From: an uncultured Armatimonadetes bacterium
GTDB taxonomy: Bacteria > Armatimonadota > Hebobacteria > Hebobacterales > Hebobacteraceae
Direction: 5' to 3'
Length of the DNA stretch: 64,000 nt
NCBI GenBank assembly: GCA_963716175.1
Contig: OY970296.1
Span: 2,944,001 to 3,008,000, forward strand
Part shown: one piece after another, positions 1 through 64,000 of the stretch
Position numbering within the stretch: position 1 is the first letter of the stretch
Layout of the letters: each line of letters starts with the position of its first letter
Position numbers and translations under genes: made by a program
Notes under the pieces: model-generated
The model's input: only the letters and a program-made list of their open reading frames with translations
Databases searched by the model: none
Told to the model about the DNA's origin: nothing

Positions 1-451
1 GAGTCCTGTTAGGCGTAGTCAGCACGAAGAGCCCATTCTGTTTGAGTACTCGACGGACCTCACAGACGAAGCTCAAGTCATCGTGAACGTGCTCGATGAC
101 CTGAAATGAGACAACAGCGTCGAAAGCGCCGGATTCATATGGAATAGTCGTTCCATCATATACTCGGAAGCTACAGTTATGCGTTCCGTATCTCGCTGCG
201 GCATGCGCGACGGTATCCTCGTCTACGTCTAGCCCGGTGACGCGCTTCACATGCTCTGATAGGAGGCTCGTACCATACCCTTCTCCACATCCCACATCTA
301 ATACGGTGGAATCATGAGTAAGGAGAGTCTGCATCGCGAATGCATATGCAAACAAGTGCCGGAGGTAGGTGATATACTCTTGCTGTGATGTCCATTGCGC
401 CGGTACTACTCGCTCTCCCGTCTTGCGAAGTTGCTTTGCCAAGACCTCCAC
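1..451 (-). CDS. Class I SAM-dependent methyltransferase (runs off the window's left edge)
   Basis: Manual translation, not in the ORF track: ...TGERVVP...HLFAYAFA...VLDVGCGEGYG...VTGLDVD...FDAVVSFQVIEHV...LTTPNR. First start after an in-frame stop is GTG 451. Lower GC than its neighbours. Confidence 0.85.
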   Translation of the reverse strand, partial: MEVLAKQLRKTGERVVPAQWTSQQEYITYLRHLFAYAFAMQTLLTHDSTVLDVGCGEGYGTSLLSEHVKRVTGLDVDEDTVAHAAARYGTHNCSFRVYDGTTIPYESGAFDAVVSFQVIEHVHDDLSFVCEVRRVLKQNGLFVLTTPNRT

Positions 452-587
452 TCCTCATGAACCGAGTGGTTCTGCTTCTCGCCTGAGCCGGGGGCGCCAG
501 GCCTCTGCGCCTTCGGCCGCAACCCTTCGGTCATACCATTCCCGGATTTCTTTCTCCGTTGCCATGCTGACAGCTAGCTCACGTGCA

Positions 588-1676
588 CTATGTGCCTGCT
601 GACGGATTCCCTGAGCGCCCGTTGGCAAGCTCCTGGATCAGGCGTATCAGCTTGGCAGCTCGGCGCTCGGAAGAGAACTCCAGGGCTCGCGCCACCGCCT
701 TCTCGTTGTATTCGATGTTCTCGAAAACCCACCTGATCTTGTCCGCGACCTCTTGCGGGTCACTGGTGTCCATCACAATCCCCGCGTCGCCCACTATCTC
801 AGGCAGGCTCCCAGCATTGCTCACAATGGGCGTGCATCCGTGGAGCATGCTCTCCATCACCGAGACTCCAAAGCCTTCATGTTTCGAGAGCTGCAAGTAG
901 ACTTTCGACTCGCTCAGGGTCCGCGAGTATTGCTCACCCGGAAGGTAGCCCAGATAGCGCACGTTCGCTGGCGCGATCGCCCTCAACTTCTCGATAGTTC
1001 GGTCCTTGGCCTTGCCCACGTGCAGGAACGGAACGTCCGGGAACATTCTCGCCACTCGCACAAACTCGAGATGCCCCTTGCGCGCCGAACTCTCTCGCGA
1101 TATAAGGCCTACCGTGATGACCTGGTTCTTGCGTTCAGTCGCTCTTCTCGCTTCCACTCCCTTGGTGCAGCAGTAGACCATCTCGTGCCTCTTGGGATTG
1201 GCGAAGTCATAGAGCTCCCTCTGGCTGGACCTGGAGATGCTGAGGACGAGATCGGCGTTGCTCAGGGCGTAACGGGCAGCATGCTTCAGCACCGGATGCA
1301 GAGGGAGGCCGTAACCTATCTCCGGCACTCTGGCTACATCGTAGCCCCCGCACACAATCACCGTCTTCTTTCTCAGCACCTTGCCAAAGAGCACCATCAG
1401 GAAGGCGTGCAGCCCGGCGAACCACGCGAACCCAACGTCGTGCTTTCGCATCTTGACCAGCATCTGGAGTGGCGCCAGGGGTGTGTAACGGAAATGAAGG
1501 AGCGTGGCCCTGAAAGCCCGCCCGAGGATCTCGAAGTCGTTCTCCCGGAATCCTGACGGGCCGGGCCGCCAGATGCAAAGGACCCGAAGCCTGGAATCAT
1601 GCGCTCCGGTCAGGCCCTGCGGATTCGCGGAGGCCGGCAGGATCACAGGCTCTTCCTGGCTGCTGCGGCCGGTCAT
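588..1676 (-). CDS. Glycosyltransferase family 4
   Basis: GT-B motifs RKG and EGFGVSVMESMLHGCTPIVS (EX7E). Confidence 0.9.
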   Translation of the reverse strand: MTGRSSQEEPVILPASANPQGLTGAHDSRLRVLCIWRPGPSGFRENDFEILGRAFRATLLHFRYTPLAPLQMLVKMRKHDVGFAWFAGLHAFLMVLFGKVLRKKTVIVCGGYDVARVPEIGYGLPLHPVLKHAARYALSNADLVLSISRSSQRELYDFANPKRHEMVYCCTKGVEARRATERKNQVITVGLISRESSARKGHLEFVRVARMFPDVPFLHVGKAKDRTIEKLRAIAPANVRYLGYLPGEQYSRTLSESKVYLQLSKHEGFGVSVMESMLHGCTPIVSNAGSLPEIVGDAGIVMDTSDPQEVADKIRWVFENIEYNEKAVARALEFSSERRAAKLIRLIQELANGRSGNPSAGT

Positions 1677-2710
1677 GCTGCCTGAGCCGCCCGCCTACTG
1701 AGGATCTGGTACATCATCTCCGTCACGTCCACTTTCTCGTCAACTATCCGCTTCGCCTTCGCCTGCCATTCTTCACGGTGGTGGCCGGTGAGGATGGACT
1801 CGGCCTTCGCTACCGCATCCTTCATTCTCTCGGGCGGGAAGCTGAAGACGATGGCATATCTCTGCTCCTGCTCGGCAGTGGTCCCCGCGACTATGGGGTG
1901 GATGCAGATACTCGGCACCCCCAGGACCGCTCCCTCCGCGGCCATGGTGGGGCTCTCCCCGAAGATCAGCGCCGCGTGAGCCATGAAGTGGTGGATACGC
2001 GAGACCGGAAGCTTCAGGCGATACTGCTCCAGCTCGGCGGGCAGCGCCCCCTCTGATGAGACGAAAACCTTGCCGTGGCGGGCAAGGGCTTTGACCGCCT
2101 CCACCTTGTCCGCCGTGGTGAGTCCCTTCAGCCCCACGTCGTGCCCCGCGGCCCACCCCACAAACCTGACGATCGAGAACAGCTCACCAGGCTTCACCCC
2201 GGCCTCATCGAGCACCGATGGGTCGGCCTGGAAGTACTTCGGGTGCAGGTAGGCCAGCTCGTGGTAGCCCTCGTACCTCACGTGCCTCCAGCGAATCTGC
2301 TTCCGGTAGCAGCTCGGCACGTAGACGCAGGTGGCGAAGGGAAAGGAGAGCAGGTTGGATATGGTAGCGTGCTCGGTGTCGTAGAACACGTAGGTGGGAA
2401 CGCCCATCAGCTTCCCCAGAGAGCTGATGTAAGTGCCCGCAATCGCCATCATCACATCCGGCCTGAACTCCTTGATGATGTGGCGCAGCCGCCGCTGACG
2501 CCCGATCATCTCGGCCGCCAGGTTGAGCACGCCCTTCCGCGCAACCCCAAACACCTCGACCTCGAGGCCGTAGTCGCGCGCCAGCTCCACCAGGATGTCT
2601 TTGTCCCGCCCGGTGACGCGGACCTGATGACCCTCCGCCTTCAGTCTCGCAATGAGATTGCGGAAGAAGTGCACGTGAGCAGGATGCTGGAGGTCGAGCA
2701 GAACTCTCAC
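1673..2710 (-). CDS. DUF354 family protein (GT-B-like)
   Basis: N-terminal DLQHPAHVHFFRNLI, YDTEHA, YHELAYLHP and ESPTMAAEGAVLGVP. Likely start GTG 2710. Confidence 0.85.
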   Translation of the reverse strand: MRVLLDLQHPAHVHFFRNLIARLKAEGHQVRVTGRDKDILVELARDYGLEVEVFGVARKGVLNLAAEMIGRQRRLRHIIKEFRPDVMMAIAGTYISSLGKLMGVPTYVFYDTEHATISNLLSFPFATCVYVPSCYRKQIRWRHVRYEGYHELAYLHPKYFQADPSVLDEAGVKPGELFSIVRFVGWAAGHDVGLKGLTTADKVEAVKALARHGKVFVSSEGALPAELEQYRLKLPVSRIHHFMAHAALIFGESPTMAAEGAVLGVPSICIHPIVAGTTAEQEQRYAIVFSFPPERMKDAVAKAESILTGHHREEWQAKAKRIVDEKVDVTEMMYQILSRRAAQAA

Positions 2711-2832
2711 TGACCATCTCGGCGGCCCTTGTTGTCCAGCGGCCGACGCTAAGCTCATTATACTACGAAACGGCCGACCGTTCACGCCAGGCCAAAGAAG
2801 GGCGTGACTTCCTGCAGTTGGCGGCGCAGGTT

Positions 2833-2868
2833 GTCATTCTCCGCCCGCCGGAGGCGGGCGGAGAATCC
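2833..2868. repeat. Perfect 14-bp hairpin, GTCATTC...GAATCC (CIR/REP-like) palindrome
   Basis: ATTCTCCGCCCGCC-GGA-GGCGGGCGGAGAAT at 2836-2866, intergenic. Confidence 0.6.
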
Positions 2869-3069
2869 ATGCTGCGTGGTGAGCGTCCGCCGGGGCGAAA
2901 GCCTCGCCTTGTCGCTACCCCGTGCTCCACCCTGAGACGAGGCCGGGGCTCGCCACCAGCCTGCGACTGGAGATAGACCTCCCCGCTCTGGGCCGCCCGC
3001 ACGGGTTTTGGGATACTGCAGGGGCCTGACTGCCACTTCGAGCCCACGCCGCGTGTTGCGTGAGAATCG

Positions 3070-4317
3070 TCAATCCTTCGGCACCTGCACCAGCCCGATC
3101 CGATACCAGTAGGCCTCTCCCGCCTGGTTCTCCGCGGCGAAGTCCCCGAAACGGTAGGAGGCGACTGGATCGGTGCTCCGCGAGGCGAAGGTGTGCACCG
3201 GCCGCCCATCAATCAGCAGGTCCACCTCCTGCGCGGTCCGGCGGCGCAGGATCAGCTCATGCCACACTCCTCGCGTGACGGACCCCACACCGTGCCGGCC
3301 CTCCCGATCAACCACCCAGACGAACCCCTGCTGCGGCCCCTTCTCCCCGGCGGCGCCCGGCTCATCCTCGAACTGCACCTCAATGTCGGTTGGCTTACCC
3401 TCCCGGGTGAGCGGGCAGACCACGCTGAATGCTTGATAGGGCTGCTCCGACACATACACCTGGCACCAGAACTGGTACGGGACCGCCACCTGCACCTGGC
3501 CCCACTCGGCCTGACAGCGCGCGGCCTCCTTGCCTGCAACATCCCGGAGGTAGAGCTGGGCGCGCCGCACCTCCTGGAATTCGCTGCCCTGCTCGGCCCT
3601 CCCCCCCTCTGTTGCCTGCACGCGCCACGCCCGAACCGCGCTCTGCACGGCCGCCGGGCCTTGGCCGCAGGTGATCACCGTTGCTCCCCAGTAGGCTTCC
3701 CCTGCCCCCTCCGAGGTGCTGGAGTCGCCCACCTCGACCTCGCGCGCGGGCTTGAGACCGCGGGCCTGGTAAGTCCCGATGACATCCCCGTTGATCCTCA
3801 GCTCGACTTCCTGCTCGCTCTTGCGGGCAATCTCCAGCCGATGCCAGCCAGGGCGCCGGAGATGGGCGACGCTGTGATCGCCCTTGGCATCACGGACCCA
3901 TACCATCCCGTGCCAGTCGTCTGGCGACTGCGGCAGCTTCTCCCAGGTCTCCCGGAGCATCAGGGTGATGTCGGTGGGCTCGCCAGCGCTGTCCTTTGCC
4001 TGGTAGACGACGAAGTCGTCATACATGTCTCCTATCACGTAGAGCCACCAGCTAACCCGGTAGGGTATGGTAGGTTCCCCCAGCGGAGCGCTGGCACTCG
4101 CAGTTGACCGCGCCTCGCTGCGGAGATGGAGCAGATCGCCGGCAACGGGCGCGAACTCAGGCTGGGTCTGAGCGGAGGCGCTGCCCTCCGCCCTCAACTG
4201 CCAGTGTCCCATCCGTCCTGCTGCCGCCACGTCGCACGCCAACATGAGCACGCAGAGCGCTGCCGGCCAGGCCGCGAGCAGAGCAGACCGCCTTCTTCCT
4301 GCGTTGCTTCCTAGCAT
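3070..4317 (-). CDS. Secreted protein with two tandem homologous beta-sandwich-like domains
   Basis: Signal-peptide-like N-terminus. Duplicated motifs PY.../PTDI/VWV.D..G.H/WH.L/EV.L.I[ND]G/GD/AGEAYW. Confidence 0.7.
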   Translation of the reverse strand: MLGSNAGRRRSALLAAWPAALCVLMLACDVAAAGRMGHWQLRAEGSASAQTQPEFAPVAGDLLHLRSEARSTASASAPLGEPTIPYRVSWWLYVIGDMYDDFVVYQAKDSAGEPTDITLMLRETWEKLPQSPDDWHGMVWVRDAKGDHSVAHLRRPGWHRLEIARKSEQEVELRINGDVIGTYQARGLKPAREVEVGDSSTSEGAGEAYWGATVITCGQGPAAVQSAVRAWRVQATEGGRAEQGSEFQEVRRAQLYLRDVAGKEAARCQAEWGQVQVAVPYQFWCQVYVSEQPYQAFSVVCPLTREGKPTDIEVQFEDEPGAAGEKGPQQGFVWVVDREGRHGVGSVTRGVWHELILRRRTAQEVDLLIDGRPVHTFASRSTDPVASYRFGDFAAENQAGEAYWYRIGLVQVPKD

Positions 4318-4442
4318 GGTGCACCGCCCTCCACCTCAGACGACGAGGGGGCCGCCACGCGACACACCGTGCAGGCGGCCCCCTCCATTGGGCCTGTCGT
4401 TTGCCCTCTCGGCCAGGCTGTCAGCCAGACGCGCCGCGCGTG

Positions 4443-5006
4443 CTATTGCGGTCCTATCACATATGGCTCGAGGTCTGTGACCTTGATCCACCAGACGACC
4501 GGCGCCTGGTCCGCCGCGATCTCGAGCCTCTGCAGCCCACCCTGACCGAGGGCCAGGAACCGCAGCGTCCAGCGCTGGCCCAGCTCCGCGTCGCCGATCC
4601 ACTGGTACGAGCCGGCAGCTCCATTCTGGATCCCGTCGTAGTCACCCAGCGCTACCCCGTTGATCGCCACCTTCATCATATCGTCATCCCCATCGCCGGT
4701 CTGGGCGGTGGACCAGTTCTGCGCACACACCTGCACCCAGAGCAGGCCGCTGCTGGAGAAGAAGCGGTACTTCTGCCACCAGTAACTTGCGCGGTTCGTG
4801 CTGATGGGGTCCACCCAGAACGGTCCCCCCAGATAGGCGCCGCCCGGTCCGGTGGCGCTCCCTGGCGCCCGCTCGTTGGGGTGCACCTCCAGCAGCACTG
4901 CCGGCTCCGGTACCTGGGCCAGCCCAACCCCCCCTGTCCAGAGCACGGCCCCACACAACAACAGCGCGATCACAACAGCTCTCCCTCTAGCTCCTCTGTC
5001 CGCCAT
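4443..5006 (-). CDS. Secreted stand-alone form of the shared ~150-aa C-terminal domain
   Basis: RBS GGAGGTG before ATG 5006. Signal peptide (...GVGLA|Q) is followed directly by VLLEVHPNE...KVTDLEP. Confidence 0.8.
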   Translation of the reverse strand: MADRGARGRAVVIALLLCGAVLWTGGVGLAQVPEPAVLLEVHPNERAPGSATGPGGAYLGGPFWVDPISTNRASYWWQKYRFFSSSGLLWVQVCAQNWSTAQTGDGDDDMMKVAINGVALGDYDGIQNGAAGSYQWIGDAELGQRWTLRFLALGQGGLQRLEIAADQAPVVWWIKVTDLEPYVIGPQ

Positions 5007-5137
5007 CGTCCTCACCTCCGCGCAAACGTTTCTCCACACAGATCAACTCCCACGCTTCGCGTAGCACATTGCCAGCGATTAGTCAAGAGGCCGCGGACAC
5101 GCTTCATCTCCACCACCAGCGCGCGCCGCGTGCCCCG

Positions 5138-7003
5138 TCACGGCTCGATCACCTGCGGCTCCAGGTCCGTCACCTTCACCCACCACAGCACCGGCGCCTG
5201 GTCGGCGGCGATCTCGACTCTCTGCAGCCCACCCTGACCGAGGTACAGGAACCGCAGTGTCCAGCGCTGGCCCGCCTCGGTGGCGCCGATCCACTGCCAC
5301 CCCCCGGGAGCCCCACTCTGGATGCCATCGTAGTCCGCCAGCGCCACCCCGTTCACCGCCACTTTCGTGTTGTCATCGTCCCCGTCGCCATTCTGGGTGC
5401 CGGTCCAGTTCTGCGCACACACCTGCACCCACAGCACCCCGCTGGCCGCGAAGCGGTATTCCTTCCACCAGTAGCTGCCGCGAGCCGTGTTGATGGGATC
5501 CACCCAGTACGGTCCTCCCAGGGAGGCACCGCCCGGTCCCGCTGCGCGCCCCTGTGCCCGCTCATCCGGGTGGACTTCGAGGAGAACGTCTGGTTGGAGC
5601 GCTGGCTCCAGGACATTGAGCATGGCTTCCGCATAGTAACAGACGCCCGGCGCAATGGTGACAGGGGGGTCGGTGGAGGAGACGACGTCATAGCTGCCGT
5701 CGCCGTCGAAGTCTTGGTAGAAGTCGGCGCTGGTGATCGTGGCATCGGTACTAGCGGCGGGGTCTACGATGACCAGGACTCGCCCCAGAATCTGCACCGG
5801 GCCCAGAGGAATCCCGTCAGTCATATCCACGGCGATGCGGTTGGTATCGGTGACTGGCAGCGCGGTGCCGCCGTCGAAATAGATGGGAGCGTAGGAGTCC
5901 CAGCACGTGGGGACAGCTGTGGAAGAACCGAGATAGACGTAGCCGCGCTGGGAGTGGTTGATACCGGCCACCGCGTAGAGCCTGGGACGGTAGTTGTCGC
6001 GGTCGTCGTTGTAGTAAGCGTAGGGCCCGAAAGTGCTCTCCAGGAACATGCTGTAGGCAACCCAGAAGAAGCCTTTGCTCCCGAGGCCGGTGGAGTTGCG
6101 CACGCCCCAAATGTTGCCCCAGGAGTTGGCCATGAGAAAGGCGCCGTAGTGTGTCTGCCCATCCCGGTGGTCAACATAGCTCTTGCTGTCGCTGTAGCCC
6201 ACGATGGTGACTGCATGTCCCCCCTCGGGAGGGCCGTCGGGGTAGTAGTAGACGCCATTGTTGACGCCGGTGCCATCAGCGGGGTAGTACCAGTACCAGG
6301 TCCGGAACACCGCGGAGTCGGTGGCGGCCAGGTTGCCATTGGCGAGGTGCTGCTTGATGGTGTCGAGGCCTGAGGGAGTGGAACCGTCAATCACATGGGG
6401 GGTCTGGGTGCGGTTCTCGAGGGCCTGCACCCAGGCCGCCTCGGAGGGCCATGTGGTCCAGTCGCTTTGACTGTAGGGTTTCAGGGTCCAGTTCGAGCAG
6501 CCGATATCGCTGAGCCGGGCGACGACGTACTGTGTGTTCGCGCCATTGTCCCCCCCGCCGTTGACCAGGGGATACATGAAGGCTGGACTACAGGTATGGT
6601 CAGGATCCCAGGTGGAGACGTCGCGGTTCTCGTCGGCGGCTTGCGTGAAGGTGTTGTAGTAGTAGCAGCCGGCCCAGCAGGTGCAGGAGCCCTGTCCGCC
6701 CTGGTTTCCGATGGGAGGGAAGTACTGGAGGGTGCTGTTGTCCACGGCCGCGGGCAGCGAGGCCGAGGCAGGCGGTGTTCCGCGGTGCAGGCGGGCGGCC
6801 TTGGCTTCGGCCTGGGCGCGCGCTCTGGCGAGGTCGTTGGGCGCAATGTGGGTGACCCTGGTATAGACGGCATCAATGTAGGCTTGCTCTTCCGGAGTCG
6901 GGGGGCGATGGCCGAGGCCGCGCCCCTGTGCCAGAGAGCTTGATACCACGCAGACGAGAAGGAGAGGAACCAGCAAGCAAGTGACAGCATGGCGCGCGAT
7001 CAT
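5138..7003 (-). CDS. Secreted papain-like (C1) cysteine peptidase + shared C-terminal domain
   Basis: QGGQGSCTCWA (Cys), GGHAVTIVGY (His), ANSWG (Asn). RBS GGAGGG before ATG 7003; signal peptide. Confidence 0.88.
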   Translation of the reverse strand: MIARHAVTCLLVPLLLVCVVSSSLAQGRGLGHRPPTPEEQAYIDAVYTRVTHIAPNDLARARAQAEAKAARLHRGTPPASASLPAAVDNSTLQYFPPIGNQGGQGSCTCWAGCYYYNTFTQAADENRDVSTWDPDHTCSPAFMYPLVNGGGDNGANTQYVVARLSDIGCSNWTLKPYSQSDWTTWPSEAAWVQALENRTQTPHVIDGSTPSGLDTIKQHLANGNLAATDSAVFRTWYWYYPADGTGVNNGVYYYPDGPPEGGHAVTIVGYSDSKSYVDHRDGQTHYGAFLMANSWGNIWGVRNSTGLGSKGFFWVAYSMFLESTFGPYAYYNDDRDNYRPRLYAVAGINHSQRGYVYLGSSTAVPTCWDSYAPIYFDGGTALPVTDTNRIAVDMTDGIPLGPVQILGRVLVIVDPAASTDATITSADFYQDFDGDGSYDVVSSTDPPVTIAPGVCYYAEAMLNVLEPALQPDVLLEVHPDERAQGRAAGPGGASLGGPYWVDPINTARGSYWWKEYRFAASGVLWVQVCAQNWTGTQNGDGDDDNTKVAVNGVALADYDGIQSGAPGGWQWIGATEAGQRWTLRFLYLGQGGLQRVEIAADQAPVLWWVKVTDLEPQVIEP

Positions 7004-7172
7004 CCGTCGTCCCTCCGGCTGTGGCTGAAGGCGATGGCCATTGTCCTCAACCTGATTAGGGAGAAGGGCCCTCGCCCGGCCCGTATGCAGTGATGCAGCA
7101 AGAAGGCCGGCGTACTCTACCACGCGCCTCGCGAATCGGCAAGCGTTTGACGGGTGTGAGCCGCGACCTGGC

Positions 7173-8657
7173 CTAGGGCGGAGGCGCGACGACCCCCGCC
7201 TCCAGGTCCGTCACCTTCACCCACCACAGCACCGGCGCCTGGTCCGCGGCGATCTTCACGCTCTGCATCCCAGGGGCCCCGAGAGCCAGGAACCGCAGCG
7301 TCCAGCGCTGGCCCTGCTCCGTGGCGCCGATCCACTGCCACCCCCCGGGAGGCCCGTTCTGGATGCCGTCGTAGTCCGCCAGCGCCACCCCGTTGATCGC
7401 CACTTTCGTGTTGTCGTCGTCCCCGTCGCCGTTCTGGGTGGCGGCCCAGTTCTGCGCACACACCTGTACCGACAGCACCCCGCTGGCGGCGAAGCGATAC
7501 TCCTGCCACCAGTAGCCTGCCACGAGCTTGTTTATCGGATCCACCCAGTACGGTCCGCCCAGGGAGGCGCCGCCCGCTCCTATTGTGCGCCCTGGTGCAC
7601 GCTCGTTCGGGTGCACCTCCAGCACCGCCTTCGGCACCATCAGAATGCCCACGTGGACGACCTGGCCGTTCTCTGTATCCGCCACCCAGCAGGAGCCGTC
7701 AGTCGGGTTGACGGAGACGGACCAGGGGTTCCGGAACCCCCCGGTTCGCGACACCTCGCTGCCGCCTGCGGCCAGGTGCACGACCTGGTTGTTGCCCGTG
7801 GCCGCTACCCAGCAGGAGCCATCCGTGGCGTTGACCGAGACGCAATTGGCCATGGAGAACCCGCCTGCCCGCGACAGTTCGGTGGTGCCGTCCGGGGCCA
7901 GGTGGACGACCTGCGTCCCGTAGTCCACCACCCAGCAGGAGCTGTCTGTGGGGTTCACAGAGACAGAGTAGGGGTGGTAGAACCCGCTTGCGCGCGACAG
8001 TTCGGTGGTGCCGTCCGGGGCCAGGTGGACGACCTGGCCGTTGTCTGTGTCCGCCACCCAGCAGGAGCCGTCCGCCGGGTTGACGGAGACGGAGTAGGGA
8101 TTGTAGAACGTCGGAAACCCGGCGGTTCGCGACCACTCCGTGGTGCCGTCCGGGGCCAGGTGGACGACCTGGTTGTTGTTGGTGTCCGCGACCCAGCAGG
8201 AGCTATCGTTCGGGCTCACCGAGACGGATCGGGGGTCATTGAACGTCGGGTACCCCACCTGCGACGACACGGTGGTGCCATCGGAGGCCAGGTGGACCAC
8301 CCCACTGCCTGCGCTCCCCACCCAGCAGGAGCCGTCAGTGGGGTTGGACGAGACGGACCGCGGCTCTATGACGGCCTTCCAGGACAGGGAGTTGCCGTCT
8401 GCATCCACGTGGCCCACCTGCCAGGGAAACGTCTCGTAGCCATAGTCCGCTACCCAGCAGGAGCCATCTGACGGGTTGACGGAGACGGACACGGGATAAG
8501 GGAACCACGGGGTCGGCCACCCGGGGCTGCGCCACAACTCCGAGACCACCTCCGCTGCCTGGGCCATCGTGTTGAGGCCAAACATGGCCGGACAGGCCCA
8601 GAGCAATACCGTCGCCAGAAGGGGAACAAACAGACGTGACCGCGCTGACCCTCGCAT
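7173..8657 (-). CDS. Secreted NHL-like beta-propeller (7 repeats) + shared C-terminal domain
   Basis: Seven P.SVSVNP.DGSCWVAD..N.QVVHLA.DG repeats; signal peptide. Confidence 0.85.
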   Translation of the reverse strand: MRGSARSRLFVPLLATVLLWACPAMFGLNTMAQAAEVVSELWRSPGWPTPWFPYPVSVSVNPSDGSCWVADYGYETFPWQVGHVDADGNSLSWKAVIEPRSVSSNPTDGSCWVGSAGSGVVHLASDGTTVSSQVGYPTFNDPRSVSVSPNDSSCWVADTNNNQVVHLAPDGTTEWSRTAGFPTFYNPYSVSVNPADGSCWVADTDNGQVVHLAPDGTTELSRASGFYHPYSVSVNPTDSSCWVVDYGTQVVHLAPDGTTELSRAGGFSMANCVSVNATDGSCWVAATGNNQVVHLAAGGSEVSRTGGFRNPWSVSVNPTDGSCWVADTENGQVVHVGILMVPKAVLEVHPNERAPGRTIGAGGASLGGPYWVDPINKLVAGYWWQEYRFAASGVLSVQVCAQNWAATQNGDGDDDNTKVAINGVALADYDGIQNGPPGGWQWIGATEQGQRWTLRFLALGAPGMQSVKIAADQAPVLWWVKVTDLEAGVVAPPP

Positions 8658-8878
8658 CGCCCTACACCTCCCGTTACCGCGGAACTGCGCAGGTCGCCCC
8701 CCGCCCGGGGCCCTCGCCTTAACCCCCTCAGCAGGAGACTCAACCGGATTGGCGGTCTAGTGCCGTTGCCGGCCGCCTTCGCCTCCCCCCTTGCGATTCC
8801 TCTCTCTCGGCAAAGGCGTTTTCCCGCTTCTCTTGAGTTGGCCTGGCCGCCCCCGGCAGCCCAGGCGCGCCGCGCCTC

Positions 8879-11698
8879 CTAGGGAGAGATCACCTGCGGC
8901 TCCAGGTCCGTCACCTTCACCCACCACAGCACCGGCGCCTGGTCCGCCGCGATCTTCACGCTCTGCATGCCAGGGGCCCCGATTGCCAGGAACCGCAGCG
9001 TCCAGCGCTGGCCTTGCTCCGTGCTTCCGATCCACTGCCACCCCCCGGGAGCCCCGTTCTGGATGCCATCGTAGTCCGCCAGCGCCACCCCGTTGACCGC
9101 TACTTTCGTGTTGTCATCGTCCCCGTCGCCGTTCTGGGCGCCGGCCCAGTTCTGCGCACACACCTGCACCCACAGCACCCCACTGGCCGCGAACTTGTAC
9201 TCCTGCCACCAGTAGACTGCGACGAGCTTGTTTATGGGATCCACCCAGTAGGGTCCGCCCAGAGAAGGGCCGCCCGCTCCCGCTGCGCGCCCCTGTGCCC
9301 GCTCGTTCGGGTGCACCTCCAGCACCACTGCTGGCGTCGGCCCCGCCTGGATGACGTACCCCATGGGCGGAACCGTGCCCCCCTCCGGCAGTGTCTGGGC
9401 GTGGTCGGCGAAGTTGACGGCGATGGTGGTGCCCGAGGACCAGATAGTGCGCTGAAGGGTATGATCACTGGTCAGGAACTCGTGGGAGAGCAACTCGTCG
9501 TAGCCGATCTGGCGCACGGTTGGGCAAACGCTGCGGTAGGACTGGACGAAGCGAGACTTGTACTGCTCCCAGACCCCGGGGCTGAGCATGAAGAGAGGCG
9601 GTGTGCCGTAGAGCAGGTTGAATAGATCTCGCTGATCCCACACTTCCGGAGCTTTGTTGGAGGAGTCTCCCCAGTACCAGTACGCAACCGTGCAGTCGTG
9701 GTAGACCAGCTCCCACAGCGGAACCCGGTAGTAAGGCCCCACCTGGTACTTCAGGAACTCGGGCGTGGGCGGCTTGTAGTCTATGAGCGTGTAGCCGGAG
9801 TCGGGCAGCCGGTATGGCCCGAGCGACATCATGCCTTCGTAGTAGTGCACGTAGGGAACCGAAGGGTCTATGCCAGTCTCGCTGCCCGTGACCTGGCTCA
9901 TGTCTTGGGAGCAGAACCGCAGCAGTTCCATCTTGTAGTTTCGGTCCTGGGTGCGAGAAGTCGGGTGGTCGGGGTTGTAGCACTCCTTCCAGTCCGCGGC
10001 GGTGGTGGTGTCAATGAAGCGACAGCGATATGGGGTTGTCGCCAGGTCCTCCGGGATGTGGATCTGGGAGTGCTCGAGGCCCCTCGGCGAGCAGATGACG
10101 CCTCCCGGATAGAGGGCCTCGCCATCGCGGATTACCCAGCCCGGCATGATGCTCCCATCGGGCAGCCAGATCAGGTCCTCTGGCCAGCCCTCGTGATTCG
10201 CCCAGGCCGGCGAGTCGGGGGGCCAGACATCCTGGTAGATGTCGTAACGGCTCGTCAGAACGCCGGGCATCGCGTTCATCGCGGCGACGTTCTCAGGAGA
10301 GGTGCCTTCGCTCCAGAGCATCCGCGCAATGCCCAGGGATCGCATCTCCGTCGCAAGACCGATCGGATCGGTGTTGCCGTACCAGTACGGAGCCCACACG
10401 TTGACCGCGCCGATAAGGAGGTCTACGTTCGGGTTGACCTCCCTCTTCTCGAGCAGCGACCGGTAGCGCCCTGTGTCCTGCGCCCACTGCCGGTAGCGCT
10501 TGGCCTGCGAGACGTAGCCGCCCGCAGCAAGGAAGACATAGGTCAGTGCTCGGCTGTAGGCAAAATCGCCGCGCGAGGGCTCCCACTCCGGCCAGATGCA
10601 CAGGTTGGCGTTCCCGCCCGCGTTTGGGCGGTCCATGCGGATATGCATATCATCCGGGTCCTCGATGATAGCCATGACGCCGGGGTCTTGCTCGCCGTCG
10701 CACTGCCCGAACCATGGCATCGAGATGCCGTGGCCCGAATAGCCAACCAGCCAAAGCGGCTCGACCGTCTCGTCATCGGCCGGGTAGATGATGCCCTCAT
10801 TCATCGGTACAACCAGCAACGAGCCGTCAGGCGCCAAGAAGGGCGCGGGGTAGGGCAGATTATGGACCATGGCGCCAGAGCCGCTCAGCTCACACCTGAA
10901 CTCGACCGCCGAGGGGATGATATCAACCTGCATTTGCACCTGGAGGTCGGATGCCGGTTCCCACAGGGTCACTGTCATGCCGTCGGCTTCAGCGTCCCGC
11001 TGTGCGTGCAGGACCACGGGCAAGCCGGAGATGGCGAGCTGGCTGTAGACGCGGCCGTTCCGGAGGTCCGTGCACGTGAACGTGGCCGACCCAGTGTGGA
11101 AGACGACAGTCAGCAGGCTGTTCCCGATCGCGATGTCCTCGGCCGGCCCTCTGATGTCTATGATGTTGCCTTCCTTCACCAGAGAGACGTCGTCGAACCA
11201 GGCTGTGCCCGGCCCCCAGCCCACGACACGAAGCTGGATCGTCGCGCAGTTGTCGGGCGCGACGAAGTGGGTCAGCACTTGCCTCCAGTCGTGTGTGCCC
11301 GAGCTATTGGCCGGGCCCAGGAGCCAGTCAATCACAGCCCCGTCAGTGTCACGGGCAACGACGCTGTAGTCCACCTCGCCATTGAGGTTGTCGCACTTGA
11401 TCCAGCCCGAGAGCTCGAAGATGTCGCCGCCGGTCACGCTCAGCAATGTGTCCTGCGTGACACACCAGTCTTGGTCCCCAGTGTGGGCGACTTGAAGGCA
11501 GAAGCTGCCGGAGTGCGCTCCCCCCACCTGCGAGGCGGTGGTCGTGCCCGGCTCTCGCTCCCACATCGAGGGCCAACCCACTGACAGCGGCTCCTCGAAA
11601 CCGGGGTTGACGGCCAGGTTCCCGGACTGGGCAGAGCAGACACCGGGTAGCACGCTCACGACCACGAGCGCCGCCAGCAAGGGTGCGAGTCGCATCAT
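8879..11698 (-). CDS. Secreted CBM4/9-like + putative glycoside hydrolase (GH129/GH101-like) + shared C-terminal domain
   Basis: NLAVNPGFEE...AHSG...WFDDVSL CBM signature. Catalytic-type region with FIDTTTA, GSETG and VPLWELVYHD. GH family assignment is tentative. Confidence 0.7.
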   Translation of the reverse strand: MMRLAPLLAALVVVSVLPGVCSAQSGNLAVNPGFEEPLSVGWPSMWEREPGTTTASQVGGAHSGSFCLQVAHTGDQDWCVTQDTLLSVTGGDIFELSGWIKCDNLNGEVDYSVVARDTDGAVIDWLLGPANSSGTHDWRQVLTHFVAPDNCATIQLRVVGWGPGTAWFDDVSLVKEGNIIDIRGPAEDIAIGNSLLTVVFHTGSATFTCTDLRNGRVYSQLAISGLPVVLHAQRDAEADGMTVTLWEPASDLQVQMQVDIIPSAVEFRCELSGSGAMVHNLPYPAPFLAPDGSLLVVPMNEGIIYPADDETVEPLWLVGYSGHGISMPWFGQCDGEQDPGVMAIIEDPDDMHIRMDRPNAGGNANLCIWPEWEPSRGDFAYSRALTYVFLAAGGYVSQAKRYRQWAQDTGRYRSLLEKREVNPNVDLLIGAVNVWAPYWYGNTDPIGLATEMRSLGIARMLWSEGTSPENVAAMNAMPGVLTSRYDIYQDVWPPDSPAWANHEGWPEDLIWLPDGSIMPGWVIRDGEALYPGGVICSPRGLEHSQIHIPEDLATTPYRCRFIDTTTAADWKECYNPDHPTSRTQDRNYKMELLRFCSQDMSQVTGSETGIDPSVPYVHYYEGMMSLGPYRLPDSGYTLIDYKPPTPEFLKYQVGPYYRVPLWELVYHDCTVAYWYWGDSSNKAPEVWDQRDLFNLLYGTPPLFMLSPGVWEQYKSRFVQSYRSVCPTVRQIGYDELLSHEFLTSDHTLQRTIWSSGTTIAVNFADHAQTLPEGGTVPPMGYVIQAGPTPAVVLEVHPNERAQGRAAGAGGPSLGGPYWVDPINKLVAVYWWQEYKFAASGVLWVQVCAQNWAGAQNGDGDDDNTKVAVNGVALADYDGIQNGAPGGWQWIGSTEQGQRWTLRFLAIGAPGMQSVKIAADQAPVLWWVKVTDLEPQVISP

Positions 11699-11944
11699 CG
11701 GCCTCCGAATGAGTCAGGTGACGCGCCCAATCAGTGCGAAGTTTACCACAGATGACAGCAAAATGCGCCTGGCATGCGCCGCCAGCTGCGCGGGGCGCCT
11801 CCTGCTACGGTATCACCAGGCCCCGCCACGCCTGAGAACCCTTGACAATAACAGACGTCAGCAGTTGCCGGCCTCAAGGCCCTTGCGTGTTCGCCACCCC
11901 GAGGCTAACATAGGGCCAATCAAGCGCTATGCGCGGGCAGAGTC

Positions 11945-12030
11945 AGGATATCCCGGGGGGATGGAGCGCGCGGCACCATAGGTCTTCCCGCCCATATGCT
12001 GGAGCCGTGGATCCCCCCCGGGGATATCCT
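11945..12030 (+). promoter_or_regulatory. Long inverted repeat in the 5' leader next to the RBS
   Basis: AGGATATCCCGGGGGGAT (11945-11962) pairs with ATCCCCCCCGGGGATATCCT (12011-12030). GGAGG RBS and ATG 12044 follow. Confidence 0.5.
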
Positions 12031-12043
12031 CAGGGAGGCGAAG

Positions 12044-15000
12044 ATGCGCGGTGTTTGGCTAGGAGCCGTTGTCCTCTTCCTGCTGGTTCTTTCCCCTGCT
12101 CTGGCTCTTGCGGACCTCTACGTCATCTCCGACTTCGAGGGCGAGGCCGACCTGGCGAATTGGGGGGCCTGGGGCTGCGTAGACCCTTGCCCGGATCCGG
12201 GGGCGCCCATGCCGGCGATCCCCTCCCTGTATGCAGGATACGCCACTGATGGCAGCTACAGCTGCCGCCTGGAGCTGCCGGCAGCGGACTATCCTGGCCT
12301 GTACCTGAGCACCTTTCCCATGAACGACTGGTCGGCCTACGATGTGGTCCGGCTGGATGTCTACAACCCCAACTCGTTCGCGGTGACCATCAATCTGGAG
12401 ATGGGTGACTCGCAGACCGGCTGGCAGAAGCGCTACGACTCGGGGCGAGCGATCATCCCAGGGCTCAATCACCTGGAGGTTGATCTCCACACTTTGGCCC
12501 GCAATGATGGCAGTGGGAACGTGGAGCCGGCGGACATCCAGCACTTCAGCTTCTGGTTCGCAGGTTACAGTTCGACCATCTTCGTCTACATGGACTACGT
12601 CCGCCTGGAGACGGTTCACGATGACCCTGGAGCCGACGCCGCCCGGAACATCTGGAAGTTCGACTTCGGCACCGCCACCTCACCCCGGTGGAGAGACTTC
12701 TTCCGGGTAACCGAGTCGGACAGCGACAACTACCCAGTGGATCCGACCACCATGCCTTCCGGATGGGTCTATAGCCAGGCGGATCAGATTCGTGTCAGCG
12801 GCGACTACGGCGGTCCGGATGACATGACCCGCGATTTCGTGCGGGGGATCCCCTGCAGCAACGTCTGTTACCCTGGTGACTCCGATCTCGACTTCCGGGT
12901 GGACGTGCCCAATGACAGCTACACGGTCTATGTGATTACCCGGTCGGGCAATCCCAGCGCCATGCCGGTGAGGAACTGGCAAGTCTGGGCGGAAGGGGCG
13001 CTCCAGGTGGATGTGCCGATGGATTCGGGCACCTTCTACAGCACTAGCTACTACTACCGGGGCATGGACGAGGACTACCCGCTGAGCCGATCCGCCTGGG
13101 AGCAGTTTGAAAACGCCAACTTCCCCGCCTATAGCTTCACCACTGGCGTCACCGACGGCAGCCTCGACCTGCATTTCGTCCAGTGCTGGCTCTATGCCCT
13201 GATAGTCTACCCCACCGACCTCGCGGGTGAGATGAGCACCCGGATCGCGGACTGGGAGGCCCAACGGCAGGTGCAGTTCGAGACCGCCTATTACATCAAC
13301 GCGCCGCAGGACCTCACTTTCACACCTACCGGCGAGGAGGCCCTGCGCGGCTACGCCGCCTGGCCGGTGGCGACCATGGATGCCTGCTACCCGGACACCC
13401 TGCCGCCCTCCCCGCGGCCCGCGTTGGCGCTCAGCGCTGCGGCCTCTCAGGGCGAGTACCGGTCGCTCAGCTTCGCCATTCGGCCCCTCAACGAGCTCAC
13501 CGATGTCTCCCTCCAGGTGAGCGACCTGAGCGACGGGCATGGGCATACTATCCCCAGCGCGGAGATCGAGCGGCGGCATGTGCGCTACATGGCGACTGCC
13601 GATAGCGAGGTTTTCGGTTCCGGAGTGCTGACCTGGAAGCCGCGGCTGCTGCAGAGCAACTTCCCCATCGCGGTTGCCAGCCAGGTGACCAAGCAGTTTT
13701 GGCTCACCGTACACGTACCGGTGGGCACTCCTGCCGGGACCTACGCCGGCACGGTCACGCTGAACACCTCGGCTCAGGCGCTGGTGCTGCCGCTGACGGT
13801 GGTAGTCTGGCCCTTTCAGTTGGACGCGGCGAACGACATGGCCTATGGCTGGTACTACATGTCGCCAGACCAACGCTACTGCTACGAGTTCTTTCCGGAT
13901 ATGGCGAGCGCGGGGGACGACATGCTCCGTCTCGACTTCGCGGATATGAGGAAGCACGGCTTCAACTCCCTTCAGTTCCCATGCCCGTGCTGCCTGGATA
14001 TCAACCCCACTAGCGGCCACGTGGGCACGCTGGACTTCACCGAGCCCAATCGCTACCTGGCGGCCATGGGTGATGCCGGCTTCGGCGGGGCCTGGAAGGG
14101 CCAGGTGGTGACGATCGACCTCGCCAACCGTATCCGTGAGTACAGCTCCGTGAGCGAGTTCGACACCAACTTCAACAACGCGTACAAGGATGTCATCGAG
14201 CAGGATCTTGGCCTGGGGAAATACAGTGGGCACTCCGCTGGTGATGTGCCTCTTGGACGAGCCCCGGGAGAGCGGGATCCAACCGTGGAACCGTAACTTC
14301 GCGGACACCATGCAGTACTGCGACCTCGCCCATCAGGTCGCCGGGGCCACCACTACCGTGACCGTGATGCGGGACGACCAAGAGGGGGTGGACTACACCC
14401 CGCTGGCGGATGCCCTGGACATCATGCAGACCCACCCCTGGTCGAACTCAGCCGGGTTGATCAGCGGTTCCCTCTCTCAGGGCAAGCCGATCTGGTTCTA
14501 CAACACCGGCGGCAACCTGCGCCTCGTATACGGTTTCTACCAGCTCAAGTGGCCCAGTGACGGCGCCTGGGAATGGCACTACGACTGGCTCGACAGCGAC
14601 GTCTTCGATCCTTTCCCCTACAGCCCGTTCAACAATCACTGGCGCTACACCTATCCCTCGTCGGCTGGCCCGGTGGCCACGCTCAAGTACGAGTGGGCGA
14701 GCCAGGGGATCACCGACTACCGCTACGCCGCCACCCTCGATCGCCTTTCCCGCGAGGCGCGGGCGACCGGCCTGCCTGCTTTCATCGCCTGGGCCGATGG
14801 CGCAGACGCGCTGCTGCAGTCGCTCAGAGATGACGTGCCCGAGTACCCGATCAGCGGCGGGGACTGGTACACTGGTCAGACTCAGCACTTCGCTGGCATC
14901 CCGGAGGGTCCGGGCTGTCTCACCATGGTCGAGCAGGCGCTAGATAGCTATCGGCAGCGCATCAGCGAGATGATCATGTCTCAGCCGACTGCTCAGCCGG

Positions 15001-15470
15001 CCGTGGTGCCCCAGGTTCTCCTCGAAGTCCACCCGAACGAGCGGGCACCGGGGCGCGCGGCGGGAGCGGGCGGCGCCTCTCTGGGCGGACCCTACTGGGT
15101 GGATCCCATAGGCAAGCTCGTCGCAGTCTACTGGTGGCAGGAGTACAAGTTCGCGGCCAGTGGGGTGCTGTGGGTGCAGGTATGTGCGCAGAACTGGACC
15201 GGCACCCAGAATGGCGACGGGGACGATGACAACACGAAAGTGGCGGTGAACGGGGTGGCGCTGGCGGACTACGATGGCATCCAGAATGGGCCTCCCGGGG
15301 GGTGGCAGTGGATCGGCGCCACGGAGGCGGGCCAGCGCTGGACGCTACGGTTCCTGGCCGTTGGCGCCCCTGGGATGCAGAGCGTGAAGATCGCCGCAGA
15401 CCAGGCGCCGGTGCTGTGGTGGGTGAAGGTGACGGACCTGGAGCCGCAGGTGATCAGCCCATTCGAGTAG
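12044..15470 (+). pseudogene. Secreted CBM-like + GH123/DUF4091-like glycoside hydrolase + shared C-terminal domain; frameshift near 14198 (real or assembly error)
   Basis: ORFs 11996-14296 and 14190-15470 overlap. Removing one G near 14198 joins KDVI to SRILAW. Motifs QFWLTVHVP..TPAGTYAG, LDEP, IWFYN and YEWASQGITDYRY. Confidence 0.7.
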
Positions 15471-15732
15471 CCTGGACTTCACGGCCCAGCGTGCTCTGCC
15501 GGCAGGGACGAAGGCTGCTCCATCTCTCAAGATCCGATGGGACGGCCTGCGCTTGTCAACAGGCAATGAGCCCCCTATGCTGTCCAGAGACTCATCTGCC
15601 ATCCAGACCCTGTCACAGCCCATCTGATGCTGTTCCGTGCACTCGCTGAGACCCCTAGTCTGGGAGACACAGAGGATGGGCGCGGAGGTCAGACGGGGTG
15701 CGGCGGTCATACAGCGGCGAGTGGTCCCGAGG

Positions 15733-16656
15733 CTAGCCTTCCTCATCGCCGGCTGGCCCGAGCATCCCCTCCAGCTTCTCCACCGCGGCCAGCTTGGTGC
15801 GTACATCGGAATGCAGGTATCTCGCCGTCGTCCCGATGTCTGCGTGCCCCAGCAGCTCCTGCACCGTGCGGATGTCGGCACCGGAGCGAATGAGGTGGGT
15901 GGCGAAGGTATGGCGTAGTCTGTGGGGGGTGATGCCTTTGCCCGCGAGCCCGGCTTTCCCGAGCGTGCGCTGGAGCATCCGGCTGATGGCTCTGCCGCAG
16001 ATGGGCTCTCCGAACTGACTCACGAACAACCGGTGGCTCTGAGTCTGGACTCGGTGGGGGAGGTACTGCTCGATGGCAGCCACGGCCTGATCGGCCAGAG
16101 GCACTACTCTCTCCTTCGCCCCCTTCCCGTGCACCAGGAGCTGCCGGTTCTCCAGGTCCAGATCCTCCAGGCTGATCTGGGCGATCTCGCTGCGCCGCAG
16201 GCCGGTGGAGAGCAGCAGCACCACCAAGCACTTATGCCAGGGGCGCTGGGCGGCCTCCAGCAACCGCTGGGCATCTGCTTCCGTGAGCGTCACCGGGACC
16301 TGCTGTTCGAGTCTGGGCAGAGGCAGCCTGCGGGCGGGATTGCCCGAGACATGGCCCATGTCCTGGAGGAAGCCAAACAAGGAGGACAACACCCAGAGCT
16401 TCCGTCTCACCGTCAGGGGTGCTCGCTGTGACAGGCTCACCGCGAACTGCATCACTTGCTGGCGCGTGATCTGACCGGGAGGGGGCAGCTGGCTCAGGCG
16501 CTGGGAGAGGAACTCCGAGAAGGCGCGCAAGTCGCGGCGGTAAGCCTTGACGGAGATAGGAGCGCAACTGCGATAGCCCTTCAGATACTCCAGGAACATC
16601 GCCACCGCCTCCTCAAAGGAGAGCGTGTGGGCCTCGGCGTCGTGGGCAGCGGTCAT
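15733..16656 (-). CDS. Tyrosine recombinase, XerC/D-like
   Basis: TGLRRSE (R), GKGAKER (K), HRLRHTFAT (HxxR), LLGH and TARY catalytic residues; N-terminal SAM-like domain. Confidence 0.95.
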   Translation of the reverse strand: MTAAHDAEAHTLSFEEAVAMFLEYLKGYRSCAPISVKAYRRDLRAFSEFLSQRLSQLPPPGQITRQQVMQFAVSLSQRAPLTVRRKLWVLSSLFGFLQDMGHVSGNPARRLPLPRLEQQVPVTLTEADAQRLLEAAQRPWHKCLVVLLLSTGLRRSEIAQISLEDLDLENRQLLVHGKGAKERVVPLADQAVAAIEQYLPHRVQTQSHRLFVSQFGEPICGRAISRMLQRTLGKAGLAGKGITPHRLRHTFATHLIRSGADIRTVQELLGHADIGTTARYLHSDVRTKLAAVEKLEGMLGPAGDEEG

Positions 16657-17618
16657 GGCTGTGCTCCCTCCTCTGGCTGCGGAACGCTCTCTCCGAGCAG
16701 CCCCGTCAGCCTCCCGACGGCCGCCAGCTTGGTCCGCACATCCGAGTGCAGGTAGCGGGCCGTCGTCCCCAGGTCGGCATGGCCCAGCAACTCCTGCACG
16801 GTGCGCACGTCCACGCCCTTGTGGATGAGCTGGGTGGCGAAGGTGTGGCGCAGCTTGTGAGGGGTAATCCCCTGGCCCGCCAGCCCCGCCTTCTCCAGGA
16901 TCTCATCGAGCGCCGCGTTGATCACGTGGCCTCGGAGGGGTTGCCCACGGGAGTTCACAAAGAGCCGGCGGCTCGGGGTGTGGGGCCGGTGGGGCAGGTA
17001 CTGCTGGATGGCCGCCACGGCCTGACGGGTGAGGGGGACGATGCGCTGCTTGGCTCCCTTTCCGTGCACCAGCAGCTGCCGGTTGGTCAGGTCCACGTCC
17101 TCCAGGCTGATCAGCACCGCTTCGCCTCTGCGGATGCCCGTCGCCAGCAGCAGCATGATGAGGCACCGATGCCAGGGCAGTTCGGCCGCCGCCAGCAGTT
17201 GCTGCGCCTGCTCCTCTGAGAGCGTCACCGGTATGTGCTGCTCCAGCTTCGGGAGCGGCAGCCTCTTGGCGGGATTGCCCTGGAGATAGCCCATATCCTG
17301 GAGGAAGCCGAAGAAGGAGGAGAGACAGGCCAACTTGCTGCGCACCGTGATCGGGGACCAGTGCGACAGGGAGACCGCGTACTGGATCACCAGCTGGCGC
17401 GTGATCGCAGCTGGAGCTGGCAGCGGCCCGGGCTGGGAGGCGAGGAACTGCTGGAAGTTGCGCAGGGTCGTGGCATAGGCTTGGACAGAGGCAGGAGCGC
17501 AACTGCGGTAGCTCCGCAGGTACTCCAGGAACATCGGCACCGCCTGCTCCAAGGGGAGCTCGTTCCCTGTGGAGGGCGGCGCGGCACGGGCCGCTTGGGC
17601 CTGGGCGAGAGTGGTCAT
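16653..17618 (-). CDS. Tyrosine recombinase, XerC/D-like (paralog of the adjacent gene)
   Basis: TGIRRGE, GKGAKQR, HKLRHTFAT, LLGH, TARY. RBS GAGGAGG before ATG 17618; 4-bp overlap with the downstream paralog. Confidence 0.95.
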   Translation of the reverse strand: MTTLAQAQAARAAPPSTGNELPLEQAVPMFLEYLRSYRSCAPASVQAYATTLRNFQQFLASQPGPLPAPAAITRQLVIQYAVSLSHWSPITVRSKLACLSSFFGFLQDMGYLQGNPAKRLPLPKLEQHIPVTLSEEQAQQLLAAAELPWHRCLIMLLLATGIRRGEAVLISLEDVDLTNRQLLVHGKGAKQRIVPLTRQAVAAIQQYLPHRPHTPSRRLFVNSRGQPLRGHVINAALDEILEKAGLAGQGITPHKLRHTFATQLIHKGVDVRTVQELLGHADLGTTARYLHSDVRTKLAAVGRLTGLLGESVPQPEEGAQP

Positions 17619-17815
17619 GCACGCCTCCTCTGGTGGATGGTTGCGGCATGACATGAATCACTTCAAGCGGCGAACAAGTCCAGGCCTTTGTGCAAGTATT
17701 CTGTGGGGTGGGCCCTAGTGCGGGTATTTTGTACCCCCTCGATTTCGGGCCAGGATGGCTCTAGGAGCCATGAAAAGGGTGGAGTGGGCCGATAAGCCGA
17801 GGTCGCGATTGAATG

Positions 17816-18045
17816 GTAGAGGATGAGTAGAGGTTAGGTGGAGGATTTCGGGCGCTGTGGGCGGTTTGCCGGCTTTCCGGGCACGACATCAAGTTGCGGC
17901 GAACGGGACTGAACGGCTGCAGGACGCCGCGTGAGAGGATTCCGCAGCGCCGCTTTCATGTCCGGGCGACTCCGCGCGAAGTAGAGGATCAGTAGAGGAT
18001 CGGTAGAGGTTGAGTAGGGGATCTGGGCCTCGCGGAGTAGAGGAT
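17816..18045 (+). repeat. Array of 9-bp direct repeats (GTAGAGGAT consensus) with 11-bp spacing
   Basis: Copies start at 17816, 17827, 17838; 17981, 17992, 18003, 18014; and 18037. Partial GAGAGGAT at 17933. Confidence 0.9.
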
Positions 18046-18319
18046 CGGCCAGGTCTCCGCCACCAAGGCCTCACCCAAGGCATCGTCACAAGCGGAGCAG
18101 CGTACAGATCCCGCGCTGGCATGATGATGCCGGCACCTGACGCCGACGGGCCGCAGCCGCGATCGGGCCGCTCGCATCGCCGGTCGGCTTCTGCCATCGC
18201 CTCCCAACTCGACGCGGTCGCTGTGCTCGCGCGGTGGCCTGAGCGACAGGCGGACGATCCGACCCAACCCTTCTCCCTCGCATGGGCGACCAGGATGCGG
18301 AGGTCGCACTAGGAGGCTC

Positions 18320-18349
18320 TTGACATCGGCTTGTGATATAGGCTATAGT
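18320..18349 (+). promoter_or_regulatory. Sigma70-like promoter of the HTH/terminase operon
   Basis: TTGACA-18 nt-TATAGT, 30 nt before ATG 18379. Confidence 0.65.
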
Positions 18350-18378
18350 GCATAAGACCCATACTCAGGGGTTCGGCA

Positions 18379-18906
18379 ATGACCGAGAAACAGATCGGCA
18401 AGAGGCTTCGCAAACTGCGCAAGAAGCGGCGTCTGCGCCAGCAGGATCTAGCGCTCGCGATTGAGGGCATCGACGCGGTGGTGGTGTCACGCTGGGAGAA
18501 CGGGGAGGGCCTGCGGCGCTTTATCCGCCACGCGCCCGAGCTCATGGTGCTGCTGGGCCCCGATGTCTGGCGGCTGGTGTACCAAGCAGCCGACACCATC
18601 CATCGCCGAGACGACTGGGAGTGGGTCGGCCCCATCGCCAAAGCGCTCACCGACCTCTTGCGAGAGAAGACTCTGCGCGTGCGGGCCCGGGCACGGGCAG
18701 AGAGATGGATGCTTCCTGACTTCCCCACTCTGGAGGAGGTGGCGGAGCGGCTCGGCAGGAAGGAACCGCTGTCGTTGATGGACCAGCTCCACCTCTCGGA
18801 CGCCATCTGGTGCACGGACATCACCCGGGGGTGGCAGTTGACGGAGCAGCAACGTAGGGCGGCCACCCGCGCCCACCGGCGCACGACCAGGCCGCCGGAT
18901 CTCTAG
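18379..18906 (+). CDS. XRE-family HTH protein
   Basis: IGKRLRKLRKKRRLRQQDLA...VVSRWENG. Confidence 0.75.
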   Translation: MTEKQIGKRLRKLRKKRRLRQQDLALAIEGIDAVVVSRWENGEGLRRFIRHAPELMVLLGPDVWRLVYQAADTIHRRDDWEWVGPIAKALTDLLREKTLRVRARARAERWMLPDFPTLEEVAERLGRKEPLSLMDQLHLSDAIWCTDITRGWQLTEQQRRAATRAHRRTTRPPDL

Positions 18907-18925
18907 CTCATATCAGCCGTCGGTC

Positions 18926-19573
18926 ATGGCGGGAGCGAGGCAGCACATGAGCGGCGATCAAAGCACGGAGCAGGGCCTCAGATCATGGGATCGCCAGCTT
19001 GGTGAGAGCGAGCTGGCCCACCAGGCCTTCCTGGCATACCGGGATTCCGGGATTCCCCGGAACCTCGCCGCTACCGCGCGAGCGCTGGGCAAGCACGAAG
19101 GCCAGCTCTATCGCTGGAAGGATCGGCACGGGTGGGGCTACCGCCTGCTGGCCTGGGACGCGGCGCAGGGGAAGGCAGCGGAGGAGACGGCGCAGCGGGA
19201 ATGGGAGAGGCGCCGGCGCCGCTGGAGCCAGGCCGGAGATCACGTCCTGCAGGCCCTGCTGAGCAGACTGCTGGGCCTCATCACCACCGATCCCGAGACA
19301 GGCAAGGCGGCGCTGGATGGGAGAGTCAAGCTCGAACTCGGGCTGGGCATCGGGGAGTTCATCATGAAGTTCCAGCGCTGGCTGGCGGAGGCCCCTGCCG
19401 GCCCCGACGGGCCACCGGAGGCGGGCCCCGAGCTTCGCCGGATGGCGAGCGTGGAGCTGGAGAAGCTGAAACAACTGGCACTGGAGCAAGACACCGACCA
19501 CGAGGAGGCAGGAGGCGATGGCAAGCCGAAGTCGAGGCGCAAGCGCAGCGAGAGCGCGCAGACGCGCTCCTGA
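18926..19573 (+). CDS. Putative terminase small subunit (phage HTH protein)
   Basis: GESELAHQAFLAYRD...LAATARALGK...YRWKDRHGW..R..AWD motif; helical C-terminus; located upstream of TerL. Confidence 0.6.
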   Translation: MAGARQHMSGDQSTEQGLRSWDRQLGESELAHQAFLAYRDSGIPRNLAATARALGKHEGQLYRWKDRHGWGYRLLAWDAAQGKAAEETAQREWERRRRRWSQAGDHVLQALLSRLLGLITTDPETGKAALDGRVKLELGLGIGEFIMKFQRWLAEAPAGPDGPPEAGPELRRMASVELEKLKQLALEQDTDHEEAGGDGKPKSRRKRSESAQTRS

Positions 19574-20816
19574 GGTTCGCGACACGCGGGAGCTGCAGAT
19601 CGAGCACGTCCCGATCGACCGGCTGCGTCCCTGGCCGGGCAACCCGCGCGTCATGTCGGAGCCGGAGATGGCGAAGCTTATCCGGTCCATTGAGCAGTTC
19701 GGCCTGGTCGAGCCGCTGGTGGTGAGGAGACAGGATGACACCGTCATCGGCGGCCATCAGCGACTGGCAGCGGTGAAAGCGCGGGGCATGGCGCGCGTGC
19801 CTGTGGTCTACGTGGATGTTTCGGAGGCCCAGGCCAAGGCCCTGAACTTGGCGCTGAACAAGATCCAGGGCGAATGGGACCTGCCCAAGCTCGGGGAGCT
19901 GCTCGAGGAACTGCGCGATCTCCCCGATCTGGATGAGACGCTGTCGGGCTTCGATGACCGGGAGATCGAGACTGTCCTGGCAGAACTGGAGCGCCAGCAA
20001 CTCCCGGCGCCATGGGAGGAGAGCTTCGATGTGGCCGCGGAGATGCTGCAGGCACAGCGGCACGCGGCGCCGACGCGAGTGAAGCTGGGCGATATCTGGC
20101 AGCTCGGCCGGCACCAGCTCTATTGCGGTGACAGCCTCGCGCCCGGCGCGCTCGAGCGATTACTGGACGGAAGCAGGGCCGACGTGGTGCTGACCGACCC
20201 GCCGTACGGCGTCGGGTACCGATCAACTCTGGCCAAGCGCGGACGCAGGAAGCAGGGGATCGCCAATGACGCGGTGGGCGACTTCGACGCATTCCTCGAA
20301 AGAGCACTGCCGACTATCCAGTCGGTGATGAAGCGCGGCGGGGTGATGTACTGGTTTGCGGGAGGTGGGGGAGGAGAGCCCGTGCTGGCGAAGGCGCTGC
20401 TCGCGATCGCGCAGCACTTCACCCTGCTCAACACCATCGCCTGGGACAAGGTCGATCCGGGCTTGGGATGGCGTTGGCGCCGGAGCTGGGAGGCCGTCAT
20501 CGAGGCGAGCGTGGGAAAGCCGCGCGTCTGGAATGGCGGTACTGAGATGCGCAATGTGCTGCGCTTTGCCAAGGCAATCCCCCGGGCCGACGACCATCCC
20601 ACCCCCAAGCCCGTCGCGCTCCTCGAAGAGATCATCAAGGCGGCCGCACCCGGCCGCGGGGTGATCCTCGATCCGTTCGCCGGTTCGGGCGCCACCTTGA
20701 TCGCGGCGGAGCGGACGGGACGGACCTGCTCGGCCGCGGAGTTAGAACCCAGGTACTGCGACATCGTGGTTGCCCGATGGGAGGCACTGACGGGAGCTTG
20801 CGCCCAGCGCGGGTGA
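19518..20816 (+). CDS. ParB-like N-terminal domain fused to an N6/N4 DNA methyltransferase
   Basis: LRPWPGNPR...IGGHQRL (ParB-N); TDPPY, HPTPKPV and DPFAGSG (beta-class amino-methyltransferase). Confidence 0.92.
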   Translation: MASRSRGASAARARRRAPEVRDTRELQIEHVPIDRLRPWPGNPRVMSEPEMAKLIRSIEQFGLVEPLVVRRQDDTVIGGHQRLAAVKARGMARVPVVYVDVSEAQAKALNLALNKIQGEWDLPKLGELLEELRDLPDLDETLSGFDDREIETVLAELERQQLPAPWEESFDVAAEMLQAQRHAAPTRVKLGDIWQLGRHQLYCGDSLAPGALERLLDGSRADVVLTDPPYGVGYRSTLAKRGRRKQGIANDAVGDFDAFLERALPTIQSVMKRGGVMYWFAGGGGGEPVLAKALLAIAQHFTLLNTIAWDKVDPGLGWRWRRSWEAVIEASVGKPRVWNGGTEMRNVLRFAKAIPRADDHPTPKPVALLEEIIKAAAPGRGVILDPFAGSGATLIAAERTGRTCSAAELEPRYCDIVVARWEALTGACAQRG

Positions 20817-20854
20817 GCGGTCATTGGGTTTCCGACGCACCCGAGGTGAAGGTG

Positions 20855-22429
20855 ATGGGACGAACGAAGGACAGTCGCAGCCCGTACCAGCACGCGCTCG
20901 AGGAGATCGATCGGGTGCTGGACCGACGCGCTGATCCGATCGGCTGGATTGAGAGCAACCTGTGGCTGCGCACCAAGCAAAGGACAGTATCACCTTTTCT
21001 CCTGAACCCCGCCCAGCGGGACTACTACCGCAGGCGCACCACCCGCGACGTCGTGCTCAAAGGGAGGCAGATCGGTTGCAGCACCATGTGCTGCGCGTTG
21101 CTGTTCGCGGACACGGTGCTGCAGCCCAACGTCCACTCGGCGATCGTCGCCCACGACTTCGCCTCCAGTAAGCGGCTCTTTCAGATCATCCACCGGTTCT
21201 GGGAGCTGCTGCCCGAGCAGGAGCGGGCTGAGATCGGCAAGCCCCGCATCTACAGCCAGGAGGAGCTCTACTGGCCTTCCCTTGGCAGCCGCCTTTTCGT
21301 GGGGACAGCCGGCTCCCGCAGCTTCGGCCGCAGCCAAACCTTCGACAGCGTGCTGTGTTCCGAATTTGCCCGCTGGCCGGAACCGGAGGCGGCGCTCATC
21401 TCGCTCACCGAGGCGGTGCCCGCGACCGGCCGCATCATCGTCGAGTCGACCCCAGAGGGCATGGGGAATCCCTTTCACGAGCTGTGGATCCGGGCCAAAG
21501 CCGGGGAGAACGGATACCGGCCGCACTTTTATGCCTGGTGGTGGGATCTGGGATACCGGCTGGCGGGGCCGCCGCCGGAGGACATCACAGACGAGGAAGC
21601 CCAGCTTATGCGCGCCCATAACCTGGATGAGGATCAGCTGCGGTGGCGCCGCGCCAAGATGCGAGAGCTGAGAGATCGGTTCGCGCAGGAGTATCCGGAA
21701 AGCGATCTTACCTGCTTTCTGGCCAGCAACCGCGGCTGCTTCGATCCCCACGCGCTGGCCGGGGCCGGCCTGCGGATCGCGGGTGAGCCGCAGCCCGAGC
21801 AGATTCCCACTCTGCCTGATCGCTCCGGGCAGTCATTGGCAATCCCACCCGCTCGCCTCTTCATCTGGCGCCGCCCCGAAGCCGGGCGCAGCTACGTGAT
21901 GGGGGCCGACATCGGGGAAGGGCTGGACCACAGTGACCCCTCGGCCGCCTGCGTGCTCGATGAGAAGAGTGGTGAGCAGGTGGCGGAGTTGCAGGGGCGG
22001 GTCTCTCCCGAGCGCTTCGCCCGCTTGCTGGATGCGCTGGGCCGCTACTACCATGACGCCCACCTGGCGGTGGAGAGGAACGGTCACGGCCACTCGACTC
22101 TGAGCACGCTGCTGCACACCACGCAGTATCCGGCCCTCTACCACCATAGTGACTACGATCAGTCAGGGCGGCAAGAGCGCCGGCCGGGCTGGCCCACCAA
22201 TCAGAAGACCAAGCCCATCATGATCGACGATCTCGCGGAGGCGATCGCGGGAGGGCAGTTGCTGATTCATTCCGCGGAGTTGTTGGACGAATGCCGCAGC
22301 TTCGTCACCACGGACACCGGCGCCACCGAGGCACAGCCCGGCAGGCACGATGACCGGGTTATAGCGGCCGCCATCGCGTGGCAGGTGCGCAAGCGACCCA
22401 GGCCGGTGTTTCGGATCGCGAGGGCATGA
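20855..22429 (+). CDS. Terminase large subunit
   Basis: LNPAQ, Walker A KGRQIGCST, Walker B VLCSE, coupling motif ESTP; RNase-H-like GADIGEG, VERN and HDDRVIAAAIA. Confidence 0.9.
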   Translation: MGRTKDSRSPYQHALEEIDRVLDRRADPIGWIESNLWLRTKQRTVSPFLLNPAQRDYYRRRTTRDVVLKGRQIGCSTMCCALLFADTVLQPNVHSAIVAHDFASSKRLFQIIHRFWELLPEQERAEIGKPRIYSQEELYWPSLGSRLFVGTAGSRSFGRSQTFDSVLCSEFARWPEPEAALISLTEAVPATGRIIVESTPEGMGNPFHELWIRAKAGENGYRPHFYAWWWDLGYRLAGPPPEDITDEEAQLMRAHNLDEDQLRWRRAKMRELRDRFAQEYPESDLTCFLASNRGCFDPHALAGAGLRIAGEPQPEQIPTLPDRSGQSLAIPPARLFIWRRPEAGRSYVMGADIGEGLDHSDPSAACVLDEKSGEQVAELQGRVSPERFARLLDALGRYYHDAHLAVERNGHGHSTLSTLLHTTQYPALYHHSDYDQSGRQERRPGWPTNQKTKPIMIDDLAEAIAGGQLLIHSAELLDECRSFVTTDTGATEAQPGRHDDRVIAAAIAWQVRKRPRPVFRIARA

Positions 22430-22690
22430 CGCACCGAGGATCGCGCATCGGCCCGCTGCTTGCGCGGGGCGGTCCGCATGCGGGCACTAGAGCCGAATTC
22501 AGTCCCCAATCTACGGTCGCATCGCTATGCGTCAACCGCGGTAAGGACTGGCAACGACCGATCCCTTTTTCGCCTTGCTGAAACAGACGTTTGTGGCGCG
22601 AGTCGGAGTATCGGCCGAGCCCTGAGGCCCCGGGGCCGGTTCCACCGGCGGGTGACATGCACACTCGGCCCCAGGCTGAGAAGTCAGGCT

Positions 22691-24106
22691 TCACTGTGCC
22701 ACCACCAGGAGGCGCGCCGCCTGCGCCACAAAGTGCTCCACGGAGACAACACAGAAGCCGGTTGCAGCCAGCAGGTCCCGCAACTCCTCCTCCGTGTACT
22801 GCTTCGAATGTTCACTGATGTCACGCGCCACACCAGGGGCAAACTCTGGTATCTCCCGCCAGTGACACTCTCGTCGCGTCGGCAGGTCAGCCGGGGGCGG
22901 AGCATACTCCGCCGCGTCGGGGGTGACGAGAACGAGGGTGCCACCTTCGACCAGATGCCTCCGCAACCACCGGAGAGGCCCGGCAGGCGCGAAGGCGAGG
23001 TGCTCCAGCGTCTCAGAGAATAGGACAAGATCGCAGGGGCCGACATCTATCTCGAAAAGTCGCGGGTCGTCCAGATCGGCCCGCAGGAGAGGGAAACGCC
23101 ACTCCAGTTGCACCTCGCGCGGCGTACGGTCGTCAATGTCGAGCGCCACGACTTCCCATCCCAGGCGCGAGAGGAAAACGGCCTCCGTCCCGAACTTGGC
23201 CCCGGCCACCAACGCCCGTCCAGCTGGCAGGGGCACGATCTTCTCCGCGCAGGCCACCTTCCACCCCAGGGAGTAGGCATCGTACTGCTCACTTGGCGTG
23301 TACCGCGCCACCTCCGCCATGCACTCCCGGTACAACGCCGTGATCTCCTCGCGGGTAATCGGGTAAGAGTCCGCCTTCCGCGGCAGCCGCGACGGCCGCG
23401 GTCCAGGCGAGAAGCCCGGTCCCACGGCGCCCCCTCCGTGCGACGGCAGCACGACCTGCTCGGGCCGTCCCGGCACCCCGAGCCCCTCCCACGTCCACAC
23501 CCCCGGCGAGCACAGCACCCACAGGCCATCGGCCAGCCGCTCCTGCGTGCTGCAGCGATGAGATGGCTCCCCGGAGAGGAAGGCCTCGTCGCCGCACCAC
23601 TCGCCCCACCGGCAGAGGAGCCGTGGCCGCGGATCGTCTGGAGTGGCAAGGCTCTCATCCACTGGCATGATGAAGGGAGTGAAGGGGTCGCCGGTGAGCT
23701 CGTGGGCAAGCCCCAGAAGCCTCGGCGGGAACTCCTCAGGCCACACCCGCGCCGCGAGCTCCCATACCCACCGCACCCAAGCGAGAGGGCCGAAGTCCCG
23801 GGCTGGTGCGCGGTTCACGATTCGCCCCGGCCCCTCCATCCAGGCCGCGTTCCTGCGGAGGTCCACGCGTAACTCGTCCCTCTGGCGGCGCAAGTGCTGC
23901 AGTCGCGCCGCGACCATGCCTGCATCCTCGGCGGCACCCGCCGCCCGCGCTATCCGCGTTAGACTGCCAGGGGTGAGGGGATCGGTCTGTTCCTCCATTC
24001 CAACGTAGGCGGCAATAGCGAGAGACACCACCGCGTCAGCCGCCTGCTCCGGCGTAGCGTCCACCACCCCGCGCATCTCCGGCGGCAGATCCTCACCGCG
24101 CATCAT
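22691..24106 (-). CDS. Unknown N-terminal region + class I SAM methyltransferase domain
   Basis: ALVAGAKFG, VVALDID, LFSETLEHL, LVLVTPD, HSKQYTEEEL. Confidence 0.7.
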   Translation of the reverse strand: MMRGEDLPPEMRGVVDATPEQAADAVVSLAIAAYVGMEEQTDPLTPGSLTRIARAAGAAEDAGMVAARLQHLRRQRDELRVDLRRNAAWMEGPGRIVNRAPARDFGPLAWVRWVWELAARVWPEEFPPRLLGLAHELTGDPFTPFIMPVDESLATPDDPRPRLLCRWGEWCGDEAFLSGEPSHRCSTQERLADGLWVLCSPGVWTWEGLGVPGRPEQVVLPSHGGGAVGPGFSPGPRPSRLPRKADSYPITREEITALYRECMAEVARYTPSEQYDAYSLGWKVACAEKIVPLPAGRALVAGAKFGTEAVFLSRLGWEVVALDIDDRTPREVQLEWRFPLLRADLDDPRLFEIDVGPCDLVLFSETLEHLAFAPAGPLRWLRRHLVEGGTLVLVTPDAAEYAPPPADLPTRRECHWREIPEFAPGVARDISEHSKQYTEEELRDLLAATGFCVVSVEHFVAQAARLLVVAQ

Positions 24107-24291
24107 GCTGGTTCCCCCCTCCGCGTCCTGTCGTGGTCGGCCGGGTAGTCATCGCGCATGCCCTTCGGCGGCTCCACGGGCAGCAGGCCGGCCTTCCATG
24201 CCTGCTCGCGTACGTAGGCCCTGACGTCGGCATAGCTCTCCCCAGCAAGGCCATTCAGCGCCTCCACGCGACTGTGCGTAGTCAGCGCCAA
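24103..24291 (-). CDS. Small hypothetical protein
   Basis: 62-aa ORF with an ATGA overlap into the next gene. Confidence 0.35.
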   Translation of the reverse strand: MALTTHSRVEALNGLAGESYADVRAYVREQAWKAGLLPVEPPKGMRDDYPADHDRTRRGEPA

Positions 24292-24409
24292 TAGGGATGT
24301 GTCTCATCTGAGACCGTGACCTGCCCCCGTAAGTGATACCACCCGCTAAGTGAGTCTCATAGCGGAGGGGGGTGCTCCCCGTTTCTGTACCACCTGGAAT
24401 GAGACTTCT

Positions 24410-25252
24410 TCAGTTCAAAACAGTAAGCGCATGTTTGCTGACCGCAGGGGTCAGCGCCGCGGCCGAGGCCCGCGCGAAGTCCTCCGGCGACAGCTCTCCG
24501 AGCGCGCTGTGCGGCCGCCCCGCATTGTAGTGCTTCCGCCAGGCTTCGATCCTCTCCTGCGCATCCGCCACCGATAGGAACCAATGCTCGTTCAGGCATT
24601 CCTGTCGGAAGCGGCTGTTGAACGCCTCAATGAGCGCATTGTCCTGGGGCTTTCCGGGGCGGCTGAAGTCCAGCGTCACTCCGTTCCAGTACGCCCATTG
24701 GTCCATCGCTACCGACGTGAACTCAGTGCCGTTGTCCACGCGGATGCTGCGGGGCGCACCCCGCTGCCGGATCACCTCGTTGAGCACCTCCACCACGTCG
24801 TCGCCCTTCAGGCTGACTCCCACCTTCAGTGCGAGACACTCACGGCTGTAGTTGTCCACCAGCGTCAGAATCCGAATCCATCGTCCCGAATACAACTGGT
24901 CCGACATGAAGTCCATGCTCCAGGTTTCGTTGGTCTGTTGAGCGGCCGCGATCCTCACCCTCCGCGCCGCGCTCACCCGTCTCCTGGGGCGTCTGCGGCG
25001 CAATCCCAGCCCTTCCTCCCGGTAGAGCCGGAACACCAGCTTGTGGTTGGCCTCCCAGCCCTCTCTCCGCAACAGCAGTCCGAGCCGCCTATATCCGTAG
25101 CTCGGCCGAGCTCCAGCCAGGTCCCGCAACCTTCCCCTCAAGTCATCCCGCCTGTTCGCCAGGCTCCGGTAGCGGTGGCTCGCGCGAGGGACGTGCAACA
25201 CCGCACAGGCCCGACGCTCGCTTACCCCGTAGCTCGCCACCAGCGATTGCAC
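24410..25252 (-). CDS. IS3 transposase OrfB (DDE), expressed by -1 frameshift
   Basis: YGYRR, WSMDF, VDNGTEF, IEAFNSRFRQECLN, YNAGRPHSAL. Confidence 0.95.
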   Translation of the reverse strand: MQSLVASYGVSERRACAVLHVPRASHRYRSLANRRDDLRGRLRDLAGARPSYGYRRLGLLLRREGWEANHKLVFRLYREEGLGLRRRRPRRRVSAARRVRIAAAQQTNETWSMDFMSDQLYSGRWIRILTLVDNYSRECLALKVGVSLKGDDVVEVLNEVIRQRGAPRSIRVDNGTEFTSVAMDQWAYWNGVTLDFSRPGKPQDNALIEAFNSRFRQECLNEHWFLSVADAQERIEAWRKHYNAGRPHSALGELSPEDFARASAAALTPAVSKHALTVLN

Positions 25253-25275
25253 CAGCTCCCGCCGGCGAACAGGCG

Positions 25276-25542
25276 TCAGGCTTTTTTTCGCAGCACCTCC
25301 TGCAGCATCGCCTTATCCAGCGTCAGGTCAGCCACCAGCTGCCGCAGCCGGCGGTTCTCATCTTCCACCTGCCGCAGCCGCCTGATCTCGGACACTCCGA
25401 GCCCCGCGTACCGCCGCTTCCAGCGGTAGAACGTCTGCTCCGCCACCCCCATCTTCCGGCAGATCTCCGCCACCGCGGTGCCCGCCTCCGCCTGCTGCAA
25501 TGCGAACGCGATCTGGGGTTCTGTGTACCGCTTCCGCTGCAT
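25276..25542 (-). CDS. IS3 transposase OrfA
   Basis: RYTEPQI...ICRKMGVAEQTFYRWK...ENRRLRQLVADL. Ends in the slippery A7G motif (25281-25288). Confidence 0.93.
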   Translation of the reverse strand: MQRKRYTEPQIAFALQQAEAGTAVAEICRKMGVAEQTFYRWKRRYAGLGVSEIRRLRQVEDENRRLRQLVADLTLDKAMLQEVLRKKA

Positions 25543-25696
25543 CTCAATACCCTCCCGGAATGAGTTTCCTTCCGCTTGCTTCCTCTCATTCTGGGTGGAT
25601 CAGAAAACGGGGATCAGGCCCCAGGACTCCATCTATGACATTACACCTGGACTCGTTCTTGGGGGCAAGGCCATCCGGTTGACGCGCCGGATCGTC

Positions 25697-26821
25697 TCAG
25701 TAGCGAAGTGCCAGTGAGATTAGCAGCTGATTCCTCCTGTCGGCTGGGAGGGCACGATCATACCCGTTCTCGTACCGGATCCTGAGGAAGACGTCATCCC
25801 GCGACGGCAGGAACCAGTAATCCACCGTGGCCGTGAGCAGGTTCTTGAGCTTCCTCCCCTGCGGGTCCCCAGAGAACGTGTACCATCCCGATGACTCGGC
25901 GTACAGGGAAACGGTCGGCTGATCGGTAATGGCGTCGGCGTGGCCCCAGGCCATATCGCGCACGGTGGCCACCCAGTCCGCTCCACCCTCCGCCTCCGTT
26001 ACCGTGTCCAGGAAGACCTGCTGCAACTGGGTACGGCGGTTCGCCGGGATCTGCCCGATCTTCCCGGCCAGGTCTTGCGCCTGGGTGTAGGTGGGCGCCT
26101 GGCTCAGGAACACCCCGGCGATCTCCGCGGCAGTCTTCCCAACGTCCGCGTTCTTCCGCCACCCGAACGCCTTGCCGAGGAAGGAACGATAGGTGAGCAG
26201 CTCACTTCCGGAGATCGTGGTCGTGCCAGTGTCCGACTCCTGCCGCTGCGCGTTCACGCCAAACACAATCCAGTTCGAGGCTTGACAGCGAGCCGCCCCC
26301 GGAATCCGCATCGGGGGCGATTCCAGGCCGATGGCGTATTGCAGAATCCCCTTCTCGGGATCACCCGCGATCAGGGCGGTTCCCCGCAACTGGAGCCTCT
26401 CCAGACCCCTGAGAGTCAACGGCTGCACGCCCTCAGCCTCCAGCAGCGACCCGCCAATGGTGGTGGTGCCCTTCTCAAACCGCAGGCTGAGCCGGTTTCG
26501 GTCCCCGGTGCCGTTGGGCACTGCTGGGGCCAGCAGATCGATCCCGTGTGCGTACTTGAACGGCGTCCCCGTGCTATGCACTAACTGGCCATGGTAGCTG
26601 ACCCGCGAGAAGGATTCATCCGCTTGCCCGGATGTGAAGTCGAAGCGATAGCCGGCGTCGATCTCGACAGCACTGATGGGGGCGGGGTTCTGCGCCTCTA
26701 CAGCGAGGTCGGCGGCCGTAGCGGCACTGCACGGCCAGGCAGAGAGTAATACCGCGACCAGCGAGACGCAGAGCGTCAGGCCGGCGTGACCGGTGCGTTG
26801 CGTTCCTGTTCGGTATGACAT
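25697..26821 (-). CDS. Secreted hypothetical protein, possibly an outer-membrane beta-barrel
   Basis: Signal peptide (...AWPCSA); amphipathic strands; aromatic-ending C-terminus LLISLALRY. Confidence 0.55.
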   Translation of the reverse strand: MSYRTGTQRTGHAGLTLCVSLVAVLLSAWPCSAATAADLAVEAQNPAPISAVEIDAGYRFDFTSGQADESFSRVSYHGQLVHSTGTPFKYAHGIDLLAPAVPNGTGDRNRLSLRFEKGTTTIGGSLLEAEGVQPLTLRGLERLQLRGTALIAGDPEKGILQYAIGLESPPMRIPGAARCQASNWIVFGVNAQRQESDTGTTTISGSELLTYRSFLGKAFGWRKNADVGKTAAEIAGVFLSQAPTYTQAQDLAGKIGQIPANRRTQLQQVFLDTVTEAEGGADWVATVRDMAWGHADAITDQPTVSLYAESSGWYTFSGDPQGRKLKNLLTATVDYWFLPSRDDVFLRIRYENGYDRALPADRRNQLLISLALRY

Positions 26822-27159
26822 CACGCCTCCTCGGCGATCGCCTGCAGCGTTCCCACAGTGCTGGTGCCGTCCCACCCCCCTGGGTCAACGGCCTCAGGCT
26901 TGCCCAGTCTGGTGACGATGCTTTGCCAAAGAGATCGCCGTTCGCTGCTGTTTGGCTTCTCCGGGTCGATGTAGAAGCGCCGGAGAATCAGCCCACCCAC
27001 GTAGGCGAACTCGACTGTGCTTGCGCCCACGGGTTCTCTGACATAGGCCTGCACCCGGGCGGCAGCAGCATCGCCGCCTGATGAGCCGGTTTCCGCCTTG
27101 AGGGCATCAAGCACGTGCTTCCGGTTGATTCGTCGCTGCTGTTTGGTCAATCCTGCCAT
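26821..27159 (-). CDS. Hypothetical protein
   Basis: RBS GAGGAG before ATG 27159; TGATG coupling to the next gene. Confidence 0.6.
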   Translation of the reverse strand: MAGLTKQQRRINRKHVLDALKAETGSSGGDAAAARVQAYVREPVGASTVEFAYVGGLILRRFYIDPEKPNSSERRSLWQSIVTRLGKPEAVDPGGWDGTSTVGTLQAIAEEA

Positions 27160-27345
27160 GGCGTGCGCTCCTCGAGTCAGCCAGGTTGGTCCGACAACCC
27201 AGATCGCGTCACCGCACCAGCACCAGAGTTCCTCACCAGTCCATCTCCCGAGAGCCGGACGCTTCTCCTCCCTCGGCCTGCTGCCCCCCATGTGTTCCTG
27301 CAGGTGGGTGCCGGCATCCCGAGCTGGGCTCGCGACCGCATGAGT

Positions 27346-28110
27346 CTATGCATCCGGCACGTGCCCGAAGCCGAGCAGCTTGTCCATTCGGCTGAAGACG
27401 TAGCTGAACCCCTGCACCCGCGAGCTCTTGTTGCCCTCGATGGTGTAGAGCATGCCGTTCGTCAGCTGATAGACCAGCCCCACGTGGCCCTCCCATCCCG
27501 CAAGCTGCACCCGCCACCACACGACCAGGTCTCCAGGCTCCGGCTCATAGCCACTCCCGGGAGCATGCCCCCAGCCCTTGTCCTTGAACTCTCTGAGCAG
27601 CGCCCTGGCACCTGGGCAGAAGGGGAACGGCATGTTCTCTTTGTCGCCGCCACAGGCCTGCAGGTAGCACCAACTCACGAACGATGCGCACCAGGAGTTG
27701 CCCTCTTCCAGGCCGGCAGGAGCCAGGTACTTCCTGACCCACGGCCCGCGGTTGTTCCCGCCCACTTCGCGCGCTCCCGCCTTGAGCTCAGCGATGGCTG
27801 CGCCGAGGGCAGCACGACCCAGTACGCTGCCGCCTGCGTCCGCCGGCGGCAACTTGGTGAAGTCCACTGCCTGGGGATGATCGGCATCCGGATGCTGGAG
27901 ACTCCACAGTGTGAGGGGGCCCACCTGTCCATCCACCACCAGCGGCTGGCCCCGAAGATCGAGGTGTTGCGACTGGAAGGCCTTGACAGCGCGCACGGTC
28001 TGGGGGCCGAAGACGCCGTCCACCTCAACCGGGTAACCACGAACGACCAGCGCTCTCTGCACATCCGCAACTTCCGGGCCCTGGTCCCCCTGCTTCAGCA
28101 CGGTCCCCAT
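27346..28110 (-). CDS. Peptidoglycan-binding domain + CHAP amidase
   Basis: LKQGDQG.EV..VQ...VDGVFGPQT..AVKAFQ...VDGQVGPLT; CHAP WCASFVSW, GHVGLV and TIEGN. Confidence 0.9.
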   Translation of the reverse strand: MGTVLKQGDQGPEVADVQRALVVRGYPVEVDGVFGPQTVRAVKAFQSQHLDLRGQPLVVDGQVGPLTLWSLQHPDADHPQAVDFTKLPPADAGGSVLGRAALGAAIAELKAGAREVGGNNRGPWVRKYLAPAGLEEGNSWCASFVSWCYLQACGGDKENMPFPFCPGARALLREFKDKGWGHAPGSGYEPEPGDLVVWWRVQLAGWEGHVGLVYQLTNGMLYTIEGNKSSRVQGFSYVFSRMDKLLGFGHVPDA

Positions 28111-28270
28111 CAGCGATCTCCCTTCTGCGTTGACACAGGCACGCCGCCGGGCTGCATCCCGCGGCGGATAGGGGCCGCGAGGCCGCGTCCGCAGGACACG
28201 AACTCTCAGGTGGGTGGGTGGCACGATTCAGCGAGGCAGCACAGGATGAGAGCAAGATTCCCCCCGCTGA

Positions 28271-28299
28271 ATGCTAGCGAGAGTTGCCGCTGCTGTCAA
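28271..28299 (-). promoter_or_regulatory. Sigma70-like promoter (leftward)
   Basis: Minus-strand TTGACA-17 nt-TAGCAT upstream of the CHAP gene. Confidence 0.6.
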
Positions 28300-28345
28300 C
28301 AGGCGGGCCGGCAACACACGACGTGGCAGCACCGCGCGATCACAG

Positions 28346-28374
28346 TTGACACTGCCGGGCCGGTGTGATAGCCT
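28346..28374 (+). promoter_or_regulatory. Sigma70-like promoter (rightward)
   Basis: TTGACA-17 nt-TAGCCT with an extended TG. Confidence 0.6.
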
Positions 28375-28444
28375 CCGCCTTGCTGCGGTCCGCGCATCGA
28401 CAGTGACGTGAAGGAACATGCGGCCCGCGGCGAGGGAGGGGGCA

Positions 28445-29509
28445 ATGGCCGACCAGGCTCAGCAGTTGGCGGAGGAGCTGCAGTCCCGAATGGCGCAGGT
28501 GGAAGCGCGTGTGAAGGAGTTCAGCGACGCGTGGAGCCTCACGGACGACTGCCTGAATCTTCTTACCCGGGCCCGTGTCGAGATCGCCGCAGAGCACCTT
28601 CCAGAAGCCCGGACATTGGTGTTGCGGGCCGAGTGCCTGCTGTCCCAGGCCGACAAGAGCGCCCAGACGCTGCGCAAGTGGGGCCCCACCATCGGCATCT
28701 ATGAGGTGGCACTGTTGTTCGGCCTGCTTCTGCTCGCCCTGAACGGCGACCGCTGGCTGGGGTGGCTGTTTGGGGATCATCCCACCACCTGGATGCCGAT
28801 CGCACCCTACTCCCTGTGGGGCGCGCTGGGCGGGGTGGTGGCCGCGCTCTTCGGCTTCTACCTGCACGCGGCACGGCGTGACTTCGATCGGGGGTACGTC
28901 GCCTATTACTTCCTCAAACCCATCATGGGGCTAGTGCTGGGCCCTCTGGTCTACCTCTTTGCCCGGGCGGGTCTGATGGCGATCCAGTCCCAGGGCACGG
29001 TCATCGAACGGCCCGAGTTGCTTTACCTGGGGGCGTTCGTCCTCGGCTTTGGGGAGCGGTTCTCGTTGCGGCTGATCGATCGGGTGGCGGCAGCATTCTT
29101 CGGCCCGGGGGACGGGGGCCAGAGTGTCTTGGGGGCCACGATTGCTGGCGGTCCATCTGGAACCCCGGCTCCGCCGCCGGCAGCAGTGTCTCTGGCAGGG
29201 CCGTCGGCAACCGGTACGATACGAGTCCGGGTGATGGGCCCTGACCCAGGCGACATGGAGGATGTATCTGCAACTCTTCTCCGCGGTGACGAGCCCGTTC
29301 AGGTGAAAGGGCCGCCGCCGGACGAGGGCTCGGCTTTCGCATTCAGTCTGCTGCCGCTCGGTGCCTACCAGGTGGTGGCGAGCAAACCGGGCTGGCGGCA
29401 GCCTGCCCCGGTGATGGCGGAGCTGAAGTCTGCGGGGGAGGCGGCCGAGGTGCAGGTGCGACTGGAGCCGATCGTCGGCGAGCCCGCGCAACCGGGGTCT
29501 GGGAGGTGA
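28445..29509 (+). CDS. Membrane protein (about 4 TM) with a C-terminal carboxypeptidase-regulatory-like beta-sandwich
   Basis: GALGGVV...YYFLKPIMG...LGFGERF TM bundle; G.IRVRV...FAFSLLPLGAYQVVASKPGW. Confidence 0.7.
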   Translation: MADQAQQLAEELQSRMAQVEARVKEFSDAWSLTDDCLNLLTRARVEIAAEHLPEARTLVLRAECLLSQADKSAQTLRKWGPTIGIYEVALLFGLLLLALNGDRWLGWLFGDHPTTWMPIAPYSLWGALGGVVAALFGFYLHAARRDFDRGYVAYYFLKPIMGLVLGPLVYLFARAGLMAIQSQGTVIERPELLYLGAFVLGFGERFSLRLIDRVAAAFFGPGDGGQSVLGATIAGGPSGTPAPPPAAVSLAGPSATGTIRVRVMGPDPGDMEDVSATLLRGDEPVQVKGPPPDEGSAFAFSLLPLGAYQVVASKPGWRQPAPVMAELKSAGEAAEVQVRLEPIVGEPAQPGSGR

Positions 29510-29515
29510 GCCGCC

Positions 29516-30160
29516 ATGCCCTTCAGCAGAGAGGAGCTGGACCGTGAACTGGGCCACCTCGAGTACCAGCAGCTTCCGGGCGGCAAGCTGAAGCTCGACC
29601 AGGGGTGGATAGACGCCCACCTCGTCTGCATCGACGCTCCCTGGGACCTCCCTCCGGGCTGGGGAGGATATGCCTCGCGTAGCCGCTGCCACAAGCGGGC
29701 CACGGGCCAGCTCCTGCTGGCGCTGCAGGAACTGCAGGCTCGTGCCCTCGTCGGGTTGATCGAGACCTCCGACGGCGTCTGGACGGCGCGTTTGGTAACG
29801 GGAGGAAGCACACAGTCGCTCGACTGCTGGGGCCACGCACTGGATCTGAATGCGAGTAAGTTCCCCTTGGGCAGCAGCAGGCGACAGGACCCGCAGTTGG
29901 TGGCGATCATGGCCGACCATGGTTTCGAGTGTGGCCAGGTGTGGGAGCACCGGAAAGACCCGATGCATTTCGAGGCCATTCGCTTCCTCAATGCGGTGCC
30001 TGTCACCTCGGATCAGGTGGCGATCCTAGTCGCCGGCGCCCAAGTGGCGACGGGGCGGCTGGAGGGCGGCCATGTCGTGGGGCCGGTCGGGGCGGTGGCG
30101 CAGGCTCTGGGCAGGCGCGTCACCTGGGACGGGATGAGTAAGCATCTGTCTATTGATTGA
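29516..30160 (+). CDS. M15-family peptidase-like protein (first Zn ligand His replaced by Asp) + short C-terminal domain
   Basis: SLDCWGHALDLN (cf. SxHxxGxAxD) and KDPMHFE; tail VAQALGRRVTWD. Confidence 0.75.
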   Translation: MPFSREELDRELGHLEYQQLPGGKLKLDQGWIDAHLVCIDAPWDLPPGWGGYASRSRCHKRATGQLLLALQELQARALVGLIETSDGVWTARLVTGGSTQSLDCWGHALDLNASKFPLGSSRRQDPQLVAIMADHGFECGQVWEHRKDPMHFEAIRFLNAVPVTSDQVAILVAGAQVATGRLEGGHVVGPVGAVAQALGRRVTWDGMSKHLSID

Positions 30161-30262
30161 CAGGCCCTCCTTCAGAAACTCCGGATCGTTGGCAGTTGCC
30201 CGGCCTGGGTATTGCAGGAGCGCCCGTAGACGTGACACTTGTGCAGTCGGCAGGCTGACGGG

Positions 30263-31387
30263 ATGAGAGTCGCGATTGACGCGCGAGCGGCCGACGGACC
30301 GCCCACCGGCATCCGGTGGTACCTTCGCACATTGGTCCATGCCCTGGCTGCATCCCCAGACGAGAACCGCTATCTCCTCCTTCGTCATGGGGCATCCGAC
30401 AGTCCGCCGTTGACGCAAGACCCGCGATTTGAGGCTGCGAAGCTACCATCGCCGGCGGACATGTGGATGGAATTGCATGTGGACGAGGTGCTGGGGGAGT
30501 GGCAGGCTGATCTCTTCCACTCACCGTTCGCGCCGGTCCCAACGGTTCGCCCCTGTCCAGCGATCATGACAGTCCACGATGTCATCCCGCGTCTGCTGCC
30601 GGACTTGGTGGACGGGGCTTTCCGCAGGTACTTCCACGAGCGCCTGGTGCCGGGGTTCCGGCGCTGCCAGCGACTGATCGCGGTGTCACAGCACACCGCG
30701 CAGGATCTGACGCATCTCTACGGCGTCCGCTCCGACCGCATCAGCGTTGCCGCGGAGGCAGCCCCGCCCGAGCACGTGCAGCTAGTTCTTTCCGAGCAGG
30801 CGGCGCTAACGCTGACCCGCCTGGGAGTGAATCCCCCTTACTTCCTCTTTGTGGGCGCGATTGAACCACGCAAGAACATCTCGCTGCTGCTCGACGCATA
30901 CGGTCAGCTCCACCAGGAAGACCCCACCGTGCCACAGTTAGTCCTCGTCGGTGCGGCGCGGGACCAGTCAGACCAGGTCGCACGCAGGTTACGTTCCCTC
31001 GCCGAGCAGAAGGCTCTGGTGTGGCTGGAGTACCTGACTCCAGACGATCTGTGCGCTGTTTACAGTCAGGCGACGGCGCTGGCGTTCCCGTCCTTATATG
31101 AGGGGTTTGGGTTGCCCGTGCTTGAGGGGATGTCACATGGTGTGCCTGTGGCCTGCTCCTATGTGTCTTCCCTCCCAGAGCTCGTGGGCGACGCCGGCCT
31201 CCTGGTCGACCCGTACGACCCCGGACAACTGGCATCTGCACTCGCCCGACTGTGGAACAGTCCTGAACTCCGCGCCGAGCTAGGGGGGAAAGCGAAGGCC
31301 AGGGCGAAGCTGTTTGGGGTGGAGCGCATGGGGAGGGAAACACTCTCGGCGTACTCGCTAGCGGTGGGCTGGAGTGTCGGCGGGTAG
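30263..31387 (+). CDS. Glycosyltransferase family 4 (MtfB/WbpY-like)
   Basis: MRVAIDAR, TVHD, VGAIEPRKN, PSLYEGFGLPVLE. Confidence 0.93.
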   Translation: MRVAIDARAADGPPTGIRWYLRTLVHALAASPDENRYLLLRHGASDSPPLTQDPRFEAAKLPSPADMWMELHVDEVLGEWQADLFHSPFAPVPTVRPCPAIMTVHDVIPRLLPDLVDGAFRRYFHERLVPGFRRCQRLIAVSQHTAQDLTHLYGVRSDRISVAAEAAPPEHVQLVLSEQAALTLTRLGVNPPYFLFVGAIEPRKNISLLLDAYGQLHQEDPTVPQLVLVGAARDQSDQVARRLRSLAEQKALVWLEYLTPDDLCAVYSQATALAFPSLYEGFGLPVLEGMSHGVPVACSYVSSLPELVGDAGLLVDPYDPGQLASALARLWNSPELRAELGGKAKARAKLFGVERMGRETLSAYSLAVGWSVGG

Positions 31388-31650
31388 CTTGTAGAACCCC
31401 TCGGTCCGGTAGAGAGGCCGCGTGGGAGGCACACTCGCGTGTCGAGCGACCTCCCTCTTCTGGCAGAAGACGACGAAGAGGCGCTCAAGCACCACCTATC
31501 CGCGCCTCCGGAGAGCGGGGCAGTTCTGCTCCGTGGTGGGCTGGCCCCGGGGACTGTAGGTGCGCGACATCCCGCGTTCCTCTACGAGTGAAGGGAGCAG
31601 GGAGCATCGCAGAATGCCGCCGGCAGGGCGGGTAAGGATGGCCACTGGCG

Positions 31651-32790
31651 ATGCGCATCGGCATTGATGCCCGCTCGGTCTACCCGGGCCACGGCGGCAT
31701 CGGCACTTACGTCTGCGAGTTGGTGCGCGCCCTGGTGCGCGTGGACTCTGGCAACGAATATGTCCTCTTCTCCACCGAGCGGAAGGGGCCTACCCCGATC
31801 GCCCTTGCGCCTAACCTCACTGAGACGCTGTGTCCGGCCGCGATGCTAGACCGGCGCTGGGAGCAGTTCGAACTGCCCAGCCTGGCAGAGGCCCTCGCGT
31901 TAGATGTGCTGCACATGACTTGCTTCACCACCCCCATCGCCAAGACCTGCCCGGTGGTGGCTACCATCCACGACGTAGTCTTCCGGGTGCGACCGGACTT
32001 GGTCCGCCCAGCCCTCGCCGATTACCTCGACCGCTGGGCGGGCTTTGCAGCGCACACGGCCGACCAGGTGATCACCTGCTCGCATCACTCCTGCCGGGAG
32101 ATCAGCCGGGTCTATGGGATATCGCCACAGCGCATCACGGTGATCAATGAAGCGCCCGGCCCCCAGTTCCGCCCGGCAGACCGGTCGCACGCCGCATCCC
32201 GAGTGCATGACAGGCTCGGGCTGGATGCGGGCTATGTCCTTTATGTCGGGGCGCTGGAACCGAAGAAGAACATCGACGGCCTCCTGGACGCTTTCGCCCA
32301 GTTGCTGCGGAACGGGCGAGTCCCGCCGGGGATGACACTGGCCCTGGTGGGGGGTGAAGGGGGCATGCCTTATGATGTGGATCAGGCGGTGCGCTTGCGC
32401 AGCCTCGGAGAATCCGTGAGAGCACTAGGTTACGTGGCAGATGAGGAGCTGCCTTTCCTCTACCGCGCGGCCGGCGTGTTCGTCTATCCCTCGTTCTACG
32501 AGGGATTCGGGCTGCCTCCCCTGGAGGCGATGGCCTGCGGCACTCCGACTGTGGTCTCCAATGCCACCTCCCTTCCAGAAGTGGTCGGTGACGGAGCGCT
32601 GCTGGCCGATCCCGAGCATCCGTCCGAAATCGCAGGAGCCATGGAGAAGGTACTGCTAGACCCGGCGTTTGCGTCGGCGCTATCGGCGCGAGGACGGGCG
32701 CGGGCCGCTCAGTTCAGCTGGGAGGAAACTGCCCGGTCGACTCTGCAGGTCTATCAGCGCGCGGCCGGCGGCACGAAGGCAGCGGCCTGA
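31651..32790 (+). CDS. Glycosyltransferase family 4 (MtfB/WbpY-like)
   Basis: [32 protein letters not shown]. Confidence 0.95.
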
Positions 32791-33965
32791 TGCGCGTGCT
32801 GATGCTATGCTCAGAGTACCCGCCGGCCAAGGTCTTTGGCCTGGGACGGGCAGTGCACGATCTGTCCCGTGCCCTTGCTGCGCGTGGAGACGATGTGCAC
32901 GTCCTCACCAACAGCCTGGGGGGACGCGACCAGGACGTGGTTGTGGACGGAGTCCGCGTCCATCGCGTCAACTTCCCGAACCCACCTCGCCCGCCGGATG
33001 CCACCTCCTGCGTCATCCAATTCAACATCAGCCTGCTGGAGCGCGCTCAGGCGTTGCTGCCTTCGCTGGGGGATCTGGACCTGATCCATGCTCACGACTG
33101 GCTCGTCGCTCTCGCCGGGGTGTACCTGAGCGATCAGCTCCAGGTGCAGCTGGTAACTACCTTCCACGATACCGCCATGGGGAAGTACTTCGGCAACCTG
33201 AACCGGGAGCAGCAGTACATCTCGTTCTCGGAGCGCTGGCTGGCCGGCGCATCTAGCCGAGTGATCGCCTGCAGCAGCCACGTCAGAGATGAGCTCATCC
33301 AGCACTGCGGTACCCGGGCCTCCCAGATCGATGTCATCCCCTGCGGGGTGGACCCGGACCCGTTTGAGGTCACGGTGAACCTGTCGGCGTTCCGCACTGT
33401 GCTTGCCGGCCCCGAGGAGCGGATCATCCTCTATGTAGGTCGTCTGGACCCGGAGAAGGGAGTGGACGTGCTCGTGCGCGCCTTCGCTCTCCTGGGCGCC
33501 GAGGCCGGTGATCTCCGACTGGTGATCGCGGGAGAAGGGCAAAGGCTCCAGGAGTTGCAGCAGCTGGCCGAAGAGGTGGGACTGGAAGAGAAGGTGACAT
33601 TCCTGGGATACGTCAGCCATACGGCACTGGCAGCAGTCTACCGGGCTGCGGAACTGGTCGTGGTGCCCAGCCTTTATGAACCCTTTGGCATGGTAGCGCT
33701 GGAGGCGATGGCGGCGGGCCGTCCGGTGGTAGCGACGGAGATCGGAGGGCTGTCCGAGATCGTGGTTCTGGAGCGAACGGGGCTACTGGTGGCAGCCGGA
33801 GACGAACGGGCGCTGGCGGCAGGGATGGACCGAGTACTGCGGGAGCCTGGGCTGTCCGCAGCATTGGGCGCTGCTGGTCGAGAGCGCGCGTTGCGGGAGT
33901 ACTCGTGGCAGCATGTGGCCCAGCAGACCAGCCAGTGCTACTCACGGAGCGCGAGTTCCGCATAG
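32790..33965 (+). CDS. Glycosyltransferase family 4
   Basis: EYPP, HAHDWL, VGRLDPEKG, PSLYEPFGMVALEAM. Confidence 0.95.
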   Translation: MRVLMLCSEYPPAKVFGLGRAVHDLSRALAARGDDVHVLTNSLGGRDQDVVVDGVRVHRVNFPNPPRPPDATSCVIQFNISLLERAQALLPSLGDLDLIHAHDWLVALAGVYLSDQLQVQLVTTFHDTAMGKYFGNLNREQQYISFSERWLAGASSRVIACSSHVRDELIQHCGTRASQIDVIPCGVDPDPFEVTVNLSAFRTVLAGPEERIILYVGRLDPEKGVDVLVRAFALLGAEAGDLRLVIAGEGQRLQELQQLAEEVGLEEKVTFLGYVSHTALAAVYRAAELVVVPSLYEPFGMVALEAMAAGRPVVATEIGGLSEIVVLERTGLLVAAGDERALAAGMDRVLREPGLSAALGAAGRERALREYSWQHVAQQTSQCYSRSASSA

Positions 33966-34023
33966 CGGCGGCGGTCCAGCCAGCGCGCCAGGAGAGCATG
34001 ACACGGGACGAGAAGGTGATAGC

Positions 34024-35148
34024 GTGCGGATAGCCATTGACGCCAGACTATTGGGGACTCGAGATACGGGGAGCGCAGTGTACACGCGCGCCCTGCTGCA
34101 GGCGCTGGCTGAACTGCCGGTCTCGCACGACTTCGCGCTCATCTGCAGCGCTGGCATCCAGGGTGCTTGGCACCCAGGTCGCCGGTTCGCCTGGCTGGAG
34201 ACTCCAGAGGCCACGCTCATGAACGAGCGGTGGGAACAACTAGACCTGCCCGCCCTGGCAGCCGAGGCCAGAGCGGAAGTCTACCTTTCCCTCACCGGGC
34301 TGCTGCCGGCCGTGCAGACGTGCCCCCAGGTGACGCTGATCCACGATGTCGGCGTAGAGGACGAACCTGGCTTCTACCCCACTCCTCTTTGGGAGTACCT
34401 CAGGAAATGGCTGCGCGCGGCCGCCGCTCAGGCCGACCGGGTGGTCACGGTCTCGCAGTTCGCGAAGGTTGGCATTGAGCGGGCATATGACGTCGACGCC
34501 GAACGAATCGACGTGGTCGCTCCCGCAGCAGAGCATCGGTTCCAGCCGGTACCAGATGGACAGGAGCGGAGACTAGTGTTGCTCCATTACGGCCTGGACG
34601 GGCCCTACGTTATCACAGTCGCCGCAGCGCAGCCGAACAAGAATCTCACCGCGGTGCTGGAGGCGTTCTGCTCGGCCGGTGGCACGGCAAGGACCGGCCA
34701 CCGGCTGGCACTAGTGGGAGGTGCAGGAGGCGCGGCGTCAGCCGTGCAAAGGGCCGTCCGCCAGCTGGGCCTGGAGGAGGCAGTTCGGTTCCTGGGGTAC
34801 GTACCGAGGGATCACCTCCCCATGCTCTACAGTGGTGCCAGCTGCTTCCTCTGGGGGTCCCTTTACGAAGGGTTCGGGCTGGCACCGCTGGAAGCGATGG
34901 CCTGCGGCACCCCCGTGGTTTCCTCCAACCGTACAGCAATGCCGGAGGTCCTGGGCGACGCCGCGCTGCTCGTTGACCCGGCCGATGCGGATGCGATGAG
35001 CTGCGCCCTCACTTCCGTGCTGTCTGACCAGTCGCTTCGGAACCAGCTGCGAGAGGCCGGGATAGCAAGGGCCCGCTGCTTCTCCTGGCAGAGGGCTGCA
35101 GAGCAGATGGTGGCCTGTCTAGAGCGGGCAGCGGCAGGGGGATCATGA
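34024..35148 (+). CDS. Glycosyltransferase family 4 (MtfB/WbpY-like)
   Basis: [29 protein letters not shown]. Confidence 0.93.
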   Translation: MRIAIDARLLGTRDTGSAVYTRALLQALAELPVSHDFALICSAGIQGAWHPGRRFAWLETPEATLMNERWEQLDLPALAAEARAEVYLSLTGLLPAVQTCPQVTLIHDVGVEDEPGFYPTPLWEYLRKWLRAAAAQADRVVTVSQFAKVGIERAYDVDAERIDVVAPAAEHRFQPVPDGQERRLVLLHYGLDGPYVITVAAAQPNKNLTAVLEAFCSAGGTARTGHRLALVGGAGGAASAVQRAVRQLGLEEAVRFLGYVPRDHLPMLYSGASCFLWGSLYEGFGLAPLEAMACGTPVVSSNRTAMPEVLGDAALLVDPADADAMSCALTSVLSDQSLRNQLREAGIARARCFSWQRAAEQMVACLERAAAGGS

Positions 35149-36401
35149 TGCGGAGCCGCGGCGGTGACGAGCGACTCAATTCCCAGACGACGGTAGCCGG
35201 ATCAGGGGATCGCCCCCTTCGCGTGCTCATGCTGGCGCCCAAGCCTGGCAGCGAGAGCGCGTTCGCCCTTGACTGGCATGTCCCTGGTCTGGCACGGGCG
35301 CTTTCAGCGCGTGGTTGCGAGGTGCATCTGGCCGGCGGCGGCCCACATACTGGCAAGCGTCTCGCGCAAGGGAGGGTTCGCCTCTACTCCGGGCAGCGGC
35401 GCCCACCATTTCGCGCTCCCGGCCCCATCTCGGACGCGCTGCAGGAGCAGGCCGGCCTGGTGGCAGCTGTGTTTCAGGCAGACGCGGATGTCGGTGCTTT
35501 CGATGTGCTGCATGCCCACGGCTGGGCCGGCGCCGCTGCCGCCCATGCCCTCAAGCGCGTGTCAGGATCGCCGCTAGTTTTCACCCTCCATCGGCTGGAG
35601 CATCTGGAACCGGACAGCCAGCAGCCGGAGGAACTCGCCTACATCCGGGAGGTCTACGCCTGGATCTGCCAGGAGGCGGAGCGGGTGATCTGCCTGTCTC
35701 GCTTCGTCATCGGGGAGGCTGCGCAGGCATACGGGCTGCCGTCCGACAAAGCACACCTGTGCCCAGTAGCGGTGGATGCAGAGGATTTGCAGACTGGTGC
35801 CGATATTGCCGCCTTCCGGGAGTTGTTCGGGGCCGGGCAGGGGAGGCTGATCACTTTCGCCGGTCGGCTCACCCGCGCTAAGGGCCCTCAGGTCCTCTTG
35901 GAGGCATTCCCGTACATACAGGCGGTCGTGCCTGATGTGAGAATGGCGATCTCTGGCGAAGGGCCTTTGGGTGCATGGCTTCTCCGGCGAGCCCAGGAGT
36001 TGGGTGTGGAGGCGGAGGTTACGTTCACCGGCTATCTGCGGGGCAAGGTGTTGGCGACGCTGCTGCGGTCAAGCGATGTTTTCGTTGCCCCAAGCCTCGT
36101 GGAGGCCTCAGGCCAGGCTGCGGCCGAGGCCATGAACTGTGGCACGGCAGTGGTGGCATCCGCCGGGGGCGGCCTGCGGGAGCTGATCGCTAACGAGGAA
36201 GATGGGCTGCTGGTTCCTCCAGACAACCCCAAAGCCCTGGCTGCCGGGGTGGTGAGGATGCTCTACGATGGTGATCTGCGCGGGAGGCTGTCAGCGAACG
36301 GCCGGCGACGCGTCATGGCCGGCCACTTGTGGCAGAGGGCGGTGGACGCCACCTTGCAGGCCTATGCCATTGCCCGAAAAGCGCGGTCGGATCTGCCCTG
36401 A
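35145..36401 (+). CDS. Glycosyltransferase family 4
   Basis: HAHGW, AGRLTRAKG, PSLVEASGQAAAEAM. Confidence 0.9.
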   Translation: MMRSRGGDERLNSQTTVAGSGDRPLRVLMLAPKPGSESAFALDWHVPGLARALSARGCEVHLAGGGPHTGKRLAQGRVRLYSGQRRPPFRAPGPISDALQEQAGLVAAVFQADADVGAFDVLHAHGWAGAAAAHALKRVSGSPLVFTLHRLEHLEPDSQQPEELAYIREVYAWICQEAERVICLSRFVIGEAAQAYGLPSDKAHLCPVAVDAEDLQTGADIAAFRELFGAGQGRLITFAGRLTRAKGPQVLLEAFPYIQAVVPDVRMAISGEGPLGAWLLRRAQELGVEAEVTFTGYLRGKVLATLLRSSDVFVAPSLVEASGQAAAEAMNCGTAVVASAGGGLRELIANEEDGLLVPPDNPKALAAGVVRMLYDGDLRGRLSANGRRRVMAGHLWQRAVDATLQAYAIARKARSDLP

Positions 36402-36413
36402 CGGAGCCAGGCA

Positions 36414-36788
36414 GTGTACAGTGACGTGATACAGGATCACTTCTTCAATCCCCGCAATGCCGGCGAGCTGGAGAACGCTGACGGCGTAGGTACGGAAGGC
36501 AGCCCGGGCTCTGGCAACTTCATGGTAGTTGCGGTGCGGGTGCGAGCCGGCCTGATCGAGGCCGCAAGGTTCCAGACCTATGGCTGTGCCGGCGCCATCG
36601 CGGCCGGCAGCTATCTCACCGAGTGGATCACCGGGCTGAGGGCAGAAGAGGCCGCTGCCATTACGCCCGGGGAGCTGGACAAGCAGCTGGGGGGTCTGCC
36701 TCTGGGAAAGGAACACTGCGCCGCCTTGGCGGTGGGCGCGCTGCGCCGAGCCCTTGAGAGCGTGGGGATAGGCCGCGGACCTGGGTAG
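36414..36788 (+). CDS. IscU/NifU-N-like scaffold protein, atypical (first Cys and Asp missing)
   Basis: YSDVIQDHFFNPRNAG, FQTYGC, LGGLPLGKEHCA; GSPGSGN in place of GNPxCGD. Confidence 0.88.
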   Translation: MYSDVIQDHFFNPRNAGELENADGVGTEGSPGSGNFMVVAVRVRAGLIEAARFQTYGCAGAIAAGSYLTEWITGLRAEEAAAITPGELDKQLGGLPLGKEHCAALAVGALRRALESVGIGRGPG

Positions 36789-36800
36789 GCCGCACGCTGC

Positions 36801-36857
36801 TTGCCCCAGAGATTTGCCCCAGAGCCTTGACGAGGCAAGTGGTTTGTAGTATATACT
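36801..36857 (+). promoter_or_regulatory. Sigma70-like promoter for the Rhs locus with an upstream tandem 11-bp direct repeat
   Basis: TTGCCCCAGAG at 36801 and 36814; TTGACG (36827)-17 nt-TATATA, with overlapping TATACT. Confidence 0.6.
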
Positions 36858-37160
36858 CTGTGGGCGCGGTGCCAGCGTGATAGAGGCAAGCGTTTAGCCT
36901 GCTGTCACCGCGGCCTTGGGGGGGAATATGGGCTGGTCGGCTGAAACCGAACCGCGGGCCCGCGACTGGCGTCGTTCACCCCTGCGCGCTCCTTACTCTA
37001 CTGCCTCTCACAGTCGTGCCGCGGGCCAGCCTGCATGCATCCGTCCATCGATTCCCTGTCGAGGCTCAGCAGGCGCCGCGTGTTGGGCTGAATGTCCTCG
37101 CTATGCCCGCGACGCAGTTGGCGGGAGATGACGGATCGCGAGTGTTGATGAATTGGAGCG

Positions 37161-37433
37161 ATGACGATGGCCGAGAGGGCTGAGTGGCAGCATCTTGGGG
37201 ACGAGTCGCGGCCGGAGCGCCTGTGGTACCTGGCTTCCGAACTCGATGCTAGCCTGGAGGGGATGCAGCAGCGGCGCAAGCAGAAGCGGGCACGTTTGGA
37301 GCTGGCTGGCATGATCCTGGCGCAGGGTCAGGATGAAGACTGGACCAGATCCGAGCGAGACATCAGCGGTCCACCGGAGGCCTATCCCAAGGGGGTGTCA
37401 CCAGCGAGCGGCGCACTGCACACGGGAGCATGA
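37161..37433 (+). CDS. Small hypothetical protein upstream of Rhs
   Basis: GGAG RBS; 90 aa; stops 4 nt before the likely Rhs ATG. Confidence 0.5.
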   Translation: MTMAERAEWQHLGDESRPERLWYLASELDASLEGMQQRRKQKRARLELAGMILAQGQDEDWTRSERDISGPPEAYPKGVSPASGALHTGA

Positions 37434-37437
37434 AAAG

Positions 37438-39255
37438 ATGGCAGACGAGCATGGAAGGCGCGAGTTGAAGGCTGAGGAGCCCGAAGGGAAGGGGCCGGTG
37501 CAGGCGGAGGGCGCATCCCCTATGCCCACCACGGAGGAGGGCCCACGTCCGCCGGAGGTGAATCGCGCAGGGGCACTGTCCCGGGCGGCGCTGCCTCTGG
37601 GCGCCGGCGTGTTCTTGGACCTCGCTACCGGCGGCCTCTCCCTGGACCCGGATATGTACCTGCCCAGCCGGGGCATGGATGTGGAGCTGCGCTTCTACTA
37701 CAACAGCGACGACCCCTACAACGTCAACTTCGGCTACGCTCGCACCATGTCTCTGAATCGGTTTCTGGAGATCGACACCCCTTCAGCTAACAAGGTGACT
37801 GTGCACCTGGGGACAGGTCGCCGGGATGTCTACTCGTTGACCAGCGGGATCTACAAGCCTGCGCCCGGAGCGTATGACACGCTCACGAAGACGGATAGCA
37901 CGTGGGGACTGCGGCGCGCCCGAGACCAGGTGTACTTCGCCTACGATGCCGCGGGACGGCTCTCGTACATCAAGGATCTCAATGGGAACACCCACACCAT
38001 CGCCCGTGATGGCAGCAACCGCATCAGCAGCCTGATGGACGGCGCGGGAAGGCTGGTCACTTTCACCTACGATGGCAACCGGCTGAACAAGGTGCTGGAC
38101 TGGGCTGGCCGCTACCAGTACTTCAGCTACGATGGCGCTGGCAACCTCACCAAGGTGATAGGCCCCACCCTGTGCGTCACCTCCTACGGCTATGACGGGA
38201 GCCACCGGCTGACCACCATCATCGACCCGGATGGATACGTGTTCACCTACGAGTATGATAGCAGCTCCGGCCGGGTGACGGGGTACGTTCGCCCGGGAGG
38301 GGAGCGCTCCGTCTTCACCTATCCGTCGACGGGGCTGACCGCCAAGATCGACGCCCTTGGGCAGGTCACCTATTACCACTATGATGCCAACCGCGATATC
38401 ACCTCGCTCACAGACGCCTCGGGGAACACTACCACTTACACCTACGGCACCTGGCGGGAACTGCAGAAGGTCAAGGACGCAGAGGGCCGGGTCACCACCT
38501 ACACCGTTGACATTGGCGTGGGCCGCGGTCTAGTGACTGCGGTTTTCGATCCCAGGGGAGGCATCACCTACTACGATTACAACAGCCAAAACCGCATGAC
38601 CAAGTGGACGGACCCTTTGCACCGGGTGACGACCTACCACTACGATGCCAGAGGCAATCTGGATTACGTTATCGACCGCACCGGCAGCATGACCACATAT
38701 ACCTACGACGGCTACGGCAATCGGACCTCCATGATTGATCCCTTCGGCCGCACTACCACCTATGATTACGACTCGAACGGCAACTTGATTGCGGTGGGCG
38801 ATCCCCTGCGGCATACCACCACCTTCGACTACGATCCGGCAGGGAACGTGAAGCTTCGGACCAATGCCCTCGGTAAGACTACCTACTACGAATACGATAA
38901 CATGGCCCGACTGACCAAGATTACCGATCCGGACAACAACATCACCCAGTACGCCTACGACGGGCGGGGCAATCGCACTCTGGAGGTGGATGCCAAGGGT
39001 AATCGGACCACCTACCAGTACGATGGCAACTCGCGGCTGGTGCAGATGATCGACGCCTTGGGCCAGACCACCACCTATGATTACGACCAAGAGGGCCGGC
39101 AGATCAGGATAGTGGATGCTGAGAACAATGCCACCTTCTTCGACTACGACGCTGTGGGCCGGCAGACGGGCATGAGGGACGAAGCGGATCGACGGGTGCG
39201 GCGTTCCTACAGCAAGACGGGTAACCTGCGGCGGCGGGTGGCGAGCCGCGGTTAG
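37438..39255 (+). CDS. Rhs N-terminal part: DUF6531-like domain + YD repeats, no core or toxin
   Basis: GVFLDLATGG...LPSRGMDVELRFYYNS followed by many Y.YD..G repeats. No PxxxxDPxG motif. Confidence 0.9.
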   Translation: MADEHGRRELKAEEPEGKGPVQAEGASPMPTTEEGPRPPEVNRAGALSRAALPLGAGVFLDLATGGLSLDPDMYLPSRGMDVELRFYYNSDDPYNVNFGYARTMSLNRFLEIDTPSANKVTVHLGTGRRDVYSLTSGIYKPAPGAYDTLTKTDSTWGLRRARDQVYFAYDAAGRLSYIKDLNGNTHTIARDGSNRISSLMDGAGRLVTFTYDGNRLNKVLDWAGRYQYFSYDGAGNLTKVIGPTLCVTSYGYDGSHRLTTIIDPDGYVFTYEYDSSSGRVTGYVRPGGERSVFTYPSTGLTAKIDALGQVTYYHYDANRDITSLTDASGNTTTYTYGTWRELQKVKDAEGRVTTYTVDIGVGRGLVTAVFDPRGGITYYDYNSQNRMTKWTDPLHRVTTYHYDARGNLDYVIDRTGSMTTYTYDGYGNRTSMIDPFGRTTTYDYDSNGNLIAVGDPLRHTTTFDYDPAGNVKLRTNALGKTTYYEYDNMARLTKITDPDNNITQYAYDGRGNRTLEVDAKGNRTTYQYDGNSRLVQMIDALGQTTTYDYDQEGRQIRIVDAENNATFFDYDAVGRQTGMRDEADRRVRRSYSKTGNLRRRVASRG

Positions 39256-39265
39256 GGGGCGATTC

Positions 39266-42200
39266 ATGGGAAGACATCAGATTGCCGGGCTGATCAGTGG
39301 AGTAGCGGAGAAAGCGGTGGAGGCTGGGGATCTGGTGAAGATCGCCGGGGGCGGGCTGCGCCACCTGCTGCGCAAGGGGGATGGGGAGGGGGTTTTGGTG
39401 TCCCGGCGGGACGGATTGGCCTGGGTGGAGCGGGAGACAGTCCAGCTGGAGCGGCAGACCGGGAGTGGGCGGAATCGCAAGTGGCAGGCGGTGGGCGGGC
39501 ACCGGGGGGCGCGGGCGGAAGGGGGCCGGTCGGTACGGGAGATGGGGGACGGTGCTGCTGACGCTGAGAGCTGGTACGAGAGCCGGCCGGAGGCGCCGCT
39601 GAAAGTGCGGTTTCGCATCACCGCGAAGCAGAAGGGGAGCTACCGGCTGCGCTGGAGCTTACAGGGGATGCGTGGTGAGGAGACGGCGGGGGCGCTGAGC
39701 AGTGGGCTGCGGTATGTGGATGGGGGGCAGGCGTTCGAGGTGGACTGGTCGGACGTGGTGCGGAAGCTGGGCGAGGTGGCCGTGGTGGAGCGGCCTTCCG
39801 GCGGAGGGGTGGAGGTAGTGTTCGGCCCATTCGCCCTGGAGGCGGGCGAACAGATAGAGCTAGACCCGACGCTGGTGGAGCAGGCGATCCAGCTCTTTCC
39901 GTATTCGCTGGAGGGTGTGCCGGCGAACGGCCGGCACCTGGCGCGCACCTCAGACGGGACGCTCTATGTGGTCTACACGAAGACGGTGACGCAAGATTCG
40001 GGATACGGGACTAAGGTCTACGTGGCCAAGTCCAGCGATGGGGGCCAGAACTGGGAGGGCGAGCATGTGGTGTCAGGCGGTGACCTGGGGCCCACGGATG
40101 GCGCCATTGCCTGCGACGGCGACGACAACCTGCATGTAGTGTACCAGGGATGGGATGGGTCAGTCGCTCAGATCTACTACACCGCCTCCTCGGATGGCGG
40201 CGCCAACTGGTCGAGCCCACAGAAAATCGCAAACTGGCCCACCTATGCCCAGGCGCGGCCGGCGGTCGCGGTGGACGGGAGTGACGGCCTACACGTGGTC
40301 TGGCATGGGCCTAGTAGCGACTTCCCCACCAAGGCTCAGATCTGGTACAGCAAGCTGGTCAGCGATTATTGGCAGACGCCGGAGCGGCTTTCAACCAGAG
40401 CTGGGATGAATAACTACGATCAGGCCTTTGCGGCCCTTGCCATTGATTCCAGCGACTACTTGCACGTGGTGTGGCTGGGGAAGGCCGACAACTATAGTAC
40501 GGTCGACCGCATCTGGTACAGCAAATACACCACCGTCTGGTCCCTGGATACTACTCCTGCCACTGATGGTTTCACCGCGGTCTACGAGAGCGGCTACTGG
40601 AAGAAGCGCTGCCCCAGCCTGGTGGTGGACGAGGACAGGAATGCGCACCTGGTATGGCACGGGCTGGCCGAGGAGTATAGCGCAGACGGCCAAGAGCAGA
40701 TCTGGTATCGTAAGCGTACCACTAGCTGGCAGGCTGCTAAGCCGCTCCGTATTCCGTGCTGGCCGGGTATGGTGGGGCTGTTCCCCAGCATTGGGATTGA
40801 CGGCCAGGGCAGGCTGCACGTGCTGTTCAACGGGGGGATGGGCGGAGACTCCAAGGTCTACCACAGCGAATATGACCAGGGGGAGTGGATCGTGCCGGTG
40901 GGGGAGACGGTGGAGGGGCAGGGGCGCCGGCCGACGGTGCGGTGGGCAGGGCATTGGCACAACGGGGACAACCTGGACTGGCTGTGGCTGGGTGGGATGA
41001 CCGTGGCGTACGGAGTTGGTGCCGACAATGAGGATGTCACTAGTGCCAATCGCAAGAGTCAGAGCTTCAAGGCGCCGGAGTCCCGTCCCATCTCCCTGAT
41101 CAGGCTGCTGCTGAAGAAGAACGCGGGCGGCGATCCCAACCGAACCGTAACGGTTGAGATGTACGATGCGGACGCGAATGGCAAGCCCACCGGCACGCTC
41201 AGGGCAAGCGCCACGGCTCCCCTCACGGGCGCCAGCTACACCGATACCGACTTCACTTTCGCGCCGAACGCATTCACGCTCACCGGTGGCAATTCCTACT
41301 GCATTGTGATCTATCCGGATGCTGGCACCATCCAGTGGCAAGTGGACGCTGGCGGGGGTTATGCCGACGGGGTTTTCTCCCACTACGATGCGGGAAGCTC
41401 TCAGTGGGTCGTCGACTCGCCGGCGAAAGACGCGCGCTTCTTCATGGTGCCCTATCTCGACCTGTGCTTCGACTTCGAGGAGATTGATGGTGCCTCTGAT
41501 TACCAGTACGACCCCCTGGGCGAGGTGACGGCGGAGACGGATGCGCTGGGGAACACCACCTACTACTACTACGACGCCAATGGCAACCTCACCGCGCAGG
41601 TGGACCCGCGAGGGAAGACGACCTCCTTCGACTACGACCCGGAGGGCCGGCTGACCAAGGTGACGGATCCCTTGCAGGCGGTGACCACCTATCACTACGA
41701 TCTGCTGGGCCGGCAGGACGGGATGGTGGACGCGGAAGGGGGGATCACCTCTTACTACTACGACGAGGCAGGCCAGCGCACCGCGGTAAGCGATCCGCGC
41801 CAGTATCTGACCTACTTCTATTACGACGCCGCTAACCAGCAGACCGCGGTGGAGGATCCCCAGCACCACTTCACCTACTTCGAATACACCAACCAGGGGC
41901 TGGTGAGGACGGTCCGGGACCCGCTGGGGTACACCACGACCTATGACTACGATCCGGTGGGCAACCGCACCGGGGTGACCGACCCCCGGGGCAACCGCAG
42001 CACCTATGTGTACGACAGCCTCAACCGGGTGACGGCGGAAGTGAATGCGCTGCTGCAGACCAGCAGCTACGAGTACGATAGGGCGGACAACCGCACCGGC
42101 CTGATTGATCCGCGGAGCAAGCGCACCACCTATGTCTACGATGAGGCGGGGCGGATGACCGCCGAGATCAGCCCCGTGTTGCAGACCACCAGCTATGATT

Positions 42201-45200
42201 ACGATGCGGAGAACCGGCAGATCCAGGTGGCCGACCCTCTCGGTAACATCGCGACCACCGTCTACTACCTCAACGGCTGGGTGTCGGTGCAGGTGGATCC
42301 GCTGGGTGTTCGCACCAGCTACGGGTATGACCCTGCCGGCCACCTGTGGGTAGTGCGGGACGCGCACGACGGGCGCACCACTTACAGCTACGATGACGCG
42401 GGAAGGATGACGGCCGTTACGAACGCGCTGCTGCAGACCACCAGCTACGACTACGACCGAGTGGGGCGGCGCATCGCCATCATTGATCCCAAGATGCAGC
42501 GCACTACCTTCGTGTATGACGCCGCGGGCCAGCTCACGGCTCAAGGCAATCCCCTGCACCAGACCACCAGCTATGAGTACGACGAGGCAGGGCGGCGCAC
42601 CGCGGTGGCGGACGCTCTGGGTAAGCGGACCACGTTTGTCTACGACGCCGGGGGGCGGATGACGGCGACGGTGAATCCGCTCTTGCAGACCACCAGCTAC
42701 GACTACGACGAGGCGGGCAATCGCACCGGGGTGCAGGACCCCAACACAAACCGGACCACCTTCGCCTACGATGCGCTGGGGCGGCTGACGGCGCAGGGCA
42801 ACGCGCTGCATCAGACCACGAGCTACGAGTACGATGAGGCGGGGCGGCGCACCGCGGTGGTGGACGCCAAGGGCCATCGCACCAGCTTTGGCTACGACGA
42901 CGCCGGGCAGCTGACCGCCCAGGGCAATGCGCTCCACCAGACGGTGAGCTACGACTACTATGAGAATGGCTGGCTGCGCAGCCGGCTGGATGCCAAGGGC
43001 CAGCGGACCACGTATGTCTACGACGAAGCGGGCCGGCAGACGCAGGTGCGGTATTCGGACAGCAGTCGGGTAACCTATACCTATGATGAGCTGGGGAACC
43101 GGACCCAGATGGAGGATGCGACCGGGGCCACGGCCTACAGCTATGACCTGCTCAACCGGCCGGTGTCGGTGATCTACTCCGGGAACAAGACCATCGCTTA
43201 CGATTACGACGAGCTGGGCAATCGCAAGACCATGACCGACAACGATGGCGATGTGACCACCTACTCCTATGACCCGGCGAACCGGATGGAGTGGCTGAAG
43301 AACCAGGCGAATGAGGTGAGCAGCTGGCTCTATGATGCGGTGGGCCGGCCGACGACCATGATCTACGGCAACGGCGCCTACGCCGAGACCGACTATGATG
43401 ACTCGGGGCGGCTCACCGCGGTGCGCAACCGCAAGTCGGATGGCACGGTGCTCTCGATCTTCACCTACACCTACGACAAGGCCGGCAACCGCACCCAGGT
43501 GGAGGAAGCCGACGGGAGCATTGTCACCTGGGTCTATGACGACGCTTACCAGCTCAAAGAGGAGGCGCGTGCAGGACAGAGCCCGTACATTCTGCAGTAC
43601 AGCTACGACGAGGTGGGCAACCGGCTGACCGAGTTCAACGGGGCGGTGACGGTCAGCTATACTTACGATGAGGGAGATGAGCTCACCCTGGAGGAGGACC
43701 TGTCGGGTTTCACCACCTACAGCTATGACCAGAATGGCAACCTGGAGATCGTGAACGAGGGAGGCGAGTTGACCACTTACTCCTGGGACCTGGAGAACCG
43801 GATGACCGAGGCGCAGTTGTCCGGGGGTGGGGTCAACACCATGAGCTACTACGGGGATGGGAAGCGGCGCAGCTACGGCGATGCGACCATGGTGCGCATC
43901 TTCCTGTGGGATGGGGAGAACATCGTGCGTCAGACCGATGCCGGTGGCAATACCGACCGCCACTACACCTTCAAGCCTGTAGGGTTTGGGGAGCTGATCT
44001 CGCAGGATGACAGCTTCCACCATTATGATGGGCTGGGCTCGACCGATCGCATCACGAATGCCAGCCAGGTGCAGCAGGTGCACTATCGCTACCGCGCGTT
44101 TGGGGAGCCGACCATCTTCTACGACACCGAGATTCCCACCCCGAACCGCTTTCTGTGGGGAGGCAAGCTGGGCTACTATCACCAGCCGGACCTGGGCAAC
44201 TTCTGGCTGCGGGCGCGGGAATATGACCCTCTCACCGGCCGCTTCCTGAGCCGGGATCCCGCAATGGCGGAAATCAACCGCTTCCGGTGGCCGGGCAATA
44301 ACCCGATCATGATCGTGGACCCGTCTGGGATGCAGGGCTGCTCGGGCCAGGGAGGGCAGGGCTGCGGCCAGCAGCGGCGAGGGGGAGAAGGCCTGCTGGT
44401 GGCGGCCACTGGTGGAGGCGGCGGTGGCACTGGCGGAGGCATGAGAGGTGGAGGTGGGACGGGCGGTGGAGCCACGGGAGGCGGCCAGGGCGGCATGGGG
44501 GGAGGCGGAGGTCGCTGGCGGTACGTGGCGGACTGCGGGGGCGGGTGGACCTGCGTATGTCTGGGACCCAGGCCAAGCGCCGGGCCGGGGGCTCCGGCGG
44601 GCCGGCGGATTGAGGTCTGGGCCGACCCGAAGAGCTGCGACTGCGAGAAGCCTGGCGACCCCTGCACCTGCCAGATGCACCGGCGCGCCTGGCAGGACAG
44701 CCAGTTGCTGGCAGACGGCCAGTGGGAGGTCGGGGGCGAGTGCCGGAAGGCCGGGGGTGCTGGTGGCGGGGGAGGCGGAGGCGCAGGAGGGGGTGGGGGT
44801 CAGGGCGGAGAGGGAAAGGACAAGGGTTATATACTGTTCTGGTGGGGATATCATGTGGCAATGCCTAGTCTCCTCCCGAAGATAAACAATGCCATCCAGC
44901 GGCTGCGCGCAGCCGGTTACAACGCTCAGTATATTGGCCACAGCCGGGAGCAGCTGCGAGCTGCGAATACCCACCCCAGGCTCGCGGGTCTGTGGGCTGG
45001 CTCCCACGGGGGCTGCCTGTCGGAGGCAAGGGGGGACGAGTGCTATCTTGAGCCTTCGCCCGTGGGCTCTCTGGCGTACTTCGTTACTGGACCCAGAGGC
45101 GGTCCCTACAAGAACGACTGGATGCCGGTTCACCCGAGCGCCAAACCTGTCTTCAAGGCCCTGTACGCCTACCACTGTCTGGGAGCGCGAGACCTGGCAG

Positions 45201-45361
45201 ATGTCCCAGCCATCCGCGAGTGGTATGCAACCCGTATAGGTGAGCCGGTCCAGAAGATCCACCTTTGTGACTTCTGGATCACGCCGCCGGGGGTTTCCCC
45301 AAACGGGAGCTGCTACGCGTACGAGGAGGGGGTTGAGCAGTTTGTGCGGGAGTTCATCTGA
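39266..45361 (+). CDS. Rhs protein: ~740-aa N-terminal region (BNR/Asp-box propeller) + YD repeats + core + C-terminal toxin
   Basis: SSDGGQNW and SSDGGANW Asp-boxes; YD repeats from about 41498; core RAREYDPLTGRFLSRDP...NNPIMIVDPSG. Confidence 0.93.
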   Translation: MGRHQIAGLISGVAEKAVEAGDLVKIAGGGLRHLLRKGDGEGVLVSRRDGLAWVERETVQLERQTGSGRNRKWQAVGGHRGARAEGGRSVREMGDGAADAESWYESRPEAPLKVRFRITAKQKGSYRLRWSLQGMRGEETAGALSSGLRYVDGGQAFEVDWSDVVRKLGEVAVVERPSGGGVEVVFGPFALEAGEQIELDPTLVEQAIQLFPYSLEGVPANGRHLARTSDGTLYVVYTKTVTQDSGYGTKVYVAKSSDGGQNWEGEHVVSGGDLGPTDGAIACDGDDNLHVVYQGWDGSVAQIYYTASSDGGANWSSPQKIANWPTYAQARPAVAVDGSDGLHVVWHGPSSDFPTKAQIWYSKLVSDYWQTPERLSTRAGMNNYDQAFAALAIDSSDYLHVVWLGKADNYSTVDRIWYSKYTTVWSLDTTPATDGFTAVYESGYWKKRCPSLVVDEDRNAHLVWHGLAEEYSADGQEQIWYRKRTTSWQAAKPLRIPCWPGMVGLFPSIGIDGQGRLHVLFNGGMGGDSKVYHSEYDQGEWIVPVGETVEGQGRRPTVRWAGHWHNGDNLDWLWLGGMTVAYGVGADNEDVTSANRKSQSFKAPESRPISLIRLLLKKNAGGDPNRTVTVEMYDADANGKPTGTLRASATAPLTGASYTDTDFTFAPNAFTLTGGNSYCIVIYPDAGTIQWQVDAGGGYADGVFSHYDAGSSQWVVDSPAKDARFFMVPYLDLCFDFEEIDGASDYQYDPLGEVTAETDALGNTTYYYYDANGNLTAQVDPRGKTTSFDYDPEGRLTKVTDPLQAVTTYHYDLLGRQDGMVDAEGGITSYYYDEAGQRTAVSDPRQYLTYFYYDAANQQTAVEDPQHHFTYFEYTNQGLVRTVRDPLGYTTTYDYDPVGNRTGVTDPRGNRSTYVYDSLNRVTAEVNALLQTSSYEYDRADNRTGLIDPRSKRTTYVYDEAGRMTAEISPVLQTTSYDYDAENRQIQVADPLGNIATTVYYLNGWVSVQVDPLGVRTSYGYDPAGHLWVVRDAHDGRTTYSYDDAGRMTAVTNALLQTTSYDYDRVGRRIAIIDPKMQRTTFVYDAAGQLTAQGNPLHQTTSYEYDEAGRRTAVADALGKRTTFVYDAGGRMTATVNPLLQTTSYDYDEAGNRTGVQDPNTNRTTFAYDALGRLTAQGNALHQTTSYEYDEAGRRTAVVDAKGHRTSFGYDDAGQLTAQGNALHQTVSYDYYENGWLRSRLDAKGQRTTYVYDEAGRQTQVRYSDSSRVTYTYDELGNRTQMEDATGATAYSYDLLNRPVSVIYSGNKTIAYDYDELGNRKTMTDNDGDVTTYSYDPANRMEWLKNQANEVSSWLYDAVGRPTTMIYGNGAYAETDYDDSGRLTAVRNRKSDGTVLSIFTYTYDKAGNRTQVEEADGSIVTWVYDDAYQLKEEARAGQSPYILQYSYDEVGNRLTEFNGAVTVSYTYDEGDELTLEEDLSGFTTYSYDQNGNLEIVNEGGELTTYSWDLENRMTEAQLSGGGVNTMSYYGDGKRRSYGDATMVRIFLWDGENIVRQTDAGGNTDRHYTFKPVGFGELISQDDSFHHYDGLGSTDRITNASQVQQVHYRYRAFGEPTIFYDTEIPTPNRFLWGGKLGYYHQPDLGNFWLRAREYDPLTGRFLSRDPAMAEINRFRWPGNNPIMIVDPSGMQGCSGQGGQGCGQQRRGGEGLLVAATGGGGGGTGGGMRGGGGTGGGATGGGQGGMGGGGGRWRYVADCGGGWTCVCLGPRPSAGPGAPAGRRIEVWADPKSCDCEKPGDPCTCQMHRRAWQDSQLLADGQWEVGGECRKAGGAGGGGGGGAGGGGGQGGEGKDKGYILFWWGYHVAMPSLLPKINNAIQRLRAAGYNAQYIGHSREQLRAANTHPRLAGLWAGSHGGCLSEARGDECYLEPSPVGSLAYFVTGPRGGPYKNDWMPVHPSAKPVFKALYAYHCLGARDLADVPAIREWYATRIGEPVQKIHLCDFWITPPGVSPNGSCYAYEEGVEQFVREFI

Positions 45362-45412
45362 CCACGGCTCTGCCATGCGCTGCCTTCAGCCGTGTACGGC
45401 CCGATGGTCTGA

Positions 45413-46447
45413 GTGAGAGGAGGCAGACAGGTGGGTAGGAAGACCTGGAGATCGGTGAGGCGCGCGCCCGTGCTCCCGGTGTGCGCCGTGTGTGTTGCGC
45501 TCCTCGTCGTGCTGGCGTCGTGCCAGAGCACCGAGAAGAAGGAGCGCGCGCGCTTAACCCATGCTGGCCTCGTCATCGGGATAGAGCTGGTGCGGGAGAA
45601 CGTTGATCTTGACAGCCTGTCGGGTCTCAACGCGAAGGCCTCCGTCCCCAAGGGGATCCTATCCGCTGAGTACGAGATCTTACAGGCGGTTCGGGGGCGC
45701 GAGTACGGCGCTGTTGTCGCGGAGCGGCGCAACGGACAACGGCCGGCAGTGGGGGTCTGGCTCTTTGATCCCACATGGCGACGCATCGGGCAGGTCAAGG
45801 GATTGCCGCTTGGCGAGCGCAACGGCAGTGTCTTGTTAGCATGGGATCGGGCTGGGCGCCGACTTGGTGTCCTGCTGTGGGTCCCTTCCGTGAGGGTGCC
45901 GAGCATGTCCGCGACGGTGTTGGGTCTCGTCGAGCTGCCACGCCTGGCGTTCACGCAGATCCTTATCCTAGATCGGGCTACCTGGCCCCAGATGGTTTGG
46001 GCGGGCAACACGATTCTCGTGTCGTGTAGCATCGACAATCAGAATCTGGTCCTGCGGGTCGACCCGGCCACCGGACACATGCAACGGCTGTATGCCGAAG
46101 ATAGACACCTTCCCCGGCTCAGTGCGATTCAGGATGTGAAGCTATCACCTGATGGCCGCTACCTCGCTTTCAGCGTACTGGATCTCACACCTAGAGGACC
46201 CGCCCAGATGGGCATTTATCTGCTGGATCTCGCAGCAGGCAAGCGGGTGCGGCTGACCTCCGAGGCAGGTGCCAGTTCCTATGTGCACAATGTCGTGCGC
46301 TGGGAGGATGACGCTCGGCTCTTGTTCGTCCGCAAGATAAACCCCAGTCGGTGGGACCTGTACCGTGCCGTGCTGGCGCTGCCGCGGGGCCATGATACTG
46401 CACTCAGGCCAGCCTTGCTCTTGGTTGTTCCCGGGCTTTCTGTGTGA
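45413..46447 (+). CDS. Putative immunity lipoprotein (TolB-like propeller features)
   Basis: Directly after the toxin; lipobox LASC; LSPDGRYLAF motif; slightly lower GC. Confidence 0.6.
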   Translation: MRGGRQVGRKTWRSVRRAPVLPVCAVCVALLVVLASCQSTEKKERARLTHAGLVIGIELVRENVDLDSLSGLNAKASVPKGILSAEYEILQAVRGREYGAVVAERRNGQRPAVGVWLFDPTWRRIGQVKGLPLGERNGSVLLAWDRAGRRLGVLLWVPSVRVPSMSATVLGLVELPRLAFTQILILDRATWPQMVWAGNTILVSCSIDNQNLVLRVDPATGHMQRLYAEDRHLPRLSAIQDVKLSPDGRYLAFSVLDLTPRGPAQMGIYLLDLAAGKRVRLTSEAGASSYVHNVVRWEDDARLLFVRKINPSRWDLYRAVLALPRGHDTALRPALLLVVPGLSV

Positions 46448-46571
46448 GTTCCCCGCGGGGTGAGAGCGCAGAAAGAGGATGGGCCTGAAGTTCGCCGACG
46501 CAACGGTCAGGCAAGACGGGCTCGGCGCGGAGCGGACAGCCAGGGATCCTATGGCCCACGCTTGCCGCGGG

Positions 46572-46766
46572 AATGGCAACACGCAGATCATCAACGTCGC
46601 GGGTGGCTTGACCACCTACTCCTGGGATGTCGAGAACCGGATGACCCAGGCGTAGCTTTCCGGGGGTGGGATCAACACCATGAGCTACTACGGGGATGGG
46701 AAGCGGCGGCGCTATCACGACAGCGTTCAGGCCCGCATCTTCCTGTGGGAGGGGGAGAACATCGTC
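46572..46766 (+). pseudogene. Orphan Rhs core fragment
   Basis: 195-nt colinear homolog of 43733-43927 (TTYSWD.ENRMT...NTMSYYGDGKRR...IFLW.GENIV) with an in-frame TAG at 46653. Confidence 0.9.
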
Positions 46767-46806
46767 TGTTCATGCTTGAGGGGGCCTCGACGAGGCGAGC
46801 AGACCG

Positions 46807-48690
46807 ATGGCGACGACGTTATTGACCGGGTCTAGACCTGCGATCCGGAGGTGTCCGGTAGACCCGCGAGCCATTGTTCCGGAGGTGCTGCGGGCCGTCG
46901 GGACTAGGATGCCAGAGAGCTACGAGACGGCAATCGGGGAGGTGCTTCTGGAGACGAACTGGGACACGGTGCGCTGGTTCTTCGAGCAGCGTGCGGTGCG
47001 AGGCAAGGTGGCCCACGATTATCCGATCCTTGTCGACGTTAGGCGCGTCCCCTTACGGCAGGTGGAGGCGGTCCTGGCTCAGGGATACCGGGAGAGGTCT
47101 GCCTATCCGCGGACTGTCCAGGTACAGGATGCAGCCTTCGTTGTCTCTCGGAACAGCATCGTCGGGTTCATTCCGGAGACCACCCACGTCGGGGGCGTGC
47201 TTCTGGAGTGGCTCTGGTATGCGCTTCCGATCTGCTGCGCTCCAGAGGGCTGGCAAGCCATCCATGCATCTGTGATTGGAACGGAGCAGGGGGCCCTGCT
47301 CATCTGCGGGGGCAGCGGTTCTGGGAAGACTACGGTCGTGCTGCATCTGCTGGAGACCGAGAGGGGCTCTCTCTTTTCGGAAGACGTCGCGTTAGTCAAC
47401 GCCGATCGGAGTGTGGTGCGAGCCTGGGACCAGTCCCTCCACCTCCACCCGCATCAAGTTCCGGCCGGCTTCGATCCAGGGCTGACTCTGGACTTCACCG
47501 GTAAGATCCGCTGGATGGGCTATGATGCGGCGAGGGAAATCGAGCATCCCATCTGGCGGGTGCTCTTCCTCTCGGACGAGCCCACCTGGCTAGGCCACAG
47601 CGGCGATGGCTTCGATAGCGAGTGGGTCCCCAAGTGTAACGCTGACGATTTCCTGGCCTCTCAGGCGGAGTATCTCGGGTATCGTCCGGATCCAGCATCT
47701 GTCCCAACCCGTCGCCCCCCCAGAGTCTTGCTCGTCAACCGAGACCCTGCCCGTCCCCCCACCGCCTGGGACGGGGGAGACATGACGAACGTCTACGGCT
47801 ACCGGGATGGGCTGCGCAAGGCGGGGTTGATCGCCCACTTCCAGCCGAGCTGGATCCATCAGGTGGATGGTTGGGATCTGGTCCACATTTTCCACGCTCA
47901 GTTCTCTTGGATTCACGAGATGGTTGCTGCTCTCCCGGCGTGGACGCCGCTGGTGGTGACCCCGATTACCCACGGGTACCCGGAGGTGGAAGAGCTGGCG
48001 CCTGTGATTCCGCGGGCCGAGAAGGTCCTCTGCTATTCACAGACGGAAATTGACTTCTACCGGGAGCGTTTCCCTGAACTGGGCGACGCGCGGTTCGGAA
48101 TCTCGCCCCAGGGAGTGCCGGTTTCACTCTATGACTTCGCCGAAACCGTGGATCCAGAACGGCGCATCTTCGTGGCGGCTCGCTACACAATGACGAAGAA
48201 CCAGGCAGCTATACTCCGGGCCTGCATGCACCTCGATGTTCCAGTCACATTCGCCGGACCGGACAACGCGGCCGACTCGGCCCAGATCCTGGCCCGCCTG
48301 CATGAGATCGCGGGTGACTGGAAGGGTGCCACCTTCCTGCCGATGCTGCGGGGGGCGGATCTCTGGCGTGAGTACCGGCGGGCCTGGGTGCACGCGAATG
48401 CCTCTGGTTTCGAGCCTTTCGGTCTGAACTCGCTGGAGGCACTCGCCTCGGGATGCAACATCGTGCACACGAGCAGTGGCTGGGGAGTCGAGCAGTTCCG
48501 GAGCCACGGGAGCCTGTGCTCTCCTCACGACCTGGATTCCATCATCGGCGCACTGGAGACGGAGTTGAACAGGCCCAGGGGATGGCACCGCTGCCGCCCC
48601 CAGACCTGGGATGAAGCGTCTTTCGGACTGCTCACAATCTACCAGGAGGTACGAGATGACTGCCAACGTGTTCCAACGCAGCGAGCATGA
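46807..48690 (+). CDS. HPr-kinase-like P-loop domain fused to GT4
   Basis: IHAS...ALLICGGSGSGKTT...FSEDVALV; C-terminal KNQ and FEPFGLNSLEALASG. Confidence 0.8.
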   Translation: MATTLLTGSRPAIRRCPVDPRAIVPEVLRAVGTRMPESYETAIGEVLLETNWDTVRWFFEQRAVRGKVAHDYPILVDVRRVPLRQVEAVLAQGYRERSAYPRTVQVQDAAFVVSRNSIVGFIPETTHVGGVLLEWLWYALPICCAPEGWQAIHASVIGTEQGALLICGGSGSGKTTVVLHLLETERGSLFSEDVALVNADRSVVRAWDQSLHLHPHQVPAGFDPGLTLDFTGKIRWMGYDAAREIEHPIWRVLFLSDEPTWLGHSGDGFDSEWVPKCNADDFLASQAEYLGYRPDPASVPTRRPPRVLLVNRDPARPPTAWDGGDMTNVYGYRDGLRKAGLIAHFQPSWIHQVDGWDLVHIFHAQFSWIHEMVAALPAWTPLVVTPITHGYPEVEELAPVIPRAEKVLCYSQTEIDFYRERFPELGDARFGISPQGVPVSLYDFAETVDPERRIFVAARYTMTKNQAAILRACMHLDVPVTFAGPDNAADSAQILARLHEIAGDWKGATFLPMLRGADLWREYRRAWVHANASGFEPFGLNSLEALASGCNIVHTSSGWGVEQFRSHGSLCSPHDLDSIIGALETELNRPRGWHRCRPQTWDEASFGLLTIYQEVRDDCQRVPTQRA

Positions 48691-49861
48691 GTTCCTGCGC
48701 GTGATGGCCCTGACTGGCGCCTCCTTCTCGTCACTGCTGCAAGCAGCAGAGCGAGTGGAGGACTGGACGTACGTAGAGCAAACGGCTGGCAAGCACCAGC
48801 TGCCGGGAGTGTTTCAGCACCGGCTAGCGACGATGCCAGAATGGTACACGCCCTCTGCCGATGTTAGGGAGTGGCTTGAGGAGAACGGGAGGATCTGGAA
48901 AGAGGCCGTAACTCCGATCCTCCAGGCTCTGGAGGAGGCGGGCGTGCCCTACGTCTTTCCGGGTACTCTGCCCACGTTCGGGCTTTATCAGGAAATGGAA
49001 GGGTGGCCGAAGTGGTCCGATGACCTGGACATCGCAGTTCCGTCCTCTCGCTATGAAGACACGGAGAGGGTGCTGGGCCTCGGGCTCTCTCCCTTCTCGC
49101 CGCGCGCTCCCTACCTGAGCACTGGGCCCGCGACCGATCATCCATTTCCCTATTTCGTGCAAGTGCTCACCTATCCCCGTTCGCACGATCTGGTCACGTC
49201 CGACGCATTCTACGGGGATGGCCTGATGTACGCGCGTATCCAGCACGTCGTGACGAGCGGCATTAGTATGCCCGTACCCCATGCCGAGGCGTGGTTGGTC
49301 ATGCACGCGGCCTGTCAGTACAGCGGGCTGCAATGGCCTGGGGCCCCTGTTCCGCTGGGGTTGTTTGCCCGTCTCTGCAACATCGCCTCTTCTGCTGCGA
49401 GCTTCGACTGGGCCGCGGTCGCGTCAGTGATCAGACACTTCGCCGAACTAAGCGAGCGGCGGATACAGTTGGGGCGCGACTCAGGGCTCGCGTTACCGCC
49501 GGAGGAGCAGCCCGAAGTGGTCCGGCGGACCTGTGTATCGCGGCAAGTCCCCTGGCTGCTGAGGCTGGCTGATCGGGTCTATTCGTTCGTGCCGGACGCA
49601 TTCTGGGAAGAACTCGGACCCACGGAGCCTCCCCTGGCTCTGGCCCTTGTCGGAGAAGACCACGGCCCCGCTCCGGGATGGGCTACCTATTGCGAATGGG
49701 CGGAGATACCGGACATCGAGCGATTGCTGTTCGAGCAGTACGACGAGACTGGCATAGAGAGACGCCTGGCCGCCGGAATCTGGAGGCCCTATGCAGAGAC
49801 CATCCGCCTGCCGATCAACGAGCCGGACTGGTATGAGACGCACCTTGTTCCGACGTCGTAG
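48656..49861 (+). CDS. Nucleotidyltransferase-family protein (NTP_transf_5-like)
   Basis: DW....TA.KH N-terminal helix, LEEAGVPYV, SDDLDIAVP (DxD). Confidence 0.6.
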   Translation: MTANVFQRSEHEFLRVMALTGASFSSLLQAAERVEDWTYVEQTAGKHQLPGVFQHRLATMPEWYTPSADVREWLEENGRIWKEAVTPILQALEEAGVPYVFPGTLPTFGLYQEMEGWPKWSDDLDIAVPSSRYEDTERVLGLGLSPFSPRAPYLSTGPATDHPFPYFVQVLTYPRSHDLVTSDAFYGDGLMYARIQHVVTSGISMPVPHAEAWLVMHAACQYSGLQWPGAPVPLGLFARLCNIASSAASFDWAAVASVIRHFAELSERRIQLGRDSGLALPPEEQPEVVRRTCVSRQVPWLLRLADRVYSFVPDAFWEELGPTEPPLALALVGEDHGPAPGWATYCEWAEIPDIERLLFEQYDETGIERRLAAGIWRPYAETIRLPINEPDWYETHLVPTS

Positions 49862-49942
49862 GAGTCGAATCTACCTGGCTGGACGTGCCTCCGGAGGCTC
49901 TCTCGCCATGGCGGCCAGCGCGCTTGCCATAAGGCCTGGGCC

Positions 49943-52897
49943 ATGATAGCCGTCATCACTCCGTTCTCCGGGAGACACATGTGGTGGGAGTGGTGGATCC
50001 AGGGATTCGAGGCGCTCGAGTTCGACCGCAGTCAGCTCTGCGTGTTCTGGCTCAATGACTCAGGAGATCTGGAGTTCGGGCAAGTGCTCAGCTCTTACGT
50101 AGCTGAGCACCGCCAGGACTACCGCCGCTTCGAGTTACGTCCCGGGCCGCGTAGCGGGAGGACCGGAAACGAACGATTGGCGGCCAGCTACAGCGAACTG
50201 CGCAACGGGGTGCTCGAGAGCGGTGAGTCTTTCCTGTCTGTGCTAGCCTACGAAGATGACGTTGTCCCGCCGCCGGACGGCCTGCGTCTGCTCCACTCCT
50301 TCTCTGCCAGGAATCCCACGGCCTCCATGGTCGCCGGAGCCGTCTTCTACCACGATACACGAACCAAGCAGGCTTTTCCCCTCGCCTGGCGATTTGCCCA
50401 AGACTCGAACGAGGGGTCGCTTGCCCCGGTCCTCTACCAGATTCCCGAGGCTTACCAAGGGACGGAGGAGGTCGATGCTGTTGGGCTGGGCTTCACCTTG
50501 TTGCGGGATCCGGCCTTCCTTCGCACCTCCCTCTATCCCTCCGCGATGGGACTGAGCTTCGAGCAACTGCTGGGATGGGAGGTCCGGCAGCTTGGCGGGC
50601 GCGTGTTCTACCTGGGGAATATCCGCTGCTGGCATCATGAGCTAGCCGATGGGCAGCTCATCTCCTCCTTTCCGCAGCGACGCGCCGCACGCCAGCGCAT
50701 GCCCGCTCCGGAAACGAGCCCTCGCTTCGAGCGGCACATTGCGATCCTCACTCCGTTTTCCGGAAAGGTCGAAGCCCTCGAGGGCTACCTCGGGTGTCTC
50801 GACTCCCTAGACTGGGAACCGAGGAAGCTGCACCTGGTCTGGCTGGATAACTCCCGCGACCCCGCCTTCGGAGCGCAGCTGGAGGCGGCGCTCGAGGAGC
50901 GGAGGCAGCGTTTCGCCTCCGCGTGTCTGCTCCAAGAGCATCGGGTGGTCGGACCCAAGCACGCGCAGGTCGGCTTTCTCTACCGGAAGCTGCGCCGCCT
51001 CATCCCCGAGGGCGTGCCCTACGTCTTCTGCTGGGAGGACGACGTTCTCATTCCCTCCCGGGCTCTGCGAGTCTTGCAGGCAGAGCTGCAGGGGGAAGAG
51101 GATATCGGGGCGGTTTCCGGAGCGGTTCCCTACTACCGACCCGGACCTCCTGAGAGCGTCGAGGTGCTGTTGTGGCGCTACCAGAGCCTGGAACCCGCGC
51201 CACTGCCTGCCCCTGACGGCCCCTTACAGATCCAGGTATGGCAGGCCCCCTACCATTGCTTCGGCACCTCCGAGATCGATGGGTGCGGATTCGGGTGCAT
51301 GCTCACCCGCCGCCATCTCTTCGACGGAGCCAGCCTGCTCGCCAACCGCTGCGGGATCAACCATGATCAGGTGTACGGCTGGGAGCTGCGCCAAGACGGG
51401 TACCGGCTCCTGGGTGTGTGGCACCTCACGTGCGAGCACATCCAGGCGGACCAGGAGGGCCAGCCGCGGCGGGTGCCCATGCCGGTACCGCAGGTGGATG
51501 GGCTCCGGCGAGCGGGATCCTCCCTCTCGGCCTCCGCGATCCACCAGGAGTACCCGAACTTCCGGGTAGGCGAGGAGCCGGGCGAGGGCAAGTACCTGTT
51601 CCTGGTCGACGAGCACAGCCACCCTGGGGAAGACTACCTAGCTGGGGCGGTCGAAGCTCTGGAAGCGGACGATAACCTCTCCCACGCCTTTGGGATCGTG
51701 CTGCAGGGAGAGCGGCCCGTGAGCGTGCGAGACGGCACCTACCCGTGGCGAGGTCCGGCCTGCTCGGTGTTCCGGCGCAGCGCCCTTGAGGAGATTCCCA
51801 ACTGGGAACAGCTCCTGTGCTCCGAGGTCGAGGTGCTCACCGGCGAGTTGCTGAGGAACGGCTGGCGTTGCGAGCAGGTTCTGGAGGTTTGCCTCCGACA
51901 GGACGGGGAGTCGATCGCGCCTCGCGCCAAGCCGGCCCGGTACGTCGCCGAGTACCAGCGCAGGCAGGGGCGCCCCCTCTCGGTGCTCTTCCAGAACCGC
52001 CCTCGCACCTGGAGCGGAGGTGATATGATCCACATGGAGGGGCTCCAGGAGGCGCTGCGCGAGGAAGGGTTCACCGCCGACTTCCGCTCCCCGGGCTTCC
52101 GGGCGATCCAGGACTGGGATCTCGTGCATCTCATGCACATCGCCTTTCCCTGGTCCGCTGAGATCTCGCAACGCTGCATCGAGCTGGAGCATCCCTACGT
52201 GGTCTCGACGATTCTGCAAAGGGTAGACTCCCAGGCGGACCTTCATAGGGTCGGCGCCCATGCCTCCGCGATCATTGCCGCCTCCGAGGGCGAAAAGCAA
52301 GCGCTAGTCTCGTACTGGCCGGGATTCGAAGGTAGGATCGTGGTGATCCCCCTGGGCCTGCATCCCAGCTGGTTCGCCGCCCCGGCTGAGCCACTTGATC
52401 TGGGGGGGCGCTACGTGCTCTGCGCGGGGCGCTATGAGCCTCAGAAGCGCCAGCAGGCAGTGCTGGAGGCCTGTAGGCAGATCAACGCCAGGGTGGTCTT
52501 TGTCGGGGGCCCTGACACCGCCGGCTCCTGGGACTACTATGAGGACCTCGTCTCCCAGGGGTATGAGAAGGCGACATTCCTGAAGGAGGCGCCGCTCGGG
52601 GAGCTTCAGCGTCTCTTCTATGGCGCCCATGTCGTCTGTCACGCCTCGGAATATGAGAGCTTTGGTCTGACCGGGATCGAAGCGGCCGCCGCGGGAGCGA
52701 ACCTAGTAATGACCAATCGAACCCTCGCGATGGACCAGTTCGGGTGGGCGAGCTTCTGCGATCCCTTCTCGGTTGATTCAATAGCCACCAGCCTCGCCGA
52801 TGAACTCGAGGCGCCGCGGGCGCCCAAGCCGCGTCCGCTCTCCTGGCAGGAGGTAGCCCGGCGTACTATCCCCATCTACCTGTGGGCACTCGCCTGA
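49943..52897 (+). CDS. Multidomain glycosyltransferase: two GT-A repeats + partial GT-A + GT4
   Basis: Duplicated TPFSG...EDDV...G.G..L.R...GWE.RQ; C-terminal GRYEPQKRQ and YESFGLTGIEAAAAG. Confidence 0.82.
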   Translation: MIAVITPFSGRHMWWEWWIQGFEALEFDRSQLCVFWLNDSGDLEFGQVLSSYVAEHRQDYRRFELRPGPRSGRTGNERLAASYSELRNGVLESGESFLSVLAYEDDVVPPPDGLRLLHSFSARNPTASMVAGAVFYHDTRTKQAFPLAWRFAQDSNEGSLAPVLYQIPEAYQGTEEVDAVGLGFTLLRDPAFLRTSLYPSAMGLSFEQLLGWEVRQLGGRVFYLGNIRCWHHELADGQLISSFPQRRAARQRMPAPETSPRFERHIAILTPFSGKVEALEGYLGCLDSLDWEPRKLHLVWLDNSRDPAFGAQLEAALEERRQRFASACLLQEHRVVGPKHAQVGFLYRKLRRLIPEGVPYVFCWEDDVLIPSRALRVLQAELQGEEDIGAVSGAVPYYRPGPPESVEVLLWRYQSLEPAPLPAPDGPLQIQVWQAPYHCFGTSEIDGCGFGCMLTRRHLFDGASLLANRCGINHDQVYGWELRQDGYRLLGVWHLTCEHIQADQEGQPRRVPMPVPQVDGLRRAGSSLSASAIHQEYPNFRVGEEPGEGKYLFLVDEHSHPGEDYLAGAVEALEADDNLSHAFGIVLQGERPVSVRDGTYPWRGPACSVFRRSALEEIPNWEQLLCSEVEVLTGELLRNGWRCEQVLEVCLRQDGESIAPRAKPARYVAEYQRRQGRPLSVLFQNRPRTWSGGDMIHMEGLQEALREEGFTADFRSPGFRAIQDWDLVHLMHIAFPWSAEISQRCIELEHPYVVSTILQRVDSQADLHRVGAHASAIIAASEGEKQALVSYWPGFEGRIVVIPLGLHPSWFAAPAEPLDLGGRYVLCAGRYEPQKRQQAVLEACRQINARVVFVGGPDTAGSWDYYEDLVSQGYEKATFLKEAPLGELQRLFYGAHVVCHASEYESFGLTGIEAAAAGANLVMTNRTLAMDQFGWASFCDPFSVDSIATSLADELEAPRAPKPRPLSWQEVARRTIPIYLWALA

Positions 52898-53861
52898 TGC
52901 AACCGCCGCGGATAGTCCAGATCGAGGTCTCCACGCGCTGCAACATCCGCTGTCGCTTCTGTGGTTCCATCCCCCATGCTACCCCAGGGCTGATGGAGTG
53001 GGCCCTCTTCGAGCGCTGCCTGGACTTCGTCTCGAGGGGATGTTGGGTCGAGCTCTACGGCAACGGAGAGCCACTGCTTCATCCACTGTTCGTCGAGATG
53101 ACCAAGGCCGTGGACAGAAGGGGAGGGCTACCTCGCACCTCGACAAACGGGATGCTCATGTCTTCCGAGAATGATCCGGCTCCTGGAGGCAGCCGGACTT
53201 CGGCGGACCATCTTCTCTATCTGCGGCGTCACAGAGGAGCTGCACGAGTACCTGCAGCCAGGTGTTGCCTCGGAGCAGGTATGGGGCAACTTCGCCGCCT
53301 GTGCGCGGAGCGGGATCGAGACCTGGGCGCTCTATGTACTCATGGGCTGCAATCTCGAGGAGCTTGGAGCGTTTATCCAGAGAGTGCACGACTCCGGAGG
53401 CCGATACGTTGTGATCGAGCAGATGTACGTCTCCGACGGTCATCCCCTTGCCGGCCAGCAGCTCCGGCACCACGGCGAAGCGGTGCGTCACTACCTGCCG
53501 CAGGCGCAAGTGCTGGCCGAATCCCTGGGAGTCACCGTCGAGCGGCGTTACGATGCGAGCCTGCTCCGGGCACGCGGGCCGCAGTGACCAGATAGCACGG
53601 TCAGGCCAACGTACAGGACAATAGCGAACCATGACGAGTCCCCTGTGTTCGAAGCCATTCGCTGAGGTTTTCATTACCATCATGGGCGATGTCCATCCCT
53701 GCTGTTCGACGATTGTCCCGGTCGGCTCGCTCTGGCGCTCCTCAGCGCAGGAGATCTGGGAGAAGGGTTTCGAGGAACTGCGCTCCCAGATGCGTGGGCG
53801 AGAGCTCCCCGGCCGCTGCCGTCACTGCCTCATCCTCAGGCTAGGGCTGGAGGTACGTTAG
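52897..53861 (+). pseudogene. Radical SAM/SPASM protein in three pieces (frameshift near 53170; SPASM ORF 53631-53861)
   Basis: CNIRCRFC, GNGEPLLHP, STNG; continues in the 53171-53587 frame; CSKPF...GDVHPCC...VGSL...EIW...CRHC. Confidence 0.8.
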
Positions 53862-53924
53862 CTACCCCTGCAGGTGTGTCTCTATGTCCGACGGCGACGG
53901 GACAAGGAACCGAGAGATGGCGAG

Positions 53925-54710
53925 ATGATCTACGACTGCATTCCCTTCTGGCGGGACCTGGATATGCTGGAGTTGCGCTTGAGGGAGTACGCGGGGGTGG
54001 TGGACCGCTTCGTCCTCGTTGAGTCAGAGACCACCCACGCCGGGAGCCCAAGCCCTGCCTATCTGCGGGAGAACATGCATCGGTTCGTCGACTTTGCGAG
54101 CCAGATTGTGTACGTGCCGCTGGAGCTGGACCGGGCGTCCACTCCCCCCGACCGGGAACGCAGCATGCAGGATGGCATCCTCGTAGGTCTGGAAGGGGCT
54201 CACCCGAAGGACGTGGTGATCCTCTCTGACCTCGACGAGTTCGCCCCACTCGAGGAGGTCATGCACTACCTCGATTTCCCCGGCTTTGTGCGCTTCCGCT
54301 GCTGCTGGCATATGTACTACCTGAACGGCCATGTCGGAGGCCGCGGGGTCGGACCAAGGATGTTTCGTCGGCGAGTCCTTGAGCAGTACCTGCCCTCCGT
54401 CGTTCGGTGCGCTGAGACGCTCCCAGGCATGCCGACGATCACCAGGGATTCGGGCGTGCACTTCTCCTTCACCGGCGGCCCTGAGCGGGCGATAGAGAAA
54501 CTGCATAACTACTCGCACAGAGACCTCTTCGACAAGTTCCCCTACAACGACCCGGAGCATATGGCCTGGGCGATCAAGGCCGGGCTGACCTTCATCGATG
54601 GCGCGGTGGTCCACTACCAGACCCGCCTGGATGAGCATTACCCACGGGTGCTGAGGGACAACCCCAGGCCCTGGGCCCACCTGCTTTACGGCTTCGGGAG
54701 CAACAAGTAG
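53925..54710 (+). CDS. Glycosyltransferase family 17-like
   Basis: MIYDC..F..LDMLELRL....VVDRFVLVES..THAG, ILSDLDE, GVHFSF, KL.NYSH. Confidence 0.88.
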   Translation: MIYDCIPFWRDLDMLELRLREYAGVVDRFVLVESETTHAGSPSPAYLRENMHRFVDFASQIVYVPLELDRASTPPDRERSMQDGILVGLEGAHPKDVVILSDLDEFAPLEEVMHYLDFPGFVRFRCCWHMYYLNGHVGGRGVGPRMFRRRVLEQYLPSVVRCAETLPGMPTITRDSGVHFSFTGGPERAIEKLHNYSHRDLFDKFPYNDPEHMAWAIKAGLTFIDGAVVHYQTRLDEHYPRVLRDNPRPWAHLLYGFGSNK

Positions 54711-54934
54711 AGCGCAGGACCAGAGATAGCAATGCGCCGCGATGCCCAGCATCTTGGACACTCCATCCCTCCACCCGCAGTTCTCGCGCTGGCTGAGGTG
54801 CACCAGCAGATGATCGGAGCCTGTCGGTTCCGTGGCAGGGGAGATGCTGGCATAGGCATCAGATGCAACATTTGGTCCCGTGGCCGCGATGTGGTACATC
54901 AGCCGAGCGTCGAAGAGCCAAGCCAGCGGGACAC

Positions 54935-55630
54935 TCACACGTTTTGGCGACGCTCAAGGCGGCAGATCGCCCTCCACCCCCGGAAGGGCGGGCCGGGCGG
55001 ATCACCAGGCCAGCTCCACGTCACCTCGCTCTCCGCTCGAAAACCGCAGCGCGCGAGCATCTCCAGTAGCTCCTCGCGCGAGTACAGACGTGCGGGCTCA
55101 ACACCGTGTGGGCAGTCAGAGCACACGAACGTATCGGTATCGGGCGAGTAGACGTACCTTCCTTCGAGCCTGTGCAGTATAGCGAACTGCTTCGTGTAGG
55201 TCTGGAACAGGAAGCGTCCATCCTTGCGCAGGGCAGAGGCGACCGAATCGAGGACGCGGCGGTTGTCCTCATGGGATTCGAAGCAGCCGAAGATCCTGTC
55301 TCGGAGCATCACCGCATCAAACGGACCCGCGGGCAGATCGCGCATGTCCGCGCAGACCCAGTCGACGACAACCTGACGCTCCTGCGCGAGCTCCTGTGCG
55401 ATCTCAAGTGCTCTCGAAGAGAAGTCAACACCCGTTACGCGGAACCCTCGACTCGCCAGCTCTATGGCCTCCAGGCCGCGGCCGCATGCGATGTCGAGGA
55501 TGCGCTCGCCGCTCCTGAGCTGTAGCCTTGAGATCAGGGCATCGGCCTTGCCGGCGATCAGGGACCAATCGACCGCAAAGCCCTCCTGCTTCATGCGGAG
55601 CCAGCTGGCGTCCCAGCGCTCTCGCTCCAT
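54935..55630 (-). CDS. Class I SAM-dependent methyltransferase
   Basis: ILDIACGRG, VTGVDFS, ADMRDL. Confidence 0.9.
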   Translation of the reverse strand: MERERWDASWLRMKQEGFAVDWSLIAGKADALISRLQLRSGERILDIACGRGLEAIELASRGFRVTGVDFSSRALEIAQELAQERQVVVDWVCADMRDLPAGPFDAVMLRDRIFGCFESHEDNRRVLDSVASALRKDGRFLFQTYTKQFAILHRLEGRYVYSPDTDTFVCSDCPHGVEPARLYSREELLEMLARCGFRAESEVTWSWPGDPPGPPFRGWRAICRLERRQNV

Positions 55631-55688
55631 TGTTCTCTCCGTCCGTGCCCGACCGCGCAGTGTCCCGACCCTCCCTTCCGCTTCGGTG

Positions 55689-56630
55689 CTAGCCTCCAAG
55701 GTACCCAAGCCCTCGAAGTCGCCTCTCGACCTCGGTGATGTTGTTCCCCTCCCCGAGCGGAACGTAAGCGGCGATGATCTTGTGGAGTTGTGCGTTGCTC
55801 CGGATGCGAGGCGGAGCCGGCCCCGGGGTAGGCGGGATCACCGCAACGAGCACCTCGCGCGCGACCCCGGTCTGGTAGGGAGCCGACACGCCGTGGCCCC
55901 AGACGTCGTCTTCGCCGTGACTGTCGCCGTGGTCGGAGCAGACGATCAGGAGCGTCTCGCCATCCGCGAGAAGCTGCGGCCAGATCGCGGCGAGCTTGCG
56001 ATCCGTCTCGAGGCAGTACTGCTCGTAGCGGCTTCGCAGGTACTGCTTCGCCTTGTCGGGGATCGGGAGCCACCCGAGTTCGCTATCGATCACAGGGCAG
56101 AATCGCCCTTCCTCTATGTCAGCCAGGGCAGAAGCCTCCACTCCCACGACGCCGCTCGGAATGACCCGCCCCGGGAGATATGGCTCGTGCACCTCGAAGA
56201 GGTGGATGTATGCGAACCAGGGACGGCTCTGTTGAGAATGCCAGGCGAAGAACTGCTCCCAGACACCCTCCATCGAATAGGGTCCCCACCAGGAGCCGTC
56301 CGAACAGGACCAAACGTGCCCGAAGTCCCGGAACAGCCACATCGCCTCGTGGACCGCGAGCGTGGACTGACCGAGGAAGGCGGCGGTGGAGTGCGTCTGT
56401 CCGAGGCGGCTCGCCAGCGTCTGCATGCGCACCGTGTCTTCGGGGCCGTACATGAAGGCGAGGTCGTTTCCGAACATCATCGCCCCAACGCTCGGGAGCG
56501 TCGCCGCGATGATAGTGTCAACTCGCTCCTGCCGATGTCCGGTCACCAGCAGAGCCGAGAGGTGCGGCATCCGCGCCGGCGTCACATGATCGACGCGGAG
56601 GGCGTCCAGGCAGACGATGCAGATGTTCAT
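55689..56630 (-). CDS. Sulfatase/alkaline-phosphatase-superfamily protein
   Basis: LDALRVDH, TLPS (Thr nucleophile position), HEPY, SDHG, GHG, RLRGLGYL. Confidence 0.82.
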   Translation of the reverse strand: MNICIVCLDALRVDHVTPARMPHLSALLVTGHRQERVDTIIAATLPSVGAMMFGNDLAFMYGPEDTVRMQTLASRLGQTHSTAAFLGQSTLAVHEAMWLFRDFGHVWSCSDGSWWGPYSMEGVWEQFFAWHSQQSRPWFAYIHLFEVHEPYLPGRVIPSGVVGVEASALADIEEGRFCPVIDSELGWLPIPDKAKQYLRSRYEQYCLETDRKLAAIWPQLLADGETLLIVCSDHGDSHGEDDVWGHGVSAPYQTGVAREVLVAVIPPTPGPAPPRIRSNAQLHKIIAAYVPLGEGNNITEVERRLRGLGYLGG

Positions 56631-56717
56631 AGCGTAGTCTCCTCAGAGTCTGCCCAGAGTTTGAAACGTTCCGGTTCAGACCGACCGCCTGTCGAGTCAT
56701 GACCCGTCCCGCAGCGC

Positions 56718-57827
56718 TCACACGGTAATGGGGTTGCCGAGGAAACCATCCCCCCAGAACACGGGCTGGTATCCGCGATCTGTCACCCAGCGCAGCGAGC
56801 GGATCACACTGTCCTGCATGTGTGGTCTGTAACAGGGGAGCTCTCTGCGGAAGAAGTGCTCGTGGATGAGGAGTTCGATGAGTTCGCCGGTGTGCAGACT
56901 CGCGGCCTGCCGGTCGAGCCAGGGGTCTATCTCCTGGGGTCGAAACTCGTTCACTATCGCGTCGACAGTGATGAATATGAGGTCGGCCTCGGCGTCGTAA
57001 TAGTGGTCGCGAGTACTGGCGTGGTGCTTGACGGATTCGGCCAGATAGTATCCGGTAGTGCACTCGGCGGGTCCAGAGTGGAAGATCGCGACGAGGACAC
57101 GGATCCCGCGATCGTGGAGAGCGCGGCACGCGTCGGCCGGCGCCTCGGCGAAGTGAACCGTAGTGACCGGGCCCAGTGCCGACGCCCCTGCAAAGCGCTT
57201 GATCTCAGCTACCACGAGATCATAGTCATGCGCCATCCGCTCATAGGACGCGTTCCTATAGGGGCGACTCGGCTCACACTGCAGCGCGTGGAAGGATAGG
57301 CGCAGCCAGTCCGAGTTCGCCTCCCATTCATCCCGCCATTTGTCAGGCATCTGCCGGAGGGTGAAGTGCCCGAACATGGTCTGGTAGTAGATGTTCATAT
57401 GGATCTTCGCGCCATACTGTTCGTGCATCTGCCGCCAGAACTCGAGATACCAGTGGTCGAACAGCGAGCGGTAATCCTCTGGTCGTCTGCCCAGGTCCAT
57501 CAGGAAGAGGATGTTGTCGTCCACCGAGAGCCGGTACCTAGGCCGCGAGCCCTTGTCCCACAGCACGGTAACCGTATCCTCCGACTCTGCTCCGCTATGC
57601 CGGGCAACCGCGGCGATCTGGTTCTTGCGCTGGCGCAGAGGGACGGCGCATTTGAACGACCCCCCCTGGGCACAGGCCGGCACAGCGTTGACCGTGACGA
57701 GCGCGCCCTTTGGGGCAGTTCCCTCGACCTCGACCAGCAGTGAGTCAGCGGTCTCGTTGCCATCGTGGCGGTTCAGAATGTCACCATTCCAGGGATGGAT
57801 GATCTTGACTCTGTGGTCTCCGCTGAT
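56718..57827 (-). CDS. Ig-like domain + polysaccharide-deacetylase-like (NodB-fold) protein; probable ATC start
   Basis: LSVDDN, LSFHA, LLIHE. Frame is open to 57839, with AAGGAG 6 nt before ATC 57827. Confidence 0.6.
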   Translation of the reverse strand: MSGDHRVKIIHPWNGDILNRHDGNETADSLLVEVEGTAPKGALVTVNAVPACAQGGSFKCAVPLRQRKNQIAAVARHSGAESEDTVTVLWDKGSRPRYRLSVDDNILFLMDLGRRPEDYRSLFDHWYLEFWRQMHEQYGAKIHMNIYYQTMFGHFTLRQMPDKWRDEWEANSDWLRLSFHALQCEPSRPYRNASYERMAHDYDLVVAEIKRFAGASALGPVTTVHFAEAPADACRALHDRGIRVLVAIFHSGPAECTTGYYLAESVKHHASTRDHYYDAEADLIFITVDAIVNEFRPQEIDPWLDRQAASLHTGELIELLIHEHFFRRELPCYRPHMQDSVIRSLRWVTDRGYQPVFWGDGFLGNPITV

Positions 57828-58083
57828 GGGATGCTCCTTTCAGGTACGGGACGTGCCTTCTTAGCACGGGCATTCCACACCGGGTTCCGAGGCAAGTCGC
57901 TGGCGACGTGGATGATCCTGTCGATGGGCCCAGAATCGGTTCTCGCCCTCGGCGCGGTAGAGGGGCTTGGGTATGCGCGTGGCTGTCACAGGCGATTCGA
58001 CAGGCACACATCGATCTACGACGGCGGAGAGCCCCTCCAGCCACAGTTCAGGAACGCGGAGCCCCTTCCAGAAGATGGACCCG

Positions 58084-59394
58084 TCATAGGTCACGTGGGC
58101 CCTCCGGACTCGACCTGGCAACGCTGCCAAGCGACGACATGGCCAGTGCAGTGCCCCGACGCACTGAGCGGAGCCAGGGGCTCAGCACCTCTCGATGCCC
58201 TGGCGCGGTGCGCGGAAGCACCCCGTCTAGCAGGTGCATCCACGCACGCGCGGTGCGGTCCCACGTCATCGTCTCGGCGAATGCTCTGCCTTTGCGTGAG
58301 TACTCCTGGCACAGGTCGCGATCGGCGTAGAGCCGCTCGAGTTTCCCGTTCAGATCGCCAACATCGGCCAGCGCGTACTCCGCGTTGTCCCAGTTCATGG
58401 TCAGCCAGTTGCGCACGGCGATGAGTTCGCCTCTCCCTTCCACAAGCTCGGTGACTGCCGAGCATGCTGTGGCAATCACGGGAACACCGGCGGCCATTGC
58501 CTCCAGGATGGGCAGGCCGAACGCCTCCCCCATGGTGGGCAGCGCCATCACGTCGAAGAGATTGTAGAAGATGTTCAGCGCACGAGAAGAGACCCCAAGC
58601 GGCCCTGCCAGCCGCCGCGTGAACGCTACCTGCTTCTCTACCTTATGCAGCTTCACCAAGTCCAACAGCCGCCAGGCAGGGCCATCCGGGTCCATGTGCA
58701 GATAGAGCACGGAGTCGGAATGACGCTCGGCGAAGACGGCGAAGGCCTTGATCAGGATGGGGATCTGTTTGCGAAAGGTGTTGAGAGCTACGCACCCGAT
58801 GACGAACTTGCCCTCAAGTCCGAGCGCCGCGCGCAGGGCGTCCCGATCAGGTCGCGGGTAGAAGGTCTCCGTATCTACCCCAAGAGGGATGAGCCGCACC
58901 GTCGCGCCTGACTGGGCCTCGTCAGAGCTGCCTTCGGCCAAAGCGGACTGGCACCACGCCGATGCGACCACGACTCGGTCCGTCCTGGACACCACCTCCT
59001 GCATCTTGGCGGACACCGGTGACGCCTCGAAGAAGGCATATGCGACCCGCGAGACAACCTCGCGCAAGGGCACCTCGCTCATGGTCTCAAGGGCGGAAAG
59101 CGGCCCGGAGGTCACGACCACATCGGGACCGAATTCCTGAATGACTTCGTTTGTGCGGACGCTCGACCACGGTTGGGACCCCGGGGCGAACATGGTGCGA
59201 TCGCCCGAACCGTCTAGGGGGGGCTGTACAGTCCACCCGAGCACGCCAACCTCGTATTGGCCGCTGGCGGCGAGGCGCTTCGTGATCTCGTCGGCGACAC
59301 GTCCCTGTCCGGTGTGCGAACGCGGACTTTCGCTTACCCACAGGACGCGCGGCGTGGACGTGTTGCCGCGACGTTCGGCGCGATCAGTTAGCAC
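58084..59394 (-). CDS. Glycosyltransferase family 4
   Basis: WVSESP...TGQG, NTFRKQ, GEAFGLPILEAMAAG. Confidence 0.92.
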   Translation of the reverse strand: MLTDRAERRGNTSTPRVLWVSESPRSHTGQGRVADEITKRLAASGQYEVGVLGWTVQPPLDGSGDRTMFAPGSQPWSSVRTNEVIQEFGPDVVVTSGPLSALETMSEVPLREVVSRVAYAFFEASPVSAKMQEVVSRTDRVVVASAWCQSALAEGSSDEAQSGATVRLIPLGVDTETFYPRPDRDALRAALGLEGKFVIGCVALNTFRKQIPILIKAFAVFAERHSDSVLYLHMDPDGPAWRLLDLVKLHKVEKQVAFTRRLAGPLGVSSRALNIFYNLFDVMALPTMGEAFGLPILEAMAAGVPVIATACSAVTELVEGRGELIAVRNWLTMNWDNAEYALADVGDLNGKLERLYADRDLCQEYSRKGRAFAETMTWDRTARAWMHLLDGVLPRTAPGHREVLSPWLRSVRRGTALAMSSLGSVARSSPEGPRDL

Positions 59395-59849
59395 TGTCCC
59401 CTCCTCGGTCAGGCTATCCGTACCGACACCGGGTGTCCAACCTCACCACGGCGGGGCACCGGCTTGGCATCGGAGGCCCTGCCTGGCGGTAATGTGCATT
59501 CGTCCACGCCCTGCAAAGCTCCTCTCCGCAGAGGCATGTGCCTGGTATTCTCAGACGGTGCGCGGCCGGCTCAGGCATCACCGAGTGCCCAGGCATCCAT
59601 GGAGCGCATCAGCTTCCTGAAGCAGCTCAGGTGCTAACCGCCTGGCTTCAGGGAGCTGGTGCACACGGCCTTCCCTGGCTCCGCGTCATCCATCCCTTCC
59701 AGCAGGGCCCAGTTGAGGCTGAGCCACGCCTACAGAAGAACACCAGTCACAATGCTAGTCCCGTACGCGCGGCCTGCGCTTCGTAGGCCGGCAGCAACGG
59801 GATCATGGCCTCGGCCGGAACCGGCCGATGGCCCAGAGGTGGCCCTGCG

Positions 59850-60106
59850 GCTCCCCCACTGTAGCCGCGGGCGGATGGCCCGCTCAACTCCGTCGAGAGG
59901 ACTGGCCGGTGAACCCCAAGCGGGTGATGTGGGTCACGGGAGAGCCGGATCCGCCAAGATGCAGGACAACCGATGTCCTCGGACTCGCCTCCCCAGGGGA
60001 GGCACGCCACCCTCCCTGGCCGGCCGTGATCGCTGCTGCCCATCAGCGCGGCAGCCCCGACAAGCCCTCAGTCCCCTCTTACACCAGAGATTCCGCCTGC
60101 GGGTGA
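59850..60106 (+). pseudogene. Probable decayed IS3 OrfB fragment
   Basis: AQLRREDWPVNPKRV...TTD resembles the IS3 L.REG..VN.KRV motif. No DDE motif or inverted repeats seen. Confidence 0.45.
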
Positions 60107-60269
60107 GGTTTCCTTCGCGCTCGCGCACCGAAGCATCTCGGAGCACGCAAAGTGTGAGCCAGATTGGCCGAGCTCCTTCCAGTGAGCTTTGAGAGCAGAC
60201 GGCAGGAGGTGTTGTGGGCGCTGTAGAGAAGGGGTGTTATATCAGTGCAGGGGGACTAGGGGGGGGACC

Positions 60270-61262
60270 GTGCTCGCCAACCGGACAAGGGCCGCAGCCG
60301 CTCCCACGGTGACGCTCGAGACCAAGTGCTGGGAGGGAGACTGGGAGCGGATCCTGAAGACAGACCATCTCCAGGTCCTGTGCGAGCGGAACTGCTACCC
60401 TTTCTCCTCCCGAATGCTCATGATCAACAACGTTACGGACCGCGGCGAGGTCTGCCGATGGGCACAGCGCGCGGTGGAGGATGGGCGGCTCACGGGATTC
60501 GCGGTGGCGGAGGAGCAGGCCGATGAGGCCCTGGGCTTCTTTGGGCTGACGAGGGAGGGATTGGGCAGGGGCTACGTATACTCCATTGCTGAACTGGTGG
60601 CCATCTACCTGTGCGAGTCCGACTACTTGCTGCATTTTGCCGGCGACTCGTTCCTTCCGATCAAGTGCGATTGGGTCGCTCGCGCGTTGGCGATGTTCGA
60701 GGCCGATGGGCGTGTGCGGGTGGCCAACCCGACTTGGACCGAACGCTATTGGGAGGCCAGACAGGAGGCTTTCGAGGAGACCCCGGACTGGTACTTTGGT
60801 TACGGGTTCTCCGACCAGTGTTATCTTGTCCGCGTCTCCGACTTCCGGGGCCGGATATACAACGAGCACCATCCCGCCTCCGCGCGCTATCCCGGGTACG
60901 GCGGCGAGCTCTTTGAGAAACGGGTCGACTCTTGGATGCGCAACCACGGCTATGTCCGGATAACGTTCAGGCATGGATCGTATATCCATGGGGAACCCCT
61001 CTACCCGCCGGGCAGCCGGGTCCACGCACCTCAGACGAGCGTGGCCAGTCCTGGCTGCGAAGAACGTGGTGAGAAGAGCAATAAAGCGGCACCTGGCCGT
61101 CAGTGGATGACCGGCCACCGACCAACGCGTTCCCCGACTCGGCCCCGCGGGTCGCGGTCGTGTACGATGACATTGTCCGCCCGGACACGACCGGTGGCTA
61201 CTGCTTCCGCGCCATGCAGCGCATCGCCGCGGCGACCCATCTGGGGCGGCAAGAGGCCTTGA
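60270..61262 (+). CDS. Hypothetical GT-A-like protein
   Basis: TLETKCWEGDW, YLLHFAGD, GFSDQCYL, HP...RYP.YGGE.FEKRVD. Low-complexity tail overlaps the next gene by about 160 nt. Confidence 0.6.
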   Translation: MLANRTRAAAAPTVTLETKCWEGDWERILKTDHLQVLCERNCYPFSSRMLMINNVTDRGEVCRWAQRAVEDGRLTGFAVAEEQADEALGFFGLTREGLGRGYVYSIAELVAIYLCESDYLLHFAGDSFLPIKCDWVARALAMFEADGRVRVANPTWTERYWEARQEAFEETPDWYFGYGFSDQCYLVRVSDFRGRIYNEHHPASARYPGYGGELFEKRVDSWMRNHGYVRITFRHGSYIHGEPLYPPGSRVHAPQTSVASPGCEERGEKSNKAAPGRQWMTGHRPTRSPTRPRGSRSCTMTLSARTRPVATASAPCSASPRRPIWGGKRP

Positions 61263-64000
61263 TTTCCGGGCTGACCTTTGACTACCTCTTGCGGGTGGAC
61301 GACGATTTCGATTTCGGACTGCCTCCCGGTGCGCCCCCATCGGCCTTCTGGGTGATCGACACCCACACCAACTTCGACCGTCGGCTACAGCAGGCGCGGA
61401 GTTTCGACCTAGTCTTTGCGGCCCAGAAGGAGGGAGCGGAACGGCTTCGCCGAGAGGGCATCGAGAACTGCGAGTGGCTGCCTCTGGCATGCGATCCGGA
61501 GGTTCACCGCCGCCTGGATGTCGAGAAGGAACTCGACGTCGCATTTGTCGGTGGCATGCACCCGGGGCCGCGCCAGGAGCTGCTGTCCGCGGTGCAGCGG
61601 TGCTGTCCGAAGTCCTTTGTCGGCCAGGTCCGGCATACCGAGATGTGCCAAGTGTACAGCCGGGCAAGAATCGTCATAAACTGCTGTCTCAACAATGACC
61701 TGAACATGCGGGTGTTCGAGGCGCTGTCGTGCGGGGCGCTGCTGATCACGAATCGATTGGAGGGCAATGGGCAGGAAGAGCTGTTCAGCGATCGGGTACA
61801 CTTGGTCCAGTACGATACCATCGACGAGGCGCTCTCGCTGATCGACTACTACTTGAGGCACCCGGAAGAAGCGGAGCAGATCGCGGAGATGGGCCACCGA
61901 GAGGCGGTGGCGAAGCATACCTATCGGCACCGCATGGAGCGGGTGTTGGCGAGGATGTCGGCTTGGGCTCCGGAGCAGCTGTCGGGCGGGGCGAAGCGGG
62001 AGGGCGAGGCGCCGAAGGAGCTTGGGGCAGGACGGGATGTGAGGTACTTCCGCGGGACGGGCGTCCACCTTGGGGAACTGGTGCCCAGGAGTGCCCAGCG
62101 AGTGCTGGACGTGGGCTGTAGGGCAGGCGTATTCGGCGAGTCGCTGAAGCGCCGGCAGGGGTGCGAGGTGGTGGGGATCGAGCTTAACCGCTGGGCGGCG
62201 GAGGAGGCGCGGACAAGGCTCGACCTCGTGATGGAGGGGGACGCGGAGACGCTCGATATCGCTTCCCTAGGTTCCTTCGATGCCGTCGTGTGCGGGGACG
62301 TTCTGGAGCATCTACGGCAGCCGGAGGAGATGCTGCGGCGGATCCGCCAGGTGATGACCAAAGGCGGGGTGCTGGTTGCGAGCATTCCGAACACTCGTCA
62401 CATGGAGGTTCTGCAGCAACTCGCCGAGGGCAACTGGACTTACGAGCCGACCGGGCTGCTGGACAGAGATCACCTGCGTTTTTTCACGCGACGCAGCGCG
62501 GAGCAGATGTTTGAGGAGGCCGGCTACGAGGTGGTGGATGTCCAGGGAACACCTTCGCATGGCCATGCCGGCTGGGAGGGAGCGGGCCGCCCGAACCAGA
62601 TAAGGGCCGGCCGTTTGGTGCTGTCTGGGTTCGGGCCTGAGGAGTCCGAGGAGTTCTTCGTCGGCCAATGGCTGATCACGGCGCGCCCGTCCGAGCGCGT
62701 TGACTGGGGCCTGACGTCCATCATCATCCCTACTTGGAATCAGCTGGACTACACGCGGCTGTGCATCGAGAGCATCCGCAAGCACACGCGCCTCCCTCAC
62801 GAGATCATTGTGGTGGATAACGGATCGAGCGACGGCACGCCGGCTTGGCTCGAGTCGCTCTCGGACGTGCGTGTGATCGCGAATGCGACCAATCTCGGGT
62901 TCCCGAAGGCCTGCAACCAAGGATTGCAGGCCGCGATGGGGGCGAACCTTCTGCTTCTCAACAACGACACCGTGGTGACGCCGGGATGGCTGCGGCGCAT
63001 GCTGACCCATCTGCACGGCGCGCCCGAGGTGGGGATCGTAGGCCCACTCACGAACTACGCTGTTGGCGATCAGCAGATCGAGGTCGGCTACAAGAGCCTA
63101 CTTGAGCTGGACGGGTTCGCCTGGGATCTGGGGAGACGCAGGCGAGGCATGACGACCGCCACCGGCATGATCGTTGGCTTCTGTCTGCTCACCAAGCGCG
63201 AGGTGATCGGGCGCATCGGCCTGCTGGACGAGCAGTTTGGGATGGGCACGTTCGAGGACACGGACCTGTGCTACCGGGCGACCGCAGCTGGCTACCGTCT
63301 GCTGATATGCCAAGATGCGTTCGTGCATCACTTCGGCAGCCGGACCATGATCGGGAATCAGGTCCCCGGGGAGCAGCTGCTGGAGGAGAACCGCCTGCGA
63401 TTCGAGCGGAAGTGGGCGCTGAGTGCTCCCAAGCCAGACGTTGCGGCGGCGCCGCCGCAGCCGTCGGCGGGCCCCGCACCACCTGCCACCGAAGTGGTGG
63501 GTCGCGGGCACGGTAAGCGCCGGCGCAAAGCGAAGCGGCCACTGCCGGCTCCGGCCTCGCCCACCATCTCGTTGTGCATGATCGTGCGGGACGAGGAGGC
63601 GCACATCGCCGACTGCCTGAGGAGCGCAAAGCCCTATGTCGACGAGATGGTTGTGGTGGATACTGGGTCCAGGGACCGGACCCGGGAGATCGCGCGCTCG
63701 CTGGGGGCGAAAGTCTTCGACGCCCCCTGGGAGGACAGTTTCTCCGCCGCCCGGAACCGCTCACTCGCGCAAGCCACCGGAGAGTGGATCTTCTGGATGG
63801 ACGCGGACGATGTGTTGCCACCGGAGAGCGGGGAGCAATTGCACAGATGCGCGGCCGAGGCGCCCGAGCACGTGTTCGGGTTTATCGCACGGGTCCGCTG
63901 CCCAGCCGGGCGCAACGAGTATGGCGAGACTGTCGTCGACCACGTGAAGCTGTTCCGGAACCGGCCGGATCTCAGATTTGAGCTTCGTATCCATGAGCAG
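61103..64000 (+). CDS. Multidomain CgeB-like GT-B + methyltransferase + GT2 + GT2 (runs off the window's right edge)
   Basis: Manual translation, not in the ORF track: RPDTTGGYC, WLPLACDP, DLNMRVFEA; VLDVGC, GDVLEHL; SIIIPTWN, VVDNGS, LLNND; SLCMIVRDEE, WMDADD, RIHEQ. Confidence 0.9.
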   Translation, partial: MDDRPPTNAFPDSAPRVAVVYDDIVRPDTTGGYCFRAMQRIAAATHLGRQEALISGLTFDYLLRVDDDFDFGLPPGAPPSAFWVIDTHTNFDRRLQQARSFDLVFAAQKEGAERLRREGIENCEWLPLACDPEVHRRLDVEKELDVAFVGGMHPGPRQELLSAVQRCCPKSFVGQVRHTEMCQVYSRARIVINCCLNNDLNMRVFEALSCGALLITNRLEGNGQEELFSDRVHLVQYDTIDEALSLIDYYLRHPEEAEQIAEMGHREAVAKHTYRHRMERVLARMSAWAPEQLSGGAKREGEAPKELGAGRDVRYFRGTGVHLGELVPRSAQRVLDVGCRAGVFGESLKRRQGCEVVGIELNRWAAEEARTRLDLVMEGDAETLDIASLGSFDAVVCGDVLEHLRQPEEMLRRIRQVMTKGGVLVASIPNTRHMEVLQQLAEGNWTYEPTGLLDRDHLRFFTRRSAEQMFEEAGYEVVDVQGTPSHGHAGWEGAGRPNQIRAGRLVLSGFGPEESEEFFVGQWLITARPSERVDWGLTSIIIPTWNQLDYTRLCIESIRKHTRLPHEIIVVDNGSSDGTPAWLESLSDVRVIANATNLGFPKACNQGLQAAMGANLLLLNNDTVVTPGWLRRMLTHLHGAPEVGIVGPLTNYAVGDQQIEVGYKSLLELDGFAWDLGRRRRGMTTATGMIVGFCLLTKREVIGRIGLLDEQFGMGTFEDTDLCYRATAAGYRLLICQDAFVHHFGSRTMIGNQVPGEQLLEENRLRFERKWALSAPKPDVAAAPPQPSAGPAPPATEVVGRGHGKRRRKAKRPLPAPASPTISLCMIVRDEEAHIADCLRSAKPYVDEMVVVDTGSRDRTREIARSLGAKVFDAPWEDSFSAARNRSLAQATGEWIFWMDADDVLPPESGEQLHRCAAEAPEHVFGFIARVRCPAGRNEYGETVVDHVKLFRNRPDLRFELRIHEQ

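Follow-up and report, generated by a model that had tools for sequence, protein, structure and literature searches.

To our knowledge, the non-covalent anchors that fasten proteins to a cell envelope are few (SLH, CWB2, SH3, choline-binding and LysM), and most come from cultured monoderms. The SLH domain (PF00395) with its CsaB-pyruvylated wall polymer, and also the CWB2, SH3 and choline-binding modules, are terminal on many unrelated secreted proteins. According to PMC3297441, SLH triplets hold secreted proteins on wall carbohydrate; a recent preprint (bioRxiv 10.1101/2025.04.02.646754) describes such anchors as coexisting with others in one genome, and as being exchanged at the same junction between homologous proteins, together with the enzymes of the wall polymer. 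The domain described here, called X, shares the terminal position on unrelated secreted proteins, the exchange at one junction and the coexistence with other anchors. It differs from SLH in being a single beta-sandwich domain, instead of three tandem helical repeats of about 55 amino acids, with no match to PF00395; in having a free subunit and a linked partner with tandem LamG domains; in its strong homogenisation within genomes; and in a host that carries outer-membrane markers.

Other systems invite comparison. The T9SS C-terminal domain (TIGR04183), PEP-CTERM with exosortase and LPXTG with sortase also mark the C-termini of signal-peptide proteins. X is twice as long as the T9SS domain and does not match TIGR04183, a profile that matched none of five genomes but did not match the control genomes either; unlike PEP-CTERM and LPXTG proteins, it has no motif, transmembrane helix, basic tail or linked processing enzyme. 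An exosortase match in the host genome lies away from the X locus, and three other X-positive genomes have none above cut-off. Dockerins resemble X as terminal tags on diverse enzymes, with genome-specific sequence and a candidate dedicated partner, but their fold is different: X has no dockerin profile match and no paired Ca-binding helical repeats, and no multi-repeat scaffold with X-partners was found, the candidate partner having two lectin-fold domains.

The domain and its locus

The window, that is, the whole stretch of 64,000 nucleotides that was analysed, contains five genes that end in X, a module of about 150 amino acids, at the positions first predicted. All five have hydrophobic N-termini that look, by eye, like signal peptides. 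The locus reads as follows.

588..2785, minus strand: GT4 and DUF354 glycosyltransferase genes, downstream of Y
3070..4317, minus strand: partner gene Y, two concanavalin/LamG-type domains, secreted, 415 aa
4443..5006, minus strand: free X gene, signal peptide and X (4446-4907), 187 aa; ATG at 5006, GGAGG ribosome site
5138..7003, minus strand: cargo B, papain-like C1 protease with C-terminal X (5141-5596)
7173..8657, minus strand: cargo C, NHL beta-propeller with C-terminal X (7176-7637)
8879..11698, minus strand: cargo D, CBM4/9-like and GH129 glycoside hydrolase with C-terminal X (8882-9337)
12044..15470, plus strand: cargo E, GH123-like with C-terminal X (15006-15467), frame broken

The original prediction, five copies of one module on a C1 protease, an NHL propeller, two GH-like proteins and a free protein, stands: the copies are 69-92% identical pairwise over 152-154 amino acids, and profiles recognise the propeller (PF01436, E 3e-12), the CBM4/9-like and GH129 parts of cargo D (E 2e-21) and a GH123-N-like domain in cargo E (E 4e-11). 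For cargo B, the match to PF00112 (E 0.032) is below cut-off, and Cys, His and Asn motifs are visible in the sequence.

A profile of the five copies finds seven X open reading frames in the 4.56-Mb host genome (G000), every one with E<1e-91. Down to E 0.01 no weaker match follows, and this recurrence is far beyond chance. Built on near-identical copies, the profile gave no match in the scan of other genomes' contigs; a wider alignment did. Among 401 genomes of the phylum, four were found to have the domain. They belong to one family, probably Ca. Hebobacteraceae, uncultured sediment bacteria of the Armatimonadota, and X is thus as lineage-specific as was proposed. It is C-terminal in 103 of 105 full-length homologues, the exceptions being an N-terminal X in P0025 and an extension of 85 amino acids after X in P0086; placement in the core family is therefore not arbitrary. 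Remote homologues are tandem repeats, with N-terminal pairs in four proteins that have no signal peptide. Thirty of the 105 consist of a signal peptide and X alone (free X); the cargos of the others act on unrelated substrates (proteases C1, S8 and M6, GH129, GH123-like, propellers) and include Ig-rich proteins. In 103 copies no transmembrane stretch is found, the highest 19-residue hydropathy being 1.57, and the predicted absence of helix, basic tail and known sorting motif holds against SLH, TIGR04183, PEP-CTERM, LPXTG and dockerin. The viral contigs searched contain no relative, and searches of the main texts of open papers on Hebobacteria and on the envelope, SLH domains and S-layer homology of Armatimonadota brought up nothing on this domain. 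The evidence supports X as an undescribed, lineage-restricted terminal module on unrelated secreted proteins.

The predicted structure is an all-beta, CBM-like jelly roll (pLDDT 90), which would make X a remote member of a known superfold. Its best structural match has Z 8.7 and points to no clear family: CBM22, CBM35, CBM36, CBM61, GH115 C-terminal and EclA sugar-binding domains lie near (Z 7-8.7), and C1q/BclA-type and Eph domains score as well as the CBMs; the galactose-binding-like jelly-roll fold of the model, with Z up to 8.7, is shared with non-CBM jelly rolls. Against the four CBM families and the GH115 C-terminal domain (PF17829), Z is 7.0-8.3 and rmsd 2.6-4.1 Å over 100-116 residues; unlike them, X has no Pfam match, has long extra loops (residues 42-74), and occurs on proteases and as a free protein, and its sugar binding is putative. 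Structure prediction thus gave a fold but not a named family. Foldseek on the PDB returns nothing at E<=0.001, no core member scanned has a Pfam match above the curated cut-off, to a CBM family or any other, twelve X domains have no NCBIfam match at E<=1, PHROGs yields no family, and PDB sequences give one chance-level row (E 1.2). The remote homologue P0044 supplies the sole weak PHROGs row and a weak, transitive link to GH115_C (E 7e-4, below cut-off); the Atlas leads are all below 0.9, and viral structural matches are generic jelly rolls and C1q-like tips. A complex prediction of three X copies reached a median of 0.20, the mark being 0.42, and speaks neither for nor against an assembly. 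Trp and Tyr residues are conserved in the family. The Ca2+ binding suggested from the motif GDGDDD is weakened: of this motif and DYDG, at least 85% of the 105 homologues retain no residue other than D109 and D122, segment 104-113 is among the most variable of the domain, and we reject GDGDDD as a conserved Ca2+ site of the family.

Exchange with SLH triplets

For three of the six cargos of the host genome (B, C and D), that genome also encodes paralogues (47-60% identical) whose triple SLH starts 3-5 residues past the end of the aligned cargo. The junction recurs in other genomes of the family: a triple SLH begins 3-6 residues past it in orthologues of cargo D in genomes G003 and G008 (62-64% identical), of cargo B in G011 (46%), and of a further cargo, G (L001), in G010, G014 and G013 (69-72%). 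Of 73 cargo sequences, a set in which five of the host's own cargos count twice, 42 align with an SLH protein of the host up to the SLH junction. X and SLH never meet in one protein, be it among the 148 scanned, some of which have no X, or among the seven of the host genome, which also holds 49 SLH open reading frames and two CsaB-type pyruvyl transferase matches. Cargo G carries no tag at all in four genomes, which shows that the tag is optional but does not reveal its role.

X is thus a terminal module on unrelated secreted proteins that homologues exchange for another anchor: as the alignments have it, it occupies the slot of SLH. Since it stands in place of SLH on related enzymes, X probably gives the cell another means of holding proteins on its envelope.

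Free copies, the partner gene and the glycan genes

The copies of X are homogenised within genomes; their cargos are not. All seven copies of the host genome, together with that of L044, form one clade (support 98/95), so that in the tree free X falls among the copies that cargos of that genome carry. Orthologous cargos are 65-88% identical, yet their X copies are only 41-56% identical: the sequence diverges by genome, not by cargo. At fourfold sites, the identity of X copies is 75-88%, against a median of 47% for 36 SLH triplets. Within the host, free X is the most diverged copy (70-76%, against 79-95% among cargo copies).

Gene Y, which the original prediction did not mention, is single-copy and directly downstream of the free X gene in the window. 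Each of the 11 loci with a Y gene has an X gene immediately before it (nine free, two cargo), and Y is confined to X-positive genomes (3 of 23 genomes), although G013, with 10 X matches, has none. It is the sole recurring partner among the neighbours of the fetched X loci, and this linkage makes its product, which has two domains and no evident anchor, a candidate partner of X. A hydrophobic C-terminal tail, poorly ordered in the monomer model, is present on X in 52 of 105 homologues, including every X upstream of Y (11/11), and on the free X of L072/L077, where no Y follows; its absence in the other 53 leads us to reject it as a universal processing signal.

The GT4 and DUF354 genes beside Y form the edge of a large surface-polysaccharide gene region. 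Free X lies at most 5 kb from a GT2 or GT4 gene in 4 of 11 distinct loci, and at 5.8 kb in a fifth; the comparison figures are 8.3% of the host genome and 3 of 49 SLH open reading frames, but the free-X loci are kin, so that the enrichment is not a valid statistic. The fetched DNA of the other six contains no GT2 or GT4 gene, and no glycan gene family was found to co-occur with X.

What the domain may do

We lean, with modest conviction, towards X as a swappable module that attaches proteins non-covalently to the envelope, in the role of the triple SLH but by another chemistry. What favours this reading is the exchange with SLH, the CBM-like fold, the unrelated substrates of the cargos and the GT2 and GT4 genes near free X; counted against it are the middling fold match with no named family, the lack of Y in the X-rich G013 and of a glycan gene family that tracks X. 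The cargo would be exported by its N-terminal signal peptide, and the folded jelly roll would then retain it on the envelope, in the periplasm or on the outer surface of a diderm cell. The ligand may be the cell's own glycan or an X/Y protein scaffold; the likeliest candidate is an envelope glycan, specific to the strain, that the neighbouring glycosyltransferase genes would produce and on which free X and Y could be coat or adaptor subunits.

A pure glycan anchor alone does not explain why free X is kept in most X-bearing lineages. A rival reading, which we hold to be possible but rather unlikely, is a docking module. Dockerins join cohesins and minor subunits join S-layers; X likewise could dock or self-assemble, with free X and Y, or a membrane-tethered X of the other subfamily, building a lattice or scaffold joined by the X of the cargos. 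The frequency of free X among the homologues, the place of Y behind X and the tail on each such X agree with this, as do the lipobox before X in L086 and the membrane-anchored look of L082 and L088 (by eye), and a tag that has to fit its scaffold would be expected to show such matching within genomes. However, homogenisation needs no selection if gene conversion or recent copying is at work, the host copy that has diverged most is free X, the tailed free X of L072/L077 lacks Y, and Y, with two domains and no evident anchor, is unlike multi-cohesin scaffoldins.

The original prediction placed an export tag beside a wall anchor or assembly module; the exchange with SLH lends direct comparative support to the latter, and the former now looks improbable. 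The host does carry diderm markers (Omp85, LpxC and nine secretin matches), X is nearly always terminal, and the SLH and X versions of an enzyme could be its periplasmic and exported forms, X taking cargos across the outer membrane like the T9SS domain. Yet the same cargos occur with SLH or untagged and half of the family has no C-terminal tail, both of which make export less likely, as does the failure of the expected dedicated transporter or peptidase to appear: around the fetched loci, no family of transporters, outer-membrane barrels or peptidases is a repeated neighbour. Moreover, P0025, P0086 and the tandem repeats break the terminal rule, and the free gene has no cargo to export. We give as little credence to an ordinary carbohydrate-binding module aimed at environmental polysaccharide. 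The fold, the conserved Trp and Tyr, the GH115_C link and the Atlas leads are compatible with it; but X occurs not only on hydrolases but also on proteases, propellers and Ig-rich proteins, diverges by genome and not by cargo, and never shares a protein with SLH, with which substrate CBMs are usually stacked.

Returning to the attachment module, its directly supported parts are the positional exchange, the fold class, the gene linkage and the within-genome homogenisation. It is tempting to go further, though we regard the step as doubtful, and suppose that X, free X and Y make up a surface-display system not described before: a small subunit with a CBM fold and its tandem-lectin partner would assemble on the strain's own surface glycan, with enzymes enrolled by a fused, genome-matched copy that gene conversion keeps compatible. 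If so, a diderm cell could send one set of enzymes to either of two places, to the wall through SLH and to a different layer through X. Should the ligand of X be a glycan specific to the strain, or a scaffold that matches it, the domain would serve as an orthogonal tag for surface display, with consequences for our view of where Armatimonadota put their numerous hydrolases. As a new domain family, X has a role that a clean natural exchange with SLH lets one read, and this in uncultured bacteria that have outer-membrane genes and yet dozens of SLH-tagged enzymes. At 150 aa it is small, well folded and open to testing, and it comes with a named candidate for its partner and with genes that are candidates for making its ligand.

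One detail of the locus, also absent from the first account, concerns cargo E: one inserted base at 14198-14199 breaks its gene in two. The extra base is missing from the contigs of close relatives (runs X1 and X2) and from a 96.5% identical paralogue, and probably reflects either a private mutation or a mistake in the assembly.

Carriers and range of the C-terminal domain

Five genes of the window, four on the minus strand and a divergent one on the plus strand, end in the same domain of 152-154 amino acids, here called X, just as the original prediction claimed. The five copies are 69-92% identical pairwise.

4443-5006 (-): free X gene, signal peptide plus X
5138-7003 (-): C1 protease cargo, C-terminal X
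7173-8657 (-): NHL propeller cargo, C-terminal X
8879-11698 (-): CBM4/9-like plus GH129 cargo, C-terminal X
12044-15470 (+): GH123-like cargo, C-terminal X, divergent from the other four

A profile search of the source genome, G000, yields seven copies, all with E<1e-91; the two further genes lie at 27005-29395 and 148466-151366 of its contig C1. An extra base at 14198-14199 disrupts the frame of the GH123-like cargo. Since this base is absent both from the paralogue at 148-151 kb, with which the cargo shares 96.5% identity along 3 kb, and, in two runs, from the contigs of close relatives, it is likely an assembly error or a private mutation. Apparent frameshifts split further genes (C1:2003243-2004867, 1647194-1649772 and 874018-876658), which suggests indel errors in the single-contig assembly. 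The paralogue itself (L002, C1:148328-151358) is a 5'-truncated copy, 96.5% identical, that keeps X, has lost the signal peptide, includes about 140 bp downstream and sits directly behind a Wzt-linked gene. Immediately next to the GH123-like cargo, at window 15733-22429, a tandem pair of tyrosine recombinases is followed by a ParB-DNA-methylase fusion and by a terminase-like gene; a similar set, with an integrase piece and a ParB-like gene, surrounds a different X cargo in locus L058, and a mobile element may move X cargo genes.

Within the family, the domain is present in three of the 14 other genomes; 46 genomes from further afield gave no match. When 401 genomes were drawn from the phylum, with only nine candidates scored in each, the same four were positive. 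Named X-bearing records, labeled Ca. Hebobacteria or Ca. Hebobacterum in 12 of 13 loci and Bacillota in one, fall in Armatimonadota by tree placement. The class Ca. Hebobacteria is known from anoxic sediments, and the accessible part of its description makes no mention of the domain (PMC10290634).

Protein searches produced 105 full-length core homologues, and the C-terminal position holds in 103 of them, where X lies at most 15 residues from the end: the exceptions are P0025, in which X comes first, and P0086, with 85 residues past X. Thirty consist of signal peptide plus X only, and 67 are long fusions, 35 with a hydrophobic N-terminus and the other 32 mostly 5'-incomplete by eye. The domain is fused, among others, to proteases (S8, C1, M6), hydrolases (GH123-like, GH129), propellers (PD40, NHL), and PKD and other Ig-like repeats. 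X also has genuine remote homologues by profile comparison: four other secreted proteins contain 14 tandem repeats of about 120 amino acids towards their C-termini (probability 99.6%), and four proteins that lack a signal peptide carry pairs at the N-terminus (97.8%). Proteins P0046, P0049, P0051 and P0053 are lysine-rich, lack a signal peptide, and have two initial remote X-like domains before an unknown C-terminal part.

X and SLH anchors on the same cargos

SLH triplets hold secreted proteins on pyruvylated wall carbohydrate (PMC3297441), and in Firmicutes homologous proteins are known to exchange anchors (bioRxiv 10.1101/2025.04.02.646754). All 15 family genomes (G000-G014) have 25-150 SLH matches, against only 1-2 in six of the eight other genomes searched from the order and class. 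G000 has two pyruvyl-transferase matches and 49 SLH ORFs, most with three C-terminal repeats. Three of its six cargos have paralogues in the same genome, 47-60% identical, in which an SLH triplet stands 3-5 residues past the end of the alignment with the X cargo; in cross-genome orthologues these offsets are 3-6 residues. SLH-bearing orthologues exist for the GH129 cargo in G003 and G008, for the C1 protease cargo in G011 and for the C1:27005 cargo in G010, G013 and G014 (69-72% identity). This last cargo is untagged in G001, G006, G012 and G014, and elsewhere either has spacer domains ahead of SLH or has its end cut off, SLH being found at the junction in three of its 20 fetched loci. No protein combines X and SLH among 148 scanned, non-X included, or among the seven X proteins of G000. 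Two SLH proteins of G000 (C1:38766-44420 and 1090095-1091663) have a common C-terminal domain of about 150 amino acids behind the triplet.

Dozens of triple-SLH enzymes are unusual for a diderm, which is relevant to the envelope type: Omp85, LpxC and secretin matches occur in all five genomes tested, and cryo-EM shows a cultured member of Armatimonadota to be diderm (PMC11535203). X cargos could therefore lie either in the periplasm or outside it.

A tree was built from 68 X domains of the fetched loci, leaving out 15 loci as duplicates or near-duplicates. In it, the seven G000 copies and that of L044 make up a single clade (98/95), and most free copies group with cargo copies from their own contig or organism. 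Among 16 hand-picked cross-record pairs, 12 have orthologous cargos 65-88% identical and X domains only 41-56% identical; the remaining four comprise one with X at 90% and three in which the cargos share 55-64% and X 48-60%. Between unrelated cargos of G000, X is 79-93% identical. Identity at fourfold-degenerate sites is 75-88% among the six cargo copies and 53-66% between these and the free copy, with a median of 47% (20-79%) among 36 SLH triplets. X thus tracks the genome rather than the cargo, and the tag is copied or converted as DNA inside a genome.

Fold, neighbours and proposed role

Core X, which the original prediction had left without a family, indeed has no match in Pfam, NCBIfam, PHROGs or PDB sequences. 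Its AlphaFold2 model from 68 sequences (pLDDT 90.3, pTM 0.85) is an all-beta sandwich carrying long loops. In a wide structural search the top neighbour is the EclA sugar-binding domain (Z 8.7, 2.5 A, 99 residues), nearly tied with Eph ligand-binding (8.5), GH115 C-terminal (8.3) and CBM22 (8.2) domains, and followed by BclA C1q-like, CBM36, CBM61 and CBM35 domains (Z 7-7.8): the predicted fold is thus a galactose-binding-like jelly roll whose family is not assignable. At least 85% of the 105 copies keep the EVHPNER stretch, W64, Y75, W77, Q96, Q102, D109, D122, Q135-W136, R145 and W173; variation is greatest in the GDGDDD loop and at residues 54-73.

The only unrelated gene recurring next to X is Y (window 3070-4317, minus strand), of 415 amino acids with a signal peptide by eye. 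In each of the 11 loci holding it, some of them from the same or close strains, Y comes directly after an X gene, nine times a free X and twice a cargo; free X stands without Y behind in L023, L036, L072 and L081. Single-copy, Y is found in three of 23 genomes (G000, G007, G014), all X-positive; X-positive G013 has no match with the Y query used. Its 16 homologues are 50-59% identical. The model has two concanavalin/LamG-type domains (pLDDT 89.5), close to laminin LG4-5 (Foldseek E 4e-8), a domain of sialidase BT_1020 (Z 18.4), and galectins, CBM40, CBM66 and PL7 lyases (Z 12-14).

The X cluster sits within a region of about 90 kb rich in GT2, GT4 and nucleotide-sugar genes. With profiles from G000 genes only, and duplicates merged manually, a GT2/GT4 gene lies within 5 kb of free X in four of the 11 distinct loci that span 6 kb or more, and at 5.8 kb in a fifth; the background is 8.3% of G000 and three of 49 SLH ORFs. 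None of 22 distinct cargo-only loci, many with short flanks, has such a gene nearby, and three of them adjoin Wzm/Wzt-type ABC genes. Around free X there are also genes for sulfatases, methyltransferases and WsaF-like transferases. The downstream glycosyltransferase-rich region also holds a 2031-aa ORF (window 39266-45361, plus strand).

Most likely, X would fasten secreted enzymes to the envelope non-covalently, as an alternative to SLH; it resembles SLH and CWB2 anchors in working mode and belongs to none of the described families tested. We lean, by a modest preference, towards X binding directly to an envelope glycan that is specific to the strain, in which case free X and Y would be coat or adaptor subunits. 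That X would instead dock to a protein scaffold made of free X and Y seems to us rather unlikely; both readings imply an envelope attachment module. A substrate CBM is improbable: mainly from its taking the place of SLH, X is read as a placement module, not a catalytic or substrate one. We give equally little credence to an outer-membrane export signal: no transporter or peptidase, of the kind that the original prediction proposed to look for, recurs beside X in the fetched loci. Some free X variants (L086:2-559, L088:1-519, L082:1002-1562) have a lipobox or what looks like a membrane anchor. In two of these loci, L086 and L088, the gene that follows encodes a multi-pass membrane protein, O-antigen-ligase-like by eye and without Pfam match. 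Three more diverged free paralogues of G013 (L023:6602-7222, L028:2-1103), two of them in tandem, have cysteine-rich tails and adjoin sulfatase genes.

Follow-up and report, generated by a model that had tools for sequence, protein, structure and literature searches.

A small integrative element pairing XerC/D-like recombinases with a terminase operon: a possible terminase-only phage satellite

Known phage satellites either redirect the terminase of a helper with a TerS of their own, as PICIs do, or build their own heads, as cfPICIs do, and to our knowledge satellites are essentially undescribed in sediment and wetland bacteria. PICIs (such as the SaPIs) are small, carry an integrase at one end, a divergent regulator and a TerS that redirects packaging, and have no tail genes (PMC10085698). 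A primase-replicase is part of their gene set, capsid-size genes usually are too, and the TerL they use is that of the helper. According to PMC10085698, cfPICIs are the sole satellite family described as encoding terL plus terS. The 9-11 core components of a cfPICI also include capsid, head-tail adaptor and connector. The PICMIs of Vibrionaceae are only about 6 kb long, with very few genes and no capsid remodelling, and are packaged as concatemers, a possible way to fill a full-size head (PMC10803314). Their core consists of int, alpA and a primase, without packaging genes, and the word terminase occurs 0 times in the text (PMC10803314).

Here we describe an element found in a window (the whole stretch of DNA analysed) of 64,000 nucleotides. 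The first-pass annotation of positions 15733-22429 had named two recombinases, a repeat array, an HTH protein, a TerS-like protein, a ParB-methyltransferase (ParB-MTase) and TerL, and all of them were found at the coordinates it gave. Two XerC/D-like recombinases on the minus strand are followed by an intergenic region bearing repeats, a promoter and the plus-strand genes HTH-TerS-ParB-MTase-TerL. The region from 15714 to ~22604 is best explained as one copy of a family of small integrative mobile elements of ~6.7-7.3 kb, whose complete gene set would be one or two XerC/D-like tyrosine recombinases, a variable regulator, a phrog_6299-type TerS, a ParB/DNA-methyltransferase fusion and TerL. That it is a mobile element under selection is well supported.

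The recombinases, intB (15733-16656, minus strand, 307 aa; PF00589, Phage_integrase, E 2.5e-47) and intA (16653-17654, minus strand, 333 aa; Phage_integrase, E 5.9e-44), are paralogous, with 65% amino acid identity and a 935-nt register repeat (D1-D3), and both keep the R/K/HxxR/H/Y catalytic residues. With the TIGR02224 profile they score 229 (intB) and 218 bits, under the equivalog cut-off of 335 bits, so that they do not classify as chromosomal XerC/XerD. They are multi-copy in the genome (92-95% identical), and one further copy, D, is a solo recombinase pair. The left limit of the element was placed at 15714..15732, 1-20 nt past the intB stop, where blastn against its own genome and alignment end a block that is 92-93% identical to copies B and D; at the other side, the homology with copy D stops at a conserved non-coding box (17780..17812, plus strand). 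This box contains the 17-mer GGGCCGATAAGCCGAGG (17786-17802), which is identical across 9 loci from different lineages. Directly 3' of it lie three 11-bp-phased repeats, GTAGAGGATGA, GTAGAGGTTAG and GTGGAGGATTT (17816..17848, plus strand), whose position is conserved across lineages and whose sequence is lineage-specific. A second cluster (17980..18050, plus strand; TRF period 11, 4.0 copies, score 60) holds about five copies of the 11-nt repeat GTAGAGGAT, several of them containing GATC, and GTAGAGGAT units make up both clusters. The presence of the box and repeats on the element itself suggests self-recognition. Repeat similarity does not follow TerS identity (Spearman rho -0.07, 28 pairs), and a pairing of TerS with the repeats is therefore unsupported; the corresponding rho for ParB-MTase is 0.52, a value driven by one divergent locus and obtained from pairs that are not independent.

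The operon is preceded by a sigma-70-type promoter-like site, TTGACA-18-TATAGT (18320..18349, plus strand), which with 11/12 matches bears out the near-consensus promoter reported before; the region has 3 promoter-like sites against 0.6 expected from shuffles. Its first gene (18379..18906, plus strand) encodes an Xre-type HTH protein of 175 aa (HTH_3, E 2.7e-06) and occupies a variable regulator slot, filled in other lineages by divergent ORFs of 345-388 aa, of which 3 of 8 weakly match zf-CGNR. The TerS-like small subunit follows (18926..19573, plus strand, 215 aa; phrog_6299, E 1.1e-11 over 88 residues), with an N-terminal HTH, long helices and an acidic tail. The name TerS is the annotation of phrog_6299, which is matched by 42 of 43 sampled relatives, many of them across nearly the full profile, and is a large family (4316 representatives at E<=1e-10); among all fetched loci, matches to the profile of our TerS family are confined to the syntenic ones. 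In the TerS model (pLDDT 77) an HTH is accompanied by a helix of 48 residues and a beta-hairpin. No solved TerS was found among fold or profile matches: Foldseek against the PDB gave no match at E<=0.001, the best hits of the VIA wide search (Z 7.1) were unrelated helical proteins, and a PDB profile search returned nothing relevant. The third gene (19518..20816, plus strand) encodes a fusion of a ParB N-terminal domain with an N6/N4 DNA methyltransferase (432 aa; PF02195, PF01555, phrog_498 E 8e-108) that ranks with the element's best-conserved proteins across lineages, with identities of 66-74% among most lineages and 46-51% to L150. The operon had been called overlapping, which holds only for TerS and ParB-MTase (56 nt); 19 and 38 nt separate the genes at the other junctions.

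TerL (20855..22429, plus strand, 524 aa; PF17289, phrog_2) lies in an ORF open from 20777, the start given by the first-pass annotation; we prefer the ATG at 20855 as the most likely start, judging from the length of the homologues, also 524 aa, and the Shine-Dalgarno-like sequence AGGTGAAGG. The match to phrog_2 (E 9.9e-29) covers residues 44-542, and the RNaseH-like nuclease domain is recognized by PF17289 (Terminase_6C, 32.2 bits vs a cut-off of 22.6). In 23 aligned sequences, the Walker A-like K-x-RQ-x-G, CSE, EST-x-x-G and nuclease D/E/DD motifs are invariant or nearly so: variation is slight at K95, R97, Q98 and G100 and absent at C194-S195-E196 and at the nuclease residues D378, E433 and D525/D526. 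The motifs of the N-terminal ATPase align with KARQVG and YLDEF of the TerL of a resident prophage, and the Walker B Asp is replaced by Ser throughout this TerL clade. TerL is not evolving neutrally, as the dN/dS check proposed at the outset revealed (0.14-0.32), and the ratios are 0.09-0.21 for ParB-MTase and 0.125 for TerS. These values, well below 1, support purifying selection on the headless unit.

The element appears to end shortly after TerL. For copies A and C, nucleotide homology between the genome's own copy and metagenomic ones stops at the TerL stop codon, and for copy B it stops from ~30 nt before to ~290 nt after it. At 160 nt past TerL there is a motif, GTTTGTGGCGCGAG (22589..22604, plus strand), a candidate core half-site or element end; in copy B, the same 16-mer and a site located 31 nt outside the recombinase stop make up a perfect inverted repeat. 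This inverted-repeat end motif was seen in just 2 of the 3 genome copies and in 3 of the 28 syntenic loci. Beyond it, the convergent methyltransferase noted earlier is confirmed as an ORF with a class-I methyltransferase domain (22691-24106, minus strand). GH/GT genes are neighbours of the element in the window, and the first-pass annotation had considered the Rhs/GT genes as cargo mobilised with the island. Because homology ends by ~290 nt past the TerL stop and the flanks differ between loci, we regard them not as cargo but as neighbours, which could be moved solely via lateral transduction. The window has no tRNA or tmRNA, Rfam gave no match at E<=0.1 within 14000-27000, and comparison of the left flank with the right one in copies A, B and C gave no direct repeat of at least 13 nt that could represent attL/attR. 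We found no gene for replication, capsid, portal, tail or lysis in the element, and none of its six proteins has a primase-replicase domain (Pfam, PHROGs, NCBIfam); the absence of portal, capsid and tail genes previously remarked on extends to all 47 window ORFs scanned with Pfam and the 14 scanned with PHROGs.

The same headless form recurs elsewhere. The 4.56 Mb genome contains three diverged copies (A, B and C) within 125 kb, with TerLs 58-60% identical, in addition to the solo recombinase pair; the frames of all three are open, none has a portal 3' of TerL, and in the TerL tree each belongs to a clade of its own, fully supported and made up of syntenic loci alone (copy B is 89% identical to L151). 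A search for the same synteny in other DNA, also advised by the first annotator, found TerS-ParB/MTase-TerL in ~30 metagenome or MAG loci; these relatives came from a profile search of genome contigs, a single-protein search of which gave none. A recombinase is present directly upstream wherever the upstream DNA was informative, and a divergent one precedes the operon in L101, L105 and L121. Of 12 syntenic loci with at least 2.5 kb 3' of TerL, 0 have a portal downstream and none has capsid or head-tail genes; the downstream genes are mutually unrelated (GT, ABC, Cas6, CBASS, IS). The distribution is patchy, with the element in 6 of 41 related genomes, several of them multi-copy. Acidobacteriaceae loci with a HipA_2 kinase after TerL were also considered as headless and dropped, since L035 has a portal two genes later. 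In IMG/VR, none of the best 78 loci of a profile search showed close ParB-MTase/TerS synteny, and the relatives found by single-protein search were all at most 40% identical. Parts of the stretch are contained in 20 public DNA runs from sediment, wetland or peat (best share 0.33; no RNA run is listed), and the contigs of 4 public runs were short pieces, none bridging an empty site or a circular junction. The family seems to be common in sediment and wetland bacteria.

As the same headless form recurs in many sediment bacteria, the element is most probably a phage-dependent hitchhiker of a kind not yet described, and we give a probability of about 0.5 to its being a terminase-only phage satellite. 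Helper dependence, excision, packaging and interference are inferred, as is which site serves as pac. While a helper phage whose portal is of the SPP1 type grows in the carrier cell, the element's own terminase would recognise a site on the element, the candidate being the conserved box and 11-bp-phased repeats that separate the recombinases from the operon. Having cut at this site, the terminase would load element DNA, as a concatemer or along with adjacent DNA, into helper procapsids in competition with the terminase of the helper, and the recombinases would integrate the delivered DNA in the next cell. A possible helper exists at 1.476-1.481 Mb of the genome, where the look for head genes that had been recommended located a major head gene with a TerL and an SPP1-type portal. 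The identity of this prophage-like portal with those accompanying related TerLs is only 26% over 214 aa. This low value counts against the satellite reading, as do the absence of att repeats, the rarity of the inverted-repeat end motif, the lack of syntenic loci among the best 78 of IMG/VR, the repeat similarity that does not follow TerS identity and the AU test described below. Nor is there a replication gene to account for how a 7 kb element fills a phage head. More tentatively, elements of this family might constitute a new satellite class, whose members would bring the full packaging enzyme set (TerS, TerL plus a ParB-nuclease/methylase accessory) and a recombinase, lack virion and replication genes, dock on foreign portals and steal whole procapsids, with several incompatible lineages of different repeat specificities coexisting in one genome. 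On this reading, being far smaller than a phage head, they may in addition move neighbouring chromosomal DNA at high frequency.

Among the other explanations, the one that survives best, even if unlikely, is a phage-defence or interference module on a mobile platform, in which a decoy terminase would damage or mis-package invader DNA, the methyltransferase would mark self DNA and horizontal spread would occur by other routes. Some copies do adjoin CBASS (L147), Cas6 and a KAP NTPase (L127) or a DUF4143 ATPase (L130), known satellites join transfer with interference according to PMC9618062, and purifying selection is equally compatible with this role. However, the neighbours are highly variable and mostly non-defence genes, and the conserved cis-box with its repeats points to recognition of the element itself. 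Furthermore, PADLOC 2.0 matched no known defence system, with generic MTase_II models as the only matches of ParB-MTase and 0 matches for TerS, TerL, HTH and the recombinases.

Next, and also doubtful, is an in-situ packaging platform, GTA-like or driving lateral transduction, by which headful packaging initiated by the integrated element from its site would send neighbouring chromosomal DNA (the GT/Rhs region) into particles encoded elsewhere. This would fit the lack of a replication gene in an element far below phage head capacity, the head genes elsewhere in the genome and the fact that all four genomic copies are co-oriented within 193 kb of a polysaccharide/Rhs-rich region. Nevertheless, the flanks are wholly different between loci, and the recombinases and patchy distribution favour a selfish element over a host-controlled system.

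It is improbable that the loci are independent remnants of SPP1-like prophages that lost all genes behind TerL. A portal or capsid gene after TerL in relatives, which the first-pass annotation had taken as the mark of a simple deletion, was found only in non-syntenic ones, where an SPP1-type portal (SPP1_portal) stands behind a TerL 49-60% identical to ours in 8 of 14 loci, mostly with Phage_min_cap2, whereas syntenic relatives all end at TerL. TerL is followed by an IS element in copy B, L020 and L130, and monophyly of all 14 confirmed headless TerLs was rejected in an AU test (p 0.0004, for groups named after the tree was seen). As L130 and L150 sit with portal-bearing phages in the TerL tree, some headless loci may be decayed phages. 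But three lineages within one genome share the break point with 12 of 12 syntenic loci that could be tested, own and metagenomic copies at 72-91% amino acid identity agree in gene content and end point, and the TerS family was undetected in every portal-linked locus. Together with the intact frames, the low dN/dS and the recombinase upstream, these data support that the headless architecture is a conserved recurrent unit and not a local deletion. Finally, an integron- or transposon-like unit, in which the terminase-like nuclease/ATPase would process DNA for transposition, with the box as recombination site and the hairpin-rich 3' end acting like an attC, is very improbable despite the break of copy D homology exactly at the box, the 16-bp perfect inverted repeat flanking copy B, IS110-family elements inserted at the conserved 3' motif and weak integron-integrase matches, because the latter (TIGR02249, 124 bits in two stretches) are far under the 265-bit cut-off, the unit has its own promoter and four genes, and its TerL retains the full phage-type ATPase/nuclease motifs and nests among phage TerLs.

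The terminase-only satellite that we favour can be compared with the described systems as follows. Like a PICI it combines integrase, regulator and terS, although it has no replication or capsid-remodelling gene and adds TerL and ParB-MTase. It shares terL plus terS with the cfPICIs and none of their head components. With respect to PICMIs it has the opposite set, packaging genes without replication genes; no alpA or primase match was found in the element, and its neighbours are GH/GT genes, whereas PICMIs integrate beside fis. Its TerL is 49-60% identical to that of the portal-bearing phages of the same habitats (L107, L112, L113, L128, L133, L138, L144, L145), several of which have a ParB-MTase gene upstream of TerL; in these phages, however, the portal and minor capsid protein follow TerL, identity between the ParB-MTases is only 27-29% and no TerS of the phrog_6299 type was detected. 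In the literature searched, which did not extend to subscription-only papers, we found no description of a TerS plus TerL element without head genes. If our reading is true, the whole motor alone would be supplied, so the portal-terminase interface could by itself be parasitised, and this would account for 'orphan' terminase genes, in genomes as well as MAGs, that are missed or miscalled by virus-detection tools. Such elements would also offer a compact natural system for packaging specificity, with a conserved box, variable phased repeats and three lineages in one cell.

Every gene that the first-pass annotation had named between 15733 and 22429 was found, and its observation of a packaging module devoid of head genes was confirmed. 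The genome carrying this element is a single contig of 4.56 Mb with ~65% GC, of which the window spans positions 2944001-3008000. On the minus strand there are two tandem tyrosine recombinases (65% identical to each other), which are XerC/D-like with scores well under the equivalog cut-offs and which both retain the catalytic R, K, HxxR, H and Y residues. An intergenic region of 724 nt separates them from a plus-strand operon of four genes, and a promoter-like site matching 11 of 12 consensus positions is present at 18320-18349. The operon codes, in this order, for an HTH protein of the Xre type, a protein of 215 aa with a match to PHROG 6299 'terminase small subunit' (TerS), a ParB_N and N6/N4 methyltransferase fusion (ParB-MTase; start at 19518 with GGAGG in front, overlapping TerS by 56 nt) and a large terminase (TerL; Terminase_6C above cut-off, phrog_2) that most likely starts at 20855, giving 524 aa as in its homologues. 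On its 3' side, TerL is followed by a convergent ORF with a methyltransferase domain and by a transposase of the IS3 type. The surroundings contain glycosyltransferases, glycoside hydrolases and two Rhs-repeat proteins, and no portal, capsid or tail domain was found in any of the 47 larger window ORFs.

The TerS-like protein matches no Pfam or NCBIfam family. Its relatives in a word search (105 clusters) are named 'hypothetical' or 'transposase-like', and 11198 representatives were recovered at E<=0.001 (4316 at E<=1e-10). PHROG 6299 was matched by 42 of 43 sampled representatives, many of them across nearly the whole profile. In the AlphaFold model (pLDDT 77), an HTH at the N-terminus is followed by a 48-residue helix, a hairpin, two further helices and a disordered acidic tail. 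Fold searches did not retrieve a solved TerS; most ESM Atlas neighbours were viral, and one Terminase_5 cluster came up at rank 30.

Searching the same genome by tblastn with the module proteins revealed further copies, all in one shared orientation within 193 kb. Taking the window element as copy A (2959736-2966426), copy B (2841564-2848713) has a recombinase pair 93% identical to it, together with TerS (28%), ParB-MTase (70%) and TerL (60%); copy C (2875842-2882220) has a single recombinase (57-63%), TerS (36%), ParB-MTase (66%) and TerL (59%); and copy D (3032173-3034091) consists of the recombinase pair only (92-95%), with no TerS, ParB-MTase or TerL. The TerL frame is open in every copy that bears one, and no copy has a portal behind it, the next gene being an IS110-family transposase in copy B and nothing recognisable in copy C. 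The elements are mosaic, because nucleotide identity is 92-93% in the 2.1 kb recombinase block (A, B and D) and falls to 68-72% in the terminase genes. In two sediment metagenome runs (X2 and X3), the summed contig depth of the recombinase genes (15703-17904) was 5-20x that of TerS-TerL, which means that the terminase part is far less abundant, or less widely shared, than this block. Second ParB-MTase or TerL fragments also occur a few kb from complete elements in fetched loci (L105 8110-8451, L127 20173-20634, L134 2710-3516), showing that the elements cluster in metagenomic contigs as they do in the genome of the window.

At the left end, the similarity of A, B and D starts 1-20 nt outside the recombinase stop. 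On the right, blastn homology to the nearest metagenomic relatives ends at the TerL stop in A (22425-22429) and C (2882210) and, in B, between ~30 nt upstream and 290 nt downstream of that stop, beyond which the contigs of the relatives run into unrelated DNA. From both limits, the unit therefore extends from recombinase to TerL (~6.7-7.3 kb) and excludes the Rhs and glycosyltransferase genes, which can no longer be regarded as cargo of the island, as had been proposed. A perfect inverted repeat of 16 bp encloses copy B, with TTCTCGCGCCACAAAC 31 nt outside the recombinase stop and GTTTGTGGCGCGAGAA 111 nt past TerL; if the element circularised, the two would come to lie opposite one another with a short spacer between them, like the core sites of tyrosine recombinases. 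The left repeat is present in copy D, and copy A has the right one at 22589 and lacks the left one, an absence that would be explained by a rearranged left flank, as may be the case. In this flank, 1.6 kb (14000-15607) are 96% identical to 148328-149935 of the genome, and the C-terminal ~150 aa of the ORF at 14190-15470 recur in several upstream genes (4449-9349) at 72-90% amino acid and up to 93% nucleotide identity. The right motif is not general, as it was found 92-139 nt past TerL in 3 of 28 syntenic loci (L126, L149, L151), and also, outside this count, 229 nt past TerL in L137. No direct repeats of at least 13 nt were found at the element flanks. IS110-family transposases lie directly behind the GTTTGTGGCGCGAGAAG motif 3' of TerL in copy B (2848824-2850320), L130 and L070, and an IS-start-like remnant recurs behind copy C, which suggests that these transposons target the 3' end of the element site-specifically.

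A conserved box with the 17-mer GGGCCGATAAGCCGAGG lies ~130 nt upstream of the recombinase start. In the genome this 17-mer occurs only at the four recombinase-adjacent sites, and it is identical in L100, L101, L105, L121, L150 and L177, even at 50-75% protein identity. Three repeats with 11 bp spacing follow immediately, conserved in position and lineage-dependent in sequence (GTAGAGG in lineage A, GTGGAGG in B, GTAGCGG in C, GTGTCAG in L100 and L105, GTACCGG in L101), and additional copies lie ~130 nt further downstream. The homology of copy D stops exactly at the box. Box and repeats resemble a recognition site in which one part is constant and another confers specificity, and they are a candidate packaging (pac) site. 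Repeat similarity showed no correlation with TerS identity (rho -0.07) and a loose one with ParB-MTase (rho 0.52, from non-independent pairs).

TerL has ~200 close cluster representatives in metagenomes, and its few named relatives are MAGs labelled Armatimonadota, Anaerolineae and Dehalococcoidia. Profile-guided scans provided 80 genome, 80 metagenome and the best 78 IMG/VR loci, with genes called by a greedy longest-ORF rule, many contigs being short and the metagenomic loci non-independent. According to tblastn with the module proteins, ~30 of them have the order TerS-ParB/MTase (47-77%)-TerL, preceded by a divergent recombinase in L101, L105 and L121, and across all fetched loci the TerS family profile matched only this syntenic type and no portal-linked phage. 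In many lineages, a divergent ORF of 345-388 aa replaces the HTH gene between recombinase and TerS (L017 7048-8085(-), L020 437-1528(-), L123, L127, L142, L151, L177); 3 of 8 such ORFs (L017, L123, L151) have a weak zf-CGNR match below the Pfam cut-off, and the other five have no Pfam match, no family besides zf-CGNR being found.

We then scanned the genes in the ~4.5 kb 3' of TerL in every locus whose TerL is at least 47% identical and whose contig extends 2.5 kb or more beyond it (26 loci plus L020), leaving L130, which is ambiguous (weak ParB-MTase, IS110 downstream), out of both classes. No portal or capsid gene follows TerL in any of 12 syntenic loci (L020, L102, L105, L119, L124, L127, L140, L146, L147, L149, L150, L177), where the next genes vary (glycosyltransferases, ABC transporter, Cas6, CBASS, IS21, DUF families). 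By contrast, SPP1_portal was found in 8 of 14 non-syntenic loci (L107, L112, L113, L128, L133, L138, L144, L145), mostly with Phage_min_cap2 next, and a tail-length-type protein in one more (L143); for portals, 0/12 versus 8/14 gives a one-sided hypergeometric p of ~0.002, with non-independent loci and classes drawn post hoc. TerLs at a greater distance (34-40% identity) are those of ordinary phages; the portal is directly 3' in loci of Marinomonas, Endozoicomonas and Brevibacillus. In Acidobacteriaceae, TerL is followed by a HipA_2/DUF3037 pair, and the portal comes after the pair in L035, the one locus examined further. The HipA_2 kinase was directly behind TerL in 8/8 Acidobacteriaceae loci scanned (among L033-L099; e.g. 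L035 11600-14754) and looks like a conserved moron of the packaging module. Near residues 255-280, some phage-type TerLs are interrupted by ~450-500 nt (L128, L148, L167, L189 and L194) or broken with next to no gap (L143 and L196). The larger inserts probably represent inteins, and Hint/intein domains occur in neighbouring minor capsid proteins of L144 and L145.

A maximum likelihood analysis (quick search, LG+G4) of 57 TerLs placed copies A, B and C in three different clades, each with 100% SH-aLRT and each composed purely of loci with the synteny (A with L100, L105 and L108; B with L146, L149, L151 and L147; C with L101 and L104), and the in-group portal-linked phages fell within one nested group of 17. 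A tree in which all 14 confirmed headless TerLs group apart from 13 portal-linked ones was rejected by the AU test (p 0.0004, with groups defined once the tree had been inspected) because L130 and L150 group with phages; therefore, either TerL has switched between phages and elements more than once or these two loci are decayed phages. Within lineages, pairwise NG86 dN/dS was 0.14-0.32 for TerL (9 pairs), 0.09-0.21 for ParB-MTase (4 pairs) and 0.125 for TerS (1 pair). Because of these low values, and because the ATPase and nuclease signature residues of TerL are invariant or nearly so, neutral evolution of TerL is largely excluded in the window lineage.

Overall, there is good support for a mobile, selected, headless terminase element. 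The best available mechanism is that of a satellite stealing procapsids with its own motor, to which we give a probability of about one half. With respect to a helper, the genome has one prophage-like cluster (1.4758-1.481 Mb) with TerL, an SPP1-type portal and a major head protein, its TerL being 24% identical over 173 aa to that of the element and its portal 26% over 214 aa to the portal adjoining a related TerL. Outside the window, a separate small island (3216900-3224183; L182 7900-15183) combines a major head protein of the HK97 type with a large serine recombinase, a distant ParB-MTase and two small ORFs of unknown kind; no terminase was found there with the queries used, and the island is a capsid-bearing counterpart of the capsid-less element. 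Either this island or the prophage-like cluster might bear on a helper relationship. Two live alternatives, both of them compatible with the satellite reading, are a role of the element in defence or interference and the in-situ packaging of DNA from its neighbourhood. A prophage remnant, which the first-pass annotation had also considered, is largely excluded for the window lineage.

We found no description of a headless element with both TerS and TerL in the openly accessible literature searched. Among known satellites as described in the cited papers, PICMIs (~6 kb) have int, alpA and primase, carry no packaging genes and are packaged as concatemers (PMC10803314), and neither EPIPs (PMC12822802) nor VEIMEs (PMC9618062) have TerL. 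PICIs contain terS besides int, a regulator, a primase-replicase and a gene for capsid morphogenesis, and cfPICIs add capsid, adaptor, connector and terL (PMC10085698). Compared with these descriptions, the left end of the element is PICI-like but replication and capsid genes are missing from it, and although it lacks the head genes of cfPICIs, it shares with them both terminase subunits.

Follow-up and report, generated by a model that had tools for sequence, protein, structure and literature searches.

The window analysed here, a stretch of 64,000 nucleotides from an uncultured Armatimonadetes bacterium, carries a split Rhs toxin gene and a gene for an IscU-like protein (designated IscU*) among numerous glycosyltransferase (GT) genes. 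All the genes listed in a first-pass annotation of this DNA were found at about the positions given there, and every gene between 30.2 and 54.7 kb lies on one strand, as it had described. The features are listed below.

28418..29509 (start 28418 or 28445), + strand: membrane protein, 2-3 predicted TM segments and a C-terminal domain (TM prediction)
29516..30160, + strand: Peptidase_M15_4 peptidoglycan peptidase (PF13539, E 1.6e-9)
30239..36401, + strand: five GT4 glycosyltransferase genes, operon upstream of IscU*
36414..36788, + strand: IscU*, IscU/NifU_N fold (NifU_N match)
37161..37433, + strand: small conserved ORF of 88-90 aa (90 aa here), directly before Rhs
37438..39255, + strand: RhsA, with short leader, DUF6531-like start (weak) and front of the YD shell
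38173..38175, + strand: codon of RhsA Cys246, the hairpin cysteine
39266..45361, + strand: RhsB, whole gene
39266..41500, + strand: RhsB N-terminal module, modelled as a beta-rich domain (aa 1-205) and a beta-propeller (aa ~210-740)
41501..44329, + strand: RhsB back part of the YD shell and Rhs core up to DPSG (aa 1685-1688; TIGR03696 above cut-off)
44330..45361, + strand: RhsB C-terminal payload, 343 aa, with Gly/Cys-rich linker and ~180-aa domain
45413..46447, + strand: probable immunity protein, a lipoprotein (lipobox-like motif) with TolB/PD40-like beta-propeller
46479..46847, + strand: degenerate orphan Rhs-core fragment with stops (83% nucleotide identity to 43732-43926)
46807..54710, + strand: variable tailoring block with HprK-like kinase-GT4, NTP_transf_5-like, multi-GT, rSAM plus SPASM, and GT17
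54935..59394, - strand: MTase, sulfatase-like, deacetylase-like and GT4 genes
60189..61262, + strand: ORF ahead of 61103, without known family in profile scans
61103..64000 (ends 65089), + strand: CgeB-like GT (RPDTTGGYC), MTase, GT2 and SunS-like GT2+TPR, 1328 aa

The 61103 gene extends beyond the window to 65089, and its C-terminal end is the SunS-like GT2+TPR region. The rSAM gene carries a frameshift near 53150-53170, with SPASM as a separate ORF. The unit probably starts upstream of the limit set by the first-pass annotation, with the membrane protein (28418/28445) and the M15 peptidase (29516), since both genes are syntenic in the same-family genome G058 (L281), where the membrane protein homolog also precedes the M15 gene. 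A weak homolog of the membrane protein lies beside IscU* in L024/L166. The protein has TM segments and matched no holin family in profile scans; it is a candidate holin-like partner, and the M15_4 peptidase a candidate release (lysis) gene. No spanin was recognised at the locus by inspection. Among 113 flanking ORFs scanned, the only peptidoglycan hydrolases were M15_4 in the window and G058, and GH25 in L182/L191 and L321.

The absence of an exporter noted earlier was confirmed. The island has no Wzx- or ABC2-family match in its vicinity, the nearest PF01943 and PF01061 matches in the genome being more than 200 kb away, and only two genes between 28 and 66 kb have at least two TM segments. 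The cluster thus lacks the flippase/polymerase or ABC exporter of a surface polysaccharide locus; Wzx- and ABC2-family genes occur elsewhere in the genome. Promoter and terminator scans of the locus gave results near chance, and PADLOC returned generic MTase matches only. About 26-60 kb upstream, on the far side of an integrase/terminase module, lies a surface-polysaccharide cluster of ordinary type; some of its genes, identified by eye in the gene list, look like those for sugar-nucleotide synthesis.

IscU* and its association with Rhs and glycosyltransferase genes

The zinc ligands of IscU are Cys37, Cys63 and Cys106 plus Asp39/His105, as given in the excerpted text of PMC4243993. In IscU* these columns (Cys37/Asp39/Cys63/His105/Cys106) read S, N, C, H, C, which departs from the IscU/NifU ligand set. 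The protein had been called Cys-less; Cys37 and Asp39 are indeed gone (to Ser and Asn), but Cys63, His105 and Cys106 are present as C58, H101 and C102. IscU* scores below all four curated IscU/NifU/SufU cut-offs (110 versus 188 bits for TIGR03419) and falls in a separate clade that comprises 71 proteins (SH-aLRT 97). Classes were assigned by residues and tree, because alignment A3 scores do not separate IscU* from canonical IscU; L211 is a clade member, though mis-binned by column. Among 150 IscU* sequences Cys63 is found in 150, His105 in 108 and Cys106 in 122. Since Cys106 is absent in 27 of 149 untruncated sequences and His105 also is missing in a minority, the group as a whole does not share a fixed four-ligand metal site. 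IscS adjoins none of 25 IscU* clade loci versus 59 of 78 canonical IscU loci, and the source genome also encodes a canonical IscU of its own. Fusions of the IscU*-GT4 and IscU*-C39 types occur. In Armatimonadota and Planctomycetota, some genes annotated as "iron-sulfur cluster assembly scaffold" thus bear a misleading name.

Rhs genes were found within 10 kb at 24 of 30 IscU* clade loci having at least 3 kb of downstream sequence, compared to 0/78 canonical IscU loci, and the association is present in both Armatimonadota and Planctomycetota. GTs are present in 22/25 clade loci with at least 3 kb upstream; with at least 5 kb upstream, any GT is seen in 31/34, and the GT2-TPR region was matched in 24. 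Orthologs of 61103 directly follow IscU* in L009, L121, L122, L124 and L138, and GT4 arrays precede it in L009, L010, L011, L015, L119, L199 and L249. IscU*-Rhs pairs lacking nearby matches to the GTs of the window also exist (L023, L032, L137). Homologs of the small ORF are found in L009 and L120, and in other lineages the slot before Rhs is occupied by Cys/Gly/Pro-rich ORFs. A neighbourhood with Rhs and an RP[DE]TTGxYC GT in Planctomycetota, which the first-pass annotation had mentioned, was located on plasmid pPL62-2 of the cultured planctomycete Planctomyces sp. SH-PL62, together with IscU*, a propeller immunity gene and a full 61103 ortholog (46-57% identical). At planctomycete loci selected by the GT, Rhs is present in 5/5, and IscU* and the hairpin cysteine in L399 only; G377 and G527 hold only paralogs that retain Cys37/Asp39.

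The linkage of IscU*, Rhs and GT genes is thus not due to chance. Comparison of the sequences indicates that IscU*, Rhs, the small leader-like ORF, the immunity gene and the GTs travel together, in agreement with the earlier proposal of one conserved system, which for its core survives the refutation test set out with it. That proposal extended to more than 30 kb; it stands for the core and is only partly supported for the whole, as the block at 46.8-59.4 kb is, by the same comparison, only partly conserved. The HprK-like kinase domain was not found with the window query in 300 other Armatimonadota genomes. In G058, an NTP_transf_5-like gene is also located 3' of Rhs, and homologs of the minus-strand GT4 (47-52% identical) lie downstream of Rhs; contigs C33 and C69 of this genome have no exact overlap, and their adjacency was deduced. 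rSAM genes are seen in the window, L201 and pPL62-2, and GT9 and pyruvyl-transferase domains in some loci. The idea of phage cargo is without support, because neither IscU* nor the RhsB module was found in viral contigs, and G058 has the core with no terminase module upstream.

The Rhs shell and its invariant cysteine

RhsA and RhsB have the make-up of an Rhs polymorphic toxin: a YD-repeat shell and Rhs core (PF05593, TIGR01643 and TIGR03696 above cut-off) with the PxxxxDPxG motif (DPSG at aa 1685), a variable C-terminal domain, an adjacent immunity gene and orphan modules. The RhsA/RhsB split looks natural, since the RhsB start recurs, with its architecture, in three homologs (P0187, P0188, P0178). 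The C-terminal domain of RhsB differs from that of P0187/P0188. The payload contains 81 Gly and 15 Cys in 343 aa, and its ~180-aa domain matched no known family in profile scans, gave unnamed clusters (<=0.90) and a DUF6345 lead at 0.84 in the Atlas, gave no usable single-sequence model (pLDDT 39), and is not similar to another CT remnant found in the source genome. An SHG...HC pair in it is a candidate caspase-like dyad. The lipoprotein propeller at 45413..46447 is the probable immunity protein; paralogs lie at 2381606 and 1547529 of the source genome, the first adjoining Rhs-CT remnants, and a PD40 protein occupies the immunity slot on pPL62-2.

The RhsB N-terminal module was modelled at pLDDT 73, with a beta-sandwich apparently inserted in the propeller. 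In fold searches the propeller resembles 7-bladed lectins and glycoside hydrolases; Foldseek ranked PLL/PHL sugar-binding lectins first, but propellers of hydrolases, lyases and CylK tie with them (Z 32-28). Outside the window the module was detected in the three homologs alone, and in 0/30 other genomes of the same class. It is a candidate target-binding module.

The statement that the Rhs proteins have no PAAR, VgrG or WXG holds for the genome (91% complete), in which none of PF05488, PF05954 and PF06013 matched while control profiles did. The adaptors of T6SS/T7SS-exported Rhs (PAAR, VgrG or WXG100) were thus not found there. As also stated earlier, there is no signal peptide: the RhsA leader is without one, and neither RhsA nor the RhsB N-terminus has a hydrophobic segment. 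Export may differ between loci, since the IscU*-adjacent Rhs of L371 has a C39 domain and, apparently, a signal peptide.

Cys246, the sole cysteine of RhsA, sits in a hairpin of the YD shell, close to its N-terminal end. In IscU*-linked Rhs shells this cysteine is present in 51/51 untruncated rows (49 distinct, median identity 31%), and its column is among the five most conserved of the alignment. When Rhs were picked by score, 26 of 36 with the cysteine had IscU* immediately upstream, and of the remaining 10, 8 had it elsewhere in the genome, whereas IscU* accompanied 0/18 lacking the cysteine. Four sequences truncated before the cysteine column (G242, G247, G109:C60, G282) and three with too little upstream sequence (G058:C69, G061, L342) were excluded from this count. 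Shared descent accounts for part of the co-variation, because the Rhs profile was built from linked loci and kin among the rows are not independent; on the latter ground the Fisher p of the count was set aside. Among low-scoring controls L341 alone has the cysteine, and it also has IscU*. Cysteine-bearing Rhs without IscU* were found twice, in the fragmented genomes G199 and G149; in L328 a degenerate Cys-free IscU-like ORF (by eye) precedes a cysteine-bearing Rhs. Four GT+Rhs loci with full GT but no IscU* have Rhs lacking the hairpin cysteine. The aligned shells thus indicate that the cysteine is kept where IscU* serves Rhs, which backs the suggestion that the IscU-like protein is a dedicated accessory. 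Complex prediction with IscU*, the RhsA N-terminus and the small ORF scored 0.00; the controls were unfolded too, so that the result is evidence neither way. That IscU* tracks one fixed cysteine on the Rhs shell suggests that such toxins may be matured in a novel manner.

Proposed maturation and comparison with known systems

The conserved toxin gene system with IscU* is apparently undescribed, though large comparative-genomics supplements could hold the neighbourhood. We lean towards an adaptor-less Rhs toxin (no T6SS/T7SS adaptor) matured in the cytoplasm, with IscU* engaging the shell cysteine and the GTs glycosylating the toxin or else producing a self glycan. Binding, glycosylation, toxicity and export route we infer from the gene link, which is itself observed. 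IscU* would have given up Fe-S cluster building, and the Rhs cysteine would replace, in trans, the lost Cys37 beside Cys63/His105/Cys106, so completing a site for Zn or an Fe-S cluster; alternatively, a mixed disulfide or persulfide could form between Cys63 of IscU* and the shell cysteine. Bound IscU* may then chaperone or gate the Rhs cage. Soluble GTs, above all the SunS-like GT2-TPR enzyme, would use host nucleotide sugars to glycosylate either the shell of the toxin or the product of the small ORF. The particle may exit by the holin/peptidoglycan-hydrolase (lysis) route or another; the RhsB propeller would bind target cells, DPSG autocleavage would free the payload, and the lipoprotein would neutralise it in kin.

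That the GTs build a cell-surface self or receptor glycan, exported by host Wzx/ABC proteins encoded elsewhere, is a rather unlikely alternative, though one to be taken seriously. The glycan would protect kin or be read by a lectin-like Rhs module, Rhs would be unglycosylated, and IscU* would still be its partner. The many GT types and MTases suit a polymer; the GT9 and pyruvyl-transferase domains of some loci and the Wzx- and ABC2-family genes of the genome also favour this reading. The first rank of PLL/PHL lectins fits as well, but it is tied with non-lectin propellers, and the module was detected nowhere but in the window and in three homologs. The examined loci showed neither an exporter nor a priming enzyme. 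GT2-TPR enzymes (TIGR04195), moreover, are of the protein/peptide-modifying type.

We consider it improbable that IscU* is a sulfur or Fe-S carrier for the tailoring enzymes (rSAM, Cys-rich GT4, thio-sugar), with the Rhs cysteine as a lineage marker. The single invariant cysteine recalls sulfur carriers, the IscU*-GT4 fusion P0133 has a Cys-rich insert, and rSAM genes are present in three loci; yet they are rare among loci and broken in the window, IscU*-Rhs pairs occur without window-GT matches nearby, and the four loci with full GT but without IscU* have Rhs free of the cysteine. A patchwork island, in which chance brought Rhs together with a paralog of IscU and a polysaccharide cluster of ordinary type behind a prophage-like remnant, is very improbable. 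It would account for the integrase/terminase module and IS elements flanking the region, the kinase domain unmatched in other genomes, the frameshifted rSAM and the variable gene order, and it may apply to parts of 46.8-57.7 kb. For the core it is refuted by recurrence in two phyla (canonical controls 0/78 positive) and the complete small version on pPL62-2; the same-family genome, too, has the core without a terminase module.

Within the favoured reading of a cytoplasm-matured, glycosylated toxin, we tentatively propose that a former Fe-S scaffold now acts as a metal/thiol "key" specific to the toxin, alongside dedicated toxin glycosylation: IscU* would offer three ligands (or one reactive thiol), Rhs its cysteine in trans, and the bridged complex would chaperone or lock the cage. 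If true, Armatimonadota and Planctomycetota would possess a new class of Rhs weapons, glycosylated and adaptor-less; the IscU fold would gain a role other than that of a scaffold, and this would be the first glycosylated Rhs as far as the literature searched reaches. How Rhs cages without PAAR, VgrG, WXG or signal peptide are assembled, closed and released becomes testable here, because the shell cysteine (one residue) and iscU* (one gene) are two handles that co-vary in both phyla, and because cultured SH-PL62 carries a small version of the system on a plasmid.

IscU* is alike in sequence family to the IscU/NifU scaffold (PF01592; TIGR01999, TIGR03419; PDB 4EB5) and SufU, presumably alike in fold, and mostly retains Cys63, His105 and Cys106; unlike them it lacks Cys37/Asp39, falls below curated cut-offs, forms a separate clade and is not adjoined by IscS (0/25). 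With T6SS Rhs effectors having Eag chaperones (P. laumondii Rhs1-EagR, as excerpted from PMC8636562), the system has in common the YD shell, N-terminal plug region, PxxxxDPxG core, variable C-terminal domain, adjacent immunity gene and a dedicated cytoplasmic accessory gene. It differs from that account in having no PAAR/TMD N-terminus and no VgrG/PAAR matches in the genome, in its IscU-fold accessory, invariant shell cysteine and GTs, and in a shell split over two genes with the propeller module between. The Tc toxin TcB/TcC cocoon with type 10 (holin/endolysin) release, in the portion of PMC10847048 consulted, likewise has a YD shell from two polypeptides, a large toxin without signal peptide, and an adjoining membrane protein and peptidoglycan peptidase; here no TcA or spanin was identified, the split lies inside the YD repeats, lysis genes are in a minority of loci and the holin role is putative.

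The 61103 gene shares the GT2+TPR architecture of SunS-type peptide S-glycosyltransferases (TIGR04195), but its match (E 1.9e-22) lies far below the curated cut-off (79.7 versus 350 bits), it is fused to CgeB-like, MTase and GT2 domains, no exporter was seen in the island and its substrate is putative. The adjacent HprK-like kinase and NTP_transf_5-like genes resemble the pair PsmK (HprK)/PsmN (nucleotidyltransferase), which phospho-glycosylates a peptide in a lasso-peptide system (excerpt of PMC6993621); in the window these matches are weak and below cut-off, and the kinase is fused to GT4. No lasso cyclase, B proteins or precursor were found among the island proteins scanned, a set that excludes very short precursors. 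Cytoplasmic protein-glycosylation islands such as FlmG-flagellin, from the part of PMC7591256 available, also place soluble GTs and MTases next to a large exported protein and include no export machinery; unlike in those islands, the neighbour here is a toxin.

IscU-like proteins without Cys37 and Asp39 and their neighbourhood

The IscU-like protein of the window has Ser at the Cys37 column and Asn at the Asp39 column and retains Cys63, His105 and Cys106; the canonical IscU of the genome is encoded elsewhere. Both Cys37 and Asp39 are missing in 70 of the 229 distinct IscU-family proteins compared, an absence that holds by construction since their loss is the class criterion. In a quick tree (112 columns), which like the gene neighbourhood is independent of this criterion, a branch with SH-aLRT 97 sets these 70 proteins and one mis-binned row (locus L211), the clade IscU*, apart from the rest. 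Among 150 clade sequences, Cys63 was conserved in all 150, Cys106 in 122 and His105 in 108. A CNGC subgroup (IscU* of L312, L313, L338, L339, L341 and L360) carries an extra Cys three residues before Cys63, and 9 of 12 CNGC-type proteins lack both His105 and Cys106; the gained Cys may be a ligand compensation. At L328:7643-7921 a degenerate, Cys-free IscU-like ORF, recognised by eye, lies immediately 5′ of a Cys-bearing Rhs, in a genome that also holds an intact IscU* elsewhere. Another stand-alone planctomycete type (L406, L407, L408) keeps Cys37/Asp39 and falls outside the clade; GT- and MTase-like ORFs were seen by eye near the L407 gene.

The gene-neighbourhood check proposed in the first-pass annotation was carried out, with the window itself left out of the counts. 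Rhs proved enriched beside the clade, lying within 10 kb of IscU* in 24 of the 30 loci that extend 3 kb or more downstream, against 1 of 79 loci binned as canonical, and that one is L211, the mis-binned clade member. GT genes adjoin 22 of the 25 clade loci that have 3 kb or more of upstream sequence and 2 of 78 canonical-binned loci, one again being L211, and IscS adjoins 0/25 clade loci versus 59/78 canonical ones. With a larger locus set, a GT match was found in 31 of 34 clade loci having at least 5 kb upstream, and 24 matched the GT2-TPR region of 61103, the window gene for a CgeB-like GT (RPDTTGGYC)-MTase-GT2-SunS-like GT2+TPR protein. Six clade loci have no Rhs within 10 kb (L009, L138, L172, L199, L212 and L213); the 61103 ortholog directly follows IscU* in L009 and L138, and L009 has a homolog of the window's small ORF at the contig end. 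Fusions of IscU* with GT4 (P0133) and with a C39 peptidase (P0093) tie parts of the system together, and C39 is found behind IscU* in L128 and L363 as well.

Several other products are encoded after IscU*. L371:475-5352 encodes an Rhs that combines an apparent signal peptide with C39 peptidase and DUF6531 domains and lies 12 kb from a second, Cys-bearing Rhs of the same genome (G184). Cys/Gly/Pro-rich small proteins occur in L016, L029, L129, L133, L137, L141, L154, L164 and L182; such ORFs have a common N-terminal motif, MSVGxxPDxxGxL...CxxC, similar to the first Rhs hairpin, and in L149 the small protein is fused to Rhs.

A cultured example is plasmid pPL62-2 (NZ_CP011275.1) of Planctomyces sp. 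SH-PL62, which encodes Rhs, a PD40 protein bearing a lipobox-like motif, GT4, a 61103 ortholog, another GT and IscU*. The ortholog is full-length, with RPETTGTYC and 46-57% identity across the four domains. The planctomycete neighbourhood of IscU, Rhs and RP[DE]TTGxYC GT, named in the first-pass annotation, does exist on this plasmid.

The shell cysteine and its co-occurrence with IscU*

When Rhs N-termini from IscU*-linked loci were aligned, one fixed hairpin of the YD shell was found to hold a Cys (GPTLCVTSY in the window). The Cys stands in 51 of the 52 rows (49 distinct), the lone exception being truncated, and its column ranks with the five best conserved in an alignment of 31% median pairwise identity. 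In RhsA, the 605-residue first part of the split Rhs of the window, C246 (nt 38173) is the sole Cys; in the SH-PL62 Rhs, the hairpin Cys is the only one in the first 800 residues.

Rhs proteins of Armatimonadota, the genomes placed in the same phylum as that of the window, were ranked by profile score (301 genomes, of which 114 gave matches; the listing covers 150 of 277 matches). All co-occurrence counts that follow are inflated by shared descent, and the Rhs profile was built from IscU*-linked loci. Among the matches listed, IscU* lies just upstream of 26 of 36 Cys-bearing Rhs examined and, with about 8 kb upstream inspected, of 0 of 18 Cys-lacking ones. Eight of the other ten Cys-bearing Rhs come from genomes that encode IscU* at another place (G170 twice, G184, G217 four times, G275); it was not found in the fragmented genomes G199 and G149. 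Among 20 low-scoring control Rhs, L341 alone has the shell Cys and L341 alone has IscU*. In five genomes whose examined Rhs lacks the Cys, IscU matches were only canonical or short SufU-like.

For a second reciprocal test, loci were picked by the CgeB domain of 61103, independently of IscU* and Rhs. This gave 14 matches in 10 of 251 Planctomycetota genomes, 7 of them strong, and the context of 6 strong and 3 weak matches was examined. Rhs lies downstream of 5/5 full-length 61103 orthologs and 0/3 weak matches, the five loci deriving from three genomes. Among these five, L399 is the only locus with IscU* and its Rhs the only one with the Cys; the column holds D, A, A and E in the others, and G377 and G527, genomes of IscU*-less loci, have only IscU paralogs with Cys37/Asp39 kept. 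Thus, the GT-Rhs linkage is possible without IscU*, and the Cys follows IscU*.

Rhs architecture and the extent of the island

RhsB, the second part of the split Rhs, opens with 745 residues that form a non-YD module. Its start point is shared, at 38-44% identity, by P0187 (2090 aa), P0188 (1390 aa) and P0178; P0187 and P0188 lead on to YD repeats and core and have no DUF6531 start, and the YD part of P0188 is too short to form a shell alone. This common start and short YD part make the RhsA/RhsB split look natural. In G058, a genome of the same family, Rhs is unsplit (1133 aa); the RhsB N-terminal module is thus variable. As modelled (pLDDT 73), it comprises a beta-rich domain and a propeller; PLL/PHL lectins rank first by Foldseek and CylK by VIA, where propellers of hydrolases, lectins and lyases score within a few Z units of it. 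We infer a target-binding role. The 343 residues after DPSG in RhsB gave no family match.

Elsewhere in Armatimonadota (L016, L203, L204, L210, L215, L217, L338 and L377), Rhs is split at one fixed shell/core site, WDGxDYLGE-stop followed by an ORF MAMxVxY..., the stop adjoining the start. Downstream orphan core-toxin modules at these loci bring a start of their own at that same site and could be payloads swappable without recombination.

The window lies in a single-contig genome (G000:C1:2944001-3008000; 4.56 Mb, 66% GC, 91% complete). Domain and ORF review bore out the gene list of the first-pass annotation, and 30.2-54.7 kb is indeed co-oriented, on the plus strand throughout; 54.9-59.4 kb is on the minus strand and the plus strand resumes from 60.2 kb. 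The gene 61103 extends beyond the window, to position 65089, and its C-terminal GT2+TPR region resembles SunS (E 1.9e-22; score 80 bits, cut-off 350). Neither a Wzx nor an ABC2 match occurs within 200 kb, and PAAR, VgrG and WXG100 were not found in the genome (91% complete), in line with the absences noted earlier. Located 5′ of the island are a tandem integrase pair, XRE, TerS, ParB-MTase, TerL, IS and lysozyme; a membrane protein and an M15_4 peptidase come next, oriented as the GT4 genes.

In G058, one contig carries the membrane protein, M15 peptidase, GT4 operon, IscU*, 61103 ortholog and small ORF, and another carries Rhs, a putative immunity gene, a gene of NTP_transf_5-like type and GT4 genes that share 47-52% identity with the window GT4 58084. 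Homologs of the kinase, GT17, sulfatase-like, deacetylase-like and 60189 genes were absent from the other loci compared, most of which give little post-Rhs sequence; 300 further genomes gave no match to the kinase domain. A lasso peptide is phospho-glycosylated by an HprK kinase and a nucleotidyltransferase (PMC6993621), a pair that offers, by analogy, only a lead for the kinase and NTP_transf_5-like genes of the island.

Other features of the contig and its surroundings were as follows.

Sites on the contig of the window
Window 15733-22429: tyrosine integrase(s)-TerS-ParB-DNA methylase-TerL module
G000:C1 2841561-2848713: recurrence of the module
G000:C1 2875779-2882220: recurrence of the module
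G000:C1 3032170-3034055: recurrence of the module
G000:C1 2381606, 1547529, 2121694-2125161, 1331141-1334319, 910758, 2864187: scattered immunity paralogs, remnants of Gly-rich CT linkers, Rhs fragments and a single intact Rhs without the Cys
G000:C1 2915188-2948212: ordinary surface-polysaccharide cluster, ending near window position 4200 (multi-TM membrane proteins, GTs; by eye, sugar-nucleotide synthesis and aminotransferase genes)
Window 4420-15607: ~430-bp domain repeated in five surface-protein genes
Window 12577-15607: matches G000 148328-151358 at 96.5% identity
Window 52897-53861: radical SAM gene with a frameshift near 53150-53170, real or an assembly error, SPASM being a separate ORF
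L001:6564-16000 (window 67.5-77 kb), minus strand: HD-Eco57I-type methylase fusion, B12 radical SAM, dCTP deaminase and second DNA methylase, perhaps a unit for DNA modification or defence

A further copy of just the integrase pair, 93% identical, lies 72 kb downstream. Neither a portal nor a capsid gene was recognised behind the modules, which are possibly a terminase-only mobile element family.

Proposed mechanism and comparison with known systems

The ligands of IscU for Zn or a cluster are Cys37, Cys63 and Cys106 with Asp39/His105 (PMC4243993). IscU* has lost both first-motif ligands, and Rhs presents one Cys at a hairpin turn. On the simplest reading, the shell Cys would either supply a ligand in trans to IscU* or undergo thiol exchange on its Cys63. 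A direct interaction of IscU* with Rhs is somewhat more likely than not; ligand donation and thiol exchange are about evenly balanced, and the latter suits clade members without Cys106 better. The GTs are soluble with no exporter alongside, which somewhat favours a protein over a surface glycan as their substrate.

The system is a real, conserved variant of Rhs toxin systems, and its biochemical mechanism is inferred. It is apparently undescribed so far: full-text searches of the openly available literature on Rhs combined with IscU/NifU, GT and the two phyla yielded no account of it, and the terms NifU, Fe-S and iron-sulfur are absent from the first 300,000 characters of the 2012 polymorphic-toxin survey (PMC3482391). 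The system makes a specific prediction at residue level, and a cultured host is available.

The export route is normally set by Rhs N-termini (PMC8636562); no such determinant was recognised in those of IscU*-linked Rhs, the apparent signal peptide of L371 aside. Among 113 flanking ORFs scanned, peptidoglycan hydrolases of two families recur, M15_4 in the window and G058 and GH25 in L182/L191 and L321, at a minority of loci only. A lytic release is tentatively suggested by analogy, though we consider it rather doubtful: the hydrolase genes beside the IscU*/Rhs loci recall the type 10 release of Tc toxins (PMC10847048).
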